Source of the DNA: a virus
Taxonomy: Duplodnaviria > Caudoviricetes
Direction: 5' to 3' (one strand)
Length of the DNA: 64,000 nucleotides
IMG/VR virus record: IMGVR_UViG_3300005611_000014
Coordinates: 6,080 to 70,079 of that record
Below the pieces are notes generated by a model that was given only the letters and a program-made list of their open reading frames with translations, was not told the DNA's origin and made no database searches. Positions within the stretch are counted from its first letter, which is position 1. The number at the start of each line of letters is the position of its first letter. A program made the translations under genes and the position numbers. This document shows, piece by piece, positions 1 to 64,000 of this stretch.

Positions 1-150
1 GTAGCCCCAGACATTACACATAGTGCATTACGCACTATAACTGAACGTAGAAAGTATACTGCAGCTACTGTTGCACAATTTCAAACACAAAATGCTTCCA
101 TAATTGCGGAACTAAAACATAACTTATTTTTACACAAAATAATTAAGTAG
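1..150 (+). CDS. 3' end of a gene running in from the left edge (position of N4 gp38, between helicase and DNA polymerase)
   Basis: Frame 1 is open from base 1 (VAPDITHSALRTITERRK...) to TAG at 148-150, 6 nt before the polymerase start. Identity is inferred from synteny only. Confidence 0.6.
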   Translation, partial: VAPDITHSALRTITERRKYTAATVAQFQTQNASIIAELKHNLFLHKIIK

Positions 151-156
151 GATTCT

Positions 157-2754
157 ATGCTTCATATTCGTTTTACAGAATCAAATGACGTACCTGTTGT
201 ATTACTCTGTAGTCCTTCTTCTTTTAAAACAGAATTGATCCAAAAAAACTACCTATCACATTTAGATGAAAAAGGAATCATAGCAGTAAATCTAGAGTAT
301 AACGAAAATAACAAAGCTCCTGTTAAAGACGTAGCTTTACCTTTCTTAACCGAAGAATTACTGCCTACTTTAGTACAATTAGAAACTAAGCTAATTTTAG
401 TTAATGATGCACACTACTTTAAAATTTTAACAAAAGAACGAAAGGTTACATTAGTACACGGTACAGTGTTTCCTTGTAAGATTTCTGGATTTGAGCAGTT
501 CAATGTATCTTACATACCTAGTGCGACAAGTGCCTATTACAATCCAGATATAAAAGAACAAATACTCTTTTCTCTGAATAAAATTAATGACTATTTACTG
601 GGTACACTTACTGACGCGCCTACTATAAATATTAAGAAACTATATAGAGAGCAATTAGCAGAAATAACCCAAGCTCTTAATGAATTAAGTATAGAGCCTA
701 AAGTATTTGTAGATATAGAAGGTTTCTCTTTAAATTTCTGGGAAGCAGGTATTGCTACATTTGCTTTAGCTAAAGATTCCTTAAATAGTGTAGCTATTCA
801 ATGTGACTACGTTATTGATCCTGAAGATCCAAATAAAGGTATCTACTCCCCTTGCCTAGAAATAAGAGAGTTATTTAAAAACTTCCTTATAAACTATAAA
901 GGTGAGCTGGTATTTCACAACTGTTATTACGATCTAGAAAGTATAATTTTTACTTTATTTATGGATGGATGGTCAGACATAGATGGTAGAAAAAACGCTA
1001 CAGACCTACTAGGAAATAAAACACACGATACTAGACTGATAGCCTATTTAAGCCTTAATGGTACAAGTAGACCTAAACTGGATTTGAAAACATTGGCTTA
1101 CCCTTATTTGGGTAATTACGGTATAGACGTAACAGATATACGTCTTCAAAGCTTGGATGACTTACTACATTATAATGGTATGGATACACTGGCTACCGCA
1201 TATGTATACGGTAAGTACTATCCTATTATGGTGGCAGATAAACAAGAAGACATCTATAAGGAGTTATTTAAAGGAGGTATTCCTTTATACTTAGATGTAG
1301 AAATGACAGGCTTACCTTTAAACCCTGAAACAGTTAAAGAAGTTACAGCTAAACTCACAACTATACAAGCAGATTACTTAGCAAAGTTACATAAGTCCCC
1401 TGTAATCATAGATTACACAGACGTACTTATGCGTAAAGAGTCTGATAAAATGCACAGTAAGTGGAAACAAAAAACAGCACCAATAGAAGCGTTTAATTAT
1501 ATTAAATTTAAGCCCTCTTCCCCTGTACAATTATGTGACTTAATTTATAACACACTTGAGTATCCAGTATTAGATAAAACTAAATCAGGTAATCCTTCTA
1601 CTAAAACTAAACATTTAGAAAAACTACTAAATATTACTACAGATGCTGAAAATAAAGAGTTACTTACTAACCTCATAGGTTATAAAGAACTCTCTACTAT
1701 TATGTCGATCTTTATTAATGCTTTTAATAATAAAGTTGTAGATAAAGGCGATGGTAGGGTTTACTTACATAGTAGCTTTAACCAAGCAGGTACTGTAAGT
1801 GGTCGCTTAAGCAGTGCTAATGTAAATCTTCAAAACATTCCAAGCACAGGTACAGATTATGCTTCTCTTATAAAATCCTGTATTGATCCTCCACCGGGAT
1901 ATTTATTTGTAGGTGCAGACTTTGCATCCCTTGAAGATAGAATATCTGCATTAACTACTAAAGATGAAAATAAATTAAAAATCTACATTGATGGCTTTGA
2001 TGGACATAGCCTTAGAGCTTACAGTTATTTTACTGATCAGATGCCTGACATTGATCCTAATAGCGTAGAATCCATTAACTCGATAGCAGATAAATACAAA
2101 CAACTTAGACAGGACTCTAAACCTATTACTTTCCTTAAGACCTATAAAGGTAAAGCTTATGGTTTAATGCATACAGTCGGGTTAGATAAGGATACTGCAG
2201 AGCGTGTAGATAAGGCTTACCATGAGCTTTATAAAACTTCCGATGAATGGGTTAACGCAAAATTAAAACAAGCTACAGAAGACGGTTACGCTACCGTAGC
2301 TTTTGGTTTACGTGTTAGGTGTGAAGCTTTAAAAGGAATCTACCTTGATATTGATAGATTACCGCCTAAACTTGAAGCACTAACCCGAACAATAGCAAAT
2401 GCGTTCGGGCAATCTTATGGTTTATTAAACAATCGAGCAGGTATTAGTTTACGTAAAAAGGCAATGACAAGTCCTTTTAAAAACTCTATATTGTTCGCTC
2501 CTCACATTCATGACGCACAGTATTTCTTAATTAAAGAAGATATAGCTGTCCTTGAATGGTTAAATAACGAACTAGTTACAGAAATGTGCTGGCAAAATTT
2601 ACCTGAAATTCAACATCCCATTGTAGGCTTAGGAGGCCAATTAGACATTTTTTACCCTACTTGGGCTAAATCCGTGTCTTTACCAAATAATGCTACACAG
2701 GATGAAATAAAGGCTATATGCCTTAAACATGCAGAGGAATTAAAAAACCCATGA
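157..2754 (+). CDS. DNA polymerase, family A, with 3'-5' exonuclease (N4 gp39-like)
   Basis: Exonuclease motifs VFVDIEG, FHNCYYDL and YNGMDT. Polymerase motifs TVSGRLSSANVNLQNIP, A (ADFASLEDRI), B (RQDSKPITFLKTYKG) and C (PHIHDAQYF). Confidence 0.95.
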   Translation: MLHIRFTESNDVPVVLLCSPSSFKTELIQKNYLSHLDEKGIIAVNLEYNENNKAPVKDVALPFLTEELLPTLVQLETKLILVNDAHYFKILTKERKVTLVHGTVFPCKISGFEQFNVSYIPSATSAYYNPDIKEQILFSLNKINDYLLGTLTDAPTINIKKLYREQLAEITQALNELSIEPKVFVDIEGFSLNFWEAGIATFALAKDSLNSVAIQCDYVIDPEDPNKGIYSPCLEIRELFKNFLINYKGELVFHNCYYDLESIIFTLFMDGWSDIDGRKNATDLLGNKTHDTRLIAYLSLNGTSRPKLDLKTLAYPYLGNYGIDVTDIRLQSLDDLLHYNGMDTLATAYVYGKYYPIMVADKQEDIYKELFKGGIPLYLDVEMTGLPLNPETVKEVTAKLTTIQADYLAKLHKSPVIIDYTDVLMRKESDKMHSKWKQKTAPIEAFNYIKFKPSSPVQLCDLIYNTLEYPVLDKTKSGNPSTKTKHLEKLLNITTDAENKELLTNLIGYKELSTIMSIFINAFNNKVVDKGDGRVYLHSSFNQAGTVSGRLSSANVNLQNIPSTGTDYASLIKSCIDPPPGYLFVGADFASLEDRISALTTKDENKLKIYIDGFDGHSLRAYSYFTDQMPDIDPNSVESINSIADKYKQLRQDSKPITFLKTYKGKAYGLMHTVGLDKDTAERVDKAYHELYKTSDEWVNAKLKQATEDGYATVAFGLRVRCEALKGIYLDIDRLPPKLEALTRTIANAFGQSYGLLNNRAGISLRKKAMTSPFKNSILFAPHIHDAQYFLIKEDIAVLEWLNNELVTEMCWQNLPEIQHPIVGLGGQLDIFYPTWAKSVSLPNNATQDEIKAICLKHAEELKNP

Positions 2755-3749
2755 TCACTAATAATAATGGTTTATCTCTTTCGATGGCAGCGTGGTTAGC
2801 TAGTAACGACTACGATTACCAACCTGATGCAATCAGTGCTACTTCACTTATGAAGCCTTTACGTCAAATCGTACTAGCTGAACGTGTACCGGAAATACAT
2901 AAACGCGCATTAGACGTAACAGAACTTACTAAAAGCAGAACAGGTACAAGCGTACATGACAGCATAGAAGGTATCTGGAACAACCCAGAAAAATTAGCTA
3001 AAGCTTTTAAAACATTACCTGAAACTCAACATTTAATGGAAGAGTACGATAACGATATATCTGCATTCGTAGATATTAATCCAGAAACAAAAACAGATAA
3101 GCCTATTGTGGTTTATATGGAGCAACGTAAATACAAAACTGTTCAAGGTTTTACCGTATCCGGTAAATACGATTTTGTGTTTAATGGTCAACTAGAAGAT
3201 CATAAAACAACAAGTGCTTATTCATATACCTCTGGAAGTAAAGCAGCAGATTATATACTGCAAGGTAGTATTTATAGATGGTTAGCTCCTGACATAATCA
3301 CAAAAGATACGATTGCTATCAATTTTGTTTTTACAGATTGGAGTGCAAAAACTGCATCTAAAAACCCAGCTTATCCTCAACAAGCAGCTTTAACAGAATA
3401 CTATTCCCTTCTCCCGCTTGAACAAGTAGAAAATTGGATAGAAAAACGTATTCAAGATATACGTAAATTAGACAAACTTGAGCAAGAAGATATTCCTGAA
3501 TGTACAGCAGAAGAGTTATGGATGAATCCTTCTTCATACAAGTACTATGCTGATCCAAATAAAACAGACAGGGCTACTAAAGACTTTAAACAAGATATGG
3601 CTGGCGCGTATGAACATCTAGCTATCAAAGGTAAAGGGATAGTACTAGAAATAAAGTCACCTGCTAAAGCTTGCTCCTATTGCCCTGCTTCTACTATATG
3701 CAAACAATATGTCTCATTAGTAGATCAAGGTTTAATCGAAACCCTTTAA
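2751..3749 (+). CDS. PD-(D/E)xK nuclease, RecB/Cas4-like (N4 gp42-like)
   Basis: GTSVHDSIE helix, SGKYDFVFNGQLEDHKTT catalytic motif, and a C-terminal Cys cluster (EC...CSYCPASTIC). ATGA overlap with the polymerase. Confidence 0.8.
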   Translation: MITNNNGLSLSMAAWLASNDYDYQPDAISATSLMKPLRQIVLAERVPEIHKRALDVTELTKSRTGTSVHDSIEGIWNNPEKLAKAFKTLPETQHLMEEYDNDISAFVDINPETKTDKPIVVYMEQRKYKTVQGFTVSGKYDFVFNGQLEDHKTTSAYSYTSGSKAADYILQGSIYRWLAPDIITKDTIAINFVFTDWSAKTASKNPAYPQQAALTEYYSLLPLEQVENWIEKRIQDIRKLDKLEQEDIPECTAEELWMNPSSYKYYADPNKTDRATKDFKQDMAGAYEHLAIKGKGIVLEIKSPAKACSYCPASTICKQYVSLVDQGLIETL

Positions 3750-3766
3750 CGAAATAAGAGGATACT

Positions 3767-5923
3767 ATGTTTGACCTAGATCAAGTCGAATACCACGAAA
3801 CCAGCGAACAATTAGTTAAAACGCTATGCCTTAAAACCCAAAATGATAATCCTTTATTTTTTAGGGTAATAGTAGCCTACTATTTCTGCAAGATAGCTTC
3901 CATGATGCGCGTAAATATTGCTACACATGAACGAGGAATAATTCCTGTAAACATGTATGCAATATGTCTTGCTACTTCAGGTTCAGGTAAAGGGTTATCT
4001 ACAAATCTTATGGAAGAAAAGCTATTAACGCCTTTCAAAGATAAGTATATGTCAGAAACCTTTAACACTGTCGCAGATCAAAACATTACAAAACTTGCTG
4101 TTAAACGTGCGATCAAAGAAGATATTGAAGAAGACATAGCTAGAGAAAAAGTTCTAGCTGATTTCAATAGAGCAGGTGAATTACTATTTTCTTTTGATAG
4201 CGGTACAACTGCAGCCGTAAAACAAATGCGAACCAAGCTATTAATGGCAGGGGCTGGATCAATGAATCTAGAGATAGATGAGATTGGTTCTAATCTGTTA
4301 GGTAATGTAGACGTACTAACCACGTTTTTAGAATTGTTTGACGTAGGAAACATTAAACAAAAACTAGTTAAGAACACTAATGACAATGTACGTGTAGCAG
4401 ATATTGATGGAAGAACTCCAACTAATCTGCTGCTATTTGGTACACCTTCTAAATTATTAAATGGAGGTAAAGCAGAAGAAGAATTTTATTCTATGCTTGA
4501 TACAGGCTATGCCCGTAGATGTCTATTCGCGTACAGTAAAGATTCCAGTAAGAATACAAGCTTAACTCCTGAAGAAGTCTATGCACTTATGACGGATACT
4601 AATCTTGATGATTACATTGCTGAATTATCGGAAACATTATGTGATCTTGCAGAAGTAAGTCATTTTAATAAGTCTTTATCCATGACTAAAGAAGTCAGCA
4701 TACTTTCTATTTCTTATAAACTTGAATGCGAAAAGAAAGCTAATTCTCTTCCTGCTCATGAAGAAATTCGTAAAGCAGAATTAAGCCATAGATACTTTAA
4801 AGCTTTAAAGATAGCAGGAGCTTTCGCATTTATAGATATGTGGCACGAAATCACAGAAGATCATCTAAAAGCTGCTATCAAGCTTACAGAAGAATCAGGT
4901 GAGGCTTTTGCTTCATTGCTAACTCGTGAACGAAACTTCGTTAAGTTAGCTAAGTATATTGCGGAAATGGGTAAAGAAGTAACACATGTAGATTTAGTAG
5001 AAGATTTACCTTTTTACAAAGGCAGTGTACAACAGAAGCAAGAACTAATGAACTTAGCTATTGCTTATGGTTACAAGAATAACATAGTAATTCAGCGATC
5101 TATTAGTGACGGAATAGAGTTTATTAAAGGCAATAGTTTGAAAGAAACTAACTTAAATAAGCTAATTATATCTTACAGTACAGACTTAGCTAAAGACTAT
5201 GAATACACTGAAGCTCCTTTCAGTAAATTGCATAACTTAACTCAATTACCTTCTCATCATTGGTGTAATCACGCTTTTCTAGAAGACATGCGATGTGAGG
5301 AAAATGCATCAATGCAAGTTGGCTTTAATATGGTAGTACTAGATGTGGAAAACTCTGTAAGCTTAGAGGCTGCAATGTCTCTTCTCCAAGAGTATACATA
5401 TCATATCTACACAACTAAGCAGCATACAGACAAGAATAACCGTTACCGTATTATTTTGCCTTTAAGTCACGTATTACATATGGAAGCGACAGAGTATAAA
5501 GAGTTCATGTCTAATATTTTTGATTGGCTTCCTTTTGACGTAGATACAAGCACCAAGCAACGTTCACGCAAATGGAGAACGTGTAAAGGTACTTATTTCA
5601 ACAACGAAGGTGTATTGCTCGATGCATTAACCTTTATACCTAAAACCAGTAAAAATGATGATTGCCGTAAGGTTATTGCTGATTTACACAGTTTAACTAA
5701 TCTAGAAAGATGGTTTGTAGCTAACGCAAAAGAAGGTGATAGGAGTAACCAGCTAATTAGATATGCACTACTTCTAGTGGATTCGGGAATGGATATAGCT
5801 ACTGTTCAAAATAACGTATTACGTTTAAATGGTAAATTAGATACCTCCCTGGATGAAGCAGAAATAATGGGAACCATAATGGTTACGGCAACTAAGCATT
5901 TTTATAAAAACCAAAACTCATAG
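3767..5923 (+). CDS. Helicase-primase (N4 gp43-like): N-terminal P-loop domain, C-terminal AEP-type primase and PriCT-like region
   Basis: Walker A ATSGSGKG. Primase-like motifs VVLDVEN, YTTKQHT and RYRIILPL. C-terminal GDRSNQLIRYA. Synteny agrees. Confidence 0.85.
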   Translation: MFDLDQVEYHETSEQLVKTLCLKTQNDNPLFFRVIVAYYFCKIASMMRVNIATHERGIIPVNMYAICLATSGSGKGLSTNLMEEKLLTPFKDKYMSETFNTVADQNITKLAVKRAIKEDIEEDIAREKVLADFNRAGELLFSFDSGTTAAVKQMRTKLLMAGAGSMNLEIDEIGSNLLGNVDVLTTFLELFDVGNIKQKLVKNTNDNVRVADIDGRTPTNLLLFGTPSKLLNGGKAEEEFYSMLDTGYARRCLFAYSKDSSKNTSLTPEEVYALMTDTNLDDYIAELSETLCDLAEVSHFNKSLSMTKEVSILSISYKLECEKKANSLPAHEEIRKAELSHRYFKALKIAGAFAFIDMWHEITEDHLKAAIKLTEESGEAFASLLTRERNFVKLAKYIAEMGKEVTHVDLVEDLPFYKGSVQQKQELMNLAIAYGYKNNIVIQRSISDGIEFIKGNSLKETNLNKLIISYSTDLAKDYEYTEAPFSKLHNLTQLPSHHWCNHAFLEDMRCEENASMQVGFNMVVLDVENSVSLEAAMSLLQEYTYHIYTTKQHTDKNNRYRIILPLSHVLHMEATEYKEFMSNIFDWLPFDVDTSTKQRSRKWRTCKGTYFNNEGVLLDALTFIPKTSKNDDCRKVIADLHSLTNLERWFVANAKEGDRSNQLIRYALLLVDSGMDIATVQNNVLRLNGKLDTSLDEAEIMGTIMVTATKHFYKNQNS

Positions 5924-5931
5924 GAGAGAAC

Positions 5932-6663
5932 ATGACTAAAAGAATGGTATTAATTGGAGGCAAGTCTACTACAGGTAAAACAGCTTCTTTACGTAATATT
6001 AATGACCCTAAAGGAGTCATGTATCTTAATTGTGAAACAGGTAAAGATTTACCTTTCCGTTTTCCAAATAAAGATGAGAAATTCCTGTCATTAATTGTAA
6101 CTGATCCTTACCAAGTATTTCAGGCTTTAGACGAAGCTGAAGAAATGGAAGAAATACATACTGTAGTGATAGATACCTTAACTTATTTAATGGGTATGTT
6201 TGAAACACAATACGTTCTAGCAGCAGCCGATACACAAAAAGGTTGGGGCAATTACGCAGAGTTTTTCAAAAAACTACACCAGTATTACTTTGCTAAAAGT
6301 ACTAAATCCATTATTGTATTGGCGCATACTGCAGACATCTATAACAAAAAAGAAATGGTTATGGAGTCTATGGTTAAAGTCAAAGGCTCTACTATGAATG
6401 AAGGAGTAGAAGCCGCATATTCTACTGTTATCGCTACCAAGAAAGTAGCTATTTCTGAGTTAGAAAAATATGACAATCCTAATTTAAACATTTCTGATAA
6501 AGAAAAAAGATTAGGTTATAAACATGTTTTCCAAACTCAGATTACAGAAGACAGCATTAATGAGCGAATACGTGCAAACATGGGTATGTGGGATGATGAA
6601 GAAACCTACATAGATAACGATGTTCAAATTGTTATAGATCGGTTGCATGAGTACTATGACTGA
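5932..6663 (+). CDS. AAA-family ATPase, Sak4-like (N4 gp44-like)
   Basis: Walker A GKSTTGKT and Walker B VVIDTLT. Lies between primase and SSB as in N4. Confidence 0.8.
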   Translation: MTKRMVLIGGKSTTGKTASLRNINDPKGVMYLNCETGKDLPFRFPNKDEKFLSLIVTDPYQVFQALDEAEEMEEIHTVVIDTLTYLMGMFETQYVLAAADTQKGWGNYAEFFKKLHQYYFAKSTKSIIVLAHTADIYNKKEMVMESMVKVKGSTMNEGVEAAYSTVIATKKVAISELEKYDNPNLNISDKEKRLGYKHVFQTQITEDSINERIRANMGMWDDEETYIDNDVQIVIDRLHEYYD

Positions 6664-6805
6664 TCATCCTAAGTTTTGCTGTAACCAGCCCTTAATACCC
6701 TTAAGAAGTCAGTATTGCCTCCTTTGCAGTATTTGCGGGAAAGAATACTATTGGCCTCTTAAACCAAAACAAAAACCGTTAATTAAATCACAAAGGTAAA
6801 CATAT

Positions 6806-7573
6806 ATGTCTCTATTAAAAAACGTAGTAACAAGTGAGAACGTAGAAGAAGAAAAAGATGTCGTAGGTGGAGGAGGTAAAAAAGTTTTACCTTCCGGTAT
6901 TTATGATGCAACAGTCAATCTAGCTTATATTATTGAATCAGCTAAAGGCGCACTAGCAGTAGTACTTGATTTGCTAGTAGGTGAAGATACGGTAAGCCAA
7001 ACTATTTATTTCACTAATAGAAATAAAGAAGCTACCTATACCAAAAATGGTAAAACATTTTGGATGCCGGGACACGCTGTACTCAATAGCTTGTCTTTAT
7101 TGGCTTGCGGTAAGGACTTGTTATCTGAAGATTTACAAACTCCTGATAAAACTTTAATGATTTTCGATTTTGAATCTAAAAAAGAGCTACCTAAAGAAGT
7201 ACCTGTACTGACTGAATGGAAAGACGCTAAAGTAAAAGTAGCTATTATGGATGTACTTGAGCCAGTTAATAAATTAAATAAAGATACAAATGAGTACGAG
7301 CCTTCATACGATGCACAAGGTAACTTAATGACTCGTCAATTTAATGACTTTGTTAAATTTATGCGTCAACGTGATAGCTTGACTACTACCGAAATCAAAA
7401 ATGAAGAAACGGAAGCCACATATGCAACTGAATGGTTAGCTAAGTGGGAAGATAAACAGTCAGATAAGACTACTAAGGTTTCTCAAACAATTGCTGTGGG
7501 CGCAAGTTCTGGCAGCATGGTAAATAGTCCTAGCGGTGCACCTAAGCCAAGTGGCGGCAAGTTGTTCAGCTAA
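6806..7573 (+). CDS. Single-stranded DNA-binding protein (N4 gp45-like)
   Basis: Begins with EEEKDVVGGGG..LPSGIYDATVNLAY, has TIYFTNRNKEATYTKNGKTFWMPG, and ends in a flexible tail with LFS. Synteny agrees. Confidence 0.8.
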   Translation: MSLLKNVVTSENVEEEKDVVGGGGKKVLPSGIYDATVNLAYIIESAKGALAVVLDLLVGEDTVSQTIYFTNRNKEATYTKNGKTFWMPGHAVLNSLSLLACGKDLLSEDLQTPDKTLMIFDFESKKELPKEVPVLTEWKDAKVKVAIMDVLEPVNKLNKDTNEYEPSYDAQGNLMTRQFNDFVKFMRQRDSLTTTEIKNEETEATYATEWLAKWEDKQSDKTTKVSQTIAVGASSGSMVNSPSGAPKPSGGKLFS

Positions 7574-7580
7574 GCTATAC

Positions 7581-7603
7581 AAGAGGGCGTTATGTCCTCT
7601 TTT
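7581..7603 (+). terminator. Probable intrinsic terminator after the SSB gene
   Basis: Stem AAGAGGGC / GTCCTCTT with loop GTTAT, followed by a short T run. Confidence 0.5.
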
Positions 7604-7631
7604 CCTTAACTCTATTTTAAAATGGTGAATC

Positions 7632-7946
7632 ATGATTATTACCTTGAAACAAGATGACATTGAAAACGCACTAATTAACTACGTAAATAGTTTACTGGGT
7701 GCACCTGTAAATCCAGAAAATACATCTATCTCTATTACAGCAGGTAGAGGTGTTAATGGACACTCTGCAGAAATTGAAATCGCTGCACCAAAAGCAGTAA
7801 ATACAAAACGTGTACCTGTTACATACAACCACGCGGCTGAGGTTCCTATCAAAGAAGAAGTAACTACTGTTATGGATTCGGTAGAAGAAACGCCAGAAGT
7901 AGAAGAAGAAGTTACACCTTCACGTAATCTATTTAGCGCAGACTAG
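7632..7946 (+). CDS. Conserved hypothetical protein (N4 gp46-like)
   Basis: MIITLKQDDIENALINYV...ITAGRGVNGHSAEIEI with an acidic tail. Follows SSB as in N4-like phages. Confidence 0.6.
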   Translation: MIITLKQDDIENALINYVNSLLGAPVNPENTSISITAGRGVNGHSAEIEIAAPKAVNTKRVPVTYNHAAEVPIKEEVTTVMDSVEETPEVEEEVTPSRNLFSAD

Positions 7947-8113
7947 TGTTTGTATTCTGGATCATAGGTGTGATTTTGCTATGTATTCTGGGACTATTTG
8001 GAGCAGTATTTATACCGCTCCTTATAGCAGGTCTTGCAACAATAGCAGTATTCGCTTTAATTTATGCTATAGCTAGAGACTATAAAGAATACAAAGATAA
8101 GGGAGACCCCTGA
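7946..8113 (+). CDS. Small membrane protein, 55 aa, about two TM helices (not in the supplied ORF track)
   Basis: GTG at 7946 overlaps the upstream TAG. VFVFWIIGVILLCILGLFGAVFIPLLIAGLATIAVFALIYAIARDYKEYKDKGDP. TGA at 8111-8113 abuts the vRNAP stop. Confidence 0.65.
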   Translation: MFVFWIIGVILLCILGLFGAVFIPLLIAGLATIAVFALIYAIARDYKEYKDKGDP

Positions 8114-11100
8114 TTATCTAGGGGTCAAACTTGCTTCCATTGCCGGAATTTGCAATAAGTTATCTAAGTGTCCCAGCGGTAACAGAGAAGATCTATTCGT
8201 AACCCCTGAAGTGGAAAAAGCAGTATCCATTATATCCGGTGCATCATAACTTAATAGTTGCTGCGCCCATAATGTAGCAAGTACATTGACAGGTTTATCT
8301 ACAAGTTGTCTTAGAATGACTTTCTGTATTCGCAAGAAGAACTTACTGAACATGACAAAACCCATATCGTTAGCGTACTGTAATGCAGCGTGTGTAGGTA
8401 AATCATAGTTAACAAAAGTCTCCACAACGTAATTAATAGCTTCTGCTTTTTCCATCCCTGTTTCTTGTTTGTGTTTATACAAAGCATATCTTGCTACAAA
8501 ATCACTCAATTGAGTAGCATCTCTTAAAACTTTATAAGTTTTAGTGTCATGTGTAATAAACAACTGACTAGTTACTGATTTAATTATTTCCGGTGTACGG
8601 GAAACAATAGGATCAGTTAATTTATCCAAACCACTCAAATATGTAAAATTGTTTTCTTCCATTTCCACATCTTCAATAATAGCTTGAAGTACACCTTCGT
8701 CAATTAAATCCTTAACAGGATTCTTCGCAATTTCTTCCTCAATACGACTAATACGGCTCTTAATATTTAGTCTTTCACTAGATGTTAAACGCTTGTTGGC
8801 TTGTAATTCTAATTCTAATTTTCCTAATGTATTTCGTAATTCTTTATAATCCAGTACTGCTCTTGTTCCTTCCATACTCCATTTAGTTTGTTTGGCTAGA
8901 GAAATACCTTCTACGGTGTTAACAATAAAATTACTTAAAATATTACCCATTAAAACGAAACCAGACTTAACAACAATAATATCTTTAATTAACTTCATAA
9001 TATCTTGCCAGATAACTTCTGCTTTAAGAATAGTAGAATTGTTACCCAGTAAAGCCATACCTCTACCTATTGCATTAACTAAGGATTTTTCAGAGTTTTG
9101 TAATTTATTATCAGCCCACTGACCAATAGTTAATTTACGTTGTCCGAAAACCAAAGGAATTAAACCTTCTCGTACAGGTATGCCCCCTAAAGCAGCTATA
9201 TTAAATTTACTTTCTAAGAGTCGTCTAGTATCAGAAGGAAGCAAACGATAAAATTCTTCATCTCCTGTGAGTAAAGTAAATTCAGTAGACTCTCTGGCAT
9301 AGTTAGCATCAAAATCATCCACTAATAAATCTATAGCTTTGCTGTTAATCATAGCTGAATTATTTTTGTCTATGATGGCACCAAACATATTACCCAGTAC
9401 TTCATCGAAGTGGGTGTTCATTTGCATAACATTCTTTTTCACATACTCTGTACCAGAGTATCTATAGACAGGAGAAGAGTAAGTATAGTCACCTACTGTC
9501 GTTAAATGACTAGGTGTAAGCGTATAATCATGTGCTTGGTTTAATCTATCTGCTTCTGTTTGTACGGCTGCATTGGCTTCGTTACTTAAACCAGTACCCT
9601 TACTTTGCAAACTGGTTAAACTAAATATACCAGACATATATTTACGTAAGCCGCCTACGTCATTTACCATTAAGGTAACGGATTCTGTTGACCCGGTTGC
9701 AGGATCAGGAGGCAACTGTGTTACTTCTTTGTAGTTCTTACGTATAAGATCTGCTTTATCTTCAGGTGTAGCAGCAATAGCTAACGCAACATTAGGATTA
9801 GTTTCTTCTTTTACATATCCTTTAATCATTAAAGATTCTTGATCAAAGAAGTTCTCTTTTTTAGATTTCTCTTTGTGTAAGTTGTACATCTCCATCGTAA
9901 AGAGTAAACCATTATCTGTTTCAGACTTACCTGCTTTTAATTCTTTACGATAGATTTCCTTAATCTTTTCAGCATTTGCTTTATTACTGCTAGTATTCAA
10001 AGTATATAACGTAATGAGTCTATCTATAATAGGCTGCACATCTTCTGCATTGTTTACTGTAACGTGGCTATTATTTACTGCTCTCGCTATGTTATGCGCA
10101 TTATTTAGTGTTCTACCTGCAGCTAATAGCGCAACACCTTCACTATTAAGAGAAGCTAAACTTCTAGCTTGAGCTTTATAATAAGCAAGAGTATTAGTGT
10201 CATTAGTTATTGCACGTAAGTCTCTTTCAGTAGAAGCAATAGCTCTATCCCTAGCAGCTTGGTTAGTAATAACATCATAGACTTGTTTAAAGTTACCTGC
10301 ATTACTACGTAGTAATACGCCTGCATCGGATTTCAATAAACTGTAGTACACTGCATCTTTTTCTTCAGCCGTAAGTATAGAGCCGTATTTGCTTTGTATT
10401 GCTTTGGTTGCCTGCAAAGAAGCATTGGCTCTTTCCCGTTCTACATAGTTAGAGCTATAGCGAAGCATGGCAGTAAACACGGCATTTTTAGAAGTGTTGC
10501 CTAGCATCTCTCTAGCAATACTTTTAGTAAAGCCGTTCTTTGCTATACCCATTCTTCTAGACCATTCATTTAAAACAGAAGCGGTACTTTCTAAAGTTAA
10601 TCCTGTTTTATTTAAAACGAGGTCTAGTGCTGGTGTCACAACAGGTACGTCCTTACCTAATACTTTACCTTCAGGAAATAATTTAGCGAGAGGTGCACGA
10701 ACATAATCACTAAGCGCACCTAACGCTTTGCTGTTAACAGTGTTTATAAACTTAGCAGATTTACTTAACCTAGTTAGATTATCATTTTGGGTATTTACTA
10801 ATTTTTGAGCCAAGATAAGTAAGGTTTCATTTCCATTCAAACCTTGTATACCTAATCGTTTGGCTTCAAAAGCTGAAAGCATATCTCCTAAGATACTTAG
10901 TAAATGGTTAGCTGCATTTACAAAAATGTTTATACCTTTATATTTACTTGGCTCAATTCTACTTAAATCAGTAGAGTTCATGGCTTCAGTAATTTCAGGT
11001 TTAGCAAGGGCTTTCATTAACTTTTCATTTGTTAATCCAAACGCAAAAAACTCATGCAAGTAGTGGTTTCTGTTTTGTTCTAAAGTTACACCATTAACTG

Positions 11101-14100
11101 CTAATTCTTTATTTTGTTTAAACGCTTTAGTATTTCTAAAAATATATTCGTAGAGTTTTTGCGCTTCTTCTTTTTCAGATGCAGTAGGATTAGGATTAGG
11201 ATAGAAATCTTCAGCAGTAATATTACGCTCTGCCGCCATAAATAATTTACGTATTTTCTTAAGCGTGACAGCATCGCCTTTACCATCTAATAAGTGATGA
11301 CTGATATGGTGCAGTAATTCGTGTACATACACTTCCGGTGCAGATAAGAAAGACGTATTAGCTCCTGTAGCTGTGCCTAGAGCGATTTCTATTAAAGGTC
11401 TATCTCTGGCATGGAATCTACCCATAGTAACGTCAGACGTATTATCTATAGCCACATTGATAGGCTTCATAACATTCTGTATCAGCGTATTTACTACGCC
11501 TTTCAAATGTTGGCTATGTTGTGTACTTACGCCCCGTGGATCAGCCATTTCAAGTTGATCGTACAAATTCAAAACATTGTTAGTATCCACTGCTTGAGTA
11601 GAAGATGTATTGAATGTTCCTTGCGAAGAAGTAGAACCAAATAAATCTAATTGATTTTGTTTATCTAAGGCACGTTGTATATCTTTAAGCCCGGTATCTA
11701 CTAAACTTTCTACCTGTTCTTCTTCTGTTTTACCTTTAGGTTTTAAAGGAGGAGTATCACCATCCACTTTATATGCAGCATTATGTAAGAAATACTGATC
11801 CACCGATTTAATCTGATCAAACTTGGCACGATTATTTAGCAAGCTTGTATTAATAGCCTGTGCTTCATTTTTAATTTCTTCAAGAACTGAATCAGTAGCG
11901 TCATAAGGTACTCCATCAAAAGTACTTATTGCTTCTTGTAAAAGACTTGTGTATTCAGGATTATTTAAAGCTTCCGTAAACATGTTATACATACGGTGAT
12001 AAGGGTTATTCTTAACGTCTTTCAATAAATTAAGAATAGTTTTATTCGTATTTATTACACCTTCTCTAGCTGTAACAACAGAATGTCCGTTAGAATCATG
12101 CTGGTTAGTAGCAGGAGAATGAGAAATAGTATCTAAAGTGGTAGCACCATCTATGTTATGGATGGACATTACAGGTAAACCTACACCTAATGCGGAAAGT
12201 GTACGACTTCTTCCTGTACCTGCTAAAGATAGTGAACGTGTAACCTTGTTTTCTATTTCCCCTTTACTATTTTGAGTAACTCTATTGGAAGCAAAAGAGT
12301 AAGTATCTACCCCTTCTTGAATTTGATCCAACAAAGCTAATTCGCTTTCTGTTAAGTTAGGATTGCTGCCTGCTGCTTCTAGTGTAGAAGATAAAGCGGA
12401 AATAAAAGTATAAGGAGTAGGGTTAGTACTTCCTTTCTTAGCTGCAGTGTATTCTGCACCATAAGTACTTTTAACAAAGCTTTTAGGAGAAGCAGCAATT
12501 ACTTTATGTAGGTTCTTTAAAGCTTCTAAACTATCAGCTTTATTGCCTATTTTGGTTTGTGTTCCACCTAATACACTACGCAGCATACCTATCTTAGTAG
12601 CTATAGAGGCATCTTCTGTAGCTGAAGATACGCCTTTGATAGACTTGTATAAGTCTACGCCTTCACCTTCTACAGAGTTAAGTAAATCAAAGTTACGAAA
12701 TACACCAATCTTTTCTACTTGTTCTTTTATTTTTTCTACTCTAGAAGTAGATAGATCAGTAACGATACCGTTGTTTATGTTGCTATTCATTGTTGCAACT
12801 AATTCAACTGCTTCAGCTAAACTTCTAGGACTAACAGTATCTATCTTATTATCTCTAATATACTTCTGTTCTGCAGCACTAGCTTTATTGCTGCCTAGCT
12901 TTTGAATTAAAGCATTAAAGTATATTTTGTAATAGCTCGCTATATAACCTTTAGAGAGAGTAATTGCCATCTTATTCATGGACTCTCTGTTATATATAAA
13001 TGTACCTAGTACTTCATTAGCAGGAGCTTGCAACGATAGTTCGTAGATAGCTTTCATTGCTACACGCATTCTAAATTCTGTATTCTTAGGTAACAATTTA
13101 GGCTTAACAATAGCCTTTTTATTTTTAAATGTTACATAAGGGAAGTAATTAAAATCAGGAGCAACATCAGTAAAATCTCTATAAAACTGATTCACTTTAT
13201 CTACGTACTCATTAAATTCAGTCATTTCTTCTCTAGATGTAGGTACACGTATAAGCTTCTCATACATTTCATCTATATGGTAAGTAACTGCATCTGTTGC
13301 AGCCGTACCTAATCCTGCCCCAAAACCAAACATAGTAGTCGGTAGCTTTCCTGCGCTTCTATCAAAAGAGAAAACGTTAGTAATGCTTTCTTTTAAGGAG
13401 ATTAAAGCAGGGTGTATTTCTTTACGGCTTAATTTAAATACAGCTCTGAAATATTTAACTACCCCTGGAACTGAAGCGTAACCATCCGGTGAGCTTACAA
13501 ATTCACTTGAGCCTATCATGTTATCTAGGTATTCAGGGAAACTATCACCTAATACTTTTGTCCATGCCTCACTTACTTTAGAGTAAATATCTTTATTACC
13601 TTCTTGAGTAATCCATTCATCAAAAGACATATTAGGATCTACGTAGAAACCACCTGCAGCCATTAGCTCAAAGAAGTTAGCACCATTGATTCCCATTAAG
13701 CCAATACCAATAACTACACCGTTTGTAGTACCGTCAGCGTCTACACGTAAAGTGCTTTCAAACTCACCATCAGGATTATATTTAGCTAGCTCACTTAGAA
13801 CGTATAAGCCATCAGCATTCGCACCGTATTTTTCAGCAAACTCTATAATTGTATTCTCATCTTCTGCACTTACTGTTTCTTCAGTACTTGCTCTAGCATA
13901 TGCGTCTGAAGCAGTTTTATACAGTTCTGAGTTATAGACTTCATCAAAAACAGGAGCAATATCCTTAAGCTTCATGTTATTGGTTTTATACCCAAGCTTA
14001 TCTAGAATGCTTGATTTATACGAAAGCATCTGTGCAGTATTTTGTCCATTAACTGTCCGTTTAAAATCGGCTAAACCAGATAAAGCTCTGTGTAACTTAG

Positions 14101-17100
14101 AAGTCTGTGGATTGAATATAGAGCTTTCATAACCAAAACGTCTATGTGTCCACGCAACTACTTTAAGATAAAAAGGTTTAGTACCTTGTTCGGTTGTTTT
14201 ATAGAAATCCAGTAAGTTATCAACTTCCCGTACAAGTCCTGTATTTTTACCATTTTCGATACTGCCTACTTTATTCGCAGGCATTTTACTACGATCCACT
14301 ACAACACCTGTTAAACGGTCTTGTGTTTCTGTAGAGAATTTAACAAAAGTATGGCCTGCGTCATTAAAGGTATTGGCGTAATTAGATGCCTTGAGCATTT
14401 TAGCTCTAGTCTCTTCAGGCAAACCTTTACCTCTGTTATTTTTAGAACTAACTGAGCTATACGGCTTAAGAGAAGGAGCTTTAGCTTTACTCTTTAGATT
14501 AAACATTTCACCTAGTAGATTAGGTGCAGCATCTATAGGATTAGTGTGTACATCTGCTTTAGTCTTATCTACTTGATAGAAGGTAATACTAAACGTACTA
14601 TCATAAGTTTTAGTGTCCGATCCAGTTAAGTCATTTAATACTGCACTAGATACATTAGTAAGTTTAACTAGTTTTTGGTTAGCTAAAAATGTCATAGCTA
14701 GATTACCAATACTACTTTCTAGTCTACTTTGAAAAGAAGCAGAATTACCTTTATCTGCTTTTAAACCAAGAATACGTAGGGTATTTTTACCTATATCTTC
14801 CGCAGCAAGTTCTTTGTTATCACCTGCTTCTTCAATAAATGCTCTTTCTGCTTCAGTAACAGGATGATCTTCGTGTCTACCTAAAATACTATTAACAGTA
14901 GGATCATCTAATACTTTCATGATGCGTTTATCATTATTAAGCATTTCTACTGTTGCACCGTATACTGCAGATATGAAGTTGTCTGAGTAATTTTTATTAT
15001 CTTCTGTAAATAGTAGAGTTGGAGATTTTCTAAATACTTCTACCCTACGGAAAGCATCACTTTCAGCTACTTTAACTACTTTCTTAAATGCTTCTCTAAA
15101 CGTAGCTTCGTTTGCTAGAAACTCAGTAGTTGCAGCAAGTCTATTAGCAGGACTTGTATTTTCATCTATGTTTTTAAAATACTTCTGAATAAAACCTTTA
15201 GTGTTTTCTCTAGCAATATCCATGAATGGCGCAGAGTATTGACGTAAATAGCTATTGCCTTTCTTGGCTAATATACGTGCAGGAGCAATAGCCGCTTTAC
15301 CAGAAGCAGTTAACGGTGAAAGTCTATTTAGGAAAACATCTTTGATTTCTCTAAAAGCAGTGGTGTCTACCGCTTCTTCTTCCTCTACGGTTGATTCAGC
15401 AGCAGGAGTTTCTTCTACGCTGTCTACAGGAGCATCTATTACAGTTTCTGTAGTTGCGGGATTGTCTCCTTCTACGTTTATAACAGTAGTGTTTTTTGTG
15501 TTGGTTTCAGAGAAAGCTGCTTCTTCCAGTTCTCTTTTAGTGTTACGAATAACATTACGTAGAACGTCAATCGCATTACCCTGTTTTTCGGTAGGAACGC
15601 CTCCAGTAGCAGCAATATTGTCCCTTATACTTTTTAGTTTGGTAACAGCCTTATTATACTCTTCTTGAGGAGTACCCGGAGCAGGAAAGGTTATGTCGTC
15701 TTCACTATCTACTTCTTCTGCAGGTACGTCAATAACAGTTTCATTTGTACTGTTACTTTCTGCAGAAATAGGCGCTTCTTCTTCTGGAAGATCTATGACT
15801 GTACTCTGGTTAGGATTAGTAACAGGAGCTTTAGCTAGGTTGTCATTATTCACTGCGGATAGATCTGCAACTTCAAGTATATCGCTTGTTTTAAGTTTCT
15901 CTGAAATAATACGAGTTTCGTCTAAAACGCCTTTAAGTGCAGCAGCTTCTTTTTCCATAGTAGCAACTAGACCGCCTGATCTACCATCTATGTATGCTTC
16001 GCCTGTTAAACCTTTAGTATGATTACGGTAGGCAGCAATAGCAGAAGTATATTCAGCAGACGTTGAACCAAACTTATTATATGCATCATATGCCGCTCTA
16101 GCTAATTGGCTTTTCTTTGTATGCGTATCTGTAAAGCGAGTTAATTCTTCTAAACTCTTATTAAAGCTTTCTGTTTTACCTTGTAAAGCAGCACCTTTAG
16201 CAGAGTCATAGTAATACGCAGCACCACGCCAATTCTCCCCATTAAGTTTACCGCCTTCTAGTATAACTTTACTGGTTTTAGGAATAGAGCCATTACCTGT
16301 ACGATTAAGTTCGTTTATAGCTTTACGTGCTTTATATAAAATAGTTAAGTCAGCTCTAGCTTCAGCACTTAAGTTGCTACTAGCTTTTATTGATTTACCT
16401 AAGTTAGCTAAAGTTTTATCATCAAACACTGTAGGATCTGAACCAAATACAGCATACGCTTCCTGTGTACTAATACCGTTAGCTTTCTTGCCTTCTTTTA
16501 AATCTTTAATAAGAGATGCATTAGCATTTTGCTGGTAAGATGTAACCAGTATTCCTACGCTTGCTTGATTCTTATTAGCTGCGGTTGCTTGTGCAAGTAT
16601 AGCTTTCCGTTCTGCAGGATTAGCATCAGGCTTTGAGAGTATTTCCTTGGCTGCTTTATCTAATCTTTCTGTCTCTTCGTTAGCCAATATACTTGTAGTA
16701 TTAATATAATCTTTAATTACTTGGGGTTCTTGGTTCTTAGTAAATACTTTACTTGCTACTCTACTATCTAGTAATCGAGTAACTACTGCACTTTTATTTT
16801 CTACAGGCGTATTTATTAAATCTTTAACCTTATTAGCTTTAACTGTAGCAATTACTGCATCTGTTAATTCTTTATCTTGCTGTACACCATCTACAATATT
16901 AGCTGCTTTACTTACTGCAGTGTTAGCAGTACTTACTGTACCGGAAGTTGTACCTCCCGTAACTGCACCAACTACCGCACCAATACCAGCTTGAGAAGCA
17001 ACACCTGCATCCAGTTTCTGATTTTCGTTAATGGTTCCTTTAATAGCAACATTGCTTGCTAACTGTCCAGCAGCAGATTGACCAAATTCTTCAGCACCTT

Positions 17101-18181
17101 CGTTAAGTGTACCTTTAAGTGTATCACCTAATATTTTACCCAGACCTTGCTTATCAAGTAAGTTACCTAATAACTTATCTGTTCCAGTAAATTTAGATAT
17201 TAATCCCGCAGCCGCACCAGATAGTAAGAAGGTATTAATAAAGCCATTATTACTTAGATCTCGTACTATTTCTTCGTGGTCTTCTCCTTTAGCAATACGT
17301 TCTCGATAAATAGGAGAGTTTTCCATAAGGAATGCGATGTTCTCTGCATTCTTTTCTGTATATTGGTTTATTTCATTTGCTACCTGTACAGCATTAGATG
17401 AGCCTTCAATGGCAGCAATGGAACCAAGAGCAGCAAGAGAAGCCTTTTTATTAGCCATCTGTTTAGCTTGGTTTCGTATCTGCAGCTCTGCCGCTTTTCT
17501 TGCTTCGCCTGTTATTTCTTTACCAATAGAGGCATAGAGCTTTCCTGATTTAGCAGCTTCGGTAATACTCTTTTCTATCTTTTTACGTACAAATCCTGCA
17601 ACACCAGCAGGTGCTACAAAGCTTAGAGAAGACTCTGTACCCATAGAGAGCAAAGCTGCAGGATTCTTTAATACTTCAGAGCCGCCATCTAACGCTCTAC
17701 CTAAAAAGTCCTGAACATGATCTACAACAGAAGCACTACCTTCTATTTGATCAAAAGCAATATCTCTTTCTTGTTCTTTTCGTTCAATGTTTTTAGCTAG
17801 TCTAGCTTCTTGATAAAGCAGTTTATCTGATTTACCTGAATCCAGTAATTCATTAACTCTACCAAAGCCTTCTAAAATATTAGTGGCATCTTCTATAAAG
17901 CCTCCACTTAATAGGTTAGCTGTACCTGCAACAGTTTCCCCTATACTTAGTGCAGACTTAGTTAGATTTATACCTAAATCCGTAACTCGTTCACCGCTTG
18001 TTCTATTTTGCAGTAATGCGTTTTCTTTTGCCGCATTAGACAAATCTACTGAAGATTGAAATAGTTTCTGTTCTGCGGCACGAGTATTAGCTGCTAAACC
18101 ATCTAAAGTAGCTAACTTTCTACTAAGAGCAGAATCTACTTCCTGTTCTTTTGAAGGCTTACGAGGTAAAAAATCTTCCAT
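8114..18181 (-). CDS. Virion-encapsidated RNA polymerase (N4 gp50-like vRNAP), 3355 aa
   Basis: Size and position match. No Cys seen. Motifs: HRRFGY (T/DxxGR region), A (DADGTTNG), B (RSAGKLPTTMFGFGAG) and C (SIHNIDG). C-terminal VHELLH and a terminal region containing ETFVNYDLP. Confidence 0.95.
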   Translation of the reverse strand: MEDFLPRKPSKEQEVDSALSRKLATLDGLAANTRAAEQKLFQSSVDLSNAAKENALLQNRTSGERVTDLGINLTKSALSIGETVAGTANLLSGGFIEDATNILEGFGRVNELLDSGKSDKLLYQEARLAKNIERKEQERDIAFDQIEGSASVVDHVQDFLGRALDGGSEVLKNPAALLSMGTESSLSFVAPAGVAGFVRKKIEKSITEAAKSGKLYASIGKEITGEARKAAELQIRNQAKQMANKKASLAALGSIAAIEGSSNAVQVANEINQYTEKNAENIAFLMENSPIYRERIAKGEDHEEIVRDLSNNGFINTFLLSGAAAGLISKFTGTDKLLGNLLDKQGLGKILGDTLKGTLNEGAEEFGQSAAGQLASNVAIKGTINENQKLDAGVASQAGIGAVVGAVTGGTTSGTVSTANTAVSKAANIVDGVQQDKELTDAVIATVKANKVKDLINTPVENKSAVVTRLLDSRVASKVFTKNQEPQVIKDYINTTSILANEETERLDKAAKEILSKPDANPAERKAILAQATAANKNQASVGILVTSYQQNANASLIKDLKEGKKANGISTQEAYAVFGSDPTVFDDKTLANLGKSIKASSNLSAEARADLTILYKARKAINELNRTGNGSIPKTSKVILEGGKLNGENWRGAAYYYDSAKGAALQGKTESFNKSLEELTRFTDTHTKKSQLARAAYDAYNKFGSTSAEYTSAIAAYRNHTKGLTGEAYIDGRSGGLVATMEKEAAALKGVLDETRIISEKLKTSDILEVADLSAVNNDNLAKAPVTNPNQSTVIDLPEEEAPISAESNSTNETVIDVPAEEVDSEDDITFPAPGTPQEEYNKAVTKLKSIRDNIAATGGVPTEKQGNAIDVLRNVIRNTKRELEEAAFSETNTKNTTVINVEGDNPATTETVIDAPVDSVEETPAAESTVEEEEAVDTTAFREIKDVFLNRLSPLTASGKAAIAPARILAKKGNSYLRQYSAPFMDIARENTKGFIQKYFKNIDENTSPANRLAATTEFLANEATFREAFKKVVKVAESDAFRRVEVFRKSPTLLFTEDNKNYSDNFISAVYGATVEMLNNDKRIMKVLDDPTVNSILGRHEDHPVTEAERAFIEEAGDNKELAAEDIGKNTLRILGLKADKGNSASFQSRLESSIGNLAMTFLANQKLVKLTNVSSAVLNDLTGSDTKTYDSTFSITFYQVDKTKADVHTNPIDAAPNLLGEMFNLKSKAKAPSLKPYSSVSSKNNRGKGLPEETRAKMLKASNYANTFNDAGHTFVKFSTETQDRLTGVVVDRSKMPANKVGSIENGKNTGLVREVDNLLDFYKTTEQGTKPFYLKVVAWTHRRFGYESSIFNPQTSKLHRALSGLADFKRTVNGQNTAQMLSYKSSILDKLGYKTNNMKLKDIAPVFDEVYNSELYKTASDAYARASTEETVSAEDENTIIEFAEKYGANADGLYVLSELAKYNPDGEFESTLRVDADGTTNGVVIGIGLMGINGANFFELMAAGGFYVDPNMSFDEWITQEGNKDIYSKVSEAWTKVLGDSFPEYLDNMIGSSEFVSSPDGYASVPGVVKYFRAVFKLSRKEIHPALISLKESITNVFSFDRSAGKLPTTMFGFGAGLGTAATDAVTYHIDEMYEKLIRVPTSREEMTEFNEYVDKVNQFYRDFTDVAPDFNYFPYVTFKNKKAIVKPKLLPKNTEFRMRVAMKAIYELSLQAPANEVLGTFIYNRESMNKMAITLSKGYIASYYKIYFNALIQKLGSNKASAAEQKYIRDNKIDTVSPRSLAEAVELVATMNSNINNGIVTDLSTSRVEKIKEQVEKIGVFRNFDLLNSVEGEGVDLYKSIKGVSSATEDASIATKIGMLRSVLGGTQTKIGNKADSLEALKNLHKVIAASPKSFVKSTYGAEYTAAKKGSTNPTPYTFISALSSTLEAAGSNPNLTESELALLDQIQEGVDTYSFASNRVTQNSKGEIENKVTRSLSLAGTGRSRTLSALGVGLPVMSIHNIDGATTLDTISHSPATNQHDSNGHSVVTAREGVINTNKTILNLLKDVKNNPYHRMYNMFTEALNNPEYTSLLQEAISTFDGVPYDATDSVLEEIKNEAQAINTSLLNNRAKFDQIKSVDQYFLHNAAYKVDGDTPPLKPKGKTEEEQVESLVDTGLKDIQRALDKQNQLDLFGSTSSQGTFNTSSTQAVDTNNVLNLYDQLEMADPRGVSTQHSQHLKGVVNTLIQNVMKPINVAIDNTSDVTMGRFHARDRPLIEIALGTATGANTSFLSAPEVYVHELLHHISHHLLDGKGDAVTLKKIRKLFMAAERNITAEDFYPNPNPTASEKEEAQKLYEYIFRNTKAFKQNKELAVNGVTLEQNRNHYLHEFFAFGLTNEKLMKALAKPEITEAMNSTDLSRIEPSKYKGINIFVNAANHLLSILGDMLSAFEAKRLGIQGLNGNETLLILAQKLVNTQNDNLTRLSKSAKFINTVNSKALGALSDYVRAPLAKLFPEGKVLGKDVPVVTPALDLVLNKTGLTLESTASVLNEWSRRMGIAKNGFTKSIAREMLGNTSKNAVFTAMLRYSSNYVERERANASLQATKAIQSKYGSILTAEEKDAVYYSLLKSDAGVLLRSNAGNFKQVYDVITNQAARDRAIASTERDLRAITNDTNTLAYYKAQARSLASLNSEGVALLAAGRTLNNAHNIARAVNNSHVTVNNAEDVQPIIDRLITLYTLNTSSNKANAEKIKEIYRKELKAGKSETDNGLLFTMEMYNLHKEKSKKENFFDQESLMIKGYVKEETNPNVALAIAATPEDKADLIRKNYKEVTQLPPDPATGSTESVTLMVNDVGGLRKYMSGIFSLTSLQSKGTGLSNEANAAVQTEADRLNQAHDYTLTPSHLTTVGDYTYSSPVYRYSGTEYVKKNVMQMNTHFDEVLGNMFGAIIDKNNSAMINSKAIDLLVDDFDANYARESTEFTLLTGDEEFYRLLPSDTRRLLESKFNIAALGGIPVREGLIPLVFGQRKLTIGQWADNKLQNSEKSLVNAIGRGMALLGNNSTILKAEVIWQDIMKLIKDIIVVKSGFVLMGNILSNFIVNTVEGISLAKQTKWSMEGTRAVLDYKELRNTLGKLELELQANKRLTSSERLNIKSRISRIEEEIAKNPVKDLIDEGVLQAIIEDVEMEENNFTYLSGLDKLTDPIVSRTPEIIKSVTSQLFITHDTKTYKVLRDATQLSDFVARYALYKHKQETGMEKAEAINYVVETFVNYDLPTHAALQYANDMGFVMFSKFFLRIQKVILRQLVDKPVNVLATLWAQQLLSYDAPDIMDTAFSTSGVTNRSSLLPLGHLDNLLQIPAMEASLTPR

Positions 18182-18198
18182 ATAACACCTAAGTTAAA

Positions 18199-20007
18199 TT
18201 ATTTTAATCGAGAAACAGCAGCCTTGATTTCTTCTAATGAAGAATCTTTTGTAAGATTTTTCAAGGCATCAGGTATATCTGATTTCTTTATTCCTGTTTT
18301 TATAGAAGATTTTAACAGGTTACTGACATCTGAACTCAAACTATCATATGTAAAAGTAAATGGATCAGCGTTACCTAAAGCTCGCGCAATCTCTTTACTG
18401 GAAACAGGTGAGCCTTTAGATAGAGCTGAAGCCAGTACATCACCTTTACCTGCTCTATCCAGCACAGCATATAGATCCATGATTTCTTTATTCTCACCTA
18501 TATCTACTAAAGAGCGTTTATTAGGTACGAGTGTAGATACAGGAGTATCTGGTTTTTCTACTGCAGGGGTTTCTACTGCTTTTTCAACAGGCTTACTTAC
18601 AGGCTTTGCTTTAGCTGCAATTTCTGTTAAATCTTTTTCTTTTTGTACAACAGAAGTAGGAGAAGTCTTACTTTCCGGTTTACCGTATACAACTTCTAAT
18701 GCAGCCTTATGTGCAGCAAGAAATGAAGGGTTTTTATGAATATCTACAGCAGCCAGTGAAGTTTTACCATCAGTAGTTAATTGCTGCATGTACTCGCTTT
18801 TAAATTGTGAAAGTGCAACATCAATGGTTTGTCTTTTAGTTAAAAACTCACTTTGTTTAGCAAGAAGCTTTTCTTTATTAGCTTGCGTCTGCTTTATATC
18901 ATTCATGTGCGTTTTGACAGAAGATTCCACAGTACTCTGGTCTAGCCAATTATCTACATCATTGGGTGCGCGTGAAAGGATAGCAGTGATGTCTTTCATA
19001 GTAATAGGGCGACCCATTACACCTATCTCATTAAATTTTACTTTTTCTGCAGCAGAAATAATATTTCCTACAATGGCTCTACTGTCTTCAGGAGTGTAGC
19101 CAAACTGTTCACTTAATTTAGTAAAAGTAGTTAAGTCATCTGCTGCTACTGGCTCAGAAGAGTTGAAAGCATCTAGTTCAGCCGTAATTTTAGACAAGTC
19201 TGTAGATACTTTTGCAAGTTCAGCTCCTACCGTATTGGCTTCTAAACCAATTAGTCTTTCGCCTTCACTTAAAGCTGCCGCTTCACTAGTTGTAGGTGTA
19301 CGATCCAAAGTAGTTAATTGGAATTTCGCATCATACACTTCTTTTCTAACATCAGGATCTAAATTAGGATCAGATAGTAAGTTATCTAGTGTAGTCATAG
19401 AGCCATTAATATTACCTGTATTCTGTCCACTAAACAGGGCTTCAGCAACAAACGCTTTATTGCGCTTAATTGTTTTTTCTTTTTCTGCTGTAGCTAAGGT
19501 ATTACGTAGTGCTTCGCCTGAAGGACTTTTAATATCCGCAGCAATACGTTTTGCACCTGTTAAATCACCAGCATTATACAGTTCCTGTGCTTTAGCAATT
19601 GCACCTTTGTACTGATTATCTGCTAATGCGTCTTGCTGAGTAGACGCTCTAAGTAAATCTTGGTTTTTATTATATTGTTTATCCCTTACCTGCTTATCTA
19701 AAGTAGTAAGTAATTGCCCTGCTTTAAAAGCATCAGAACCAAATGCATTTTTTAAGTCTACTGAATTTAGTTTATCTTTAAGAATAGCGGCATCTTCTAG
19801 TGTATTTACTTTACTGACTTCTAAGGCAAAGTCTGTAAACCTTTTTTCAGCCGCAACAGCCTCTTGGTTTTTTACATCAGAATGTAAACCTGTAAGGGTA
19901 GCTACTGCATTATCTAAACCTGCAGTAATTTGTTTACTGGATTCCAGATATAAATTAGAGGCAGAGGCATTACTGTTTGTTTTAACTTGCTGAAAAGAAT
20001 TAGCCAT
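18199..20007 (-). CDS. Virion internal/ejection protein (N4 gp51-like)
   Basis: 602 aa, helical, Ala/Lys-rich, no Cys, immediately upstream of vRNAP. Confidence 0.65.
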   Translation of the reverse strand: MANSFQQVKTNSNASASNLYLESSKQITAGLDNAVATLTGLHSDVKNQEAVAAEKRFTDFALEVSKVNTLEDAAILKDKLNSVDLKNAFGSDAFKAGQLLTTLDKQVRDKQYNKNQDLLRASTQQDALADNQYKGAIAKAQELYNAGDLTGAKRIAADIKSPSGEALRNTLATAEKEKTIKRNKAFVAEALFSGQNTGNINGSMTTLDNLLSDPNLDPDVRKEVYDAKFQLTTLDRTPTTSEAAALSEGERLIGLEANTVGAELAKVSTDLSKITAELDAFNSSEPVAADDLTTFTKLSEQFGYTPEDSRAIVGNIISAAEKVKFNEIGVMGRPITMKDITAILSRAPNDVDNWLDQSTVESSVKTHMNDIKQTQANKEKLLAKQSEFLTKRQTIDVALSQFKSEYMQQLTTDGKTSLAAVDIHKNPSFLAAHKAALEVVYGKPESKTSPTSVVQKEKDLTEIAAKAKPVSKPVEKAVETPAVEKPDTPVSTLVPNKRSLVDIGENKEIMDLYAVLDRAGKGDVLASALSKGSPVSSKEIARALGNADPFTFTYDSLSSDVSNLLKSSIKTGIKKSDIPDALKNLTKDSSLEEIKAAVSRLK

Positions 20008-20014
20008 GTAGCAC

Positions 20015-20443
20015 CTATAGTTTTAATTTACGACTTTCTATTTCATCATTTGAAACAGTGCCTGCTTGTAGTTGATTAGCCTGTTTAGCTAATGAAGCCA
20101 TTCGTGTATTGTATTCACTAGCACTAGATCGTGCATTGAATAAATCTATTTTCTTATTATGTTTAAACTCTTTTTTAGCTTGAGACAAACCTTTAAAACC
20201 TAAGAAAGTTTGACCAAGATTGCCTACTAAGTTTAGTGCAGCCAACGAGTTTTTAAACGCATCTGATCCAAGAAAATCAGTTAGTCCATCTTTTTTACCA
20301 AAGTCTAAACTATTGCTGCCGAAGGTATTAGCATCAGTTTTAAATGCAGTGTCTACTGCAGATTCTGAAGGTTTAGCAAATAAGTCAAAACTGCTAAAGT
20401 TATTTTTTTCTTTTTCTTTAAAGAAGCTGAAATCATCTTCCAT
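20015..20443 (-). CDS. Small virion/ejection protein (N4 gp52-like)
   Basis: 142 aa, no Cys, amphipathic segment LAALNLVGNLGQTFLGFKGLSQAKKEF. Synteny agrees. Confidence 0.65.
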   Translation of the reverse strand: MEDDFSFFKEKEKNNFSSFDLFAKPSESAVDTAFKTDANTFGSNSLDFGKKDGLTDFLGSDAFKNSLAALNLVGNLGQTFLGFKGLSQAKKEFKHNKKIDLFNARSSASEYNTRMASLAKQANQLQAGTVSNDEIESRKLKL

Positions 20444-20452
20444 AAAATCACC

Positions 20453-22990
20453 CTATAAATAGTCATCGTCTATTCTTAAGTTATAATCATGATATACATC
20501 TATTACAGAGTACACGGTACTCGGTATATCTACCAGTTCAGTAGTTCGTTTGTAGAAGACTTCTGGCGTTTTATCCAGTATATACTTTGGACGCTTGGTT
20601 AGCAGTAAATAATTAATGTCTTTATCGCCCATTTCTAAAAACGCTTCTGCTTCCTCTAAAGCGTCTGCATATTCATTTAGTAAATCTTCATGCTTATTTA
20701 TTTCATTGTTAAAGTCATCTAAGTCATCGTAATATATTTCACTTAAAGCCATCATAGAAGCATTAAGTAGTAACATAGCATCTAGTGAAAAGTATCCTAA
20801 GTCTAGTACAGTAAAGTCACCAGTAATAGCTACAGTTATAATTGCAGCTAAAAGTAAAATAAAGGAGTTATCTATTCCTAACTCTTTAAGTATTATTTCT
20901 AGTACTTTGCTGGCAGCATACGTTATAAGTATATTAATAATAAGGTTAATTACAAAATTAAGTAAACCTGCAATACCTGCTCCTACCTCTGGTAATCCTG
21001 CTAAAGTAAAACCTACCATAATTACTACTTGTACAAGACGTAGAAAACTCGCATCCTGATACCACTTAACTTTAACTGAATCTTGTGCGTAGATTACAAA
21101 GCCTGCTGTGTCTCCTAGTACATCTAGTATATCTACTGCGGGTAATTTCATTAATTCCCCGTATAAAATAGGTAGATAGACACTACGATCTAAGTTTACA
21201 TCTCGCGTTGCTGCTGCGGCATCGTTAAGAGTACGTTTAACAAACCTATTCCATTTAGGCTGATACATATGCATCAAACCATGTACAGTTATTTCTTCAT
21301 ACGCAGTATCTGAAATCTGTTTACGTAAAACCATATATGCAGAAGACACACTATTATCTTCATTAGCTACATACTTGCGGCCAGGGGTAACATTGCCGTA
21401 CTTATCAAAACGTGCACGTACAAACTCTGTCTCTGTACCTTCTACTATAGTCTTTGTGCACGCTCCTACCGATCCAATTGAACCAGTAATAGTAACTTTA
21501 TCTATGTAATTACAAAGAAGAGTAACATTAAACTTTTTACTCTGTATTTGTATTTCATTTAGTAGTACGTCTTCCATAACTAGAAAATTATGTTGATACT
21601 CGTGGTTCTTTGTTGCACCAAAGTATTTAGCAGTCCAGTATGCCCATGAAGGATCACCGCTACCCACTTTTCCTACAAGTTTAGTAGAGAGTCTGTAATC
21701 CAGTTCTGCTTTCCAAACTAAATATTCTGCTTTAGTGGTACGCATTTTGTCTTTAAGGTAATCAAAGTACGTAAATAAATATTTTATTGTGGACTCTTGG
21801 TTTGTACCTACATCTGCAAAGTATCCGTAGTATATGTTACGCATAATACTAGGATCATTTCCGTTTTCTGTACTGCTTATAGCATTTAGTAAGTCATCTA
21901 GTTTAAAAGAAGTTCTTTTAAGGATGCTATCCGTACTACGATAAATAGCTTGCTTAGTAGGAAAGCGCCCATTAATTATACCGTAGGATTTATCTACAGT
22001 ATTTGGGTCATCCTCTACTGTTACCCAGTTTTCTTTTAACGGAACAATAGGTAAATACCCTAAACCGTTTACCGCAACACTAGTAGCCAAAGATAGTTCT
22101 TCGTCCGTAGGAGAGGTATAGTTAAATGCGTACATTCTTTCATGGCTCTCTCCATTTAACCTGTAAGCTACAACAGCATACATATCTTCCTCATTTAGAT
22201 ATGTGCCGGTATTGCCTTTAAAAGTAATACCATGTTTTCTCAAAGATAGCGCACCACTTCGCTGAGCAGCTAATCGTTCAGCGTAAGTCATGTTTTTATA
22301 TGTAGTTTCTAAAGCAGGCGTTAGTAAAACAATATCTACTGCAAAAGAACGAGATTTATATGTCTGCCCGCCTTGTACGTAAGTACGAGCGTATATCCCA
22401 TTTTTCCTGTAATACGTTACAGGGATGGTTTGACCTGCCACTGTGTACGATGTGTTTGCAGGAGGAGTCTTTATTAAGTAGTGAGTATAGGGAAAGCCAG
22501 CATCTACAAATTCAAGAGGTTTAACTACATTAACTTCGTTATCTTCAGGATTGATTGCATATTCTGTAAAAGTAGTAGATCGTCCTCCATACACAGAATC
22601 AAACAATGCGGCATAATTGCCTACAAAAGCATCCTCATCTGCAACGGGAAACAAAGAACTTATATAGAAATCAACAATAGTTACGGTATCGCCTACATGT
22701 TTAGCTTCAAGTGCAGGCTGAAGTACAGAAGTAAGATCTGTATCTGCAAACGTATCATACGAACGAGGTAAGCCAAGTAACGGATCATTGAGGGCTATGT
22801 TATATAGCTGTCTAGCTTTTGCTGCAGGCCCAGTACGTAAAAGATCTTTGTATACATATGAATGACCTGCTGGATGCAGCTTACCTTGTAAAGCCAATAA
22901 GGTAGCGTAATTAGGGAGGTCTTCGTTTTTTATTAAAGGAGAGGATACTACATCATAACTGGTTATTGTTTTACCGCCAAAAAAGCTCAT
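20453..22990 (-). CDS. Structural protein (N4 gp53-like) with a hydrophobic C-terminal region
   Basis: Starts MSFFGGKT. Contains YLPIVPL and VKVKWYQ followed by long hydrophobic segments and an acidic coiled tail. Synteny agrees. Confidence 0.7.
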   Translation of the reverse strand: MSFFGGKTITSYDVVSSPLIKNEDLPNYATLLALQGKLHPAGHSYVYKDLLRTGPAAKARQLYNIALNDPLLGLPRSYDTFADTDLTSVLQPALEAKHVGDTVTIVDFYISSLFPVADEDAFVGNYAALFDSVYGGRSTTFTEYAINPEDNEVNVVKPLEFVDAGFPYTHYLIKTPPANTSYTVAGQTIPVTYYRKNGIYARTYVQGGQTYKSRSFAVDIVLLTPALETTYKNMTYAERLAAQRSGALSLRKHGITFKGNTGTYLNEEDMYAVVAYRLNGESHERMYAFNYTSPTDEELSLATSVAVNGLGYLPIVPLKENWVTVEDDPNTVDKSYGIINGRFPTKQAIYRSTDSILKRTSFKLDDLLNAISSTENGNDPSIMRNIYYGYFADVGTNQESTIKYLFTYFDYLKDKMRTTKAEYLVWKAELDYRLSTKLVGKVGSGDPSWAYWTAKYFGATKNHEYQHNFLVMEDVLLNEIQIQSKKFNVTLLCNYIDKVTITGSIGSVGACTKTIVEGTETEFVRARFDKYGNVTPGRKYVANEDNSVSSAYMVLRKQISDTAYEEITVHGLMHMYQPKWNRFVKRTLNDAAAATRDVNLDRSVYLPILYGELMKLPAVDILDVLGDTAGFVIYAQDSVKVKWYQDASFLRLVQVVIMVGFTLAGLPEVGAGIAGLLNFVINLIINILITYAASKVLEIILKELGIDNSFILLLAAIITVAITGDFTVLDLGYFSLDAMLLLNASMMALSEIYYDDLDDFNNEINKHEDLLNEYADALEEAEAFLEMGDKDINYLLLTKRPKYILDKTPEVFYKRTTELVDIPSTVYSVIDVYHDYNLRIDDDYL

Positions 22991-23005
22991 GCATACCCAC
23001 TATAT

Positions 23006-23031
23006 AAGAAAATACCGGGTGTTACCCCGGT
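23006..23031 (-). terminator. Probable intrinsic terminator overlapping the end of the gp54-like gene
   Basis: On the minus strand: ACCGGG GTAACA CCCGGT followed by ATTTTCTT. Confidence 0.55.
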
Positions 23032-24149
23032 GTAGAATTAGCTAGATTTATTGCTGTACGTAAACTATTAATTACGTCATCTACGTTACCTTTATCTAAA
23101 CCGTCAGGAATAGGCACATCTGGGTTGTTACCTATAAGGATAGCGTAAGGATCAAGTAAAGCATTTAATAGTTTTTGTTTAGTATTAGATTCATACCCTT
23201 TACGTTGTTCTTCAAATAACTCTAACTGTTTACCTACAACACCACTTACTGCAGAAGCATCAGGTAATGTACTAGAGTGTTGTGCTTTCTCAGTATAGCG
23301 TTTGGCTTCAAGTAAACTAATTTCTTCAGTAATTTTACTTTGCTGAGCAATAAGCATATCAATCTCTTCTTGTACCTTGAGATTGTCATCATTCATGTGA
23401 ATGAGTTTCTTAGCTGCTATTAGTTCTTCTTGTATTCCTACTGCGTTCTGTGTACCTAGTAATGTAGTTTGTGCTGCAATTCTAGTATTCTCTGTAGCAA
23501 GATTAGAAGTTTCTGCTGCAACTTTAGCAGTTTGTGCGATTTTTAAATCTTCTTCCGCAGCAAGTACCGCTCTTTCTACAGGTTCTTTAAGCACTTGCTC
23601 TGCAGCAATAAGTAATTGTTGATCCAGTATTAAGTTTTCTTTACTTATTTTGGTAACTTCAGCATTAGTTTTATTGGTTCCCGCTATAACATCAGCTTCT
23701 TGTGCAATCTTAATAGCCTCTTCTTGAATAAGAATATTCCTTTCAAGAGGTTCTTTAAGTAGCTGTGCTTGCGCGATTGCATTTTGCGAATCCACTAATG
23801 CAATTTCAGAAAGCAGTTTTACGTTTTCATTAGTTTTTATTGTAGCTTCTAATGTTAAAAGATCACGTTCTAGCGCTTCTTTTAATAGTTGAGCATCAAC
23901 CAAATCTATTTGCTTTTGGGTTAATTCAGCTTGCTTATCTGCTTGCTGTTTACCTAATACAAACGCAACAGCTTGAGGAACTAATGCATTAACTGCGCCT
24001 AAATAAACATTTGCGTAGTCTGTACCTGTAATTCTAGCCTTCTTAAACTGCTCATCTAAGCTGACAGTTAAAGACTTCATTAGTACATCTAACGTACCTG
24101 TACCATTAAGTATATCGGTGGTTAGTTCAGCATTAGTTACCTCAGCCAT
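23022..24149 (-). CDS. Structural coiled-coil protein (N4 gp54-like)
   Basis: N-terminal GTGTLDVLMKS...RITGTDYANVY, a long heptad coiled coil, and GVVGKQLELF near the C-terminus. Confidence 0.75.
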   Translation of the reverse strand: MAEVTNAELTTDILNGTGTLDVLMKSLTVSLDEQFKKARITGTDYANVYLGAVNALVPQAVAFVLGKQQADKQAELTQKQIDLVDAQLLKEALERDLLTLEATIKTNENVKLLSEIALVDSQNAIAQAQLLKEPLERNILIQEEAIKIAQEADVIAGTNKTNAEVTKISKENLILDQQLLIAAEQVLKEPVERAVLAAEEDLKIAQTAKVAAETSNLATENTRIAAQTTLLGTQNAVGIQEELIAAKKLIHMNDDNLKVQEEIDMLIAQQSKITEEISLLEAKRYTEKAQHSSTLPDASAVSGVVGKQLELFEEQRKGYESNTKQKLLNALLDPYAILIGNNPDVPIPDGLDKGNVDDVINSLRTAINLANSTPG

Positions 24150-24151
24150 AT

Positions 24152-24697
24152 TTACTCTCCTGTTCCTTCAGCCATAGCTTGACGTTGAGCCAATTCTTTA
24201 AGCTCTTTAGGTGTAAGAGGAGGCAATACTTCAATAGCATAAGTATTAACTTGTTTGCTTCTAGTTACTTGGTTTCCATTAATCTTCTCAGTATAAAAAA
24301 CTAAGTGCTTTTTATTTTTAAGAACATTATAAATAATTTTAGGGACATGCCATGCAACATCAAATGGAATGTATTTCTTATGTGTACCAGACGCACTATT
24401 AGATGCAGTAATTAGCGTACCTTGCCACGCTTTTTTGTTTTGATCCATACAAGTTACACGGATACGTATTTGTGCTGTTTGTTCTTTAACTAGCTGCATA
24501 CGTCTTTGTTTTTTACTTAACTCAACGGGGGCTTCTTTAGTAGGTACATCTTCTTCTACTGCAGCATTAACTTTACTTTTTAATTTAGCTAAGCTGATAT
24601 TAGGGTGATAACTAATACCTAATTTATCTGCTCGTTCTTTTAGAGTTTCTAACTCGTCTTTTGTATTTTCAATTTCGTCAGTCATATGTGTATCCAT
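24152..24697 (-). CDS. Conserved virion-module protein (N4 gp55-like)
   Basis: ELETLKERADKLGISYHPNISLAKLKSKV (LEM/HeH-like), IRIRVTCMDQNKK, and the C-terminal LPPLTPKELKELAQRQ. Confidence 0.75.
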   Translation of the reverse strand: MDTHMTDEIENTKDELETLKERADKLGISYHPNISLAKLKSKVNAAVEEDVPTKEAPVELSKKQRRMQLVKEQTAQIRIRVTCMDQNKKAWQGTLITASNSASGTHKKYIPFDVAWHVPKIIYNVLKNKKHLVFYTEKINGNQVTRSKQVNTYAIEVLPPLTPKELKELAQRQAMAEGTGE

Positions 24698-24726
24698 CTT
24701 TTAAAAAGGGTGAAACCTTTGTTATT

Positions 24727-24757
24727 AAAATACCCTCCTACTTTTGTAAGAGGGTAT
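24727..24757 (-). terminator. Intrinsic terminator after the major capsid gene
   Basis: On the minus strand: ATACCCTC-TTAC AAAA GTAG-GAGGGTAT followed by TTTAAT. The capsid gene ends TAG TAG TAA. Confidence 0.7.
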
Positions 24758-24775
24758 CGGGATTAAAAATTACTA

Positions 24776-26098
24776 CTAGATTTCAGCAATAGTTTCTAAT
24801 AGTGCAATACGTTCTTCACGTAAAGACATGAAGCCATAGTACCACTTAATAGACATGAAACCTTTCTCACCGAATGGATCATGTGCACCATATGCTGTAT
24901 CAGACTCAGGCTTAACATGTTTAATTTTAAACTTAACCTGTTTACCGTCAGTCTGGAAACCAATGGTAGTAAATGATTGATCGCCAATCACTAACATCGG
25001 GAATACATCATAGCGACCACCTGTAGCACGATAACCTAAGTTAGCGCCTGTTTCTGCTGCACCAGCACTTGCCCAATGCATCATTTCAGGTACTACGATA
25101 ATACGGAAATCACCTACAGAACCAATTTCACCTCTAGCTAAAGTTGTACCGTCTGCATAGTGACGAGCAGCAACGAAAGCAGGATTGCCGAAAGTATCGG
25201 TCATCTTTTTAATAGTAGGAATTAGTTCACTACCTATGTGCATAAACAACGCATCATCGATGGTTTTCGTATCAATCATACGTGAACCAGTAATGATATT
25301 TGTATGCTTAGGGCAACGGTTATTATACAGGTCGATTGCAGTACGCATTAAATCTTCATACGTAATTAAAGATGGATCAGCACCTTCACCTGTGATTTCA
25401 GTACGATCAGCAGCAACACCGCCCCAACGATGAACACCCGCAGAGTTGAGTAAGTCAATCTGTAGCGTATCTTCGTTAATTTCGTTAGCTGCTAAAATCA
25501 TTTCACGACTAACATGCATTTCCAATTCAGCATCTGTATCGAATGCCAAACTTTCTGCAGTATACTCGTCAAAGATACCGTATTTAGCTATTGAGCCTTC
25601 TAGATCCAAGCGAGTAAAACCTACTCGGTTAACTCTACCGCCATTTTCAGACAAAGTAGGAAGTTTACCTGTAATACTGCCGACATCTTTAGATGACCCG
25701 TACAAGTTACCACCATTTTCTACAACAGAACCATTAACACCTGCTGCAGTACGTGCTTGACCTTCAGTTGGATACGAACCATCTGCGTTAGCACCAGCGC
25801 CATCAGTTTTACGAGTACCGTCATTTAAAAATGCATCGAAAGTGCCTGCAACAATTACTGCACCTGCAGCGTCTAAGCCTTGGTCGTTGACGTTACGATC
25901 ATCAAGAATAGGCATGTAGTGATACTGCTTAATCTTCTTACCCATATGCTTAGGCATAGTGCGTACATCTGCTTTCTGCGAGAAGTACTGTTCTTTTGCA
26001 GCTTCTTGTAAAGCTTTTGCGTAGTACAAGTCGGTTCTAAATTGTGAGCCTACACTGGATTGTGAACCCCCAGCAGGGTCTTTATATTGCATAGTCAT
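24776..26098 (-). CDS. Major capsid protein (N4 gp56-like)
   Basis: MPKHMGKKIKQYHYMPILDDRNVNDQGLDA, NLYGSSKDVG, LPTLSENGGRVNRVGF and DPFGEKGFMSIKWYYG are typical N4-type capsid motifs. Confidence 0.95.
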   Translation of the reverse strand: MTMQYKDPAGGSQSSVGSQFRTDLYYAKALQEAAKEQYFSQKADVRTMPKHMGKKIKQYHYMPILDDRNVNDQGLDAAGAVIVAGTFDAFLNDGTRKTDGAGANADGSYPTEGQARTAAGVNGSVVENGGNLYGSSKDVGSITGKLPTLSENGGRVNRVGFTRLDLEGSIAKYGIFDEYTAESLAFDTDAELEMHVSREMILAANEINEDTLQIDLLNSAGVHRWGGVAADRTEITGEGADPSLITYEDLMRTAIDLYNNRCPKHTNIITGSRMIDTKTIDDALFMHIGSELIPTIKKMTDTFGNPAFVAARHYADGTTLARGEIGSVGDFRIIVVPEMMHWASAGAAETGANLGYRATGGRYDVFPMLVIGDQSFTTIGFQTDGKQVKFKIKHVKPESDTAYGAHDPFGEKGFMSIKWYYGFMSLREERIALLETIAEI

Positions 26099-26110
26099 AG
26101 TTATTCACCT

Positions 26111-27208
26111 TTACACGTATTTTGACCAATCCAAGTTATCTAACTCTTCTGGTGAAAGAGATAGAGGATTGAATGGCGTTTGTTCAGTTTTAGTGGTTCT
26201 ACCTCCGGTTAAGGAAGCTTCTTTTTTTCGATTTCTTAGCTTAGGGTCTACACTTTTCTTCTGTGCAGGTTTTACTTTTACTTTCGCAGGTATACGTTGT
26301 TTCTGTGCCTGTTCATGTAAAGCTTCACCTACATACTTATACGCTTCTAAGTCAGTCATACCCTTAAGGTTTCCTAGAAGTTTTTGCTTCTCCATAGCTT
26401 CCGTGATTTGCGCATACGTTCCGTTGTCTACATGCTCATTGATCACTTCAATCATGTGAGGGTTCTGTACAAGTACTTGTTTACTAGCTGTATCCCACTT
26501 ATTGCTAACAATATCTATAGTTTCGCTATAAGAAGCAGTGTCTCTAATATTTGAGAGTACTTCTTCTAGTTCTAACTCAGAATCACTAGTAGTGTAAGTT
26601 TCTGGTGTATACTCGCTATTTTCGGATAAATCCAAATCGAAAGGATCTACGCCCGATTCTTTAAAGAATTTAGCTATTGCTTCAGGTTTCTTCTTACTTA
26701 AGTCTATAAGTAAGTTTAGTTTGTCCTGATCCAATAAATCATTCTTCTCTAGTGTTTTTAATACTTTTAAAGACGGCTTAAGTGCAGACATTTTCTTGCT
26801 ATAGTTAGCGCCCATTTGCATTAAACGAACTGCTTCTTCAGCATTATCTATCTTTACGGTTTTACCATTTGCTTTAAAAGGACTAAACACCTTTTCATAT
26901 TCCGCTTTATAGTCTACTTCGTTTGAATCAGTATCTTCTACTTCTTCATCAGTATCTTCAGCGCCATCTATATTTTCGTCTACTTCTTCTTCAGAATCAA
27001 TACCTTCGTCCTGTTCCTCAGAAGCTTCTTCTTCTTCTGTCTCAGTATCCTCTTCCGCATCAGTACTTACTTCCTCTTCTTCAGTAAGTGTTTCTTCTTC
27101 TTCCGAGTCTACTATTGCTTCTTCTGTATCCGTTTCTACTGTATCGCCTGAAAGTATAGCTTCGTCAATTTGTTCTTCAGTCATTGCTAAAGGACTTAGT
27201 TCACCCAT
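26111..27208 (-). CDS. N4 gp57-like protein (probable scaffolding protein; often annotated as tape measure)
   Basis: Very acidic N-terminus, PFKANGKTVKIDNAEEAVRLMQMGANYSKKM, directly upstream of the capsid gene. Confidence 0.8.
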   Translation of the reverse strand: MGELSPLAMTEEQIDEAILSGDTVETDTEEAIVDSEEEETLTEEEEVSTDAEEDTETEEEEASEEQDEGIDSEEEVDENIDGAEDTDEEVEDTDSNEVDYKAEYEKVFSPFKANGKTVKIDNAEEAVRLMQMGANYSKKMSALKPSLKVLKTLEKNDLLDQDKLNLLIDLSKKKPEAIAKFFKESGVDPFDLDLSENSEYTPETYTTSDSELELEEVLSNIRDTASYSETIDIVSNKWDTASKQVLVQNPHMIEVINEHVDNGTYAQITEAMEKQKLLGNLKGMTDLEAYKYVGEALHEQAQKQRIPAKVKVKPAQKKSVDPKLRNRKKEASLTGGRTTKTEQTPFNPLSLSPEELDNLDWSKYV

Positions 27209-27219
27209 GCTAATTCTCC

Positions 27220-27555
27220 TTATTGACGTAACTCTTCTAGAGCTTCTTCATTATCAACAAGGGCTTTATCTGCCATGTCACCTTGAACCAGAACGCTTCT
27301 AAAAAACTGTTGTAATTCCCCTACAGCGATTATTGCGTTGTCTAATCTGCGTTGATCCGCAGGATCTTCTTGGCTAGGTTCTGCTTTCATTAAAACCAAG
27401 TTAGAAGCGTATGTTTTAAAGTACCCTTCTACAATTACTTCCGTGAAGTCAGTATTTTTAGTTAAACGGTTTAAGGCATCTCGCATTTGAATTTTAGCTT
27501 TAGCCTGTTTCATGGATAGTTCTACTTTTTCTAACTCGGTGCTTGCGTGTTCCAT
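27220..27555 (-). CDS. Conserved hypothetical protein (N4 gp58-like)
   Basis: DALNRLTKNTDFTEVIVEGYF motif. Lies between portal and gp57-like genes. Confidence 0.75.
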   Translation of the reverse strand: MEHASTELEKVELSMKQAKAKIQMRDALNRLTKNTDFTEVIVEGYFKTYASNLVLMKAEPSQEDPADQRRLDNAIIAVGELQQFFRSVLVQGDMADKALVDNEEALEELRQ

Positions 27556-27596
27556 AGTGTATTCCTTCGTGTGTCCTCGATAATCGAGATAGTAGT

Positions 27597-29732
27597 TTAT
27601 TTAAGTTTAGATATGCTTTCTTTTAGTGCAGCTAATGCCATATTAGCTCTTGCTTGTTCCCCTTGCTTTTCTAACTCCCTAGCTTGAGTGGTTCCTGTAC
27701 GTTGTTCTACAAAATCCAAATCAAGTTTATCTGCGGTACTGCTTAACATTTTCTGTTTAGCTTGCTCTGTTCCTGCTTTAGTTTGGTTAAGTATAGCAGT
27801 AGATTGAGACTCGTAAGCTTTTCCTGATATTTGCTGTATCTGTGCTTTAAGTAATTCTACTTCTAGCATAGCTTTTTCCTGCTCTATAGGATCAGGTTGA
27901 GGCTGGTACATTTTAATCTTTTTAGACAACTCTGGCATTTTACGCAAATCTGCTATTTCCGCTAAAACCAGTTGTATCATTTCTAAGCCTAGTGTTTGCC
28001 CGGTAGTTTGTAGCATGAAAGCCAATTGTTCCGCTTTAGCATTATCTGTTTCAGCCGTACTAATAGTCAGTCGTATATCAATAGATCCTGCTAAATCTTC
28101 ACTGTCTATCTGTTCAAACTCTTCATTAGTTATACGTACTACTTCTGGTTCATCTAAAAATACAGCATTCATCGCTGTAAATTGTCTACCTACCTCTATA
28201 ATACCCTCTGCTAAACGTAAAAGGATTTCTAGGTCACGTTTACTGGTGGCATCAAGTGCACTACGAACACCAGTAGCAGTATTACCTAATGCTCCACCGC
28301 TTATACCATTATGGAAAGCTTTTACTCCGGTAAGTCCTTCTGCTTCGTTGTTTTGGATATTGAGCATATATTCAGCAGAACGAGGAATATCAGCAAACTT
28401 ATGAATAAAGAAAGCTCTTTCAGGATGCGTATTCGGGTTAAATTCATAATCCTCTCCTGCTTTGTACCTTTTAAGGTTTGTGTAATCTAGAGCATCTTTG
28501 GCTACACCTCGTTGACCGTTGGCATTTTTAGCCATTAAATCAACCATACCTCTAGTAACAGCCCCAATTACTTTTTGATTATCTTCAAGTAATTCTCCAT
28601 CAGGCTCTCCATAAACAGAGTCCTCTACAGGAAGATAAGGAACCACAACAAAAGGTAATTTGCCGTGAGGATATGGATTGTCTGCCAAACGAATTAATAC
28701 ATCTCCAACAAAACTAGCAACGATAGGTTTAGTTACGCCTGAACCATCTATATCCCAGTAACCCCAATACTCATGTACTACTATTTTCTTTCTAGGTTTA
28801 TCCTTAAACATAAAGCTAGAAGGATTAGCTAATTCTGTCGTGCTTGCACTAAGAGGAGAAGCGTTATCTATATTTATATATTCCAAGTTTGAATATATAC
28901 CTGCCTCTTGTAAGGCACTTAGTGAAGACTCAAACTGATCAATAATAAAATTAGCTTTTGTATAATCCCCTTCACAAGTTGGATCAATAATAACATTACG
29001 CAGTGGTCTAATTTCAGCAGTAGGATGGTTAGCTATTACCGTTACTTTGTCTACTTCCTGTTCTCCTATTTGTACAGGAATATACGGTACACCGTCTGCC
29101 ATAGATAACTGTATAGCATCTACAACATATTTATCTTGCTTACGTTCAAAAGTAATAGGATCAGCTTGGTAAGCTTGTATTACTTCTTCTAAATACGCTA
29201 TATATTGTTCGTCATCAGTTTCTTCAAACTGGTAAATAGGTTCTATTACCTTCTCTACTTTATCTTTATATACCCAGCCTGTTTTAATAATACTTGTTCC
29301 TTTATTAACAGCACTTCTTACATACTTATTAATAAAAGGTACTTTACGTAATTTATTATTAAACTGGTGATTAAGAACTAATTCATTCTGTTTAGCTGCA
29401 CGTACATCTTCGTAAGTAACAGGATCTGCTTTGAAGATATTAACGCTACTTAAGAAAGGTTCAGATAAAGCAGAGTATCTCCATTCTGCCTGCTTACGTA
29501 TAAGCTTAGGTTGAATAGTGGATTTATTTTTAGGTATTTTTACTTCAGCAGAAAGTGTACCTTTTAAATTTTCTTCCCACTTAACGACTTTAGAAACCAC
29601 GTTACTGTGATCTGCTTCAGCAGAAGTTAAATCTGCTTTTAAATCTGTAAGAGCTGGCGGATTATTCCACCCAGTAGGATGTATCGCAGGAGCTTGCTCT
29701 AACCGTTTATCTTTATTTAAAGGTTTTGACAC
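27597..29732 (-). CDS. Portal protein (N4 gp59-like)
   Basis: PKLIRKQAEWRYSALSEPFL, EYWGYWDIDGSG, LPFVVVPYLPVEDSVYGEPDGELLEDNQKVIGAVTRGMVDLM. Confidence 0.93.
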   Translation of the reverse strand: MSKPLNKDKRLEQAPAIHPTGWNNPPALTDLKADLTSAEADHSNVVSKVVKWEENLKGTLSAEVKIPKNKSTIQPKLIRKQAEWRYSALSEPFLSSVNIFKADPVTYEDVRAAKQNELVLNHQFNNKLRKVPFINKYVRSAVNKGTSIIKTGWVYKDKVEKVIEPIYQFEETDDEQYIAYLEEVIQAYQADPITFERKQDKYVVDAIQLSMADGVPYIPVQIGEQEVDKVTVIANHPTAEIRPLRNVIIDPTCEGDYTKANFIIDQFESSLSALQEAGIYSNLEYINIDNASPLSASTTELANPSSFMFKDKPRKKIVVHEYWGYWDIDGSGVTKPIVASFVGDVLIRLADNPYPHGKLPFVVVPYLPVEDSVYGEPDGELLEDNQKVIGAVTRGMVDLMAKNANGQRGVAKDALDYTNLKRYKAGEDYEFNPNTHPERAFFIHKFADIPRSAEYMLNIQNNEAEGLTGVKAFHNGISGGALGNTATGVRSALDATSKRDLEILLRLAEGIIEVGRQFTAMNAVFLDEPEVVRITNEEFEQIDSEDLAGSIDIRLTISTAETDNAKAEQLAFMLQTTGQTLGLEMIQLVLAEIADLRKMPELSKKIKMYQPQPDPIEQEKAMLEVELLKAQIQQISGKAYESQSTAILNQTKAGTEQAKQKMLSSTADKLDLDFVEQRTGTTQARELEKQGEQARANMALAALKESISKLK

Positions 29733-30022
29733 GTTTCACCTACTATTAAATTAACTGTTACGGAATCACTACGAGTAGCAGTAGTATACTCTAATTTGAT
29801 AACTTCTACTCCTTGCGCTAAACCAGTTACTCTAACTCCCACGATAGATTTAAATCCTTTAAGGTTATCGCTAATAATCCCGTTCTCTATGGTAGTTAAA
29901 GCATTTAAAGCAGAAGGTACTAGACTAAGTATATCTTCTCCTTGTGCCCACTCGTATAAGTCTAATGTATACAAGTCGGTTTTACCTATTTTTAAACTCT
30001 TATGCCAAGTAAGTGTATACAT
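29717..30022 (-). CDS. Hypothetical small beta-rich protein at the distal end of the inserted cassette
   Basis: 101-aa ORF overlapping the portal start, with a plausible Ig-like strand pattern. Function not recognised. Confidence 0.55.
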   Translation of the reverse strand: MYTLTWHKSLKIGKTDLYTLDLYEWAQGEDILSLVPSALNALTTIENGIISDNLKGFKSIVGVRVTGLAQGVEVIKLEYTTATRSDSVTVNLIVGETCQNL

Positions 30023-30045
30023 TAAATTGTCCTGATTGACTCATG

Positions 30046-33000
30046 TTAGTACTTTGTCCAACTATTATACTGTAGATGTCTACTTTCTAGCGGTAAGTAT
30101 AGATGATTAAGGGAACTTATAACAACATCAGGTAACTCTATTGTAACTATTACGGTAGCTACAGTAGCCGCAATGGTTTGTACTATTGATGCATCCGTAC
30201 TGCTTATAAAGTCTAAGTATGCGGCAGTACCTGCACCTATAACGTCTGCACTACTGCTATCATTGGCCGCATGTATAGGTATATTCTTATCTGTTTCTAA
30301 ATTTTGACTAGTACTGGTATCTATGGCTGGTACTAAAGTAGCGTAGAGTGTGCCGGGAGATAAGGTAAATGTAACTACTCTTGCTGCACTCACATCTACA
30401 GCAGCATCTAGCAAAATAAGTTGCCCTATGTTAGCAGTAAAAGCCTCACTGTTACCTACTTCTAGTGCAGATGTAAGAGATATGTCTACTGAACCAAGAG
30501 AAGTAATTAAACTTGCTGCAGTACTTGTATCTGTACTTGGGCTTATAGCTCTAACTAAGTCACTAGCTAGATAAGCAGATATGCTAGTTTCTATAGAAGA
30601 ACCAAGATCAACATATAAATCAGCAGGTGCATCTATGATAGTCACACTGGCTGTTCGCGTAACAGTTACGCCATCACCGCGCGTGGCTGTAATAGTAATC
30701 GGATATGTGCCTACTGCTAAGCCCAACATATTATCTACTTCGCTTGTTGCAAATCGTAATACACTTTCTGTTGCCGTAACTACACTACCTTCCCCGGACG
30801 TAATGGCTACATTGCCACCAGTGTTTGTAACATTGTAAGTATCTGCGGCTAGGCCATTAATGTAATAGTTGACCGCATCTGTATTAATTAATCCGGAAAT
30901 ATCAAAGCTAAGACCGGTTAAAGGAACAAGCGGATTTTTGGCAAAAACTAAACAGTGCCAAGCGTTCTGTAGGTGTAGCAGTACCCCTTGTGCATTTACG
31001 CCAGCATCAAAGAGAACTTCGGTATCGGGTACAACCACTGCACCTGTGTCGCCAACAGCCAGAACAGAAACAAAGGCATTCTCTATTGCAGGAGTAACCG
31101 CTTCTGTTTCAATATGCCATTTACGTTGATTGCTCGGCATATCAGCTTGAGAAGCGCCGCTCCATAGCATTGATTCATCTACAATCGTATGGGTTAGTGA
31201 CGCATCAGATAGCATCTTAAGTTGCATCTCTTGACCTGCATCAGAGGCAACATAATATCCATTTACCAAAGTAGGCTGTGTTTGGAAATGTTGAATGTGC
31301 TTAACAAAGCGAGTGTAGTTACCTCCCCCATGTGCTTTGTATTGAACCAGATCAGCAACTTGTGTTGGGTCAGTGATGGTGTGGTCATAAACTATCAACA
31401 TATCCTGACCGATTAAGGCCAATTGACGTGTTACTAAATCTGCATAGTTTGTGCCATAGTACCCTGACATATTGTAGGCGTCTGCTGCTTCCCAAGCATG
31501 GAAAATATAGTCCGTACTTTGGTGAACGTGTGTCAGTGTGCCATTATCAACCGGGCGAAGTGTCGGACTTGAACGTCCATCTTCTGCGTTTTCAATTAAT
31601 AAGGTATTGGCTGCTGGCCCCGAATCCGCCGTATTTCCATAACCTATTGCTGCTTTACTTAACCAAACACCTTTTCTGGCTAAGTTAAAAGAAAGCACAT
31701 CGGATGGTTCCTGATGATCAACTTTAAAAGCTGCCGCCCAACCAAAATACTGAGTAGCATCGTTTGTCCAGTCTGTTCTGGCCGCAATAAAGCCCGTTCC
31801 GTCTGCCGCCCAAATGGTATCTTTATTTAGAGCAGAAGGTGATTGTCCTGCCTCCCCTGTCTCGAATAACAAACGGAAGATGCCGGTATAGCTTGAGTCA
31901 TTTGGCGGTGTAATTTGAGATAACCAATAGTTACCTAGCGCTTTTGTATCAGCATCGGTACTTGCGGTCATTAGAAACAACATGGTGTTGTAGTATCGTG
32001 CATCAGACAGATCAACATAATCTGACATGGCTTGCACTTGACCGTAAGCGTTTAAGTCCGTGAAGCCAGCTAAGGTATTGTGAACAATGCCCTCAACTAA
32101 CTCGGTAATTATTGTCTGAGAATAGGTATCGCTAAGGTTCTCACGTCCGACTAAATACAGCTCACCAACATGCTGCATAGTGCCGATAGAGTAATCACGT
32201 CCTTCGCCCCACATACCGCCATCAAAGACACCATTAAGAATGCCATCAAATAGCTCTACCTGAGTAAAGTCGGCAATCCATGTAGAAAGCGTAGGTGCAT
32301 AAGCATCCCCCTCACTTTCCAAAATTGCCAAAATCATATTGAGATTACCTGCTAAGCTAGTTACCTCATCAGTGTCTTCTGACCTGAATGAACCACTATT
32401 ATCAACATAATCTATCCAATACTGTGCCCATGTAACGAAGTTAGCAATAATGGTGGTACGTTCACCAGAGGTAAACTCATCACGCATCCAACTGTAGAAC
32501 ATACAGGCCCAAACACAGCCTGTTCTAAAACCATTACGTGAAGTATATCCACCTAAGTCGCCACCGACCCAGCCCCCTGCACCACCATTGTTATATTCGT
32601 CATTAAACAGACTAATACCGAAATCACGATAAGCCGTGTTTGGAGTAAGCGTGTGTGCTAAGGCGTACGCACAGGCGAACTCCCACCGATTGTAAGGTGA
32701 GCCATTAAGGTAAGTATCACAGCGTCCAATTAAATTGTCGTATATGGTTGAATCACTAGCTACCCGTGACTCAATGGCAGCTAGTCGGGTGCTCGATAAG
32801 AACAACTTACTATTTAATGTACCAACTACGTCTGCTGTTGGCCCCCACTCACCATCGTATATTCGGTATGTCGCTGAACCCCCTGCGCCTGATAACGCTT
32901 CGACTAAACCTGTCGCAATATCAAACGTCACATTGTTTATATCTGTGACATGTACCCACTGACCTACGCTCGCACCATCATTAGCATAAACACCGTCTGG

Positions 33001-33894
33001 GTGAATAGATGTAATCTGCCCATAGAGATGCCCTGCCTCTGGTTGAATTTGGATTGTCGTAGTGCCCGTACTCGTCCCATCATTTAAAGTTAAAACAATA
33101 TCACTCAAAAACGTATGAATTGGGTAAGGGTCTGTAGTTTTAAATGTAACTGGATCAATTACATCTACAGTAACTACCGAACCTGTATCGCTGACAATAT
33201 TCCAATCACCTGCCGTACTGCTTACCGATGTAATTGCGCCTGTAGCATTACTGTATGTAATTGCAAGTTGGCTGTTGGCTGTTGGCGTAGCGGTAGAAAT
33301 GCTATTTACAGTTAAGGATGCAACTGTAGATGTGCTAACACTATTTACATAAAAACCAACCTGGTTAAACTCTATTTCGCCCGTTACGTTTGCAGGGGTA
33401 TCGTAGTGCGTTGTTGTTCCTGTTGGCTCTTGCCCTGTGCCAACAGATGAACCGTTTAAGAATAATTCCCATGCGCCTGAACTGTTTCGAGTAACGCGAA
33501 AAATGTTGGCTGTGTTATTTAAAGTAATTGAAGCATCTGCTGGGCCAATAGTATTCTGAAAAGAGCCATAATTTACGTCTACAAATGACACGTTAAAGGA
33601 CGCACCGGTTCTATCGCCACCTGACGCCTGACCAGAGTTTACTCTAATTCGGCATCGAGGATGTGCCGTTAAACGAGGCAACTCTATAAACAAATTTTGA
33701 TAGTCTGATTGCGCTTCAGCTTCAAAGGTAAAGTCAAGGGCTGCGAAATCGTCATTATTAAGTGTTCCAGAAATCGCTACGAGAGTCCCTGTACTTAAAT
33801 CGACGCGATCATTGGTATCGTCTAGGGTGGCTGCACTTCCACCCCATCTTGAGTCTAAACTGGCTTGATCAAATAAATCTATAAAAGTAGGCAT
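30046..33894 (-). CDS. Multidomain protein: LamG-like N-terminus, heparinase II/III-like (alpha/alpha toroid plus beta-sandwich) polysaccharide lyase fold, C-terminal DTSTA repeats
   Basis: ACMFYSWMRDEFTSGERTTI, GGMWGEGRDY, GTGFIAARTDW, DHQEPSDVLSFNLARKGVWL and AANTLLI match the heparinase II/III-like pattern by eye. Confidence 0.65.
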   Translation of the reverse strand: MPTFIDLFDQASLDSRWGGSAATLDDTNDRVDLSTGTLVAISGTLNNDDFAALDFTFEAEAQSDYQNLFIELPRLTAHPRCRIRVNSGQASGGDRTGASFNVSFVDVNYGSFQNTIGPADASITLNNTANIFRVTRNSSGAWELFLNGSSVGTGQEPTGTTTHYDTPANVTGEIEFNQVGFYVNSVSTSTVASLTVNSISTATPTANSQLAITYSNATGAITSVSSTAGDWNIVSDTGSVVTVDVIDPVTFKTTDPYPIHTFLSDIVLTLNDGTSTGTTTIQIQPEAGHLYGQITSIHPDGVYANDGASVGQWVHVTDINNVTFDIATGLVEALSGAGGSATYRIYDGEWGPTADVVGTLNSKLFLSSTRLAAIESRVASDSTIYDNLIGRCDTYLNGSPYNRWEFACAYALAHTLTPNTAYRDFGISLFNDEYNNGGAGGWVGGDLGGYTSRNGFRTGCVWACMFYSWMRDEFTSGERTTIIANFVTWAQYWIDYVDNSGSFRSEDTDEVTSLAGNLNMILAILESEGDAYAPTLSTWIADFTQVELFDGILNGVFDGGMWGEGRDYSIGTMQHVGELYLVGRENLSDTYSQTIITELVEGIVHNTLAGFTDLNAYGQVQAMSDYVDLSDARYYNTMLFLMTASTDADTKALGNYWLSQITPPNDSSYTGIFRLLFETGEAGQSPSALNKDTIWAADGTGFIAARTDWTNDATQYFGWAAAFKVDHQEPSDVLSFNLARKGVWLSKAAIGYGNTADSGPAANTLLIENAEDGRSSPTLRPVDNGTLTHVHQSTDYIFHAWEAADAYNMSGYYGTNYADLVTRQLALIGQDMLIVYDHTITDPTQVADLVQYKAHGGGNYTRFVKHIQHFQTQPTLVNGYYVASDAGQEMQLKMLSDASLTHTIVDESMLWSGASQADMPSNQRKWHIETEAVTPAIENAFVSVLAVGDTGAVVVPDTEVLFDAGVNAQGVLLHLQNAWHCLVFAKNPLVPLTGLSFDISGLINTDAVNYYINGLAADTYNVTNTGGNVAITSGEGSVVTATESVLRFATSEVDNMLGLAVGTYPITITATRGDGVTVTRTASVTIIDAPADLYVDLGSSIETSISAYLASDLVRAISPSTDTSTAASLITSLGSVDISLTSALEVGNSEAFTANIGQLILLDAAVDVSAARVVTFTLSPGTLYATLVPAIDTSTSQNLETDKNIPIHAANDSSSADVIGAGTAAYLDFISSTDASIVQTIAATVATVIVTIELPDVVISSLNHLYLPLESRHLQYNSWTKY

Positions 33895-36800
33895 TATGAA
33901 TCCTCCCTTAAAATTCTATTCCAAGTCCTTACTGAGTTTGAGCGATTTTGCCAGTTCCAGAGTCTTGGTGTGTTAGATATAGCGGCACATGTAGCATTCG
34001 TATATCCTGTAATAATATTATTTATTCTATTCAATAGCTTTGCTTTATTGGTAGAATTTGACTCGAATTTATAGGCTAAAGCTAAAGGCAGTACAGTTTC
34101 AATGTTATGACTATCTGAATACCAAGGATACCAATCGTCACTTGCTAATGTAGCATCATCAGCATAAGCACTGGTGAAATAGACCAAATCTGTACTCGTT
34201 GAGCCTGTTGTATTACATCCATTTGCTCTAGGATTAATACCAACAAAAGCAGTTTTTCTATCGTAAGTTGCGCCATTAAAAGTTGTAGTGAATCCATGAT
34301 TTTCTATAGCATTACCTAATAATCTAAGCATTTCAGGCACATCAGTATTCCCCGTTACGTGGTACGCTTGCCACAAAAAGTCTGCTATATTTTCAGACAT
34401 CCAAGCCGAGAATGCCCTATCATTTGTATCACCAAGAGCTTGAGAGCCTTCACTTTCCGCACCTTCATGGACATTAAAGCTATGCGTAAAACCACCGCTT
34501 TTAGGAGTCCAACCATTTGCAATATCCCAAGCTTTTTCTGTTTGTTGCATATCCTTTAAAGAAGCAATTCGCTCATTTAGATGGCTTAAGATAGTCACAT
34601 CGCCTGTAATTTCATAAGCAACGACCTCAGCCAAGCCAGCTAGACCTGCACCACGCTCTGTGAAGCCTTCTGTCTCTGAATTATACAAATCTCTAGTGCC
34701 ATATTGATTCCAACCTAAGTCAGCTTGTAATGCCATTTCATTAATTAGACTGTTATCCCATTGTGATTTATCACCTACTAAAGCTAGAGCCAATTTAGCT
34801 TGTTGTGGTGCTATGTATTTACCATCAGCACAAGACGTTGATCCATAAGTCCAACAACCATCACCTCCTGCTGCTGTAGGTGCTGTACCATCATTTCTGA
34901 CATAAGTGAAGTAGAACTGTTTAGATAGAAAAGCTTCTTTTAAAAACTTCACATCGCCTGTAGTCATATAGGCTTTAAACATTGCACTTGATCTATCAAA
35001 CAACCAGTTCGCATTTGTTGACGTTGAAAAGTTTAACCCACCAGCCCAATTATCAAATTGGTCTGATTGAAAAGTTCTATGTGAATCTGGACTTACAGGG
35101 GCTGGGTCAAAAGGTGGTACTATTTCACTATCAGCAAGATACTGAGTGTCATGTAGGGCGAATATTCTAGGATATAAATGATTATTCTTATCTGCTCCTG
35201 CTGCTACCCAACCATTTGAATGTGGCTGCTCTGTGAGTCTAGCTGTACTGAAACCAGTGTCATCAATAGTGACTGTTACATTACCACCAGTCATATCAAC
35301 ATTTTGAAGTTGAATGGTCGCTGATCGAATAGAGTTATCAGACCACCACGTTAATCCGTCTTCAACATAAGCTGCTACTTCTGAGCCACCAATACTAACT
35401 TTGATTTCATCTAAGCTAGTTACTTCGCTTTCTGCGAAAGGCAATGCAAAGGTTACAAGCTCTGTGGCTGTTGGTGTTACTGCACTATCAGCAACTAATG
35501 TCATCGTTGTACTTACATCATTTGTAGCGACATAAGTGGCTGGTGGTTTAGTCGCACCTTCGTCAATCGTTTGCACTTGTCCTGTAGCGTATATTGCTAC
35601 GTTTCGATCCACTGATACATTAGTGAATTGAACTAATGCACCCCCGTTAGGTAACTGCATATCAATATCAACTAAAGCATTATTACCCAAACCACAGTGT
35701 TCATGCGTAGCACCATATTGTTCAGCAACATATATTTCACGAGTACAAAGAATGTTTGGTGTTCCAGCATCTTTAACTGTTACGCGAGTGTGAAGACCTT
35801 CATAAGTAGGCGCACCTCTAACAACAAAGCCAAGCCAATTATTACTATAGCTGCCAGTATTTCTCCAAACTGCAATAGTGTCTTTATTACTTGATCGTTG
35901 AGCGTTTGAGCTGATTAAATCAAGCAAACCATCATTATCATAATCACCATGCGCTACAACAGTCTTAGATGCACCTCCACTAGCAGCAACTCTCCCATCT
36001 GTCGTACTTAGTACGTTATCACAAGCAATAGTTTCCTTAGTCCAATTTCCTGTGCCCCCATTCATGATCAAACCACAAGGCGCATCAAAACCACCTCCGG
36101 TTAGCCAATCCGCACGTATGTCATCTAAACCATCATTGTTAAAATCCCCTACGCCTAAACCAGCATAAGTAGTTTGATACGTGAGAGAGTTCAGGCTTAA
36201 ACCAGCTAATTCAGTAGTTGATACATCAGTAAATACACCTGATCCATTGTTTTGTAATAACCATATACCATCTCCATCTAAATCAGCATCAGCTAGGTCA
36301 ATTGCATTATTGCCACCTTTCTCAACACGTATCTTGAAGATGTCCATATCCCCATCATTGTCATAGTCAATTGGTACTTGTTGATGTGGGTTGCTGTGTT
36401 GCGCGTCATCTGTTGAGTATGACGTATCAAACATTGAAGCACTTGCGGTGAAGTTTCCTTCAACGCCTGCTTGCATTCCACCCGCACTACCAAACCAGAT
36501 AATGTTAAGCTGTGGATTAACGATGTCAGGATATGAGTCATTGTTTGCATCGAATACAAGAGAAGTAGACCAGGCTCGCGTTAAGTTTGGCTCATTCAAT
36601 GTCGCCCAATCCGGTGTCCAAGCTACTGTCTTCTCCGGCCAATCATATATGGCCCCGTAGTCGCTCGCATCAACCGGCTTATTGAGTACATTATCATTAA
36701 AACCAACACCGACTAGAGGCGCACCAATCAACTCAATATCACCATCACCATCAAAATCAATAGGTAGGCAGCGATCTACTGTATATAAGCAACCTGTAGT

Positions 36801-37565
36801 CCCTGTGTAGGTTCCATCTCCGTCATACGTTGCAGCCAATGAAGGGTTGCCATCTACATCACCACCTAAAATATCAACATCGTTATCACCATCCAAATCA
36901 AACAAGAGTGTCCAGCTTGTTATGCGTCTATTCGCTGGGCCTGTTGCTGAATAATCATTATCTAAATAGGTATATGTACCCTGACAAACGCCACCAACAT
37001 TATCTTGAATATATATACCATCAGGATCATCAGTAGCGTGTGAAGTGATGAAGAAATCAAGACACATATCATTATTTAAATGTGCAACGTCAGCTTCAAA
37101 AGGAGCCACTACTGGACTTTGGCCTACTTCTAAATCTGGCATAATAGACAGCGTTGTCTCAGCAAATGCAATCGCACCACCTGCGCTATTAACATAGACT
37201 TGTCGAGTTGCTGTATCTGTTAATGATCCACTATCAGTACACGTATATGTAGCAACATAAGTGCCCGATGAACTCATGTTCAGAGATGGGCTAAATGTTG
37301 GTGCGGGAACTGTAATTGCGCCGTCTTCGCTATCCGTACACGTTGCGCCAAGCTCGCTGTAAGTATCACCTACTGTGTAAGTGACATTAGAGCCATTCAA
37401 TATGATCACTGGAGGTTGGTTACTTTGAGGCTCAGGTATACATGAACCATGCCCAAATTTGCCATTTCCACAATCCACATTGAATACAAATATGTCATTC
37501 TGCGGAATAACCACCGCAAGCGCAGGAATCGAAAGAAGCATAAAAAGCAAAGTGCGTAAAATCAT
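33894..37565 (-). CDS. Signal-peptide protein: DUF5011-type Ig domain, FG-GAP/VCBS beta-propeller, ASPIC/UnbV domain, and a PcRGLX/YetA-like barrel plus (alpha/alpha) barrel
   Basis: MILRTLLFMLLSIPALA signal. PPVIILNG...TYSELGATCTDSEDG. Seven DxDxDGxxD-type repeats. NNWLGFVVRG...HCGLG. VTFALPFAE...WSDNSIRS. Helical C-terminal domain (MFKAYMTTGDVKFLKEA). Confidence 0.7.
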   Translation of the reverse strand: MILRTLLFMLLSIPALAVVIPQNDIFVFNVDCGNGKFGHGSCIPEPQSNQPPVIILNGSNVTYTVGDTYSELGATCTDSEDGAITVPAPTFSPSLNMSSSGTYVATYTCTDSGSLTDTATRQVYVNSAGGAIAFAETTLSIMPDLEVGQSPVVAPFEADVAHLNNDMCLDFFITSHATDDPDGIYIQDNVGGVCQGTYTYLDNDYSATGPANRRITSWTLLFDLDGDNDVDILGGDVDGNPSLAATYDGDGTYTGTTGCLYTVDRCLPIDFDGDGDIELIGAPLVGVGFNDNVLNKPVDASDYGAIYDWPEKTVAWTPDWATLNEPNLTRAWSTSLVFDANNDSYPDIVNPQLNIIWFGSAGGMQAGVEGNFTASASMFDTSYSTDDAQHSNPHQQVPIDYDNDGDMDIFKIRVEKGGNNAIDLADADLDGDGIWLLQNNGSGVFTDVSTTELAGLSLNSLTYQTTYAGLGVGDFNNDGLDDIRADWLTGGGFDAPCGLIMNGGTGNWTKETIACDNVLSTTDGRVAASGGASKTVVAHGDYDNDGLLDLISSNAQRSSNKDTIAVWRNTGSYSNNWLGFVVRGAPTYEGLHTRVTVKDAGTPNILCTREIYVAEQYGATHEHCGLGNNALVDIDMQLPNGGALVQFTNVSVDRNVAIYATGQVQTIDEGATKPPATYVATNDVSTTMTLVADSAVTPTATELVTFALPFAESEVTSLDEIKVSIGGSEVAAYVEDGLTWWSDNSIRSATIQLQNVDMTGGNVTVTIDDTGFSTARLTEQPHSNGWVAAGADKNNHLYPRIFALHDTQYLADSEIVPPFDPAPVSPDSHRTFQSDQFDNWAGGLNFSTSTNANWLFDRSSAMFKAYMTTGDVKFLKEAFLSKQFYFTYVRNDGTAPTAAGGDGCWTYGSTSCADGKYIAPQQAKLALALVGDKSQWDNSLINEMALQADLGWNQYGTRDLYNSETEGFTERGAGLAGLAEVVAYEITGDVTILSHLNERIASLKDMQQTEKAWDIANGWTPKSGGFTHSFNVHEGAESEGSQALGDTNDRAFSAWMSENIADFLWQAYHVTGNTDVPEMLRLLGNAIENHGFTTTFNGATYDRKTAFVGINPRANGCNTTGSTSTDLVYFTSAYADDATLASDDWYPWYSDSHNIETVLPLALAYKFESNSTNKAKLLNRINNIITGYTNATCAAISNTPRLWNWQNRSNSVRTWNRILREDS

Positions 37566-37966
37566 TACTGTTGTACTCCGAAAGTGATTTCAGGAGTGAT
37601 GACTGTGGCATCTAAAGCAAGATCACGGTTTGTAATTTGATCAGACACTAACAACAGATTTGAGTCATCATATAATGCTACCCACAAATCTACTGAGCCA
37701 CCTGATACGGCTACGTCTATTGCGCTATTGTGTTCGAGACTTGGGATAGTTAAGTTTCTACTATTAGCATTGATGCCGTTACTTAACGTAATCGTTCCGC
37801 TATTAATAGTTAAAGGGGCACTGATACGTTTTCCTCCTGCGCCACTCAAAGAGGTACAATCAGCCAATGAAGTAGGTTCGGTTTGAAAAATAGCGTAATT
37901 GACCGTAGCAGCACTAATCGTGACTAAACCATTATCAATTACATGGGCAGATATTTTCGTGGTCAT
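37565..37966 (-). CDS. Hypothetical cassette protein (probably virion-associated)
   Basis: Likely starts at ATG 37966 (MTTKISAHVIDNGL) behind GAGAGGAC; the track start at 37996 is upstream. TAATG coupling to the next gene. Confidence 0.6.
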   Translation of the reverse strand: MTTKISAHVIDNGLVTISAATVNYAIFQTEPTSLADCTSLSGAGGKRISAPLTINSGTITLSNGINANSRNLTIPSLEHNSAIDVAVSGGSVDLWVALYDDSNLLLVSDQITNRDLALDATVITPEITFGVQQ

Positions 37967-37968
37967 AT

Positions 37969-38589
37969 TTAAGTCCTCTCTACAGCTTGCATACAAAAGT
38001 AGGTGGACACATGTGTATACACAGAAGCCGTACCTTCATTGGTATCGGAAACAAAAACCTCGAAATAATCCCCAGGTATGACATCCAATATCGGGGATAC
38101 TAGGCATACTGATTTTTCAGAGTCACCGTCTTCTCCTGATTCCCAGCCAGCAGCTACGCCTTTACCTGTTTCTCCGTTCTTCCTGATACTAAACAGTTTC
38201 GTGACTTCCGATGGTAAAAGAACCGAAGTACATGAGAAAGTAAGTTGCACCCGTGTAACATTGGCGGGGACAGTTAATCTGGTAGGATTGCCTACTGACC
38301 AAATACTATCTGTATCTATACTCACAGAACTCCATGCTAAAGGTAGCCCTCCGCTATTACCTGTTAAATCAATATCTAGGGTAGTCGCCCCAGCATTTAG
38401 GTGGGTAACAGCACATGTAACGGCATCAGTTACGCGATCATTCGCAGTTTGGCCTAGCAATAAACTTGAAACTTCGTTTAAGGTTACAACTCGCGTATTT
38501 CCACCAGACTCAACAGCGATATAATCAGCACCCGTTAAGGTATATGCACCTTGAGTCCCTTGATGTACAGTAAAAGAAGACGCACTCAT
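37969..38589 (-). CDS. C1q/TNF-like jelly-roll domain protein, paralogue of 39773-40396
   Basis: LPLAWSSVSIDTDSIW...TRLTVPANVTRVQLT and LVSPILDVIPGDYFEVFV. Confidence 0.55.
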   Translation of the reverse strand: MSASSFTVHQGTQGAYTLTGADYIAVESGGNTRVVTLNEVSSLLLGQTANDRVTDAVTCAVTHLNAGATTLDIDLTGNSGGLPLAWSSVSIDTDSIWSVGNPTRLTVPANVTRVQLTFSCTSVLLPSEVTKLFSIRKNGETGKGVAAGWESGEDGDSEKSVCLVSPILDVIPGDYFEVFVSDTNEGTASVYTHVSTYFCMQAVERT

Positions 38590-39776
38590 AATGGTATAAG
38601 CCCCGTAATTGGTTCAAATAAAATTTCAGGATCAAGATAAGCTAAACGATTAGTAGAACCTACCATGTTATAGTTAGCAGGAGTCACAATAGCCGGTGTA
38701 CTATTAGCATGTAATTTATCAATCACAGCGCGTATCTGAGTACGGGAAGTCAATCTTTGATAACCTTGAAGCATACAAGCAATGACTCCTGCGGCATAAG
38801 GTGAGGCGAAACTTGTACCCGACCACACCAGATAACCCCCGTAATACTTCATATATACACTCTGTCCGGGCGCATAAACATCCATAAGATCGCCAACCCC
38901 TGTAGCAAAAGCATCGAACAGCATAGGGTTATCTGCCGCACTCGAAGCACCTATAACTAAGTTATCAGGATCGGCATGACCAGGGTAAGGTAAACTATTA
39001 TTAGAAGCGTTATGGTTTTCCCGCCAATTACCTGCGGCTATACAACATATAATACCTGCATCATTTAGCGCCTCAAACCCTGCCTGTATGCCTGCATTTG
39101 GTGTACCAGAAGCGGATAGGTTAAATACGGCAGGTCGATTTGTAGCAGATCGACTATTATAATGAGCCAACGTTTGGTTAATAGCATTGATGACTAGCTC
39201 ATCTAAAGCAGTTCTATCACTAGGGTCATGCGTACAGTCCCAAATTAATGCTTTTCTGGCTAAACCTATCGTGTTACCCGCAGCGCAAGATGCTACCGAT
39301 GTTCCGTGTTTGGATAGGAAAGTAGGAGACCACCCGTCTGTACCGGGTACGACCCCTACACGCCCATTAAACTCATCTGGATCATCATATACACCTGAAT
39401 CACATATATATATATCTACCCCTTCGCCATCCCTACGAGACTCAAAGTTAGTAGTAATATTCTTAATAGGATGGTTTACACCAAATGGGTTTCTACGTCT
39501 AACTAAACGTGCTAAACCCCAAGCCCCTTGTTGTAAATCAACCGTATTCGCATCAACAATAATAGGAGAATTAACATAGGATAAATGCAATTTCCCGCAA
39601 GGGTCTATACTGGATATATAAGGTAAAGCAGCCAAAGGGAAATTATCTAACTCATGGGTAGTTATAAGGAACAATTTTGGAATATTTTCATATTCTTTAA
39701 AGCCAATAGACTTAGTATTAAGCTCCTTAATGAAGTCCTGTCTGTGCGTTTTATCTGTGAGTTTTACATAGATCAT
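38586..39776 (-). CDS. Subtilisin-like serine protease (peptidase S8) with a short N-terminal prodomain-like region
   Basis: Complete triad: IYICDSGV (Asp), KHGTSVASCAAG (His), SGTSFASPYAAG (Ser). Oxyanion Asn in IAAGN. Also FNLSASG and MDVYAPG. Confidence 0.92.
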   Translation of the reverse strand: MIYVKLTDKTHRQDFIKELNTKSIGFKEYENIPKLFLITTHELDNFPLAALPYISSIDPCGKLHLSYVNSPIIVDANTVDLQQGAWGLARLVRRRNPFGVNHPIKNITTNFESRRDGEGVDIYICDSGVYDDPDEFNGRVGVVPGTDGWSPTFLSKHGTSVASCAAGNTIGLARKALIWDCTHDPSDRTALDELVINAINQTLAHYNSRSATNRPAVFNLSASGTPNAGIQAGFEALNDAGIICCIAAGNWRENHNASNNSLPYPGHADPDNLVIGASSAADNPMLFDAFATGVGDLMDVYAPGQSVYMKYYGGYLVWSGTSFASPYAAGVIACMLQGYQRLTSRTQIRAVIDKLHANSTPAIVTPANYNMVGSTNRLAYLDPEILFEPITGLIPL

Positions 39777-40396
39777 ATATCTATCTGCTCCAATACCCGC
39801 ATACTAAAATGATTCCCTGTATTAGTAAAAATGGCTAAAGCCCTATTGTTTATGTTATCTACTGTTACCTCAAAATAGTCACCTTCTTGTACGGAGAGTA
39901 CAGGACTAACGAGTAACGTACTTAAACCAGAACAGCGAGAGGAAACAACCCCTTTCGTGTATTCACCGTTTTTTGTAATAGAAAACAGATAATCGAATGC
40001 GCCACCTGATATAGCCAAACAAGCAGTAAGTTGAACCTTTGTAGCCCCTCTAGGGACATTTAATCTTTTTGCTGCAACACCAGACCAGCAATTAGCTGTA
40101 TCTGTTATAACTTTACCCCATTGCAAAGGAATGCACGTTATAATCCCGTATGCAAAATAAGAAACAGAGGCATCCGTAGGATGTTCATTCGCTCGTTGTA
40201 GATTTAAAGATGCACCTTTAAAACCTTCAGAGGGTTGGACTATTTTAGTTTGACCATTAAGTAGCTTGTTCACGTCTGATAATGTCGCCACACATTCGCC
40301 AGAACCATCAGCGTACTCAACAGGTAGAATATCACTAAGGCTTGGTGAGAATACAGGCTGCGCCTGCCTAATAGTAGTTAAAGCCTTGTTTGTCAT
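39773..40396 (-). CDS. C1q/TNF-like jelly-roll domain protein, paralogue of 37969-38589
   Basis: IPLQWGKVITDTANCW...KRLNVPRGATKVQLT and LVSPVLSVQEGDYFEVTV. Confidence 0.55.
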   Translation of the reverse strand: MTNKALTTIRQAQPVFSPSLSDILPVEYADGSGECVATLSDVNKLLNGQTKIVQPSEGFKGASLNLQRANEHPTDASVSYFAYGIITCIPLQWGKVITDTANCWSGVAAKRLNVPRGATKVQLTACLAISGGAFDYLFSITKNGEYTKGVVSSRCSGLSTLLVSPVLSVQEGDYFEVTVDNINNRALAIFTNTGNHFSMRVLEQIDI

Positions 40397-41781
40397 AGAA
40401 TTTTAAACCCATCTGTACCAGTTATTTGCATATCTCCTGCTAATAACCAAGCTTGTGTTACAGTTAGTTCGTCCAGTTGTGATCTACCTAAACGGGAACC
40501 AAATGGAGCAATTCGCCACGAACCATTTTTGTTAATGGGGTAGTAAGTAGTACCGTTTATAGTTAATTCTATCTGTGCAGTACTGTCATTAAGTAAGCCG
40601 AACAAGTCAGTATTGTCATCCCCTGTTACAAGGTCAGGGAATATAATCTCGAATACATCGAGCGTCCCACCACCGGATTCCACACTAGATGCTAAGTCTG
40701 GGAGCGCGTTCGTAATATGCGCACTTGTCCATGCAGACCATTCGCTCGCGTCTGCGCCATTCTTACCTCGAACGCGCCATCTGAAATCAGTATGAGCAGG
40801 CCATGTTAAAGCCATTTGAGATTGTGATAGGTTAGTAAACGATGTCACCACATTGGTAATCAGATTTTCTACTTCCACGTCCCATAAATCAGGTGCTACT
40901 TCTCCCCCACCTCCTCCTGTAAGAGAAGCAGTTAAACTACTTACAGTACCCGTATCTATAGCTACAGTGAGAGAAAGATCAACACTACCTTCTAAAGAGA
41001 CAGTTATTGCTTCAGCAACACCTGTATCGCTCGTATTTATTAATGTGGCAGTAACAGGAGTGTTATCTGCAAGGCTCTGGAAACTTTGCCAGCCTGTCCA
41101 TGCACTTGTTTTACCTGCATCAGCACCTTGTACCCGCCACTCATAATCTGTGGATTGGTTTAAACCAGTTAAGGTATAAAAGGTATCCGTAATTCCATTG
41201 ACCGCCGTAGCACCTTGACCTACAACACGCCATTCCAGATTGTAGGTTGAAGGTGTTAAGGGCGTAGCAACATGTACTTCACGGATTGCCGTAGCTGTAT
41301 TACCTGCGGCATCTGTTACTTGATACTGTATTTGATAAATACCTTGGGTATTATTATCAACAGTACCCGAAGTACTAATAGAACCTGTTAAGTCGCCATC
41401 GGTATCATCTGTAGCTGTTGCACCAAGTTCTGTATACGTATCACCTATCGGTAAAAGATAAGGATTAGCGCCTGTTATAGTAATAACCGGATCAGTAGTA
41501 TCCGTAACAACCTGAGCCGTTAATGTACCTGCCGTACTGGTATCCGTGGCGGCTGTTAAAGAAACAAATTGATCCGTTGCAGCAGACGTAGTAAAAGTAG
41601 TCCATGCTGACCACGCAGACCATGATAATGCACCACTTGTATCATCTACTTGACGTACACGCCATTGATGTTCTTGACTACCTGCTAAACCAGTAACAGC
41701 ATACTCGGTAGGACTAATGCCCGTATACCGAGTTACGCTGCCGCCTGTTTCTTTTATCTCAACGTGATACGTATAGGCCAT
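40393..41781 (-). CDS. Ig/FN3 repeat protein: three truncated FN3-like repeats with WSxW motifs, one DUF5011-type Ig domain, and DTSTA repeats
   Basis: HQWRVRQ...WSAWSAWTTF, YEWRVQG...SAWTGWQSF, FRWRVRG...SEWSAWTS. Also DTTDPVITITGANPYLLPIGDTYTELGATATDDTDGDL. Confidence 0.8.
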   Translation of the reverse strand: MAYTYHVEIKETGGSVTRYTGISPTEYAVTGLAGSQEHQWRVRQVDDTSGALSWSAWSAWTTFTTSAATDQFVSLTAATDTSTAGTLTAQVVTDTTDPVITITGANPYLLPIGDTYTELGATATDDTDGDLTGSISTSGTVDNNTQGIYQIQYQVTDAAGNTATAIREVHVATPLTPSTYNLEWRVVGQGATAVNGITDTFYTLTGLNQSTDYEWRVQGADAGKTSAWTGWQSFQSLADNTPVTATLINTSDTGVAEAITVSLEGSVDLSLTVAIDTGTVSSLTASLTGGGGGEVAPDLWDVEVENLITNVVTSFTNLSQSQMALTWPAHTDFRWRVRGKNGADASEWSAWTSAHITNALPDLASSVESGGGTLDVFEIIFPDLVTGDDNTDLFGLLNDSTAQIELTINGTTYYPINKNGSWRIAPFGSRLGRSQLDELTVTQAWLLAGDMQITGTDGFKIL

Positions 41782-41784
41782 CTA

Positions 41785-42516
41785 TCAATCCCAGTTAAGC
41801 AACGCGCCACTCGATGTGATGCTTTGAGTTTGAAGATTGGTAGGTATGCTAACGGTTTGTTGAGCAGGTGCACTTGTAGGAGCAGCATCACCATTTGTAC
41901 CAATAGCCAAAATATTAAATAACATTTTCGATTGGTTCTGACCGTATTTAATAGCTGCAGGGTAGCCAGTTGCAGGCTGAGAGCCGTTGGTTATGGCTTC
42001 AAAGTTCCAAGTCCCCGGTTCATTTGAAATCAAGTCACTTGCATGTTGCCAAAAACGACCATAAACGTTATTACCTGAAATCCTACCTCTGAATCCAGTG
42101 TGATTAGCGAGATTGACATCGGGCGGTATCGTATCAGTAGTTGTTGTTGTATAGGTTCCCCACTTGTTTCGAGTAACCACACCTCCTAGGCTTTGATACA
42201 AAATAGCCCAAGACGGAGTAAAGCCTATAGAAAGTGAAGGCCGAAACGACATACCAATTGAAACTTGACTATCTACGCTTGATGCTGCGATTTGCTGTAA
42301 CATCAATATTTCACAATCAGCAACAGGAGCAATGTCATTGAATGCTACTTGTGCGTGATTACCGCTATTCACACTACTCTGGAAAAACTTACTACCGCCT
42401 ATATCTACTACAGATAAGGCAGCAGCACCATTAAGATACAAGGTGTAGTCGTAACCTAACGTTTCAATGTCGGTAGTAACTGCAAAATCTTCCGCATTAA
42501 GCCAGTACTGAGCCAT
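41785..42516 (-). CDS. Beta-sandwich (lectin-like) protein ending in the first strands of an FN3 domain
   Basis: Beta-rich body with FRGRISGNNVYGRFW...EPGTW. C-terminus PTNLQTQSITSSGALLNWD. Confidence 0.55.
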   Translation of the reverse strand: MAQYWLNAEDFAVTTDIETLGYDYTLYLNGAAALSVVDIGGSKFFQSSVNSGNHAQVAFNDIAPVADCEILMLQQIAASSVDSQVSIGMSFRPSLSIGFTPSWAILYQSLGGVVTRNKWGTYTTTTTDTIPPDVNLANHTGFRGRISGNNVYGRFWQHASDLISNEPGTWNFEAITNGSQPATGYPAAIKYGQNQSKMLFNILAIGTNGDAAPTSAPAQQTVSIPTNLQTQSITSSGALLNWD

Positions 42517-42518
42517 AA

Positions 42519-42989
42519 TTAGCTACCTGTATAGAATGTGCCTGCATTAATATTTAAGTTATTGCCGTTAGTGGTTACTGAAATATCATGAGCAGTTAAT
42601 GGAATAAGTGTACTATCTGCTCCTGCTACATCAGGCGCATAACATAAGATAGCTTTACTTAGTGTATTATCTCCTGCGCCACCATCTCCTGCAGAAGCAA
42701 TCTGCAAAGCAGGTATAGCGGAATACTGAGTGTCTGTATTGTTATCTACAGTAGGTGCAGAAAGATCTGCATCAGTTAATACTATACGGGCGTAGTTTGT
42801 AAAATCTGCTTCGACACTTGATCCAGCTAAAATAGCAGATAGTGTTGCAAGATCTTGAAGCACCAAATCTGTTGCAGTAGTTTTAAGTAATACAACTATA
42901 ATACCGCTAGTTGCAGGATCGTTTGCTACAACACGATCTACGTAAGAGTTAACGCGACCTTTTGCAACATTAAATGTAATATTTGCCAT
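42519..42989 (-). CDS. Conserved phage hypothetical protein (MANITFNVAKGRV family, probably virion-associated)
   Basis: MANITFNVAKGRV...EADFTNYARIVLT...DSTLIPLTAHDISVTTNGNNL resembles a family I recall from tail regions of unrelated phages; not verified by search. Confidence 0.55.
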   Translation of the reverse strand: MANITFNVAKGRVNSYVDRVVANDPATSGIIVVLLKTTATDLVLQDLATLSAILAGSSVEADFTNYARIVLTDADLSAPTVDNNTDTQYSAIPALQIASAGDGGAGDNTLSKAILCYAPDVAGADSTLIPLTAHDISVTTNGNNLNINAGTFYTGS

Positions 42990-43051
42990 AGTAGTAGAGC
43001 CTCTGGTTTGTACTTAGTTTAGATACGTATCAACTTCATAGTATAAGTTAA

Positions 43052-43537
43052 TTATTTTCTTTTTAAAGCTTTATATTTAGTCTTAAGTAACCCTATCATA
43101 TTTTTTTCTTTATAGGCTTCTAAAAACTGTTGCCTTGGTGCTGCTTTATCAGGTAAAGCCAAATGAACCCATGAATTAAACTCAAGTATACACTGATCTA
43201 CTTCTTTACTAAGTTTACTGCTTTTTATAAAGATAGCTAACTCGTATGGAGTTATACCTGTAGCTGTTATGTCTACAGCTAACCCTCGTAAGTGTGCAGA
43301 GTTACGTGCACCACCTAATATACGATTTAATTTTTTACTCCTAAAGCCGCTACTTATCTGTATATACACTTCCCTGTTATAGTAGTTACATAAACTATTA
43401 CGTAAATGCTGTAAAAAGAAAGCTAACTTAATAATATTAGTTGTTTGTGTAGTATTAGGGCTATTATTTATATTGTGCTTGATAGCAGTACGGGAGTCAG
43501 TAAACTCCTTCTTTGTGAAATTTGTAGTTATTCGCAT
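43052..43537 (-). CDS. Endolysin, peptidase M15 (M15_3, Zn-dependent)
   Basis: NFTKKEF, ISSGFRSKKLNRILGGARNSAHLRGLAVDI (His and Asp Zn ligands), and ILEFNSWVHLA. Confidence 0.9.
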   Translation of the reverse strand: MRITTNFTKKEFTDSRTAIKHNINNSPNTTQTTNIIKLAFFLQHLRNSLCNYYNREVYIQISSGFRSKKLNRILGGARNSAHLRGLAVDITATGITPYELAIFIKSSKLSKEVDQCILEFNSWVHLALPDKAAPRQQFLEAYKEKNMIGLLKTKYKALKRK

Positions 43538-43550
43538 TTAGCTGATTCCA

Positions 43551-43793
43551 TTAAGGGATAAATAAATATTTTACTCCACACTCATTTAAACCCCAACCGT
43601 ACTCTCGGTAAGGGATAGAGCTTCTATGTTCGCAGAATGTACTAAATCTACTCATCTTATATTCCCCGCCTAGTATGCCTATTGGATTTGGGGCGTAAAA
43701 TTCTGGCGCATCTTGTTTCTCTAGGTGCATAGATACACCTCCGTAAAAGGTGCAGCCTTGAAGCAATACTATCAGGAGTAATATTTTTTTCAT
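43551..43793 (-). CDS. Small lipoprotein
   Basis: MKKILLLIVLLQGC lipobox, followed by amphipathic beta-strands and a terminal KYLFIP. Confidence 0.7.
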   Translation of the reverse strand: MKKILLLIVLLQGCTFYGGVSMHLEKQDAPEFYAPNPIGILGGEYKMSRFSTFCEHRSSIPYREYGWGLNECGVKYLFIP

Positions 43794-46700
43794 TTATCTG
43801 ACCATCTTGATATACGTTTCATGTTCGCTCGCACCAGAGGTCGGAAACAATACTCGACCCAAAACACGCTCATCATCGCTGCTTGTCCATGTTACTAAAC
43901 CTTTGTCTAGGTACGTACAGACATTTTGCCCTATAGCTGATGCTCCATAGATTTTCACTTTAGATATTCCTGCCGTGCATACTAGACAAGCGTAATGTGT
44001 TGAGTCATAGGCGCTAACATCTATAGGGTAGAATAAATCTGCCATCTCAGAATCAGGTATTCCCCCTATAGGCATTACCTTTTGTATAACACCAAAATGC
44101 TTTATGTCATACGTGCCATCAGGTAAATCCAGTAAAATAATAGGCATATCCGCCGTATTGGAATCATCAATGCCTGCTGCAATACATACTCGGTATTGCG
44201 CCTCCCCTCGTCTAGCAGACGCAGTGGCTCCGGGTAAAGTATCTATAATAGATTGAGGTATAAGTCCTGCATGAATGCCTCTAAAGCTACCATAACCGCC
44301 ATTCCTTGCATTAAACGCTAAGCCGCCAATAGTCTGACCTAGAACACCTGTTCCGTAGTCACTACTCCCTTTCATGCCTTGCATTTTTCCGTAACCAATT
44401 ACACCTTGTCCTCCCCATCCTGTGCTTTGAGAATATATACCTGACTTATCTATTCCTACCGTAGATACAGCCAAACCTCTACCCTCATAGGTTCCGCTTC
44501 CTATGACAGCTCCGTAGGTGATGCCGCTTAAACTTACGTTACCTATTTTTATATTTTGTTCAACGCCATTGCCGCTATCCCAATATCCTTCAAGTGAATT
44601 GGTGATAGAGTTTATTACAACTCTTTCAACGGAACCGGAGGCAGTTTGCAATGTACTGCCTGTAATTGTGTTACCGCTTATCGTTCCACCTGTAATAGTA
44701 GGTGAAGAAATTGATGTATTGGCCTTAACGCTTGTTGCTTCAATCGTTCCTTTAATTTCAAGCGTTGTTCCGTTCCATGCCAGATAATTATTTGCGTCAC
44801 CATTCAGGTAAAAGAAACCTTGGTTATCCATATAGGATTGCCATTGGCTTCCATCATAGTAACCCAAGTGAGTAGCTGTAATATTCAGTCCTTGTGTTGT
44901 TTCAGGAACTAATTGGTTCGGATAACCTAGTAATTCCTCTATAGTAGGTTCACTGCCATCTATAAGGTCTATCCTAGGTCTAGCATAAAATACTTCCGTA
45001 CTAGCGTTTGCTGCTGAAAGATCTACCCCCATTTGAAGGGTAGTTGTACTAGCTTGAAATTTATAATCCCCTAAAGATACTCCTTTTGCTCCTGTAGATT
45101 TTTCATAAAAGGTCGTATTACCTGTGTAACTGTTGAGCGTGGTATCTTTAGAAAGTACAGTAGTTACCAGCAAACACCACTCATCTATAGGTAAACTGAC
45201 CCCTTGTAGTGCACCGATCCATGTATGATTAGATGCTGTTTGGATATTTGTAACAGGAGTATTTATTCTAAGTCTAACTTGTCCGCTAGATACTGTTCTT
45301 TTAGCCCAGATACTTAGCCTATAAGATTTTGTATTATTTACATTAATAGTAGGTGTTAAAAACCCACCTAAAGAAGACGATCCTGTATAAACCGTTTTCC
45401 ACAGTATTTCTTCTACATTATGTGGCCCATTACCTAGTACACGAGATTGATTAGAAGAGGAAGTAAGAAATACAAAGTCACCTATATCTCCTGTTTGTCC
45501 TGCTTCCCATATAGAAGAATCTATTAAGTTATTTAGTAACAATGTATCTGAAGGTTGACCATTTATATTACTACCCCATGTTGCGCCTACAGTTGCACCG
45601 TCTGCAATACCTGCAAGCTTTGATCCTTCAAGTGCATTAATAGTACCTATAGAAGTAGGTTTATCAGTTAAGTTACCATAACCGTTACCGCTTGTTATGG
45701 TGATTCCGCCTTTAAAAGTAGCTGAACCATCTGAATATACGGCAAACTTCGTATCACCACTTTGCACTACACTCATTAAAGCGGTTTTACTGTCTAGTGT
45801 TTTGGCTCCAAGTACAGCAGAAGCACCACCACTTGTAGCAGTTAATGTGCCCGCTACAGTAATATTACCTGCTGCAAGTGTTCCGCCTACAATAGTAGGA
45901 GCAGTAATTGTAGTACTTGCTGCAATACTGGTAGCAAGTATGTCTCCTCTTACAGAAAGCGTTGAACCATTCCAAATTAACGAATTAGTACTACTGCCAT
46001 TATTAAGGTAGAAATGCCCTGCATTATCCATGTAGGTACGCCAAGTACCTGCATCTAAGTAACCCATACGAGTATTACTAACAAATAACCCTGTACCGGA
46101 AGGAGTTTCTAAAAAAGCGGGAATAGCGTCTAAATTTACGCCCCACTCTGCACCAACTGTAGCATTATTTGCAGGCTTACCTGTTCCGCTTACTTGGGTT
46201 GCCCAATCTGCTGTACTTGCTGTAGCTAAAGCACCCTGTCCTACTATTTTGTTTGCATCAATTAAAGCATCTGCATAATCTGCTACAGAACCTGGAAAAG
46301 AATAGCCTGTTAAGCTGGAAGTAAAGGTTATTGACCAATTATCTGCCCAGTTACTTATAGCTTGGTTTAAGTAACTAGCTTGGAAGTCTCTAACAGTTAC
46401 GTTAGGGTATTCCCAAACAGTAGTAGTTTCACCTATAACTATGCAACACTTTCCGCTAGGGTTAATACCAAATCTAACGCGATTATCTGAAGCAGTAGAT
46501 CCAGTTATTTGAGCAAATGTGTTATCCCACCTAGACGTAGCAGTTTTATTGTATCCACCTACAGCTAGAGTTAACGATTCACCTGTAGCATAGTTATATA
46601 CATCCACAAACATACGCATCATAGTGTTTGTCCATCCTTGCGGAAGATTCACTACAATAACTCCGTTTACTGCTCCTCCTGTATAAATACTTGCTCCTAC

Positions 46701-49466
46701 AGGTCTAGGAATAATAGTTACATTATTCTCCGTTCTATTATTTAGTAATTCGCTGTCACTGGGTTGGCCTGTTAAGTTGCTGCCCCATACAGCACCTACA
46801 GTTGCATTATCGTCCGGTTTACCTGTCCCGTTTATTTGTGTTCCCCAATCTACAGAGTTTGCTTGAGCCAATGCACCGGCATTAGCAAAATCGCCAATAC
46901 TTATTGTGCCTTGGTTAGCTAAAGTAATGTTGCCTGCTATAGATAAAGTTGACCCATCCCAAGAAAGATAGTTGCTTGCATCCCCATTTAAATAAAAATT
47001 ACCTGTATTATCCATGTATGATTGGAATTGCGTACCGTCATAAAAACCTAAATGAGTAGCTGTTAAGTTCAAACCTGTGCTGGGTGTATCACTTAACCTA
47101 ACAGGTATATTTCCTAAATTTGTTCCCCACGTAGCACCTACAGTAGCTATTTCAGTCCATTCGCCCGCAGAATAACCTGTTGCCCTGTCTGCTGTTGCAC
47201 GTTTTACCGATGAACCATCACTCCATAAGTCACCAATATCGTATGGGCCAGTAGGCTGTACTACAAAAACTCTACGCTTACTATCTGCAGTATCTTGTGC
47301 TGTGCTTGCATTTTTTAGTGCAGCAATAATCCCAGAGTCTGCAGCTTGCAGTGTCCAAATATATTCCCATCCTGCTACCCCACTAACTTTCTGAAAGCGA
47401 TAAGCTGTTTCATTTGCAGTGTTGTAGTATAGATCTCCTACATGATCGTCTTTTATTAAGTCGGTAGTCCAACTGTTTGCAGGAGCATTAGCTAATGTAG
47501 GATTTACAGTGTAAAACCAACTAGTAACATTACCGTCTATTTGATCTAGTATTTTGTCAGTTAATGTCTGTAAAGCGAAAGTAGCATCTGCGTAATTTTT
47601 AGCAGCATTTTCTGCAGCATCTGCTTTTGTTTGCGCTCCACTTGGAGTTTCTGCACCAATACCTGTTGTTGTAACCTGTCCTGCGCCTGCACCGGATAAT
47701 GTACCGTTAGCATTAATAGTTATACTTTGGTTATTTATTACTTCTGTTCCGGTCAAAGAAGCAATATTGGCAGGCATATCTGTAAAGCTAGAAAACCCAG
47801 TACTGTTTTCCGTAATAGTAATTTTTCCTCTAACTTCAAACGTATCATTCGTTACGTTGTAAACTAAACCATTAATACCATCACTAGTTATTCCAAAAAT
47901 TACGTCAGTACCGTCATTGTAGAAACCTACTCTACCTTCGAGACCATTTACATCTGTCTTCACTTCCCATCGAGCTTCAACACCGTCTACAGAAGTAGTT
48001 AGTGTGCTTATGTCTGAAGTATGATTACCTACTGTAGTAGAAAGAGTTGTGTAATCCCCTGCAATAGCTAAGATAACACCCTCTGTCGTATCTACTCTAC
48101 CGGATAAGGTGGAAATTGCAGTAGCGTTAGCACCAACTTGAGTAGTTAAGTCTACGTAATCCGTATCTTCAGTATAGTATGTAGCATTAGGGGGCGTAGC
48201 ATTAGGGGGTGTTTGCGTAGCAATAACGTCATAGTAGGAGCCACCATAAGAAAAGAAGTCACCTATTTGGTAATTATAGTTTTCATCAAAAACCGCTACA
48301 GATAATCCTGCTACGGTAGCCTGTACTGCTGTTACGCTTTCACTTAAAGCTATAATTCCGTCTTCTGCTTCTGTCATACTAGTAGTTAAACTAGTTGTTG
48401 CGTCTACTGCTACATTTACTAAATTATCTAGATCTGTATAGTTGATTTGTAATGCATTTATGTCTACAGAATGCGCATTAACTAAATCGTCTATTAAACC
48501 TACTGTTGTACTTAAGGTATTTTGTGCACCTGTTACTACAGATACGCTATTATTTGTATTACTTAGCGCGTTATTTAGTGTAGTGACATCCGATGCTACA
48601 GCTATATAGTCCTGCTCTGTTTGAGTAACCCTGTTTGTTAAGGCAGTAGTAGCGTTACTTTGTGCAGTAACACCTCCCTCAGTATTTGTTACTCTGGCTT
48701 CTAATGCAGTAATATCTGAAGTATTAACTGCAGTGGCATTTTCAGTATTAGTTACTCTATTAGTTAAAGAGGATAAGGCTATACCTGCTGCATCAATATC
48801 ATTTATAGTATCTGTTATACTGGCTGTCAGAGCTACAATATCTTCCGAAATAGATTCTATACTTGCTTCGGTTGCAACAGTACGCGAATTTAGTAGACTT
48901 AGGGCAGTAGATGTTGAACTAATTTCGCCAGATAAAGAGGTTTGAAGTTCTTCTACGCTTGTGCTTAAGGTTTCTACACCGTCTTCTGTAGTTACTACAC
49001 GGGTATCTAGTAAATCTAGAGCTGTACCTTGAGTAGTGGCTGTATCTAATATAGTAACTTGCGCAGTTTCTAAATCCGTAACCCTGCTTTCACTAGATAT
49101 TACCAGAGTATCTGATGCATCCAATCTATCTAATATAGTAGCTAAATTATCAATGATACTTAGAATACTCGTATTAGTACTTTCTTGGTCTGAAGTGAGA
49201 CTAGTAGTAAATGTAGCTATTATTTGCATTAATGCATCATTAGCATCTGCAGCATTTGTTGTTACTTCTGCCCTTAATGCATCCATTTTTGCGTTTAACG
49301 TAGCAATATCGCCTATAATATCTACATTAGCTTCCGCAATATTAGCTGCAATACTGTTAATGCTATCCAGATTATCCGCAACTAATTTTATGGCATCGTA
49401 TGCTGTACCTACTAAATCCTGTACTACACCTACTTCGCAAGCAGGTAGTGTTGGTTTTAAACCCAT
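43794..49466 (-). CDS. Tail fibre / receptor-binding protein, 1890 aa, modular
   Basis: N-terminal virion-anchor region and a long heptad coiled coil (LTNRVTxTE repeats). A CBM5/12-like YQIGDFFSYGGSYYDVI motif and a DUF1983-like VDGVEARWEVKTDVNG. Internal repeats. C-terminal FRGIHAG chaperone-like domain. Confidence 0.8.
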   Translation of the reverse strand: MGLKPTLPACEVGVVQDLVGTAYDAIKLVADNLDSINSIAANIAEANVDIIGDIATLNAKMDALRAEVTTNAADANDALMQIIATFTTSLTSDQESTNTSILSIIDNLATILDRLDASDTLVISSESRVTDLETAQVTILDTATTQGTALDLLDTRVVTTEDGVETLSTSVEELQTSLSGEISSTSTALSLLNSRTVATEASIESISEDIVALTASITDTINDIDAAGIALSSLTNRVTNTENATAVNTSDITALEARVTNTEGGVTAQSNATTALTNRVTQTEQDYIAVASDVTTLNNALSNTNNSVSVVTGAQNTLSTTVGLIDDLVNAHSVDINALQINYTDLDNLVNVAVDATTSLTTSMTEAEDGIIALSESVTAVQATVAGLSVAVFDENYNYQIGDFFSYGGSYYDVIATQTPPNATPPNATYYTEDTDYVDLTTQVGANATAISTLSGRVDTTEGVILAIAGDYTTLSTTVGNHTSDISTLTTSVDGVEARWEVKTDVNGLEGRVGFYNDGTDVIFGITSDGINGLVYNVTNDTFEVRGKITITENSTGFSSFTDMPANIASLTGTEVINNQSITINANGTLSGAGAGQVTTTGIGAETPSGAQTKADAAENAAKNYADATFALQTLTDKILDQIDGNVTSWFYTVNPTLANAPANSWTTDLIKDDHVGDLYYNTANETAYRFQKVSGVAGWEYIWTLQAADSGIIAALKNASTAQDTADSKRRVFVVQPTGPYDIGDLWSDGSSVKRATADRATGYSAGEWTEIATVGATWGTNLGNIPVRLSDTPSTGLNLTATHLGFYDGTQFQSYMDNTGNFYLNGDASNYLSWDGSTLSIAGNITLANQGTISIGDFANAGALAQANSVDWGTQINGTGKPDDNATVGAVWGSNLTGQPSDSELLNNRTENNVTIIPRPVGASIYTGGAVNGVIVVNLPQGWTNTMMRMFVDVYNYATGESLTLAVGGYNKTATSRWDNTFAQITGSTASDNRVRFGINPSGKCCIVIGETTTVWEYPNVTVRDFQASYLNQAISNWADNWSITFTSSLTGYSFPGSVADYADALIDANKIVGQGALATASTADWATQVSGTGKPANNATVGAEWGVNLDAIPAFLETPSGTGLFVSNTRMGYLDAGTWRTYMDNAGHFYLNNGSSTNSLIWNGSTLSVRGDILATSIAASTTITAPTIVGGTLAAGNITVAGTLTATSGGASAVLGAKTLDSKTALMSVVQSGDTKFAVYSDGSATFKGGITITSGNGYGNLTDKPTSIGTINALEGSKLAGIADGATVGATWGSNINGQPSDTLLLNNLIDSSIWEAGQTGDIGDFVFLTSSSNQSRVLGNGPHNVEEILWKTVYTGSSSLGGFLTPTINVNNTKSYRLSIWAKRTVSSGQVRLRINTPVTNIQTASNHTWIGALQGVSLPIDEWCLLVTTVLSKDTTLNSYTGNTTFYEKSTGAKGVSLGDYKFQASTTTLQMGVDLSAANASTEVFYARPRIDLIDGSEPTIEELLGYPNQLVPETTQGLNITATHLGYYDGSQWQSYMDNQGFFYLNGDANNYLAWNGTTLEIKGTIEATSVKANTSISSPTITGGTISGNTITGSTLQTASGSVERVVINSITNSLEGYWDSGNGVEQNIKIGNVSLSGITYGAVIGSGTYEGRGLAVSTVGIDKSGIYSQSTGWGGQGVIGYGKMQGMKGSSDYGTGVLGQTIGGLAFNARNGGYGSFRGIHAGLIPQSIIDTLPGATASARRGEAQYRVCIAAGIDDSNTADMPIILLDLPDGTYDIKHFGVIQKVMPIGGIPDSEMADLFYPIDVSAYDSTHYACLVCTAGISKVKIYGASAIGQNVCTYLDKGLVTWTSSDDERVLGRVLFPTSGASEHETYIKMVR

Positions 49467-50164
49467 CCTTTTGCCCTTATGTCAGAAGAATTTGCGGAAT
49501 CGCCTACTAACCCTTTACGTTTATAGTCTCGTTTAAGTATTTGATACTTATTCTCTAAGGTAATAGCTTTATTTATTAGTTCCTGTGTACTGTGTTTTGC
49601 ATACACCTTAGCTGTAACAAAAGTAAGCAGAGCTTCAAGTAAAGCATAAGGTAGGTTAAAGGTTTGCTCGCAGTTTATGTGATGTACATCGCTATCCAGC
49701 TTGTTAGGGGCGGCTCGATACATAACATATAAGGCATTATTTTCATTAGGACATCGAACTTGTAATGTATCTACTTCAGGAATAAAAACACTAGTAGGGT
49801 CTTCGCTATCTTCTATAGGAATTACTTCACCTAATTCATTAAATACTTCGTCTATTCTGAGAACTCGCTCATAAAGAGGATTATCTACAGTATCTATAAT
49901 GTACTTATTGGGTTCAGTAGAAGCAGTATTTGTAATGCAGTACTCTTTACGTAGATGATAAAGATGTACGTCTTCCATCATCTGTACATACGCTTGCTGT
50001 GTACGTAGAGGAAATTCGCTATATAGATCCAATAAACCTAGATTAATAAAATTTACAATTTGTTTGTAATTAAACGTACTAACCCCTTCTTCTAAATTTA
50101 AACCAAGATTAGTATTACTTAATTCTCCACTAATTAGGTGGTCAAAAACTTCAGATAATTGCAT
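49457..50164 (-). CDS. Head-tail connector/adaptor (N4 gp67-like)
   Basis: MQLSEVFDHLISGELSNTNLG...INLGLLDLYSEFPL. Lies between terminase and tail fibre. Confidence 0.75.
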   Translation of the reverse strand: MQLSEVFDHLISGELSNTNLGLNLEEGVSTFNYKQIVNFINLGLLDLYSEFPLRTQQAYVQMMEDVHLYHLRKEYCITNTASTEPNKYIIDTVDNPLYERVLRIDEVFNELGEVIPIEDSEDPTSVFIPEVDTLQVRCPNENNALYVMYRAAPNKLDSDVHHINCEQTFNLPYALLEALLTFVTAKVYAKHSTQELINKAITLENKYQILKRDYKRKGLVGDSANSSDIRAKGWV

Positions 50165-50199
50165 ACGGGGCTACCTGCTACTTAGATGTAAGTTGTATT

Positions 50200-51819
50200 C
50201 TACACAACGTATGAGCTAATACCTAGTGGTTCATCATCATCCTCCCAATCTTCCCATATACCGTCAGCATTCTGCTTCATATTGATGGTTTCTGTTGAAG
50301 GTTTAAATACAGGCATCACTGCTAACATGGATATAGTATCTGCAAAGTCATCATGCTTACTTTTAAAACCCTTCATTGAAACTAATTTAAGCTCATCCAT
50401 GCATTCCAGCATAGCAAAACTATTACGCATTTCTTCTGGAAAATTCATAATTCCTGCTTTAAACCAGGGCTGAATAAGCACAAATCGTTGATGTTTATTA
50501 CCTGTAGGATTAATACCTTCCACGCCACTATTCTTGTCAGAAGCCAAGGGAAAGAAAATATTACGTGCTAACATTTGCGTTTTAATCCATGAAACAAAAC
50601 CTTGCTGCTGTCCTGACACCTCGATACCTACAGACATCGGTTTATATTCTTGAGCTAATCTAAATAAATCATCTATATTTTGATCCATTTTCTGTTTAGC
50701 ACATACTCCGTCTACCCAGAACCAATGTCCTGCATTATTATATGCCCACACACTTATTACGCTAAAATCATTTGCTGCTTTGTCTTTAGTCGCAAAATCC
50801 GTAGTTATATAGTAATTGTAGTTACCTTTCGCAGATAGTAACGTTTGACGAGAATACCACTTTATTTCTGCATCTTGAATTAATCTATCTTCTTCTGACA
50901 TAATTCTCAGCATTAGCTCTTGGTTAAAGGTATCAATCTTTCCTAGTTTAAGGGCTTTATTATATTGTTTATTGACATAATCATAATCAAATCTATCAAC
51001 CCAACTTCCTCTAAATTCCTCTCTACTACAAGGAAATTTTTCACAAACAGGGAACACATTTACAGCCCATGCACCTGACTCAACTGCTTTGTATAATGGA
51101 TCTCTTGCATTAAAGGGTGTGCCGTTCCATATTATTCTTCTTCTTTTAGGATGCAAGGCATAATCTATAGCATTGTATACCGTATTTTCAATATTCTGTA
51201 TTACCGTAGGAGATTTAGCATCTAAGTCACTTATTAAGTCATCCAGTAAAGCTATAACAGGTCTACTATTGTTTTCCCTTGTACCCCTAACTCCTGTTTT
51301 AGCGCCATGCCCTGTAACAACAAGCTTAGTACCATTCTCTCTATGAAATTCCCACGTAGTGTCAGTGAACCGTATATGCGTTATATACTTTTTTAAGAAA
51401 TCAGAGTTTTCATATCTTAACTCTAAACTCTTACGCATTTTCTTAACACCGTTATCCATACTATCGGATACATACAGCATATACGGCACTTTACCAAATC
51501 CTTCCAGTACACCAAACACCGCAATATATAATATCAGGTACTCAAATAATGTGGTCTTGGCTAATCCTCGATGACACAAATTAATAATATCTTTTGCTGC
51601 AACATTTACATATTTATCTGCCATTCTGTAATGCACAACAGGTGTTACGTTTTCTGTTCTTCCTCCTTCAACTAACTTAATTAAATTAACAAACTTCAAA
51701 GAGAAATCACTAGGAATATACGTATTATCTATTTCGTAATTTACTTCATTTAAGTATTCTTCTACAGTTTTAGCAGTATTCTCTTCTTCATCTGTATATG
51801 CTGCAATATCAGTCGTCAT
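50200..51819 (-). CDS. Terminase large subunit (N4 gp68-like)
   Basis: Walker A CHRGLAKTT and Walker B IALLDDL. GTPFNARDPLYKAVESGAW. Nuclease motifs ITTDFAT and HDDFADTISML. Start placed at ATG 51819 behind GGGGAAG (track start 51843). Confidence 0.93.
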   Translation of the reverse strand: MTTDIAAYTDEEENTAKTVEEYLNEVNYEIDNTYIPSDFSLKFVNLIKLVEGGRTENVTPVVHYRMADKYVNVAAKDIINLCHRGLAKTTLFEYLILYIAVFGVLEGFGKVPYMLYVSDSMDNGVKKMRKSLELRYENSDFLKKYITHIRFTDTTWEFHRENGTKLVVTGHGAKTGVRGTRENNSRPVIALLDDLISDLDAKSPTVIQNIENTVYNAIDYALHPKRRRIIWNGTPFNARDPLYKAVESGAWAVNVFPVCEKFPCSREEFRGSWVDRFDYDYVNKQYNKALKLGKIDTFNQELMLRIMSEEDRLIQDAEIKWYSRQTLLSAKGNYNYYITTDFATKDKAANDFSVISVWAYNNAGHWFWVDGVCAKQKMDQNIDDLFRLAQEYKPMSVGIEVSGQQQGFVSWIKTQMLARNIFFPLASDKNSGVEGINPTGNKHQRFVLIQPWFKAGIMNFPEEMRNSFAMLECMDELKLVSMKGFKSKHDDFADTISMLAVMPVFKPSTETINMKQNADGIWEDWEDDDEPLGISSYVV

Positions 51820-52516
51820 CGACTTCCCCTGTATCATTATCAATGACCAATTTAGATTTTGCTACATCATCTGCAGTCATTAACTTATTCTGCAACATTT
51901 CTTTCTGCTGCAATACTAACGCTCTAGTTGTTGCCTCTAAATCTTTAATAATATCTGTAGAACGTGTACCAATATTAATATCTACACTTGTAACTTCCGG
52001 TGGCTTAAGCTGAACCAATAAACTATCTGCTGCATCTTGCTGTACTTTCTCACTTTTAGCAGTACGCATTAACGACACATTTTTCATAATAGCCTCCTGA
52101 TAATACTGCATATTAAGTACATGCACAGGCATTATTGTTTGCCCCATTATCATTTGAACCAATTTACCTCGATTATACGAACTTACATAACTGGATATTT
52201 CTTTATCAGTATAACCATCCTTAACCATACTAGCGTATCTTTCCGGTTGTGCTACGATATACGCTTCTTTATTGGTTTTATTCAACATCTTGGCGCTAAC
52301 ATACTTAACTGCAGCTAAATAATCTGTCAGCTTAAATCTACCATCTTGCAGCACAGTAGCAAATCCAACAATATTCTCCGCATAATGTTCTGCAAACATT
52401 GGATCAACACTTACACTATTAATTGCATCTACAATTTCATCTCCAACACTATTCTTCAACCGCTTAGGCAGCATTGCTATAAACGCTTCTTTAGTTACCG
52501 CTACATCAGTCATCAT
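51809..52516 (-). CDS. N4 gp69-like protein (putative terminase small subunit)
   Basis: DYLAAVKYVSAKML...YIVAQPERY...VSSYNRGKLVQMIMGQT and SEKVQQDAADSLLVQLKPPE. Directly upstream of the terminase large subunit. Confidence 0.75.
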   Translation of the reverse strand: MMTDVAVTKEAFIAMLPKRLKNSVGDEIVDAINSVSVDPMFAEHYAENIVGFATVLQDGRFKLTDYLAAVKYVSAKMLNKTNKEAYIVAQPERYASMVKDGYTDKEISSYVSSYNRGKLVQMIMGQTIMPVHVLNMQYYQEAIMKNVSLMRTAKSEKVQQDAADSLLVQLKPPEVTSVDINIGTRSTDIIKDLEATTRALVLQQKEMLQNKLMTADDVAKSKLVIDNDTGEVDDD

Positions 52517-52865
52517 TCATTCCTTCTTCTTCACTAATCCAAGTTTCTCTTACTTTACTCGCAGGACAAGTAGAATACCCGATATACAAAAAATACACCC
52601 TTGGTGCTATCTGTTCTACTAATATCAAATCTCTATCTTTTAACTCTTTCTTTCTTCTAGCCAATACTACCTTACTTATATCCAACGCTTTCATTATATA
52701 CTTATCACTAAAGTTCTGCCCATTTCTTAAACCAAGCATATAACCATACAATACTTTAGCTCCATCACTTAAGTTTCTATCTACAAAAACTCTCTTATCT
52801 ACTCTAGTAAACTGACTAGACGGATATAGTCCTCTTATAATCATATCTTTACTCTCACAGTCCAA
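52506..52865 (-). CDS. Winged helix-turn-helix DNA-binding protein
   Basis: LSDGAKVLYGYMLGL...SDKYIMKALDISKVVLARRKKELKDRDLI. First gene of the late strand. Confidence 0.7.
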   Translation of the reverse strand: MDCESKDMIIRGLYPSSQFTRVDKRVFVDRNLSDGAKVLYGYMLGLRNGQNFSDKYIMKALDISKVVLARRKKELKDRDLILVEQIAPRVYFLYIGYSTCPASKVRETWISEEEGMNDD

Positions 52866-53381
52866 AATACTAAATATACTCTTATTTATCCTCTATTAAT
52901 ACTGTACATATATACAGTGTGAGGTGTCATATATGATACCTGACATAAGGTATACTTTTTGAACCCCTATAAAAACGATACCCTATATAATACTAACTAC
53001 ACCATCCAAGGATACTGTCACAAGTTGCGCCCATCCGAAGGCTGAGGCTTACTTGTTTCCTTAAACCCAAAAACCCCAGCTCACTCTAGTCGTGATCCAA
53101 TAAATTAAGGCTGTATTCTTCTTCCTGTGCTCTTTTTAGTAGATAGACTACTGTTGGTTCATATATTAATTAAAAAGCTCTTAGAGAGCTTATACGTAGC
53201 TTGTAGTAAATTCATACTTTGGATTTTTGAAATATTGTAATGTAGGTAGAGGTGCAGCTTCTGTCTCCAAATACAGTAATTTCGAAATACCCCCCCGGTC
53301 ACTTTCTATTTTTCAAATTCTGATAACACCACCCCTTATGTCATTGGCAATCATGCCTCATATATTTAATGGAGAAATACT
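52866..53381. other. Late/early strand-switch region, expected location of the genome ends / direct terminal repeat
   Basis: No long ORF. Divergent gene blocks on either side. In N4 the termini lie between the terminase-side genes and the first early gene. Exact ends cannot be read from this sequence. Confidence 0.6.
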
Positions 53382-53600
53382 ATGTCTATATTCAAATCAG
53401 TAAGCTCAGTTGTAAACAAACTAGGCAATACTATAGAAAAGTCTCTAGATTTCGTAGATACCAGCGTTTCAGCCCTAAATGAAGTGGCTAAAGCAGGTGA
53501 ATTCGAAGCAAAAACTCTTTGTAAATCAAGCGAGTACGAGTACGAACAGAGTATGATCAAACTTGATTCACTTAAAGAATCTTCAAAAACCCTCTTATGA
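53382..53600 (+). CDS. Early hypothetical protein, 72 aa
   Basis: RBS GGAGAAATACT directly before ATG, and followed by a terminator. Confidence 0.75.
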   Translation: MSIFKSVSSVVNKLGNTIEKSLDFVDTSVSALNEVAKAGEFEAKTLCKSSEYEYEQSMIKLDSLKESSKTLL

Positions 53601-53611
53601 GGGTTATTTTT
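53588..53611 (+). terminator. Intrinsic terminator
   Basis: AACCCTC TTAT GAGGGTT followed by ATTTTT. Confidence 0.7.
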
Positions 53612-53771
53612 CTTTATAACACCTTATACACAACACCTTACACCTTAAGACAGAGTGCTAGAGCAGTGTTTCCTTCTACACAAACCCTTTCCTTACCCTT
53701 CATTCCGCTTTCCCTTTTGTCAATGGTGATCAATTCCGATTGCTATTTTATTAATTAATTTGGAGAAATAT

Positions 53772-54047
53772 ATGTCAATTTCAATTAAAGAAAGAGTTAA
53801 AGCTAATGATTCTGACTTCGCTAAAGCGGAGGCATTTGCGAATGGTGACTTAGTTGCCGTTAATAGCAAAGGTGAAGAAGTTCGTTTGCGCTTAGCAAAG
53901 GGATTAGCTTTAAGATCTGATCAGTCTAGTAATACTAAGGCTTGGTTGGATCATGCAAAGGCTAATCCTGACCATGAGTATACCTTAAAGGTCAAAGTCA
54001 ACTTTAATGTTGATGGTTCTGCGGATTTGGAAGATTTAACCTTCTAA
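53772..54047 (+). CDS. Early hypothetical protein, 91 aa (position where N4 carries gp2-like early genes)
   Basis: RBS TGGAGAAATAT before ATG 53772 (track start TTG 53760 is upstream of the RBS). Acidic end ADLEDLTF. Confidence 0.7.
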   Translation: MSISIKERVKANDSDFAKAEAFANGDLVAVNSKGEEVRLRLAKGLALRSDQSSNTKAWLDHAKANPDHEYTLKVKVNFNVDGSADLEDLTF

Positions 54048-54055
54048 ACCAAAAC

Positions 54056-54088
54056 AACTCTAGTTCTTCGGAGCTAGAGTTTTATTTT
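54056..54088 (+). terminator. Intrinsic terminator with a cUUCGg loop
   Basis: AACTCTAGTTC TTCG GAGCTAGAGTT followed by TTATTTT. Confidence 0.85.
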
Positions 54089-54113
54089 AATAAAGACAGA
54101 TTGGAGAAAGAAT

Positions 54114-54236
54114 ATGGTAGAAATTATATGTGAAACGCTGGTAGAAGCGATGGAACATGTTGGTAGAGATCAATGCCAGCAAATAAAGAGAGTAAATAAT
54201 AACTGGATAATGACATTGTATTATCCAGAAATGTAG
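54114..54236 (+). CDS. Small early protein, 40 aa (not in the ORF track)
   Basis: RBS TTGGAGAAAGAAT-ATG. MVEIICETLVEAMEHVGRDQCQQIKRVNNNWIMTLYYPEM. Bracketed by two terminators. Confidence 0.65.
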   Translation: MVEIICETLVEAMEHVGRDQCQQIKRVNNNWIMTLYYPEM

Positions 54237-54258
54237 AGAGGTTATCCTCTCTTTTTTT
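54235..54258 (+). terminator. Intrinsic terminator
   Basis: AGAGAGG TTAT CCTCTCT followed by TTTTTT. Confidence 0.8.
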
Positions 54259-54274
54259 ATGAGGGAGACAGATT

Positions 54275-54790
54275 ATGTATAAACATTTAAAAGATAGGCA
54301 TTTAGATGTACGTAGATACAGAGGAGTCGTTGTTACAGATGAAGTAGTAACATTTCCTTTATGGAATTTAGTAGGACAAATGGTTGGTTATCAGCAGTAC
54401 AGACCAAAAGGAGATAAGCAAGAAAGACGTAATCCAAAGCTAGGTAAGTACTTCACGTATTTGCCTAAAAATAATCATGTGACAGCATGGGGATTAGATG
54501 TATTAAATTTAGAAGATCGTAGAGTGTATTTACTGGAAGGTGTATTTAAAGCCTGTAGATTTCATAACTATGGACTAAATGCTTTAGCTGTATTGGGTAA
54601 TAATCCAAAACATTTAAGCGAGTGGTTAAGGAGTTTAGGGTATCACGTACATGCAGTATGTGATGGTGATACGGCTGGACGCAAATTAGGATATTTTGCT
54701 AATACTTGTACGTATTTACCGGAAGGTATGTATGTAGATGATATGAGCGTAGATGAGTTTAATCAATTACTTGGAGAAGTGACATGTTAA
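54275..54790 (+). CDS. Stand-alone Toprim-domain (DnaG-like primase fragment) protein
   Basis: PLWNLVGQMVGYQQY, VYLLEGVFKA (Toprim Glu), ALAVLGNN and VCDGDTAG (DxD). RBS GAGGGAG. Confidence 0.7.
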   Translation: MYKHLKDRHLDVRRYRGVVVTDEVVTFPLWNLVGQMVGYQQYRPKGDKQERRNPKLGKYFTYLPKNNHVTAWGLDVLNLEDRRVYLLEGVFKACRFHNYGLNALAVLGNNPKHLSEWLRSLGYHVHAVCDGDTAGRKLGYFANTCTYLPEGMYVDDMSVDEFNQLLGEVTC

Positions 54791-55518
54791 AAGAATTAAC
54801 CCAAATAATAGAAGAAGATTTACTTCCTGCTTCTGTAAAGAAAGAAGTAATTAGTAATATTGATAAGATAGGTAATTTTACTGAATTAGAGACAGATATA
54901 TTAGTTACTTTATTAATTAAAGATAAGAGTGTGTCTATTCAACAACTATTTGGTCTACGTAAGATAGAACAAGTAAGTGCAGTAATAGAAGCGTTGGAAT
55001 CACTGGAACAACAAGAAATAATAGATATAAGAATAGTGTCTGAGAAAACTGTATTTATAGATTGTAAGTATGGTTTAGAAGGAGCTATTAAGGAGAAAGT
55101 AGATAATGCTATTTATCCTAAACCTTTGATTATTAAGCCTAAAAATATTAGTAGTGTTAAAGCTAAGATTGGTTTAAGTAGTGATAAAGAAAGCATATTT
55201 ACTAGAGGACATGATCCTTTTAGAAGGAAAACTGTACCTTTAAATGTAATTAATATCTTACAACAGACAGCCTTTACACTAGATGAAGTAGTGTGTAGTA
55301 CGCCTGAAAGAAATAAGAAGTTATTTACTAAGAAACAGATTGCTGCAGAGGAACAGCATAATGAAGAAACCAAGAAAGTTGTAGATTACCTTATGGAAAA
55401 CGGTAATGAGTTCTACTTTAAATGGAAATATTGTCATAGAGGAAGAATGTATCCTAGTGGTTATCACATTAACCCTCAAGGTACTGAGTACAAGAAAGCA
55501 ATGTTAAATCTTAAATAA
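54784..55518 (+). CDS. RNA polymerase II subunit 1 (N4 gp15-like)
   Basis: FYFKWKYCHRGRMYPSGYHINPQG...KAML (T/DxxGR motif region). Directly upstream of the second subunit. Confidence 0.85.
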   Translation: MLKELTQIIEEDLLPASVKKEVISNIDKIGNFTELETDILVTLLIKDKSVSIQQLFGLRKIEQVSAVIEALESLEQQEIIDIRIVSEKTVFIDCKYGLEGAIKEKVDNAIYPKPLIIKPKNISSVKAKIGLSSDKESIFTRGHDPFRRKTVPLNVINILQQTAFTLDEVVCSTPERNKKLFTKKQIAAEEQHNEETKKVVDYLMENGNEFYFKWKYCHRGRMYPSGYHINPQGTEYKKAMLNLK

Positions 55519-55531
55519 TTGGAGAAGTGTC

Positions 55532-56527
55532 ATGCAATCAATAGAACAGTATACAAACCAGCAGTATATCGAAATATGTTTAGCAAATACGGTTAGAGGT
55601 ATGGATAGAAAGACTTGGACTAAACGTCTAGGTCTAGCGTATGAAATACTAAATAAAGATTGCTCTGTAGCTGAGCTGTTAGCAGAGTATGACGTAAAAG
55701 AACCAATCATGTTTAGAAAGATTTATTCATATATTAAATCCAATAAACCTGTAGGTGAGTTTACTGGATCGTTGGATTTCACAGCTAGTGGTTTGCAGTT
55801 ATTAGCAATTGGTACAGGATGTATTAAAACAGCCGAGAGAACCAATTTAATCTTCACCAATAACCGTGAAGATGCGTATGAGTATGCTGCAAAAGAAATG
55901 ACGGAGACACTAGGAGAAGAGGTCACAAGGGATATTATTAAAAATCCTTTAATGACTACGTTCTACGGCAGTACTCAAAAGCCTTTAGAGTTGTTAGGTC
56001 AAGAGGCAATGCCTGCTTATCAAGACTTACTAGAGAATAGCTTCACAGGAGCGTATTTAGGCTTCCAGTTAATTCAACAGTGTTGGAATAAAGAAACCAC
56101 TAGTCATGAGTTCTATATGCCTGATGGTTTCCATGTAGTACTTCCGGTAACGGAAGTGAAGACAGTGGAAATAGAGTATGAGAAGTGGGGCGTTAAGATT
56201 CCATATTCTTACTCTGTAGAAACCAAGCAAGATAAAGGTATTAGTCTTGCTGCTAATGTAGTTCAAGCTATGGATGGCTATGTATGCAGGGAAATAATAC
56301 GAGAATTGCATGAAGATGGTGTTCCAGTATGGCCTATTCATGACTGTTTCATGGTTAAGATAAAGCACATGGAGCATTTAAGACTAGTGGCTAGAAAAGT
56401 ACTAGCAAAAGTATGTAAGCAGAATCTGCTAGTAGATATATTAAGTCAATTAACAGGAGAAGATCAGGACTTTGAGAAAGTAGATTTAAGCCAATCAATA
56501 GAAATGGCTGAATACATATTATCTTAA
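55532..56527 (+). CDS. RNA polymerase II subunit 2 (N4 gp16-like)
   Basis: Motif A LDFTASGLQLL, motif B RDIIKNPLMTTFYGS, AANVVQAMDG and motif C PIHDCF. Confidence 0.92.
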   Translation: MQSIEQYTNQQYIEICLANTVRGMDRKTWTKRLGLAYEILNKDCSVAELLAEYDVKEPIMFRKIYSYIKSNKPVGEFTGSLDFTASGLQLLAIGTGCIKTAERTNLIFTNNREDAYEYAAKEMTETLGEEVTRDIIKNPLMTTFYGSTQKPLELLGQEAMPAYQDLLENSFTGAYLGFQLIQQCWNKETTSHEFYMPDGFHVVLPVTEVKTVEIEYEKWGVKIPYSYSVETKQDKGISLAANVVQAMDGYVCREIIRELHEDGVPVWPIHDCFMVKIKHMEHLRLVARKVLAKVCKQNLLVDILSQLTGEDQDFEKVDLSQSIEMAEYILS

Positions 56528-56555
56528 ATTACCCAGTCTTTACCCTTTACCTAAA

Positions 56556-56599
56556 GCGCATGTACAAATAGTAAAATATTTGTATGTGTGTCTTTTTTT
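56556..56599 (+). terminator. Terminator after the RNAP II genes
   Basis: TACAAATA GTAAAA TATTTGTA core stem, extended by G-U pairs and followed by TTTTTTT. Confidence 0.65.
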
Positions 56600-56742
56600 C
56601 TATAGATTTATAGAAAGTAGTAAACCTGAAAGACTAAAATGACGTTTTTTATAATCCAGACGGCATACAGACTATAGACTAACTACTGTTTTTTCTCTTC
56701 TTTTTTCCTGTTTTTAAATAACAAATATAAAGGTATAAAATC

Positions 56743-56904
56743 ATGAAAGAAAAACCAAATACTAACCTATTAGGTAAAGGCGTTCAGACATTAAGAAGTA
56801 ATGAAGCTCTCTCTTCCGGTCATATCTTTAATCAAAAAGAAAAAGACAGACAAAGAGAAATTCTACGTCAACAAACTGAAGAGTTTTATAGGAGAAAACA
56901 ATGA
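56743..56904 (+). CDS. Small hypothetical protein, 53 aa (not in the ORF track)
   Basis: AAGGT RBS, MKEKPNTNLLGKG...EEFYRRKQ, and ATGA overlap with the next gene. Confidence 0.55.
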   Translation: MKEKPNTNLLGKGVQTLRSNEALSSGHIFNQKEKDRQREILRQQTEEFYRRKQ

Positions 56905-57092
56905 TTACTCTTAGTAAAAATAAAGTAAATACACAATTTAAAGAACTAAATAAAAAGAAACTTATTACCGTTTTAGGTGAATTAGACAGTACAGGACACG
57001 TGGTAGATACGTATGAAATACCTACTGCTTGGCTTACTAGTGAAACAAATATGTCTGTTAAAGTAGATAGACAGATATTTACAAAGGTGTGA
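56901..57092 (+). CDS. Hypothetical protein
   Basis: RBS AGGAG and ATGA coupling. Confidence 0.6.
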   Translation: MITLSKNKVNTQFKELNKKKLITVLGELDSTGHVVDTYEIPTAWLTSETNMSVKVDRQIFTKV

Positions 57093-57093
57093 T

Positions 57094-57600
57094 ATGAAAA
57101 AATTAACTCTAGTCTTAGAAATGGAAATTGAAACAACACCTGTTGCTAAGGCTAGAGCTAGACACCGGGTAGTGAATACTAAAGCCGGGGGATCATTTGT
57201 AAGTACCTATACTCCTACTAAGACGAGAGATTTTGAAGCATTGGTTCATCGCTGCGCTAAAGATGCTATGAAAGCCAATGCGCCAGCAACAGAACCAATT
57301 TGTTTAAATATCTTATTTACTTTCGCTGCTCCAACTAGTTTTCCTGCTTATATAAAAGAATGGATAAAAGCATCAATTATAGGACACACAAAGAAACCAG
57401 ACTTAGATAACTTAGTAAAAGCTATTAAAGACGGGTTAAATAAGGTGGCTTGGGTTGATGATAGTCAAGTTATACGGATGGAAGTAGAAAAACATTACGG
57501 TGAAAAAGACTTAATACAAGTAGAAGTATTCACTGTAGATAAGTTGTCATATGTAGGGCAAACCAAACAAATAATGGAAAGCTTACTCGCTAAACTTTAG
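57094..57600 (+). CDS. rusA: RusA-family Holliday junction resolvase
   Basis: PVAKARAR, TYTPTKTRDFE and KKPDLDNLVKAIKDGLNKVAWVDDSQV with the catalytic Asp residues. Confidence 0.88.
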   Translation: MKKLTLVLEMEIETTPVAKARARHRVVNTKAGGSFVSTYTPTKTRDFEALVHRCAKDAMKANAPATEPICLNILFTFAAPTSFPAYIKEWIKASIIGHTKKPDLDNLVKAIKDGLNKVAWVDDSQVIRMEVEKHYGEKDLIQVEVFTVDKLSYVGQTKQIMESLLAKL

Positions 57601-57610
57601 GAATTACGCT

Positions 57611-57832
57611 ATGAGTCATGAATTAGCGATAGACCTCTTATTAGAGGAAATTTATATAATTACGTTGCGGCTAGAAGTTATAGATGCACGACTAGAAAAA
57701 GCTACAACATGTGAAAATGTAGAAGACAGAGCATACAGAGAGATAGCTTGTATGAACCAACAAGCAAGATGCTTTGATCGTATCAATACCTTAACAGAGA
57801 GTATACATGCTCTAAGGAAATGTGATGTTTAG
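57611..57832 (+). CDS. Hypothetical protein
   Basis: 73-aa ORF with a TAGGA RBS in the co-directional gene run. Confidence 0.55.
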   Translation: MSHELAIDLLLEEIYIITLRLEVIDARLEKATTCENVEDRAYREIACMNQQARCFDRINTLTESIHALRKCDV

Positions 57833-58022
57833 AGGGTATGTATATAGAACTCCTTTAGTTAAAACAGCGTCTACGCCTCTTAGATTTGCAGATATTACTT
57901 TATATACTGCTGAGGAATTTAATGAACTAACAGATAAGCAGAAGGCCAGAATAGTAAAAATACAAGCTGCAGATAAAGGCGTTCTTGAAACAATATTTGG
58001 GAAAGAATCGTGCACAACTTAG
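57822..58022 (+). CDS. Hypothetical protein
   Basis: 66-aa ORF overlapping neighbours on both sides. Confidence 0.45.
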   Translation: MMFRGYVYRTPLVKTASTPLRFADITLYTAEEFNELTDKQKARIVKIQAADKGVLETIFGKESCTT

Positions 58023-58198
58023 AAACAATTTGTGTTTTTCTTCTTCTTTTTTGCTTCGCATTTTTAGCAGGTGCAACACTTTATCAAGATGCAGAGTATA
58101 AACGTCAACTTATTGCTGCTATTAAAGATAAAGGTAATAGTGAACCTAACGAAGTGCTAGATCCTATTTTAGACAAACTAATCAAGAAGGAAGAATAG
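58010..58198 (+). CDS. Small protein with one N-terminal TM helix
   Basis: ICVFLLLFCFAFLAGATLY followed by a charged tail. Confidence 0.55.
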   Translation: MHNLETICVFLLLFCFAFLAGATLYQDAEYKRQLIAAIKDKGNSEPNEVLDPILDKLIKKEE

Positions 58199-58199
58199 T

Positions 58200-58382
58200 A
58201 TGAGTGACTATACTAGTGTCCAGATTAAACGAGTACTGAATAACTTAACGCCTACTGATCAAATTACTTTAATAATGGCGAGCCAAAAAGTTAAAACAAA
58301 AACTTTAAACATCAGCACAGCTCAAGCCGAGGCTATTTATGAAATCCTTACCAACAAAGAAAGATGCCAAGATAATCCTTGA
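58200..58382 (+). CDS. Hypothetical protein
   Basis: AAGGAAG RBS, 60-aa ORF. Confidence 0.5.
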   Translation: MSDYTSVQIKRVLNNLTPTDQITLIMASQKVKTKTLNISTAQAEAIYEILTNKERCQDNP

Positions 58383-58860
58383 AATACTATATGCAATAGA
58401 CGGTATAGTGTTTTCCTCTGTCCAAGAAGCCTGCAAACATTACAAAATAGATCCTTCTACGTTCTATAAACGTCTAGCTAGAGGTATGAATACTTACGCA
58501 GCAATGACCACTACACCTGAAAAAGCAATTAAAAAGCGGTGGTCAGCAGAAGAGATAAATTATCTTAAAACCATGGCAGTACATAAGACAGCTAAGCAAA
58601 TAGCTTATTTCTTAGAACGTAGTCCTAAGAGTGTAGAACGCAAAGCACAGAATTTAAACATCTCTCTTGCTCCGCGCAAAGTAGAGTGGACAGATTTAAA
58701 TCCAACGCAACGTATGTTCTTAGTGGACTTAATAGATTGTGGTCATAGTTTATCCACTATTAAACAGAATCTATACCCTATGTTCACAATAGAATACTTA
58801 CAGAAGCAGTATAACAAAACTATGAATGAGGCAATGAATAATGTACGCAATACGTTCTAA
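58339..58860 (+). CDS. Multi-HTH DNA-binding protein
   Basis: IDGIVFSSVQEACKHYKIDPSTFYKRL (small HTH), then RWSAEEINYLKTMAVHKTAKQIAYFLERSPKSVERKA (Myb/GcrA-like HTH). Confidence 0.65.
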   Translation: MKSLPTKKDAKIILEILYAIDGIVFSSVQEACKHYKIDPSTFYKRLARGMNTYAAMTTTPEKAIKKRWSAEEINYLKTMAVHKTAKQIAYFLERSPKSVERKAQNLNISLAPRKVEWTDLNPTQRMFLVDLIDCGHSLSTIKQNLYPMFTIEYLQKQYNKTMNEAMNNVRNTF

Positions 58861-58972
58861 CGGTTTATGGGTTATTAGATACCTTAACGCTAATGGCGAA
58901 GTTAATGAAGTTGCTGGTAAAGATTTAGTAGCAACAGTAGCTCTTTTATTTAGAAGTTATAACTATGTCTGA
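58841..58972 (+). CDS. Small hypothetical protein, 43 aa (not in the ORF track)
   Basis: GAGG RBS, MYAIRSNGLWVIRYLNANGEVNEVAGKDLVATVALLFRSYNYV. Fills the gap between neighbours and overlaps both. Confidence 0.5.
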   Translation: MYAIRSNGLWVIRYLNANGEVNEVAGKDLVATVALLFRSYNYV

Positions 58973-59321
58973 ACAGTCTTTATATAAGAACCTACAACAC
59001 TTAGTAGTTAAAGCTAAACATGAAGAGTTGCTTAGAATATGTAGCAAACACACTAATGTCCTTAACTACTATAAACACTTAGCTGAAACAAATAAGAATA
59101 CAAAGAAACATATTAATAAGATAGCTGCAGAAGTTAAATGTAGATTACGTCAATGCTCTGTTATTTATTTACTATTTACCGTAGACGGTGAACACACTAC
59201 TACTGCTAAACAAGCTAAAGCAGAAAGATTAATGGATCAAGGATATGACCTAGTAGGTACGTATACTTATCCTTTTTCTGCACAAGATTGTAAAGATGAT
59301 ATTGCTTGTTTCCTTTCTTAA
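58965..59321 (+). CDS. Hypothetical protein
   Basis: 118-aa ORF in the co-directional gene run. Confidence 0.6.
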   Translation: MSEQSLYKNLQHLVVKAKHEELLRICSKHTNVLNYYKHLAETNKNTKKHINKIAAEVKCRLRQCSVIYLLFTVDGEHTTTAKQAKAERLMDQGYDLVGTYTYPFSAQDCKDDIACFLS

Positions 59322-59338
59322 AATTTACAGGAGTTTTT

Positions 59339-59722
59339 ATGGATTACGATTTGATGCTTGCGCTTATTGAAGCCAAGAAAAACAATAAGCCTATTTACTA
59401 TAGAAAAAAGGGTTCAAACAACTGGATACGTTTACCTGTGGAGGAATCTTTTGATTTTATTCATATGGATTACTCAATGGAACCAGTTATTCCTAAACTG
59501 CTGTATGTGAATATCTACTCCGATGGAGAAATATACGCACACACTTCTGAAGAGAATGCTGCAATAAACGCAGACATTACTACAAACGCAGTGTATTCAG
59601 AAGAATATATAGCTTTGCGTACAGTACAGCCGTTAATTGAACACCTTGTTACTGATCCGGTTATGTTACCGTGTCATATAGATGCTGCGCTAAATGTAGT
59701 GCTAGGAGCTATTCGTGGGTAG
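59339..59722 (+). CDS. Hypothetical protein with a common phage N-terminal domain (paralogue of 60383-60703)
   Basis: ATG 59339 behind CAGGAG (track start 59306). ALIEAKKNNKPIYYRKKGSNNW...FDFIHMDYSMEP. Confidence 0.65.
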   Translation: MDYDLMLALIEAKKNNKPIYYRKKGSNNWIRLPVEESFDFIHMDYSMEPVIPKLLYVNIYSDGEIYAHTSEENAAINADITTNAVYSEEYIALRTVQPLIEHLVTDPVMLPCHIDAALNVVLGAIRG

Positions 59723-60386
59723 TATAAATATTCGTGATGCTGTAATGGACTCTCTAGTTTATCTAGAAAATACAAATACATTGGATGAAATAGTAGCAGA
59801 GCAGGTTACTGAACTAATTAAAGAAACTATACGTGAATCCTTGAAATCGTATAATCCAGTAGGTAGTGCGATACAGGATTCTATTAAAGAAGCTATGAAT
59901 AGTAGTGCAGCTAGTTTAGATTTACCTAGCTATAACGTGTATATAGCTCAACTGGTTAATGATTGCTTTACCGACACTTTGCAAAAAGAAGGAAAAGAAC
60001 ACCTTCAACAACTGATTGCTAATACTGTTGGTAATGTACCTGTCAGTTCTACTTTTACTTCCTTACTTGAAGAAATACAAACAAAAATGGAAACTTTTGC
60101 AGGAGGAGAAATAAAAGAAGAAACAAATGAAGATGCGTCAGCAATCTATTTAACTATTCCTGATGAGTACAATGAATCAATTAAAGTTAGTCTTTTTAAC
60201 TTTAGTACAGAGAATAAAAACCATTACCGTATTTGCTATATAAGTACTAATAGAGATGTGATTACAGGTTTTACTGCAAATAGAGTTTCTACCTATCGCT
60301 CAGAATTAGTTAATCGCCTTTACGCTTATTATGCTAAAGGTACGCTCTTTGAGAAAGACCACAACGTACAGGGGAGCCTACCATGA
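59715..60386 (+). CDS. Hypothetical protein
   Basis: 223-aa ORF with GTG start behind AGGAG. VKDIV-like N-terminal helical region (IKETIRESLKSY). Family not recognised. Confidence 0.65.
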   Translation: MGSINIRDAVMDSLVYLENTNTLDEIVAEQVTELIKETIRESLKSYNPVGSAIQDSIKEAMNSSAASLDLPSYNVYIAQLVNDCFTDTLQKEGKEHLQQLIANTVGNVPVSSTFTSLLEEIQTKMETFAGGEIKEETNEDASAIYLTIPDEYNESIKVSLFNFSTENKNHYRICYISTNRDVITGFTANRVSTYRSELVNRLYAYYAKGTLFEKDHNVQGSLP

Positions 60387-60703
60387 ATATGAGTATAGAT
60401 GACATGATCATCGTATTGGAAGCCTATAAATTAGGTAGACCGATACAAAAAAGAGCACCTAGTATTTCTGAATGGACGAACGTGCTTGAAAATTATGAGG
60501 AAGAGTTTGACTTTCAGTACTACGAGTATCGTGTGAAACCTGAACCACGTTACGAGGTTAGGACTATTGCCGATAAACAGTACGTAGACATTCAAGCTTT
60601 GAGGGACGTACTTCCTTTGATAGCAGTAGTAGGTTTACCTTCAGAACATGTTTTTAAACATATTAAGGAGGCAATAGACAGTGCTAACTCTGAAACAGAT
60701 TAA
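60383..60703 (+). CDS. Hypothetical protein (paralogue of 59339-59722)
   Basis: IIVLEAYKLGRPIQKR...EW...FDFQYYEYRVKPEP. GGGGAG RBS. Confidence 0.65.
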   Translation: MNMSIDDMIIVLEAYKLGRPIQKRAPSISEWTNVLENYEEEFDFQYYEYRVKPEPRYEVRTIADKQYVDIQALRDVLPLIAVVGLPSEHVFKHIKEAIDSANSETD

Positions 60704-61025
60704 TGATCACATGACTCGCCCTAAATCTAGGCTGTTGGCTTCAGATGGTTGGGGTGATACATCATTAGATATAAGCCATAGTAATACCAATACATTTTAC
60801 ACAGGCGAAGTTGAATCCTTATTTGAATTAAGGGTAACAACTAGGTTAATAACACCAGCACCTTATGATCATAGAGTCAGTAAGTATGCTGCCGAGGCTA
60901 TCCATAAGCATTTATTTCATGATTTAGAAGAAAGACTCCTTATAGTCAGACATAGAATGAACTTCTGTACTAAAGACGAAGCCATGCAATTATTGGATCA
61001 ATTAATTAATGATATAAAAGGATAA
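60681..61025 (+). CDS. Hypothetical protein
   Basis: 114-aa ORF with GTG start behind AAGGAGG. Confidence 0.6.
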   Translation: MLTLKQINDHMTRPKSRLLASDGWGDTSLDISHSNTNTFYTGEVESLFELRVTTRLITPAPYDHRVSKYAAEAIHKHLFHDLEERLLIVRHRMNFCTKDEAMQLLDQLINDIKG

Positions 61026-61031
61026 ACCGTA

Positions 61032-61232
61032 ATGGCGAATCTTTACTATTACCGATGGAAAGTAGAACTTTATGTAACAGGTTCTGCTCATAAGCGTATT
61101 TATACAGGTTCTGTCCAAGCAGGACGAAAATTCACAAAAGAAGAAGTCTTCGATTTAGTTAAAGAAATGCATCATGGACTACTTGATGCAGCAACTCTAC
61201 TAGAAGTAACCCAAGTAAATAAGGCTTCTTAA
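61032..61232 (+). CDS. Hypothetical protein
   Basis: AAGGA RBS, 66-aa ORF. Confidence 0.6.
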   Translation: MANLYYYRWKVELYVTGSAHKRIYTGSVQAGRKFTKEEVFDLVKEMHHGLLDAATLLEVTQVNKAS

Positions 61233-61720
61233 ACTAATCTCGCTGGCCTGCGGATAGGTGATGGTGCTGACCTAGCTTTGCCAAAAGCTGAAGAGTAGAC
61301 CCGTCAAAATTACCCTGACGTTAAGACTGATGAAAACGTATTCGTACCTTTCATCGAGGCTAGGTGTGGGAACCTAGCTACCTATTGAGCCATACAGCCC
61401 GAATCCCAATTTGGTTAAGACTGTATGGCAATAGTCCGTTGGAAAATAAAAAGTCAGTAAAGTTGCGTTCTAGTAGTGCGGTAATACTTTGCTGATGCCG
61501 TAAGGCATATACTAGATAAGGGCGCTCTTACATATCTGAGCCAAAGACGGCAATCAGGGTGCAAAGCCCTGTCCCTTTCTAGAGGTAGTTAGATAAGAGG
61601 AGACTACTGTGGCTACTACAGTCATAGAGATTGTTGCTCATTTGAGTGATTCTTAGTTTCCCGCCTCATTTTATGTAGGTCTCTGGTGAGAGTATTAAAT
61701 TCAATTCCAGTCGCCTACAC
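61233..61720 (+). ncRNA. Candidate large structured non-coding RNA (unassigned family)
   Basis: About 490 nt with no ORF in the track apart from the doubtful 5' extension of the next gene. At least eight hairpins or helices, including a GNRA and a TTCG loop. Strand is assumed from the flanking genes. Confidence 0.5.
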
Positions 61721-61763
61721 CCTATTTTTCTTCCTTTTTTCCTTTCTTATACGGAGGTACACA

Positions 61764-62294
61764 ATGCGTACAACTTCTCACTTATTACAACCTTCATCTA
61801 CTACAACAGACGCGCTTATTGCAGAAGCACAGCTTATTGCAGTAAATGATAGATTTTTCTATCAATGTTTGGGTGTAGAGGAAGCTAGAGAACAAAACGC
61901 CCTTCTTTTAGAAGAAGAAGTAAATATAGCGGTAAGAAAATGCGCAGACTTGCGTAAATACTCACCTATTTTAAAAAGAAACATAGATTTATTCACTCAA
62001 CAATTAAATCTACATTATGAATTATTAACTTATATCCCTAAAGAGGAAAAACCAATGCCTACTATTACACTTACTAACCACGAAGAAACTTCACCTTTAT
62101 CTACTGTACTTATTTGTGCAGGAAAACGCCTAGACGCTATGTCTGAAGGGGATATAGTGAATACTATTAACGATTATCAAAACCAAATAGACAAACTGAA
62201 AACAGTTAAAGTTAAATCAACAAAAATACAAAAATCTATCACTACTTTGCAAGCTCAACTTACAGAATTAGTTGCTGCTTACGATGCAATGTAG
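61764..62294 (+). CDS. Hypothetical protein, possibly two fused genes or two products
   Basis: ATG 61764 behind ACGGAGG (track GTG 61686 lies in non-coding structure). A second in-frame RBS/ATG sits at 62055. Confidence 0.65.
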   Translation: MRTTSHLLQPSSTTTDALIAEAQLIAVNDRFFYQCLGVEEAREQNALLLEEEVNIAVRKCADLRKYSPILKRNIDLFTQQLNLHYELLTYIPKEEKPMPTITLTNHEETSPLSTVLICAGKRLDAMSEGDIVNTINDYQNQIDKLKTVKVKSTKIQKSITTLQAQLTELVAAYDAM

Positions 62295-62321
62295 TTATTT
62301 TTTTTTTAATTGGGGAAAATC

Positions 62322-62595
62322 ATGTCAGAATTTAAATCCTTTAAACAAGCAGTAGATGCACAGTTAGTTTTAATGTCCAAAGATACATTATTTACTACAG
62401 ACGTAAGTAAAGATGAAATTTGGGATACTTACTTAAGTTCTTTTCCTGAAGGTACTAATCCTACCTTCAGAGAACGTACTGAGCATGATTGTACATGCTG
62501 TAAGCAGTTTAGCTGTACTTGAGCAAATTGAAAACAAAGAACTACTTAATTCTTCGGCTGACGATATTAAAAAACGTCTTGCAGAATTAGATTAA
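62322..62595 (+). pseudogene. Deletion remnant joining the 5' end of one conserved phage gene to the 3' end of another
   Basis: Frame A reads MSEFKSFKQAV...FPEGTNPTFRERTEHDCTCCKQF and stops shortly after. A different frame from 62512 reads AVLEQIENKELLNSSADDIKKRLAELD-stop with no start of its own. Confidence 0.6.
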
Positions 62596-62627
62596 TACTT
62601 TATTTTCTTACAGAGGAGTGCGTTCTA

Positions 62628-62810
62628 GTGGCTAAATACATTATATGGAGTGATCACATTGCAGGTGTTACTACTTACGAAGAATTAGTTAAGTTAGAAC
62701 AGCACACTTCTGTGTCTAGTGTGGTAAGTACAGATGATATAGAGCAATTAATTAATGCTATTCTTAACGAAACTGATCACTTATTGTATTTTAAGGAAAT
62801 AGATGAGTAA
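62628..62810 (+). CDS. Hypothetical protein
   Basis: GAGGAG RBS, GTG start, 60 aa. Confidence 0.6.
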   Translation: MAKYIIWSDHIAGVTTYEELVKLEQHTSVSSVVSTDDIEQLINAILNETDHLLYFKEIDE

Positions 62811-63138
62811 GTATAAACACTATTATTCTGAAGAAGAAGAAGCCGTAATTAAACAGTATGCAGGTAAAAAAACTGCTGCTGAAATAGGTTTAATGATCGG
62901 AAGGACACGCCACAGTGTCCTTAACTGGGCTTGCAAAAACAACGTAAGCCTGCGTCAAGTAGGCCAGTACCATTGTAAAGCCAAGCTGTCTGATATGCAG
63001 GCCCAAATGGTAACAATACTTGCCGATGCAGGTTATACGGATACAGAAATAAACAAAGCATGTTTTCAGCATGTTAGCAGAGGCTGTATTAGTAACATCA
63101 TGTCTGGTTCAAACAGACAAGTGTATGTAAACAAGTAG
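62803..63138 (+). CDS. Double-HTH DNA-binding protein
   Basis: YSEEEEAVIKQYAGKKTAAEIGLMIGRTRHSVLNWA, then KAKLSDMQAQMV...HVSRGCISNIMSG. Confidence 0.7.
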   Translation: MSKYKHYYSEEEEAVIKQYAGKKTAAEIGLMIGRTRHSVLNWACKNNVSLRQVGQYHCKAKLSDMQAQMVTILADAGYTDTEINKACFQHVSRGCISNIMSGSNRQVYVNK

Positions 63139-63161
63139 ACGTTTTGTCGGAGTAGAACTAT

Positions 63162-63320
63162 ATGAAATTTTTATCTTCTAGTGATGTGCAGGGTAAATTT
63201 ACAAGATTTGGAAAGCTGCTTTATTGCAGAACACCCTATTCAAATTTCAATTATGGTCAAGGTGTAGCTAACAAAATCGCATGGCGTTTTTACTGGATTA
63301 CACCAAACAACACTAAATAA
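63162..63320 (+). CDS. Small hypothetical protein, 52 aa (not in the ORF track)
   Basis: CGGAG RBS, MKFLSSSDVQGKFTRFGK...WRFYWITPNNTK-stop. Confidence 0.45.
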   Translation: MKFLSSSDVQGKFTRFGKLLYCRTPYSNFNYGQGVANKIAWRFYWITPNNTK

Positions 63321-63344
63321 TGTCGAACAAGAAGGAGTTAGGGA

Positions 63345-63548
63345 ATGGCTGATATAACAATGTGCGTAAATAGCGTTTGTCATGCTCGAAGTTACTGCTA
63401 CAGGCAGCAAGCAAAGCCACACCCAACACGACAAAGCATGGCTGACTTTACGCCAAAAAATAACGTATTTGGTGAAGGCTTTGAGTGTGATAATTTTTAC
63501 TCGATGCAAGAAAACTGGTTTAAAGAACAAGATGCTAAAACTAAATAA
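63345..63548 (+). CDS. Small Cys-rich, probably metal-binding phage protein
   Basis: MADITMCVNSVCHARSYCYRQQAKP...ECDNFY. GGAG RBS. Confidence 0.65.
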   Translation: MADITMCVNSVCHARSYCYRQQAKPHPTRQSMADFTPKNNVFGEGFECDNFYSMQENWFKEQDAKTK

Positions 63549-63565
63549 TGTCGGAGTAACTAAAT

Positions 63566-63835
63566 ATGGATTTCAATCAAGCATACGAAAAAATCAGCAA
63601 TCTTGAGAAGAAGGTTGCACAACTTGAAGCCGAAAAACTAGAACTACAAAGCGATGTAACAACCAAGATTATTTACAACCAAAAACTTAGGGATGAATTT
63701 CTTACTCAAGAAAAAGACATACTGAAAAAGATAGAAGTTCAGGCAAACCAAACAGGCAACAAAGGTTTATTTATGCGCATACGTTGGCTGTTTTTTGGAT
63801 TTGATGGTAAGCCATTTATTACACTATACCGCTAA
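63566..63835 (+). CDS. Coiled-coil hypothetical protein
   Basis: CGGAG RBS, heptad pattern ISNLEKKVAQLEAEKLELQ. Confidence 0.6.
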   Translation: MDFNQAYEKISNLEKKVAQLEAEKLELQSDVTTKIIYNQKLRDEFLTQEKDILKKIEVQANQTGNKGLFMRIRWLFFGFDGKPFITLYR

Positions 63836-63860
63836 TTTGTCGCTAAGGAGTGACTTGGAA

Positions 63861-64000
63861 ATGAAAAAACAAACGATTAGATGGATTATAAATAACAGTG
63901 GCACTAAACCAAAACGGCATACCCACTATCTAATAAAGACTAACTGGCGCAAAGCGGTGGCGTACTGGGAAAAAGATGAGGATGGTAATTTTCACTGGAT
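63861..64000 (+). CDS. 5' part of a gene running off the right edge
   Basis: TAAGGAG RBS, MKKQTIRWIINNSGTKPKRHTHYLIKTNWRKAVAYWEKDEDGNFHW, open to the window end. Confidence 0.55.
   Translation, partial: MKKQTIRWIINNSGTKPKRHTHYLIKTNWRKAVAYWEKDEDGNFHW

Follow-up and report, generated by a model that had tools for sequence, protein, structure and literature searches.

The virion RNA polymerase (vRNAP) encoded by this phage is very probably an intact N4-like enzyme in which phenylalanine, as a family-typical alternative to tyrosine, occupies the motif B position held by Y639 in phage T7 and Y678 in phage N4. No special adaptation of the phage would be involved: the aromatic ring appears to be what is conserved at this position, and the hydroxyl would be dispensable in vivo.

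The 64,000-base window analysed here comes from an IMG/VR record of 70,079 bases (about 70 kb), estimated to be 94% complete and with a G+C content of 37%, and it holds the vRNAP gene on its minus strand (8114-18181) as an intact 10,068-base open reading frame for 3355 amino acids. Searched with phmmer against solved structures, the protein matches only the full-length vRNAP chains of coliphage N4 (E 2.9e-29), through residues 41-452 in the N-terminal part, 1295-1560 around motif A in the core of the polymerase, and 2555-3303 in the C-terminal part. Its length lies within that of the giant single-ORF type of about 3300-3900 residues, its relatives measuring 3325-3823 residues, and it contains no cysteine, as do 142 of 152 family representatives; the absence of cysteine is a described hallmark of vRNAPs, those of N4, DEV and roseophages among them. 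Gene order around it is that of the N4 map, with a replication module, SSB, vRNAP and structural genes: PHROG matches identify a DNA polymerase, an exonuclease, a primase, a Sak4-like protein and an SSB on the plus strand upstream of the vRNAP gene, and a PHROG-2220 protein, a structural protein, a major head protein and a portal on the minus strand behind it. The 602-residue protein adjoining the vRNAP (18199-20007, minus strand), at the position of the N4 gp51 ejection protein, matched no PHROG family at E 1e-5. Because the matches to the N4 structures, the N4-type neighbours and the lack of cysteine all point the same way, the gene is, as far as its sequence can tell, an N4 gp50-like vRNAP of a Schitoviridae-type phage, and the enzyme most likely works like that of N4, being injected with the DNA and transcribing the early genes. 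The C-terminal half of the protein carries an HExxH motif (HELLH, residues 2287-2291; 11309-11323, minus strand), a similar HELTH is visible in its four nearest homologues, and a zinc-binding motif has been predicted in the corresponding region of DEV gp71.

The central T7-like polymerase domain (residues 1000-2190; 11612-15184, minus strand) is the equivalent of the N4 mini-vRNAP (N4 residues 998-2103). A 43-sequence profile aligns to the mini-vRNAP in hhalign over 858 columns with a probability of 99.95% (E 3.5e-38), pairing R1348 of the query with N4 R424, K1362 with K437, D1483 with D559, G1488 with G564, R1608 with R666, K1612 with K670, F1620 with Y678, and D2029 with D951; R424, D559, K670, Y678 and D951 are the catalytic residues of N4 vRNAP given by Zhao et al. 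2009. Direct alignment of the family profile to T7 RNA polymerase was not significant in hhalign (probability 0.5%), and for that reason all T7 equivalences used here were drawn by motif or by way of N4. R1348 (14138-14140, minus strand) is the Arg of the T/DxxGR region, corresponding to N4 R424 and T7 R425, and an Arg is present there in 169 of 170 family sequences. A loss of this Arg in most of the family had been suggested by an hmmalign pairing with N4 'RVG'; it was ruled out by hhalign, which places the invariant family Arg on N4 R424 and T7 R425. Motif A, VDADGTTNG (13718-13744, minus strand), contains the catalytic D1483 and, five residues after it, G1488, to which motif spacing matches T7 G542 (DGSCSG). 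DNA polymerases fill this Gly position with a steric gate. Motif C, QHDSNG (12086-12103, minus strand), provides H2028 and the catalytic D2029, aligned by hhalign with N4 F950 and D951. Upstream of it in the protein lies SIHNIDG (12146-12166, minus strand), whose H2008 is the putative equivalent of T7 H784 by its likeness to T7 FVHSQDG and is paired by hhalign with N4 G926.

Motif B, RSAGKLPTTMFGFGAG, occupies 13313-13360 on the minus strand and reads R-S-A-G-K-L-P-T-T-M-F-G-F-G-A-G (residues 1608-1623), with F1620, at the position of T7 Y639 and N4 Y678, encoded by TTT at 13322-13324 (minus strand). An earlier note on this DNA had reported this motif and its Phe codon (13324-13322), which re-translation reproduces exactly, and had given a motif B for N4 that agrees with gp50 of NC_008720, namely RGIAKNPLTITIYGSG, in which R666, K670 and Y678 are mini-vRNAP numbers and Y678 is Y1675 of the full protein. 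Its gapless placement of the Phe on the N4 Tyr also stands: F1620 falls on Y678 in two profile-profile alignments, the one described above and one made with a five-sequence profile of the query central domain (hhalign probability 99.55%), and in motif B the alignment is free of gaps and anchored by the invariant R, K and G. No sign of a different register for motif B was seen among 243 aligned family sequences, in which the column holds only F or Y. The T7-like spacing R-x3-K-x7-[Y/F]-G is thereby kept with its R, K and G, Phe standing in place of Tyr. The note was likewise right that the phage's own RNAP II keeps the Tyr, which is present in motif B TRDIIKNPLMTTFYGS (55928-55972) of an RNAP II large-subunit-like gene (55532-56527, plus strand; motif C IHDCF). 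All assigned catalytic residues are kept and the base of the O helix carries an aromatic residue; by these alignments the polymerase core is intact. The query motif B has several unusual residues elsewhere: three belong to the query alone among 170 sequences (G at position 4, L at 6 and M at 10), and of two others F at position 11 is found in 12 of the 170 and G at position 12 in 8.

How common is Phe at the Y678 column? A profile search of 1.84 billion representatives returned 1714 family members at E <=0.001, and the column was tabulated in the best 150 of these together with the query and P0002. Among these 152 nearest representatives 136 have F and 16 have Y, with no other residue, and among 73 loci covering the column, out of 76 found in a separate IMG/VR scan, 56 have F and 17 have Y; both environmental samples favour sequences that look like the query profile, itself built from Phe-type proteins. 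Adding 18 named phages to the 152 brings the counts to 139 F and 31 Y (n=170), again with nothing else. Phe is fixed in the cultured Pseudomonas schitoviruses examined: LIT1, LUZ7 and phCDa carry it, as do IMG/VR records putatively of the isolates PEV2, YH6, KPP21 and YH30. Across cultured lineages Tyr is far commoner, 25 of them being Tyr-type against three Pseudomonas-phage genera with Phe. The Tyr-type phages are N4, JWAlpha, Bp4, KpCHEMY26, FSL SP-058, six Vibrio phages, Acinetobacter XC38 and Presley, Erwinia MIF8, Ea9-2 and S6, Klebsiella P184, Possum, RiverRider, Burkholderia HN03, Pokken, RHph_N38, OLIVR1, DSS3phi2 and Pantoea G19; for scale, about 476 schitovirus records in INPHARED are found by primase match, about 101 of them Pseudomonas phages. 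The substitution was already on record, since the legend of Suppl. Fig. S2 in Ceyssens et al. 2010 (PMC3715699) speaks of a "Y678F substitution" in N4-like Pseudomonas phages. The earlier note had implied that Phe was a rarity peculiar to this enzyme, and had itself named a Phe common in the family as the observation that would overturn it; a common Phe is what the column survey shows, and the rarity is refuted by the 136 of 152 representatives, the 56 of 73 IMG/VR loci and the 2010 record. Even allowing for the sampling bias, Phe is plainly one of the major natural states at this column.

The family tree requires about 13 changes between Y and F at the column, a number one expects of a near-neutral polymorphism separated by a single transversion. 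The query itself sits apart from its relatives: its polymerase domain shares only 16-22% identity with every relative compared, and its branch, at 3.39 substitutions per site, far exceeds the median of 0.72. It falls in no well-supported clade, the Phe-majority clade of Migulavirinae and environmental relatives included, and FastTree and IQ-TREE place it differently; its Phe may have been inherited or gained independently. Close relatives were found neither by megablast against phages nor by a single-protein scan of IMG/VR, and a word-indexed protein search returned only four distant homologues of the vRNAP. The primase of the same phage (3767-5923, plus strand), in contrast to the vRNAP, shares about 52% identity with the primases of many cultured schitoviruses. 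By its sequence the query is a new member, and a strongly diverged one, of a Phe-type vRNAP group that had been recognised before, and its Phe is an ordinary trait of the family.

Could the Phe be something other than such a trait? That TTT is a sequencing or assembly error for TAT has next to nothing in its favour beyond the want of a close relative for comparison in the megablast search against phages and the IMG/VR scan, and we regard it as hardly credible: an ENA metagenome contig of 85 kb (ERZ27252103 k141_181293), perhaps not an independent data set, is identical over 14,068 bases including the TTT codon, the 10-kb reading frame is intact, and Phe is the commonest state in the nearest family sequences sampled. 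The same contig, 85,143 bases long and sharing window positions 6114-20181, may contain a genome end that is missing from the 70,079-base IMG/VR record, or else a terminal repeat. A more substantive proposal is that the Phe brings a biologically or practically relevant relaxation of 2'-group discrimination, whether through transcripts or primers of mixed ribo/deoxy make-up or through easy acceptance of 2'-F or 2'-OMe NTPs. The precedent in T7 on which the earlier note leaned is borne out, as the Y639F enzyme shows relaxed discrimination of the 2' group and accepts 2'-fluoro and 2'-amino NTPs (PMC4551944); the same role is assigned to N4 Y678, and the phenotype of N4 Y678F credited, in papers citing Kazmierczak 2002 (among them PMC3715699), and N4 vRNAP has been reported necessary for DNA replication. 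We nonetheless hold the proposal to be improbable for this enzyme. Working phages that form a large clade have this Phe, and its roughly 13 exchanges with Tyr fit near-neutrality better; nothing singles out the query phage; and H2008 is kept, the equivalent His in T7 being a residue that limits extension past a modified nucleotide, with H784A relieving termination after one (PMC4551944). Our literature search found no paper assaying the sugar selectivity of a natural Phe-type vRNAP.

The retained His raises a further possibility, that Phe-type vRNAPs keep their selectivity for rNTPs through a compensating sugar check by the H784-like His (H2008 in the query), the hydroxyl being lost only where that His is present. 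This His (query SIHNIDG, T7 FVHSQDG) sits 21-28 residues before the motif C Asp, and it is found in 180 of 182 Phe-type sequences, whereas Tyr-type sequences are mixed (H 19, Q 19, G 3, other 2; n about 43-44) and N4 pairs a Gly with its Tyr; two further alignments of the family, that of the IMG/VR loci among them, agree with this. In T7, moreover, it is Y639 and H784 that have been engineered as a pair to allow the use of 2'-modified NTPs (PMC4551944). Against this stand the phylogenetically independent pairs, of which 3-4 are concordant, none discordant and 6-7 tied (sign-test p 0.125-0.25); the equivalence to H784, which was drawn from motif resemblance, the family profile giving no significant hhalign match to T7; and a covariation scan for columns tracking Y/F, which returned nothing strong (the highest mutual information was 0.27, where the column scored with itself gives 0.69). 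The H784-like position was the best candidate for a covarying partner of Y/F, and as a significant partner it was set aside on the independent pairs. We consider compensation of this kind unlikely, if conceivable, and are similarly doubtful of the wider idea that Phe-type vRNAPs as a class have naturally relaxed 2'-group discrimination, with the conserved H784-like His as the remaining ribose check and the Phe-His pairing a functional coupling. On the sequences compared here, that pairing would count as a lead rather than a result. The N4 residues are Gly926 at the H784-like position and Phe950 just ahead of the motif C Asp, a site that is His in the query and in most of its relatives.

We thus favour the reading in which a family-typical Phe replaces Tyr in an otherwise N4-like enzyme. 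Because the column takes only Tyr or Phe, and has switched between them repeatedly across the family, we infer from this distribution alone that the needed feature would be an aromatic ring at the base of the O helix, beside the incoming nucleotide, and that the Tyr hydroxyl could be dispensed with in vivo. A likely aid to the preference for ribonucleotides is that the cell holds far more rNTP than dNTP; the Gly that leaves the steric-gate position open would still admit a 2'-OH, and other contacts probably add to rNTP selectivity.

Set beside the closest known enzymes, the query compares as follows. It shares with N4 gp50 its giant size, its lack of Cys, its gene neighbourhood and homology in the N-terminal, central and C-terminal parts, and the counterparts of R424, K437, D559, K670 and D951 are conserved over the 858 aligned columns; it differs in having Phe for Y678 and His for both G926 and F950, and the polymerase domains are only about 18% identical. 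The vRNAPs of LIT1, LUZ7, PEV2 and phCDa (Litunavirus, Luzseptimavirus and Shizishanvirus) naturally have Phe in place of Y678, in motifs such as RNVIKKPLTAMMFG, along with an HD motif C and the H784-like His, although they are only about 21-26% identical to the query, whose motif B is otherwise atypical. The engineered T7 enzymes Y639F and Y639F/H784A likewise have Phe for Tyr at the homologous place in motif B; both, however, are laboratory mutants of a Tyr-type enzyme, whereas the Phe of the query is natural. Since the H784-like His is kept, it is the Y639F single mutant, rather than the Y639F/H784A double mutant, that the query resembles.

For the phage itself little is at stake, as the Phe is no sign of an unusual enzyme. 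A modest wider interest lies in the existence in nature of a large clade of single-subunit RNA polymerases without the hydroxyl to which ribose discrimination is ascribed in T7 and N4, and relaxed selectivity becomes a biochemical question for the whole Phe-type clade rather than a property specific to the query. If discrimination were relaxed across the class, natural Phe-type enzymes, or variants of their His, would be ready scaffolds for the synthesis of modified RNA.

Follow-up and report, generated by a model that had tools for sequence, protein, structure and literature searches.

The virion RNA polymerase (vRNAP) encoded in the 64,000-nucleotide stretch of phage DNA analysed here (the window; positions 6,080 to 70,079 of IMG/VR record IMGVR_UViG_3300005611_000014) is a divergent new member of the N4-type (Schitoviridae) vRNAPs and has a phenylalanine, Phe1620, at the position of the motif B tyrosine (N4 Y678, T7 Y639). 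Phenylalanine was found at this position in a large part of the family, accompanied in every vRNAP scored by a histidine ahead of motif C. The enzyme is probably an ordinary early-transcription vRNAP of the Phe type, with a somewhat relaxed sugar selectivity that would be tolerated because of this histidine and the excess of rNTPs in the cell.

A divergent N4-type virion RNA polymerase

The window holds an N4-like gene set comprising DNA polymerase, primase, SSB, major head, portal, terminase and a split RNAP II, together with the vRNAP gene. The vRNAP features are as follows.

8114-18181, minus strand: virion RNA polymerase gene (N4 gp50-like), 3355 aa, no Cys
11762-15214, minus strand: central polymerase domain, about aa 990-2140 (from profile, predicted model and structural match)
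14138-14140, minus strand: R1348, aligned with N4 R424, the sole invariant residue of a degenerate T/DxxGR motif
13718-13735, minus strand: motif A, with catalytic D1483 and G1488 (N4 G564 / T7 G542; by alignment), without a DNA-polymerase-type steric gate
12095-12100, minus strand: motif C, H2028-D2029 (N4 F950-D951; by local alignments)
11309-11323, minus strand: zincin-like HExxH motif of the C-terminal domain, retained as in N4 CTD C1

Among the matches listed, the polymerase domain was at most about 31% (23-31%) identical to the representatives of other 50%-identity clusters, and the best cultured matches reached about 26% identity over 520 aa (E about 1e-31). The sensitivity of some searches was limiting: Pfam returned no vRNAP match for the protein, and single-sequence searches with it missed the N4 structures and close viral loci. 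A profile of its relatives matched N4 mini-vRNAP (2PO4) with an E-value of 3.5e-76, the phenylalanine falling on Tyr678. The predicted model of aa 1033-2140 (pLDDT 74.9, pTM 0.81) had N4 mini-vRNAP as its best structural match (3C3L; Z 26.3, rmsd 5.2, 834 aligned), and Foldseek gave an E-value of 1.8e-20 against the same structure.

Counterparts of N4 R424, K437, R440, D559, G564, Y612, R666, K670 and D951 were all present. The glycine at the G1488 column was invariant in 181 of 181 aligned sequences and the bulky motif A gate of family A DNA polymerases (Glu) was absent, and rNTPs are therefore not excluded at this position. The T/DxxGR motif (14130-14155, minus strand) was degenerate in the query, in LIT1 and in most non-N4 vRNAPs, with only its arginine invariant across the 181 sequences. 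The stretch between motifs B and C (aa 1830-1960, about 12300-12690, minus strand) was longer than in the relatives and modelled with low confidence; it led to misalignment of motif C, and may contain a lineage-specific specificity loop or an insert. An HExxH motif has been described for N4 CTD C1 (PMC13434306). By homology, and from the lack of cysteine, the protein would be packaged in the virion and injected.

Phenylalanine replaces the motif B tyrosine

The substitution was noticed in a first-pass annotation of the DNA, and the features that bear on it are these.

13313-13360, minus strand: motif B (O-helix), with R1608, K1612, F1620 and G1621, fitting R-x3-K-x7-[Y]-G
13322-13324, minus strand: codon TTT for Phe1620, aligned with N4 Y678 / T7 Y639
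55928-55972, plus strand: motif B of the RNAP II large subunit (gene 55532-56527), with Tyr kept and Gln at the His position discussed below

The motif B letters were as annotated, and they lie in frame in the open reading frame at 8114-18181. Both the alignment of 181 sequences, in which the N4 reference was the actual NC_008720 sequence, and a careful subset of it placed F1620 on N4 Y678 and R1608 on N4 R666, as the annotation had done. In hhalign the motif fell on T7 R627-Y639, with confident local columns but an overall probability of only 7%. The canonical tyrosine that precedes glycine in the T7 family (R-x3-K-x7-Y-G) is thus Phe1620 in the query, and aa 1608-1632 contain no other tyrosine that could fill the role of Y678. 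The observation that RNAP II of the same genome retains its tyrosine was also borne out (+55928).

Phenylalanine is a common state of the column

The first-pass annotation implied that phenylalanine is rare at this position, which proved wrong. The variant has been in print since 2010: in the work of Ceyssens et al. on LIT1/LUZ7/PEV2, the legend of Fig. S2 names a single departure from the conservation of motif B, 'the Y678F substitution' (PMC3715699), and phenylalanine in the Y678 column was confirmed here from the LIT1 sequence. The substitution was therefore already known, and the query adds a divergent carrier. Six of the 29 named phages have phenylalanine (LIT1, DEV, KPP21, Ka3, phCDa and 98PfluR60PP, all cultured Pseudomonas phages, the four beyond LIT1 and DEV bringing the carriers to four genera), and the other 23 Schitoviridae have tyrosine. 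In addition, a 60-aa LIT1 probe across motif B had identical matches in 54 GenBank phage records, PEV2 included.

The metagenomic samples are biased towards relatives of the query. The nearest 148 clusters at 50% identity, drawn from the best 150 of 421 vRNAP matches, comprised 96 with Phe, 50 with Tyr and two that were truncated, and of the 102 sequences, query included, that were aligned from IMG/VR and metagenome loci, 62 had Phe and 40 had Tyr. Scans centred on N4 returned 81 Tyr and one Phe, which lay outside the N4 branch, and a DNA pattern for an N4-type motif B with Phe had no match in IMG/VR. Given the 96 of 148 clusters, and LIT1 and DEV, the motif B tyrosine is not a defining trait of vRNAPs. 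Among very long relatives (4000-4300 aa), one was of the Phe type (P0003) and three were of the Tyr type (P0004-P0006).

A tree built without the Y678 column required at least 14 changes between Tyr and Phe. One large Phe clade contained Tyr tips, and a few Phe tips lay outside it. Free trees put the query on a long branch among Tyr lineages, which suggested that its phenylalanine had arisen independently; a tree constrained to hold the query within the Phe clade was as good or better (p-AU 0.73, not rejected), and a separate origin was therefore abandoned. Placing all Phe sequences in a single clade was not rejected either (p-AU 0.21).

These results also bear on the base call. TTT and TAT are one base apart, the codon is known here from the assembly alone, and the position of the query among Tyr lineages in the free trees would suit an error for TAT. 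However, phenylalanine is normal in this column, the histidine that goes with it is present, and membership of the Phe clade fits the data; a sequencing or assembly error is therefore very improbable. An 85,143-bp ENA contig (L002, ERZ27252103 k141_181293), probably the source assembly, matched the 70,079-bp genome letter for letter over 14,068 bp and was collinear with it, and for that reason was not counted as independent evidence for the base call. The contig appears to run about 15 kb further past the start of the genome, which is thus probably an incomplete copy.

Phenylalanine occurs with a histidine ahead of motif C

In vRNAPs an H-x-x-D block lies about 21 residues ahead of the motif C aspartate and resembles the T7 block that contains H784.

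12158-12160, minus strand: His2008, the putative equivalent of T7 H784 / mtRNAP H1125 (by motif alignment), present in every Phe-type vRNAP scored

The T7 block did not align directly with the vRNAP HMM. The phage's own T7-like RNAP II did align to the H-x-x-D block, with Gln in the His2008 column, and through this intermediate His2008 would correspond to T7 H784 and mtRNAP H1125.

The two columns were strongly associated. Phenylalanine was accompanied by histidine in 102 sequences and lacked it in none, and tyrosine occurred with histidine in 35 and without it in 40; the loci set, which overlaps in part, gave 62, 0, 21 and 19. A divergent Phe-type contig (L215) also had the histidine, and apparent cases of Phe without His in a regular-expression tally all disappeared on proper alignment. 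The N4 branch, with Gly or Ser at this position (the Gly together with a one-residue insertion), kept tyrosine in 75 of 75 scored sequences and had no Phe. The Pagel test favoured dependence (LR 32.9, 4 df), and only one of 2561 simulations of independent evolution produced zero exceptions.

It is possible, and compatible with the explanation preferred here, that this link stems from the geometry of translocation or initiation, or from common ancestry, and not from sugar selection; this reading was given appreciable though minority weight. The motif B tyrosine also works in translocation and H784 in initiation, and T7 H784 mutants reportedly kept ribose discrimination (Brieba and Sousa, in 2000), so that the histidine may matter for one of these other reasons. 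The strict independent-pairs test was not significant (3-4 to 0, p 0.125-0.25), and a single Phe clade was not rejected. Against this, of 64 comparable columns the histidine column alone had no exception, and Gln occurred within the Phe clade only on tips that also had Tyr. As the pairs test was weak and the next columns had just two or three exceptions, clade history accounts for part of the pattern. A requirement of Phe for His in vRNAPs is thus suggested by the sequence comparison but not proven. The first-pass annotation had offered a 'compensating sugar gate' as one outcome, and covariation with a conserved histidine would lend that idea indirect support.

Probable consequences for sugar selection

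The Y678F variant of N4 mini-vRNAP reportedly loses 2'-OH discrimination. The corresponding substitution relaxes discrimination against dNTPs and 2'-F-NTPs in T7, Syn5 and human mitochondrial RNAP (PMC4538805, PMC11335763); T7 Y639F and Syn5 Y564F take 2'-F-NTPs, and the discrimination left in Y639F is still substantial (PMC4538805). In human mtRNAP, Y999 and H1125 can both reach the 2'-OH of the substrate; Y999F accepts dNTPs more easily, and Y999F/H1125A accepts them more easily still (PMC11335763). When T7 Y639F was used in vivo, with rNTPs in excess, almost no usable ssDNA was made and the ssDNA-editing rate was only 3.4e-7 (PMC11775612). The literature searched contained no sugar-selectivity assay of a natural Phe-type vRNAP, and neither the Phe-needs-His pattern nor a family survey of the column.

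The explanation considered probable is that the enzyme, injected with the phage DNA, would transcribe the early genes in the ordinary manner. Loss of the tyrosine hydroxyl would remove one of two contacts to the 2'-OH, so that discrimination against dNTPs and 2'-F-NTPs in vitro would be lower than in the N4 enzyme, and His2008 would preserve the second contact. Because Y639F keeps residual discrimination and yields negligible ssDNA in vivo, the product in a cell with a large excess of rNTPs would be expected to be essentially normal mRNA. With the histidine contact retained and rNTPs in excess, Tyr and Phe could be interchangeable and toggle during evolution, and lineages without the histidine would keep tyrosine. 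LIT1, PEV2 and DEV, all of the Phe type, are normal lytic phages. The relaxed discrimination that the annotation anticipated for the query is a plausible expectation, which would apply to the whole branch, cultured phages included.

Selectivity could instead equal that of N4, with the motif B hydroxyl no longer involved in sugar selection and other residues sufficing. Phenylalanine predominates in an old and large clade, where it is freely reverted, and N4 N671 is not conserved but replaced by Leu, so the pocket of the query does differ from that of N4. However, the same change relaxes selectivity in T7, Syn5 and mtRNAP, of which T7 and mtRNAP already have the histidine, and full compensation therefore seems unlikely.

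Under an adaptive tolerance of deoxynucleotides, as proposed in the annotation, substantial dNMP would enter transcripts or primers in the cell and might serve in replication priming, in nuclease resistance or in continued activity once rNTPs are depleted. In a large clade most members have kept phenylalanine, engineered equivalents accept dNTPs, and N4 vRNAP is said to be necessary for replication (PMC2784036). The genome nevertheless encodes its own primase and DNA polymerase, the motif A glycine is kept, and T7 Y639F gave negligible ssDNA in vivo (PMC11775612); the repeated returns to tyrosine speak against a dedicated function, and the histidine, whose loss would increase dNTP use, is kept without exception. 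The primase, the returns to Tyr and the strict retention of His weaken this reading, which is regarded as quite improbable, and nothing was found in support of a special role in mixed RNA/DNA transcripts or primers. A broader proposal, to be held as little more than speculative, is that in an ancient, large N4-like branch, which includes the therapy phage DEV, ribose selection moved from the O-helix tyrosine to the palm histidine, and that measurable dNMP or 2'-modified nucleotides may occur in the products.

Relation to known polymerases and significance

The closest cultured counterparts are the gp71 vRNAPs of LIT1, PEV2 and DEV (Litunavirus) and the vRNAPs of KPP21 and Ka3 (Luzseptimavirus), phCDa and 98PfluR60PP, which like the query are giant and free of cysteine and share Phe at the Y678 column, the histidine before motif C and a degenerate T/DxxGR motif. 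The query is only about 26% identical to them (520 aa), and inheritance and convergence of its phenylalanine are both compatible with the trees. With N4 gp50 (PDB 2PO4, 3C2P, 3C3L) it shares the fold, the catalytic set, the lack of cysteine, the C-terminal HExxH and a gene position in the late block. N4 differs from it in having Tyr678 and Gly at the histidine position. In the early region of the incomplete genome (window 52865-64000), neither an N4-type triloop hairpin (C-G[AGT]A-G, stem at least 4) nor a conserved promoter repeat family was found; the promoter may differ in form. T7 Y639F, Syn5 Y564F and mtRNAP Y999F carry the same motif substitution, in T7 and mtRNAP on a histidine background, but they were made in the laboratory and their relaxed selectivity has been measured, whereas the query is natural and known from sequence; vRNAPs, unlike these enzymes, also use single-stranded hairpin promoters.

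For the query genome alone these findings have little importance, and the view of the family is of modest value. In nature, the supposedly 'invariant' motif B tyrosine is dispensable across much of the vRNAP family. The Phe-needs-His pattern offers a cheap test of whether the histidine of T7 (H784) and mtRNAP (H1125) truly is a second sensor of the 2'-OH, for which cultured DEV and LIT1 are better objects than the uncultured query phage. If the Phe branch is truly relaxed in sugar selection, it would constitute a natural library of enzymes for the synthesis of modified RNA.

Follow-up and report, generated by a model that had tools for sequence, protein, structure and literature searches.

What is a 13-kb set of enzyme-like and fibre-like genes doing between the portal and endolysin genes of a phage? 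A preliminary description had read it as a single undescribed system, a self-assembling virion appendage or released complex. We compared this reading with others, among them a mosaic of separately acquired parts. All coordinates refer to the window, the whole stretch of 64,000 nucleotides analyzed here.

A tightly packed block in the late operon

The source is an uncultured N4-like phage, probably of marine origin. A virion RNA polymerase gene (phrog_2206) identifies it as a phage, and its backbone genes are N4-like: capsid, gp67-like gene, terminase and an SU10/N4-type portal (27597-29732; PF23899, 433 bits; phrog_1216), which is about 50% identical to that of LUZ7. From the portal to the M15 endolysin (43052-43537), the interval 29717-42989 is filled by ten ORFs, all on the minus strand. 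Beyond the endolysin are a lipoprotein resembling an o-spanin (43551-43793) and a 1890-aa protein with PHROG matches to tail and tail fibre (43794-49466). As had been proposed, a separate large fibre is thus present, and the block would be an addition to receptor binding.

The overlaps reported earlier were all found in place: 1 base at 33894 and at 37565 (the latter given an ATG start at 37966), and 4 bases at 38586, 39773 and 40393. The remaining junctions between 37966 and 42519 are gaps of 2-3 bases, while the block has wider gaps at its outer junctions (23 bases at 30022/30046, 62 at 42989/43052). Among the core late genes, gaps measure 2-78 bases and only one of 10 junctions is an overlap (portal/101-aa gene); the block genes are therefore tighter than the neighbouring late genes.

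The raised GC content was also confirmed, at 0.40-0.45 within the block versus 0.32-0.37 across most of the window. GC3 was 0.304 in the eight genes at 30046-42516, to which the elevation is limited, and 0.244 in 18 other late genes (Mann-Whitney p = 0.0046). Such elevated values would fit an assembly chimera in which bacterial DNA was joined to a phage contig, as would the bacterial nearest relatives of both enzyme cores (see below) and a contiguity that rests on one assembly. An 85-kb ENA contig with 100% identity to this DNA across 23.8 kb is probably the same assembly and, therefore, no independent proof of contiguity. Nevertheless, we regard a chimera as very improbable. The ten genes are closely packed in the orientation of the late operon, with no terminator-like intergenic site found, as the scan gave no more hits than expected by chance. 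GC3 is intermediate, not bacterial. Moreover, phage-type genes lie inside the block (C1q fibre tips, a phage S8 family and phrog_26662), and the nearest full-length relatives of its 1223-aa protein are in other phages.

The endolysin-portal gap in N4-like phages

In the N4 record, spanin, endolysin and holin come after the portal, in agreement with the gene order given in the preliminary description. A neighbourhood search for the gene set found the enzymes, subtilase, C1q paralogues or Ig/FN3 genes in none of 80 IMG/VR N4-like loci. Portal and gp67-like gene lie 19.7 kb apart here; in the N4-like loci with both genes within reach, the distance is 0.02-5.5 kb, with the sole exception of locus L072 (9.6 kb). 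By gene content and spacing, the block is unusual among Schitoviridae. The endolysin-portal gap seems to house variable genes in other N4-like phages too: in locus L082 the order is endolysin, an 88-aa ORF, a 993-aa gene, a homologue of the 156-aa gene of the block, a 550-aa gene, small ORFs and portal.

A probably exported enzyme with a PL26-like fold

The 1223-aa protein (33894-37565, minus strand; Pfam PF16403 and PF13517) starts with a putative Sec-type signal peptide (residues 1-17; 37515-37565, minus strand), called by eye from its hydrophobic core and AxA site. A Cys pair, an Ig-like domain (residues 57-125) and an FG-GAP repeat region (about 130-680), which we read as a propeller, follow. 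Residues 690-1223 (33897-35498, minus strand) were assigned by fold match as a PL26-like enzyme domain with a RIFT barrel and an (alpha/alpha)6 barrel. For the whole AF2 model (pLDDT 92.3), the top match was the PL26 exo-rhamnogalacturonan lyase PcRGLX (5xq3; Z 17.2, 408 residues aligned). GH105/GH88 hydrolases came next, only 1-2 Z units apart, so that the enzyme could be either a lyase or a hydrolase. Relatives gave weak Pfam matches to PcRGLX, GH127 and GH88; those to PcRGLX_1st were in 3 of 26 relatives. The domain shares with PcRGLX an N-terminal beta barrel followed by an (alpha/alpha)6 barrel, but identity is about 11% and the likeness is at the fold level. PcRGLX presumably also has a C-terminal beta-sandwich domain, which has no counterpart in the 1223-aa protein, as the latter ends after the alpha barrel.

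A full-length homologue (72.7% identity over 1204 residues) is carried by an HK97-type phage (L095), where it lies between holin and terminase, beside lysis genes and apart from tail genes. A third phage-like contig (L096) carries a homologue at 44% identity, adjoining a SASA esterase. All three phage copies have an AxA-type signal peptide and, downstream of it, the Cys pair; the bacterial relatives bear signal or lipoprotein peptides. Conservation of the Sec signal argues for export of this enzyme, not carriage on the virion. The signal and Cys pair, kept in three phage backbones, are hard to square with cytoplasmic assembly into an appendage, and the position of the L095 copy also counts against this.

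A heparinase II/III-like core in a phage-specific setting

The 1282-aa protein (30046-33894, minus strand) consists of a phage-specific N-terminal region of 360 residues, a heparinase II/III-like lyase core (residues 360-1010; 30865-32817) and about 270 C-terminal residues in which a putative Ig-like segment and Ser/Thr/Ala-rich repeats were recognized by eye. No signal peptide was found in it. Fourteen bacterial homologues have 30-39% identity. The protein alone falls below Pfam significance. PF07940 was matched by 5 of 15 family members, and the family profile matched heparinase II (E 8.4e-5) and PL15 Atu3025 (E 0.0036), both with weak scores. The profile lines up with heparinase II (PL21, PDB 3e80) around 'HxH..D' and 'HNT', and with the oligo-alginate lyase Atu3025 (PL15, PDB 3afl) around 'EGxxY'.

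The His of 'HNT' is changed to Ala in the phage protein only (1 of 15 members), and the second His of 'HxH' is replaced by Glu plus a one-residue insertion. These two His, which we take to be zinc ligands in heparinase II, are absent only from the phage copy. The family has Asp in place of Atu3025 His311, presumably a catalytic residue. Because of the altered motif His, the 1282-aa protein could be a binding protein instead of an enzyme. The earlier view of two large glycan-lyase-like proteins holds at the superfamily or fold level. Compared with its bacterial relatives, the protein has lost the signal peptide and acquired phage-specific regions at both ends of the core.

Relatives in exopolysaccharide loci

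Both enzymes have bacterial relatives in exopolysaccharide loci (P0007 and P0008 for the 1282-aa core, P0020 and P0033 for the enzyme domain of the 1223-aa protein), where their neighbours are glycosyltransferases, Wzx, Wzy, UDP-sugar dehydrogenases and exosortase EpsH. In one locus (L145), the gene immediately after a 1282-aa-family gene is a distant relative within the 1223-aa family. Both core families thus appear to belong within Wzx/Wzy-exosortase exopolysaccharide loci of marine gammaproteobacteria, and a tblastn search of 50,697 deposited phage genomes gave no match to either core. Since bacterial relatives of both cores lie in such loci, the most likely substrate of both would be the host's own capsule or slime. 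The preliminary description had suggested degradation of both polysaccharide and protein of a matrix. Two polysaccharide-active folds and an intact protease are indeed encoded; a matrix or exopolysaccharide as a target is plausible, on account of the same biosynthesis loci.

C1q/TNF-like fibre tips and a pro-subtilase

Two short fibre proteins of 206 aa (37969-38589, minus strand; phrog_11660 tail protein) and 207 aa (39773-40396, minus strand) are paralogues (33% identity, BLASTP E 2e-26); the gene of the latter is flanked on both sides by ATGA overlaps. The AF2 model of the 206-aa protein is of moderate confidence (mean pLDDT 64; residues 100-206 mostly 65-88). Its first 20 residues are disordered; it has an N-terminal strand-helix stalk and a C1q/TNF-like jelly-roll tip (residues about 55-206), a tip also assigned to the 207-aa paralogue. 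VIA matches to this model were EDA-A1 (Z 16.3, rmsd 2.4, 137 aligned), Caprin-2 C1q (Z 15.3), BclA (Z 13.9), the cyanophage A4 tail (Z 13.8) and the A-1(L) short-fibre CBD (Z 13.1); BFVD matches were to tail-fibre and C1q proteins.

It is unlikely that nothing in the block is virion-borne and that late soluble enzymes and lectin-like proteins, set free through export and lysis, dissolve the slime and matrix surrounding the burst cell or destroy receptors on debris. The signal peptide of the 1223-aa enzyme, the adjacent lysis genes here and in L095, the origin of both enzyme families in bacterial exopolysaccharide loci and the lack of a match to either core in the searched phage genomes would agree with this. 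However, many phages have the C1q-like domain as part of bona fide tail proteins, the modelled stalk-plus-tip shape is that of a fibre, and only one of the ten proteins has an export signal.

Between the two fibre genes lies that of a 396-aa S8 pro-subtilase (38586-39776, minus strand; phrog_3677 protease), which scored 68.4 bits against PF00082 (cut-off 21.8) and has no signal peptide. It is intact, as had been noted: the triad Asp126/His157/Ser322, together with Asn250, is invariant in three phage orthologues, Mallos and L007 included. In Mallos, V45iii and L007, an S8 orthologue comes right after a C1q-tip fibre gene, and in Mallos and L007 the two genes overlap by 4 bases. These three phages may all be in one family, and the S8/C1q pair would then have been seen in two lineages only. 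In Xanthomonas phage Mallos (NC_073030), gp44 (tail protein) and gp45 (S8/S53 protease) are known from annotation, with no function reported. Mallos gp45 is orthologous to the S8 protein of the block (31% identity over 94% of its length). Mallos, however, is a siphovirus with one 498-aa fibre protein bearing two tandem tips, whereas in the block two paralogues bracket the protease.

S74 domains are auto-processing chaperones in other fibres. The subtilase might similarly be a dedicated maturation protease acting in trans on both C1q-tip fibres, without attacking host protein. The conserved order in Mallos, V45iii and L007 favours such a role, as do the lack of a signal peptide, by which the protease would be active where the fibres fold, and the disordered start of the 206-aa model. 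We nevertheless find it possible but doubtful. Most C1q-domain loci have no S8 gene within reach (L009, L011-L013, Staphylococcus phage Alsa_2; L008, which ends about 360 bases past its C1q match, was outside this count), and both short fibre proteins end with the final jelly-roll strand, leaving no C-terminal piece to be removed.

Ig/FN3 proteins and small proteins

The 462-aa protein (40393-41781, minus strand) has Ig/FN3 repeats, of the kind noted earlier in the block, with matches above cut-off to PF16403 (Bact_surface_Ig-like, 79.6 bits) and PF00041 (fn3, 27.6 bits). Its Ig domain and that of the 1223-aa protein share 43% identity. The preceding 243-aa ORF (41785-42516, minus strand) had no Pfam, PHROG or NCBIfam match, and a search for relatives found none; its final 20 or so residues resemble FN3 strands A-B. 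Read-through translation of the in-frame junction TGA TAG ATG (41779-41787, minus strand) suggests that an FN3-like unit straddles the two ORFs. No suppressor tRNA was found in the 70-kb record.

The 133-aa ORF (37565-37966, minus strand), also 133 aa on the ENA contig, was given an ATG start, the alternative TTG at 37996 being less likely. The 101-aa ORF (29717-30022, minus strand) shares 16 bases with the portal gene at its annotated start and has a core-like GC3 of 0.235. Neither product gave a match in family searches, Pfam and PHROG included. The 156-aa protein (42519-42989, minus strand; phrog_26662, PHROG E 1.8e-18) has homologues in N4-like loci L082, within the gap described above, and L092; in Streptomyces phage Hiyaa, a homologue adjoins a 'minor tail protein'. 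With a core-like GC3 of 0.178, it is probably a fibre-associated small protein resident in N4-like phages that does not belong to what was acquired.

One appendage or a mosaic

Could all ten products form one branched virion appendage, with gene coupling setting the stoichiometry and the enzymes and protease carried on the tail? The tight coupling, the match of the C1q-like tips to solved phage fibre tips, the 156-aa gene adjoining fibre-like genes elsewhere, and the 1282-aa protein, with its added terminal regions and no bacterial signal peptide, are in its favour, and among Schitoviridae, G7C and Possum for instance have branched enzyme-bearing fibres (PMC9569702). In addition to the export signal discussed above, two observations oppose it: the sub-modules occur apart in other phages, and searches that included Pfam and PHROG gave no N-terminal anchor domain of any known type. 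We consider it quite unlikely. The earlier observations were confirmed, and the functional assignments hold for the most part; the interpretation was supported only in part, and its element of one self-assembling system was not supported.

We give a slightly better than even chance to the block being an enlarged cargo region, a mosaic of separately mobile sub-modules aimed at the outer layers of the host. One sub-module would be the Ig/FN3 proteins of 243 and 462 aa. A second, common to Mallos-like siphophages, would be the two short C1q/TNF-like tips bracketing a pro-subtilase predicted to be active. A third would be the Sec-exported enzyme with its Ig, FG-GAP and PL26-like six-hairpin parts, near-intact in the HK97-type phage, and a fourth the heparinase II/III-like core with phage-specific ends. 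The C1q-tip fibres and 1282-aa lyase, made in the cytoplasm, would ride on the virion or be freed at lysis, and would bind and cut slime. Late in infection, the 1223-aa enzyme would pass into the envelope by export and there, in soluble form, destroy receptors or loosen the matrix, thereby aiding release and spread. The subtilase may mature the C1q fibres or travel along to cut surface or matrix protein.

Exchangeable adsorption modules with enzymes are known in Schitoviridae, such as the branched fibres gp63.1/gp66 of G7C and the deacetylating fibre gp66/gp67 of Possum (PMC9569702). The block shares with them an N4-like backbone and variable, laterally acquired late host-recognition genes that include polysaccharide-modifying enzymes. 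Their fibres, however, are SGNH esterases with recognizable tailspike attachment domains, in contrast to the alpha/alpha-type lyase or hydrolase folds here, where one enzyme has an export signal and no known anchor domain was found. The block also lies between endolysin and portal, on top of the 1890-aa fibre. Classical capsule or EPS depolymerases of phages are beta-helix tailspikes (PMC5380687). The predicted job, cutting host surface polysaccharide, is the same, but no beta-helix was found in the block, whose cores are heparinase II/III-like and PL26-like six-hairpin.

Most likely, then, the block helps the phage to pass or dissolve the slime layer of its host, rather than forming one new machine. 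Of the claim that the system is undescribed, the new combination stands, while the kind is that of the modules known in Schitoviridae. Its novelty would lie in the combination of parts and not in the kind of system, which is that of phage depolymerase and host-recognition cargo.

Setting and composition of the block

The window belongs to an N4-like phage. A 3355-aa ORF at 8114-18181 encodes the giant virion-packaged RNA polymerase that marks the Schitoviridae (phrog_2206, E = 0, 1075 bits). Genes for a gp56-type capsid protein, the portal and gp67-, gp68- and gp69-like proteins are present in N4 order, the N4-type late genes having been assigned through phrog_1216, phrog_1357, phrog_2125, phrog_38 and phrog_2109 and their order compared with N4 and LUZ7. 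The portal (27597-29732) is of the SU10/N4 type (N4 gp59-type; PF23899, 433 bits). It is only about 50% identical to those of the nearest deposited phages, such as LUZ7, and 55% identical at most to those of 80 N4-like IMG/VR loci, so the lineage is a distant one. The late genes all lie on the minus strand; transcription is therefore directed from the terminase at 51.8 kb toward the polymerase at 8.1 kb. As listed, the portal ORF starts at a GTG and overlaps the end of a 101-aa gene by 16 bases (29717-29732); its real start may lie further inside the ORF.

The source is an IMG/VR virus record of 70,079 bases, of which the window covers 64 kb. An ENA contig (L004, k141_181293; 85,143 bases) carries the same phage sequence and is 15 kb longer than the 70-kb record. 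Being 100% identical to the window, it was not accepted as independent support.

As the preliminary description stated, ten co-oriented genes lie between the portal and the M15 endolysin (43052-43537), which forms the far border: ten minus-strand ORFs occupy 29717-42989, encoding proteins of 156, 243, 462, 207, 396, 206, 133, 1223, 1282 and 101 aa from 42989 downward. Beyond the endolysin are an o-spanin-looking lipoprotein and a 1890-aa fibre-like protein. The gene overlaps described earlier were also found, of 1 base at 33894 and 37565 and of 4 bases (ATGA) at 38586, 39773 and 40393. The remaining junctions from 37966 to 42519 are gaps of 2-3 bases, and wider gaps of 23 and 62 bases occur at the two outer ones. 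The neighboring conserved late genes are separated by 2-78 bases and overlap at one of 10 junctions; the block is thus more tightly packed than its surroundings.

Spanin, endolysin and holin come directly after the portal in the N4 record, in agreement with the earlier statement on the N4 lysis genes. In the window phage the gp67-like gene and the portal are 19.7 kb apart; the other loci with both genes in reach have distances of 0.02-5.5 kb, the sole exception being L072 with 9.6 kb. Relatives of both large enzymes, the subtilase, the C1q-like paralogs, the Ig/FN3 proteins and the 101- and 133-aa genes were absent from the 80 N4-like IMG/VR loci. The raised GC content reported for the block was seen as well (0.40-0.45 vs 0.32-0.37 across most of the window). 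The GC content at third codon positions (GC3) averaged 0.304 in the eight genes at 30046-42516 and 0.244 in 18 other late genes (p = 0.0046). Because the two outermost genes have core-like GC3 (0.178 for the 156-aa gene, 0.235 for the 101-aa gene), the acquired DNA is probably limited to 30046-42516.

In another N4-like phage, L082, the interval between endolysin and portal (L082:2525-9956) holds an 88-aa ORF, a 993-aa gene, a homolog of the 156-aa gene, a 550-aa gene and small ORFs. The interval therefore appears to be a recurrent cargo site in which the 156-aa gene (phrog_26662) is resident. Upstream of its endolysin, L082 has a collagen-like fibre gene. The raised GC and GC3 of the block could also come from an assembly chimera; with all ten genes co-oriented with the late operon and tightly packed, and with phage-type genes among them, we regard such an artifact as highly improbable. 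In Streptomyces phage Hiyaa, a homolog of the 156-aa gene lies beside a 'minor tail protein'.

Megablast of the entire block against the phage collection matched nothing, pattern scans of IMG/VR found no relatives of the 1282-, 1223-, 462- or 243-aa proteins, and BLAST detected no similarity of block proteins to N4 gp60-gp66 or the LUZ7 regions. Neither Pfam (E <= 10) nor NCBIfam matched the 101-, 133-, 206-, 207- or 243-aa proteins, and the 156-aa protein had a chance-level match alone (EmrE, E 0.11). Promoter- and terminator-like sites were no more frequent than in shuffled sequence.

A heparinase II/III-like protein lacking an export signal

The 1282-aa protein (30046-33894, minus strand) has a core at residues 360-1010 (30865-32817) with 14 homologs at 30-39% identity; those whose source was looked up were all bacterial. 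PF07940 (Hepar_II_III_C) was matched by 5 of the 15 family members; the phage protein, searched by itself, had no Pfam match. The family profile aligned with heparinase II (E 8.4e-5) over the 'HxH..D' and 'HNT' stretch and with the PL15 oligo-alginate lyase Atu3025 (E 0.0036) over the 'EGxxY' stretch. Phmmer searches of the PDB with the 1282- and 1223-aa proteins gave nothing useful.

The heparinase II literature assigns roles to the Tyr and His residues of these motifs. The phage copy retains the Tyr of 'EGxxY' and, of the two 'HxH' histidines, the first. At the 'HNT' His it has Ala, a change seen in none of the other 14 members, and the second 'HxH' His is replaced by Glu plus a one-residue insertion (stretch residues 368-370 and 403). 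We take these two altered His residues to be the zinc-binding ones of the heparinase II structure. With the Tyr and first His kept and the two others changed, catalysis by the core is likely, though not assured, judging from the sequence. In four bacterial members the second 'HxH' His is replaced by Gln.

The bacterial relatives carry signal or lipoprotein peptides and the phage protein has no signal peptide. Its N-terminal 360 residues had no match among deposited phages and, by BLASTP, no similarity to the 243-aa protein. By eye, the C-terminal part (about 270 residues) would comprise an Ig-like segment and then Ser/Thr/Ala-rich repeats.

A probably exported enzyme with a PL26-like fold

The 1223-aa protein (33894-37565, minus strand) matches Bact_surface_Ig-like and FG-GAP repeats in Pfam. 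At E <= 0.001, 218 relatives of its C-terminal 534 residues were found in a set of 1.84 billion representatives, and a model of this domain folded with 25 relatives reached pLDDT 92.3. In an exhaustive structural search, the top match was 5xq3, an exo-rhamnogalacturonan lyase of PL26 (Z 17.2; 408 aligned residues spanning the whole model, residues 1-534), with both the RIFT barrel and the (alpha/alpha)6 barrel of PL26 (PcRGLX-like) present. Next came GH105/GH88 hydrolases and sugar epimerases, in which the (alpha/alpha)6 barrel alone was matched. Foldseek returned many six-hairpin enzymes at low TM-scores only, and the domain profile found nothing among PDB sequences. In agreement with the fold, PcRGLX_1st was weakly matched by 3 of 26 relatives (E 2.7e-4). 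The phage protein itself had no Pfam PcRGLX match and is not a PL26 member by sequence. PcRGLX has a C-terminal beta-sandwich domain; the 1223-aa protein stops after the alpha barrel and lacks this third domain. From the 5xq3-led fold matches and the weak Pfam matches in relatives, the C-terminal domain is predicted to be a six-hairpin glycan-active enzyme, either a lyase or a hydrolase.

The N-terminus reads as a Sec signal, with a hydrophobic core, Ala-x-Ala and then a Cys pair. A full-length homolog, 72.7% identical over 1204 residues, is encoded in L095, a phage of a different kind, in which the gene order is NinB, holin, the homolog, two Ig-rich genes, terminase, HK97-type portal, S78 protease and capsid. 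A third, phage-like contig has a 44% homolog adjoining a SASA-esterase/LamG protein. Both homologs keep the signal peptide and the Cys pair. In L095, which is of HK97/lambdoid type (L095:8870-17705), the homolog is coupled to a He_PIG protein and an HYR/Ig-rich protein. These three genes, between the holin genes and the terminase, occupy a typical accessory-gene ('moron') position.

The tight packing of the block and its fibre-like proteins would be compatible with all its products forming a single virion appendage. The 1223-aa protein carries an apparent export signal and recurs in L095 apart from the rest of the block, and we consider a single appendage unlikely.

Bacteria also combine the enzyme domain with an FG-GAP region, in the opposite order to the phage. 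The enzyme domain precedes FG-GAP in Oleiphilus, Cellvibrionaceae and Colwellia (L099-L105 and L109; for example, L100:5529-11999), and the order is reversed in the three phage copies. One Oleiphilus genome has two tandem enzyme copies and an FG-GAP region that shares 74% identity with the phage one. Among 50,697 deposited phage genomes, the enzyme cores of the 1282- and 1223-aa proteins had no tblastn match; of the 1223-aa protein, only its short Ig-like domain had matches there, in two Listeria phages.

Relatives of both enzymes in exopolysaccharide loci

Relatives of the 1282-aa core (P0007 and P0008) and of the 1223-aa enzyme domain (P0020 and P0033) are housed in bacterial exopolysaccharide biosynthesis loci. 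Such loci contain glycosyltransferases, a Wzx flippase, a Wzy polymerase, UDP-sugar dehydrogenases and epimerases, a polysaccharide deacetylase and the exosortase EpsH. This setting was not seen in two further contexts. One bacterial locus of the exosortase type (L145:9001-13534) encodes a relative of the 1282-aa core and, as the very next gene, a distant relative of the 1223-aa enzyme domain. Their adjacency suggests that the two families act on one polymer. Biosynthesis loci often hold an enzyme that trims their own product, the textbook case being AlgL in the alginate locus. Given this habit and the bacterial locus context, we infer that both phage enzymes may cut the host's own capsule or slime.

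A subtilase flanked by C1q-like tip proteins

The 396-aa protein is an S8 peptidase (PF00082, 68.4 bits against a cut-off of 21.8). Asp126, His157 and Ser322, in the order of the catalytic triad, and the oxyanion Asn250 are invariant in an alignment with the orthologs of Xanthomonas phage Mallos and of the IMG/VR locus L007. It has no signal peptide. The first 70 or so residues look by eye like a beta-alpha-beta propeptide and are conserved in the orthologs; they had no Pfam I9 match.

The 207- and 206-aa proteins flanking it are paralogs (E 2e-26). The preliminary description called them C1q-like, which holds for the fold and not for the sequence, since they match no Pfam family at E <= 10. 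A model of the 206-aa protein with 11 IMG/VR relatives, of moderate confidence (mean pLDDT 64, with 65-88 for most of the jelly roll), matched EDA-A1 (Z 16.3, rmsd 2.4, 137 aligned), Caprin-2 C1q (Z 15.3) and C1QL1 (Z 14.0). At that confidence it shows the ten-strand jelly roll of C1q/TNF-like domains. Because the fold match comes without Pfam C1q (PF00386), the proteins appear to fold and work like C1q/TNF without being sequence-level members. The same model matched Bacillus BclA, the solved phage fibre tips of cyanophage A4, the A-1(L) short fibre, PRD1 P5 and TM4 gp23, and many predicted viral fibre proteins. A word-based homolog search with the 206-aa protein, weak as evidence, returned the query itself only.

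The fibre-tip matches bear on whether any product of the block is part of the virion. A block wholly of non-virion proteins would suit the export signal of the 1223-aa protein, and in view of the tip fold we think it rather unlikely.

The tip domain occurs in tail proteins of Mallos, Variovorax phage V45iii and Caulobacter, cyanobacterial and Staphylococcus phages, often in tandem. Normally such a domain is single, at the end of a trimeric fibre, and tandem copies are unusual. Two or three tandem tip domains within single tail proteins were seen in L008:5494-6786 and L006:4449-5363.

An S8 ortholog, with 29-32% identity over nearly the full length, is encoded immediately after the tip gene in Mallos (gp44/gp45), V45iii and L007; the two genes overlap by four bases in Mallos and L007. 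With the three phages possibly belonging to a single family, the pairing is documented in at least two lineages. Staphylococcus phage Alsa_2 was dropped as a further lineage, its C1q-like match not being beside an S8 gene at that locus. At most other tip-domain loci there was no S8 gene within reach, and the protease is thus not a general requirement of the tip domain. We found no function for the subtilase/C1q-tip unit in the literature searched. The recurrent pairing and the lack of a signal peptide would fit a subtilase acting as a maturation protease for the flanking tip proteins, and the loci without S8 speak against a general need for one. We see this role as a possibility, though a doubtful one; it concerns the subtilase only and is compatible both with a single appendage and with the mixed model set out below.

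Ig/FN3 proteins and an apparently split FN3 unit

The 462-aa protein has Ig-like and FN3 matches in Pfam, and its Ig domain shares 43% identity with the one in the 1223-aa protein. The 243- and 462-aa ORFs share one frame, with only TGA TAG (41782-41787) and then ATG between them (41779-41787). The sequence around the break resembles a single FN3 unit that is apparently split there, its first strands on one side and its later strands on the other. In the 462-aa protein, the other two FN3-like repeats likewise appear to begin at strand C. The 70-kb record has no tRNA, and therefore no suppressor. A word-based homolog search, again weak evidence, found no longer, fused forms of the 243-aa protein. 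Possible readings are a split gene whose products complement each other by strand, a recent break or coincidence.

The first of these readings enters a more elaborate proposal, in which the block is a kit for dissolving the matrix of an exosortase/PEP-CTERM floc or biofilm. One enzyme would be Sec-exported before lysis and the other would be a cytoplasmic lyase, the subtilase would cut PEP-CTERM proteins of the matrix, the C1q-like trimers would serve as lectin-type targeting subunits, and the split FN3 (243 + 462 aa) would clip the parts together by strand complementation. We consider this proposal improbable.

Proposed role and relation to known systems

For the block as a whole we lean, by a modest degree, toward a mixed model in which it would be late-expressed cargo for handling the host's slime. 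The C1q-tip proteins would be putative short trimeric fibres. The 1282-aa protein would be a predicted lyase refitted for life without export, attached to the virion or freed at lysis. The 1223-aa enzyme would be exported into the envelope before lysis and, as a soluble protein, would clear slime or receptors, allowing the progeny to escape. The subtilase would either mature fibres or cut a surface or matrix protein. The working-looking export signal kept across three phage backbones raises the question of what a lytic phage would gain from an envelope enzyme before lysis.

Most of the phage depolymerases known are beta-helix tailspikes, and they come from cultured phages that infect clinical bacteria. 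A classical tailspike depolymerase combines a beta-helix catalytic domain with a known N-terminal virion anchor; Pfam and PHROG detected neither in the 1282- or 1223-aa protein, and the enzyme folds of the block are instead of alpha/alpha type. Members of the Schitoviridae have already been reported to carry exchangeable, enzyme-bearing adsorption modules (PMC9569702), and phage depolymerases are a familiar class (PMC5380687), so the block is of a kind already known. Its new content is two enzyme families of alpha/alpha type that were apparently acquired from exopolysaccharide loci of bacteria, an export signal on one enzyme that is conserved across phage backbones, and a subtilase/C1q-tip unit in a podovirus. 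The sub-modules of the block occur separately in other phages.

The subtilase/C1q-tip unit recurs in unrelated phages. The enzymes suggest that marine phages have a route to a depolymerase apparently differing from beta-helix tailspikes: the phage apparently captured trimming enzymes from bacterial exopolysaccharide loci and would thereby have an enzyme matched to the slime of its host. If active, both enzyme families would be candidates for new CAZy families acting on bacterial exopolysaccharides.

Follow-up and report, generated by a model that had tools for sequence, protein, structure and literature searches.

The phage gene P0001 lies in a 64,000-nucleotide window of N4-like podophage DNA (the whole stretch analysed, to which all positions below refer) and is read here as encoding a non-virion enzyme that is exported by the Sec pathway, binds and cleaves the exopolysaccharide (EPS) of the host, and is released at lysis, a reading to which we give a probability of roughly 0.55. 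Judging from its sequence relationships, P0001 probably cuts the slime polysaccharide of the host. A matrix-degrading role, already proposed in the initial annotation of this DNA, is the best fit because homologues of the C-terminal domain sit inside a bacterial EPS synthesis locus and the domain has the fold of glycan-active enzymes. The anatomy of the protein, the conservation of its signal, its folds, the surroundings of its gene in bacteria and phages, and the phylogeny are shown here; we infer that it is exported, which substrate it meets, how it acts on it and what the phage gains, as well as the 'public good' role suggested at the outset.

The gene, its ribosome-binding site and its downstream partner are arranged as follows:

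33894..37565, minus strand: whole P0001 gene, an open frame of 1223 aa with full-length homologues P0002-P0011 (44-80% identical)
37576..37579, minus strand: GGAG ribosome-binding site, 10 nt 5' of the ATG, read from the sequence
30046..33894, minus strand: translationally coupled partner gene 3' of the P0001 gene, with a one-base overlap, encoding 1282 aa without a signal peptide

The start ATG shares bases with the stop codon of the preceding gene (TAATG), and 5' of it the frame stays open for just 8 further codons (1231 aa in all). Promoter and terminator scans of the P0001 gene returned no sites of its own, with counts no higher than the shuffled expectation, and an independent transcription unit is therefore unsupported. 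The gene is on the late strand, in a variable, non-core stretch of the terminase-portal interval downstream of the lysis genes; thus the 'virion operon' of the initial annotation is right as to the late strand, but the setting is a non-core one beside lysis genes. LUZ7, the closest isolated relative, has its terminase, gp67 and portal genes adjacent, with nothing like P0001 between them. For the 1282-aa partner, a heparinase II/III-like label serves as a lead only. Its residues ~199-356 are held in common with proteins adjoining the homologues at the phage loci L002 and L003. The idea of a strictly conserved two-gene cassette is weakened by this partner sharing only ~150 residues with the partners in other phage loci, where the rest of the window's 12.5-kb block has no relatives.

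The N-terminus of P0001 has the layout of a Sec type I signal peptide, for which a positively charged n-region, 10-15 hydrophobic core residues and small side chains at -3 and -1 are expected, and is followed by a short linker:

37515..37565, minus strand: Sec-type signal peptide, residues 1-17, with Arg4 in the n-region, a hydrophobic core and A-L-A, cleavage being predicted at about A17|V18
37410..37514, minus strand: linker, residues 18-52, with Cys32 and Cys42, each kept in 7 of the 8 homologues that cover it

Among the 27 minus-strand open reading frames of the late region, P0001 has the highest N-terminal hydrophobicity (2.66), with an 80-aa lipoprotein-like frame the only other to score high (2.51). 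All eight phage homologues that are complete at the N-terminus carry a comparable signal, likewise with Ala at -1, although the letters differ, and every bacterial homologue starts with a type I or a lipoprotein signal. The hydrophobic run extends beyond the A-L-A site (V18-I20), and P0001 could for that reason be an uncleaved membrane anchor. P0001 contains 16 cysteines, which form eight pairs by position, six of which are kept across homologues (from at least 7 of 8 to 11 of 11); the other late proteins have 0-8 cysteines each, the 3355-aa virion RNA polymerase being cysteine-free. These features support the prediction that P0001 is made to be exported by Sec. If the host is Gram-negative, this pathway by itself delivers a protein no further than the periplasm.

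Three all-beta or propeller regions follow the linker:

37191..37397, minus strand: Bact_surface_Ig-like domain (PF16403, formerly DUF5011), residues 57-125, 37.2 bits against a cut-off of 27
35856..37190, minus strand: FG-GAP beta-propeller, ~residues 126-570, from PF13517, a motif scan and CRTAC1 as the top fold match
35571..35855, minus strand: ASPIC/UnbV-like beta-sandwich, ~residues 571-665, all-beta in the model, the CRTAC1 alignment spanning 595 columns

Both cysteines of the Ig domain (Cys76 and Cys109) are present in 10 of 10 homologues. PF13517 scores 51.3 bits (cut-off 26.9) and matches up to six stretches. The motif scan finds five canonical Asp/Asn Ca-loop motifs, and inspection of the translation by eye adds two degenerate ones, around residues 163-170 and 222-232; together these give seven FG-GAP repeats, a blade count based on the motifs and on a model with a pLDDT of 69. 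That AlphaFold2 (AF2) model, of residues 18-683, has a pTM of 0.73, and its first Foldseek match is murine CRTAC1 (E 2e-16; runner-up 1e-7). The same search also returns GlcNAc-binding fungal lectins, integrins and the Vibrio matrix protein Bap1. CRTAC1 (PDB 9etn) resembles the modelled P0001 in having an FG-GAP Ca-type propeller followed by a UnbV/ASPIC-type sandwich, but the two are 14% identical, the model is of moderate confidence (pLDDT 69), and CRTAC1 is an animal matrix protein without a toroid enzyme domain. The Sec signal, the DUF5011-type Ig domain, the seven Ca-binding-type repeats and the paired cysteines of the initial annotation are thus all borne out, whereas its CRTAC1-like ASPIC/UnbV domain is suggested by fold but not by profile: PF07593 (UnbV_ASPIC) has no Pfam match in P0001, and is recorded for homologues mostly as weak or faint matches, with the bacterial P0037 passing (25.5 against a cut-off of 23.4).

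The C-terminal part consists of two further domains:

35151..35516, minus strand: beta-barrel like the first (RIFT-barrel) domain of PcRGLX/PL26, ~residues 684-805, from AF2 strands at model residues 11-131
33897..35105, minus strand: (alpha/alpha)6 toroid, ~residues 821-1223, presumed catalytic, from VIA-align fold matches

Modelled with AF2, residues 675-1223 (pLDDT 93.7, pTM 0.94) form the beta-barrel and then the toroid. By VIA-align, PL26 PcRGLX (5xq3) is the only structural match to both domains (Z 17.8 over 409 residues), in agreement with the PcRGLX/YetA-like barrel and (alpha/alpha) barrel first proposed; PL26 chains also align by Foldseek over ~135 residues of the barrel at 19-20% identity, in a search of the PDB whose matches to the C-terminal model are weak and mixed (best E 2e-4). 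PcRGLX/YetA and P0001 share a RIFT-type beta-barrel on the N-terminal side of an (alpha/alpha)6 toroid, but they are only 12% identical, in P0001 these two domains come after a signal peptide, an Ig domain and a propeller in the same chain, and the third PL26 domain is absent, since P0001 ends with the toroid. The toroid by itself is closest to the GH105 enzyme YteR (Z 20.4), with values of 17-20 for GH88, AGE epimerases and PL26. The GH105/GH88 unsaturated uronyl hydrolases (YteR, 1nc5; UGL, 1vd5; Z 18-20) and the AGE epimerases, which are the best toroid matches (Z 17-20.4 over ~300 residues), are single-domain cytoplasmic or periplasmic enzymes with 7-12% identity to P0001, which matches none of these families at the sequence level. 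Epimerases and proteins that are not enzymes share the (alpha/alpha)6 fold as well.

Profiles place this region in no described family. PcRGLX_1st (PF19501) reaches 13.7 bits at residues ~697-764, below its cut-off of 22.1, and gave no match to P0001 at E<=10 in a separate Pfam search; the second (toroid, PF21345) and third (PF21346) PL26 domains have no Pfam match in P0001. Sequence-level comparison with CAZy families reached no membership, PDB sequence and profile searches with the C-terminal domain returned chance-level matches only (E 0.18-1.2), and NCBIfam matched neither P0001 nor its 1282-aa partner. Weak Pfam matches to PcRGLX_1st (3 of 40 members), GH127 and GH88 occur among members of the C-terminal family, that to GH88 being in one distant member (E 0.0023) and not in P0001. 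The family is rare (225 cluster representatives among 1.84 billion) and has no Pfam or NCBIfam model. Three polar residues, D857, D932 and H1033, are invariant throughout it, down to 25-35% identity, and are kept in the phage copy. The C-terminal domain is put forward as a candidate new family of carbohydrate-active enzymes.

Bacterial homologues match the C-terminal domain at 51-67% identity, and at 9-10 of 13 bacterial loci the homologous gene lies inside one conserved Wzx/Wzy EPS synthesis locus. The common gene set at these loci encodes a CapK-like ligase, GT4, a deacetylase, GT4, GT2, Wzx and Wzy, and the set from CapK to Wzy is shared by Colwellia, Saliniradius, Oleiphilus, Alishewanella, Alkalimonas and Dokdonella. 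Genes of the EPS locus resemble XrtA/PEP-CTERM-associated families, but none passed the NCBIfam cut-offs. On the preferred reading, the phage gene derives from an enzyme that bacteria export and encode within this EPS locus. The WceF enzyme of Pantoea stewartii is likewise exported, encoded in an EPS synthesis cluster, and related to phage depolymerases that attack the same polymer (PMC7949094). The fold of WceF and of its relatives in phages is a trimeric beta-helix, whereas P0001 combines a propeller with a toroid, and the phage relatives of WceF are tailspikes without signals, whereas the phage copy of P0001 keeps its export signal.

This genomic context bears on two other functions of an exported protein. 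P0001 might be a non-catalytic lectin or adhesin for EPS or surface glycans, whose binding could, among other things, mask receptors against superinfection or clump cells, in keeping with the lectin-, integrin- and Bap1-like matches of its propeller, with its Ig domain, and with the inclusion of binding proteins such as transcobalamin in the (alpha/alpha)6 fold; this is improbable, considering that the family-wide invariant polar residues are all retained, that the nearest folds are enzymes, and that a processing enzyme is usual in EPS loci, with WceF as a precedent. It is very unlikely that P0001 is instead an auxiliary metabolic gene, an exported CAZyme by which the infected cell would, in the latent period, live on algal or plant polysaccharide from outside: the folds resemble those of the pectin- and ulvan-type degraders PL26, GH105 and PL11, and the metagenomic source is marine, but the bacterial homologues belong to EPS synthesis loci rather than to utilisation loci with transporters and sugar catabolism, and a late operon beside lysis genes comes too late to feed replication.

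Phylogenetic analysis places P0001 in a well-supported clade of eight phage-type proteins (48-80% identical to P0001), all with a fixed domain order that is the reverse of the bacterial one. Homologues from marine metagenomes, 44-80% identical, occur in at least four phage backbones besides that of the window (at least five in all), and the protein, including the same N-terminal region, is found in N4-like, SU10-like temperate and HK97-like phages and on a siphovirus-like contig; the nearest relative (80%) sits in another phage type. A tblastn search of 50,697 phage records found no homologue in isolated phages, and a pattern scan of IMG/VR with the phage alignment gave 27 pattern matches, none of which was confirmed. 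The patchy, moron-like presence of the gene in unrelated phages (at least five backbones, and absence from LUZ7) suggests that it now moves between them as cargo.

This distribution runs against the initial suggestion of a recent, as yet unadapted host capture, taken here as a gene with no phage role. The P0001 gene does exceed the rest of the window in GC content (0.41 vs 0.36), and bacterial genes match its C-terminal domain at up to 67% identity, but the GC excess was dropped as proof of recent transfer because the GC content of the bacterial homologues is likewise above that of their flanks, and amino-acid composition explains part of it. With a clade and a domain order unlike those of bacteria, several unrelated phage backbones including that of its nearest relative, an intact frame, conserved residues in place, and coupling to its neighbours, P0001 is extremely unlikely to be such a capture.

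Whether the protein belongs to the virion is a question raised by its neighbours, which may be tail fibres. The gene occupies a stretch where, by the gene order of N4 and G7C, N4-like phages keep their receptor-binding proteins, and P0001 could be a virion-attached receptor-binding depolymerase, either with an N-terminus unused as an export signal or as a periplasmic protein that joins particles after lysis. Its tight coupling to large neighbouring genes would fit, as would a nearby 206-aa frame that matches a tail PHROG, but tail-protein matches are already supplied by the 1890-aa gene at 43794-49466. At L003, the protein beside the homologue ends in a Gp77 fibre-tail adaptor domain (PF23148, 53 bits), and a link to the virion is possible on that account. 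The homologues at L003, L004 and L024, however, lie outside tail modules, 2-4 genes past DUF5675 or holin genes, and those at L003 and L004 come directly before the terminase genes; they appear to occupy a cargo position and not a tail position. The traits of a virion-borne depolymerase or tailspike (a particle-binding N-terminus, no export signal, tail-protein relatives) are not those found in P0001, which has extracytoplasmic traits, keeps its signal peptide in all complete homologues, and carries the same N-terminal region across phages with unrelated tails. Searches of P0001 for a virion-anchor domain, a PHROG family and a match among phage records by tblastn all came back empty. A virion-attached receptor-binding depolymerase is an unlikely reading of this protein.

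As an exported EPS-cleaving enzyme, P0001 would be translated late, within a long coupled operon, and its signal peptide would direct the chain into the Sec translocon. Disulfides would form and Ca2+ would be loaded in the periplasm, after which the Ig domain and the CRTAC1-like propeller may hold a glycan while the C-terminal beta-barrel and toroid cleave it, as a lyase or a hydrolase. The polymer encountered would be the nascent or surface product of a Wzx/Wzy-type EPS locus. Lysis would then free the soluble enzyme, thinning the matrix around the burst cell and keeping progeny from sticking to debris and capsule; removal of the receptor from infected cells is a further possible benefit. Soluble phage depolymerases freed at lysis are known, and like the action proposed for P0001 they degrade capsule or EPS around the burst as free enzymes (PMC5380687). 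In that review, which makes no mention of signal peptides, release is by lysis only, whereas P0001 is apparently routed through Sec first. A literature search on signal-peptide-bearing phage depolymerases and N4-like tail proteins yielded no direct precedent, only the analogue WceF.

In a variant of this scheme, the exported protein, matured in the periplasm, would dock onto finished particles at lysis by means of its Ig domain and an Ig-rich protein encoded nearby, so that the phage would arm its virions with an enzyme unable to fold in the cytoplasm. We consider it highly improbable, and we know of no tailed phage with such a two-compartment assembly route of periplasmic maturation followed by docking at lysis.

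Phage depolymerases are normally pictured as beta-helix spikes that form in the cytoplasm and are carried on the tail. P0001, read as a soluble exported enzyme, would be a large depolymerase of another fold that apparently takes the host Sec pathway, and would represent a second delivery route; phages may thus attack the matrix both from outside and from within the envelope. Phage and host appear to share one enzyme, which bacteria use within their own EPS locus, and this gene context points to a likely substrate for the candidate enzyme family of the C-terminal domain, which could become a source of enzymes against marine biofilm polymers.

The window makes up the bulk of a virus record that is 70,079 bases long and an estimated 94% complete, and its gene set is that of an N4-like podophage, with the following landmarks:

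8114-18181 (-), virion RNA polymerase, 3355 aa
24776-26098, major head protein
27597-29732, portal
43052-43537, endolysin
50200-51843, large terminase
strand opposite the late genes, DNA polymerase, primase and two small N4-type RNA polymerase subunits

The closest isolated phage is Pseudomonas phage LUZ7, the portals being just 52% identical. The gene for P0001, the putative exported protein (33894-37565), is on the late (minus) strand, within ~19.7 kb separating a gp67-like gene from the portal gene; because the terminase, gp67 and portal genes of LUZ7 are contiguous, this stretch is variable and non-core in the window. A 12.5-kb block of overlapping genes (30046-42516) has a GC content of 0.42, versus 0.36 in the remaining window, and no relatives in other phage loci, except P0001 and one domain of its partner, the product of the next gene. 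The virion RNA polymerase contains no cysteine and most virion proteins have 0-2, against 16 in P0001.

The P0001 frame is open for 1223 codons, its ATG overlaps the stop of the upstream gene (TAATG) and is preceded by GGAG 10 nt to the 5' side, and its stop overlaps the start of the following gene, for which a heparinase-like label from a language model serves as a lead only. The predicted N-terminus has the layout of a type I signal (n-region, hydrophobic core, A-x-A). Only two of the 27 late ORFs begin with a strongly hydrophobic stretch, the other being an 80-aa ORF (43551-43793, minus strand) immediately upstream of the endolysin gene; its product begins with MKKILLLIVLLQGC, a signal of lipoprotein type, and is a candidate for a spanin-like role in lysis. 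Metagenomes contain ten full-length homologues of P0001 (44-80% identity), and all eight with a complete N-terminus have the same kind of signal, with Ala at -1, built from differing residues, which argues for selection on export and against a start downstream of the hydrophobic stretch. This conserved, predicted export signal is accompanied by extracytoplasmic traits. It is very improbable that the gene is a recent, unadapted capture, a reading that fits the evidence less well.

Every part listed in the initial annotation (predicted signal peptide, Ig domain, FG-GAP repeats, putative ASPIC/UnbV domain, PL26-like region and paired cysteines) was recovered from Pfam, AF2 models, cysteine positions and signal layout. 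Pfam confirms the Ig-like domain and FG-GAP repeats, and the cysteines form eight positional pairs, six of them conserved. The AF2 model of residues 18-683, of moderate confidence (pLDDT 69), matches murine CRTAC1 best, well ahead of others, suggesting a CRTAC1-like fold for the N-terminal two thirds. In the model of residues 675-1223 (pLDDT 93.7, pTM 0.94), a beta-barrel leads into an (alpha/alpha)6 toroid, whose matches at Z 17-20 include GH105, GH88 and AGE epimerases; the sole entry aligning over both C-terminal domains is PL26 PcRGLX (Z 17.8, 409 residues). The PcRGLX_1st profile has a single match in the whole phage genome, below threshold, at the P0001 barrel. Despite the similar fold, P0001 is not assigned to PL26, since by sequence it falls outside that family and it lacks the third PL26 domain. 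The modeled folds are of both glycan-binding and glycan-enzyme types, and polar residues invariant across the family, including D857, D932 and H1033, are retained. We consider it unlikely that P0001 is a non-catalytic lectin.

Bacterial relatives of the C-terminal domain are far closer than those of the propeller: proteins from Oleiphilus, Colwellia, Saliniradius, Alishewanella, Alkalimonas and also Tenacibaculum share 51-67% identity with the domain. A Colwellia homologue (P0018) has both modules in reversed order, the toroid domain preceding an FG-GAP region of just 27% identity. The domain family is rare, a search at E<=1e-3 giving 225 representatives out of 1.84 billion, and Pfam has no model for it. 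All bacterial homologues have a predicted signal or lipoprotein signal, and the gene adjoins one common exopolysaccharide (EPS) synthesis set at 9-10 of 13 bacterial loci; this set comprises a CapK-like ligase, two GT4, a deacetylase, a GT2, a conserved unknown protein, Wzx and Wzy, with an exosortase as well in Saliniradius. The bacterial homologues are linked to one EPS locus. A protein of 365-391 aa (L006:22815-23912 and L008:7798-8973, with matches in L007, L013, L014, L018, L020 and L021), conserved at 57-62% identity in Colwellia, Saliniradius, Oleiphilus, Alishewanella, Alkalimonas and Dokdonella, always lies inside that EPS locus, and has no family in Pfam or NCBIfam. Tenacibaculum amylolyticum (L015, Bacteroidota) carries the C-terminal domain at 60% identity, with none of the linked EPS genes in the vicinity; other close homologues being in Gammaproteobacteria, this may reflect cross-phylum transfer. 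In the domain tree, eight of 11 phage-type proteins including P0001 form a well-supported clade adjoining a group of 21 bacterial sequences.

No homologue was found in the isolated phages searched, and none of the PHROG families fits P0001. Metagenomic phage-type homologues occur in unrelated backbones:

L003, SU10-like temperate phage (cI/Cro, DnaB, NinG)
L004, HK97-like phage (NinB, holin, TerL, portal)
L005, contig (Prim-Pol, Sf6-type small terminase)
L002, siphovirus-like contig (tail-tip protein)
L011, L012, L024 and L025, shorter phage-like contigs

In L003, L004 and L024 the gene is 2-4 genes downstream of DUF5675 or holin genes, and in L003 and L004 it is directly upstream of the terminase genes. 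Such a placement is that of cargo; the closest relative (80% identity) is also of this kind, and it is not N4-like. The gene has been transferred among phages, at non-tail positions. The next gene usually encodes a large Ig-rich or glycan-related protein (for example He_PIG/HYR repeats, a SASA esterase with LamG, or a BNR sialidase-like protein), with which the window's own downstream gene has only ~150 residues in common, so the mobile unit is essentially the P0001 gene alone. The SASA-type esterase with LamG and BNR sialidase-like protein near homologues in L012 (5273-7138) and L025 (5772-7556) suggest variable glycan-targeting cargo clusters. The 982-aa Ig-rich partner in L003 (13629-16577), directly preceding the small terminase gene, ends in PF23148 (53 bits), the fibre-tail adaptor domain of podophage GP4 gp77, and may be a fibre encoded away from the tail module. 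This domain and the coupling of the P0001 gene to possible fibre genes lend some weight to a virion-attached enzyme, a reading we regard as rather unlikely.

We favor, at a probability of about 0.55, a Sec-exported enzyme that acts on EPS of the Wzx/Wzy pathway and is set free at lysis; a nutritional auxiliary gene product fits the evidence less well and is quite improbable. The mode of action proposed for the exported enzyme would resemble that of soluble phage depolymerases, which are released at lysis (PMC5380687), and PMC7949094 describes an exported enzyme of an EPS locus that is related to phage depolymerases. New in P0001 are the predicted Sec signal on a putative phage matrix enzyme, a modeled propeller-plus-toroid architecture in place of a beta-helix, the origin in an EPS-locus enzyme, and the spread of such a gene among unrelated phages. 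P0001 would be exported late in infection, mature in the periplasm and act there on polymer from the Wzx/Wzy pathway, and lysis would release it as free enzyme, clearing the progeny's way through the matrix or eliminating a receptor.
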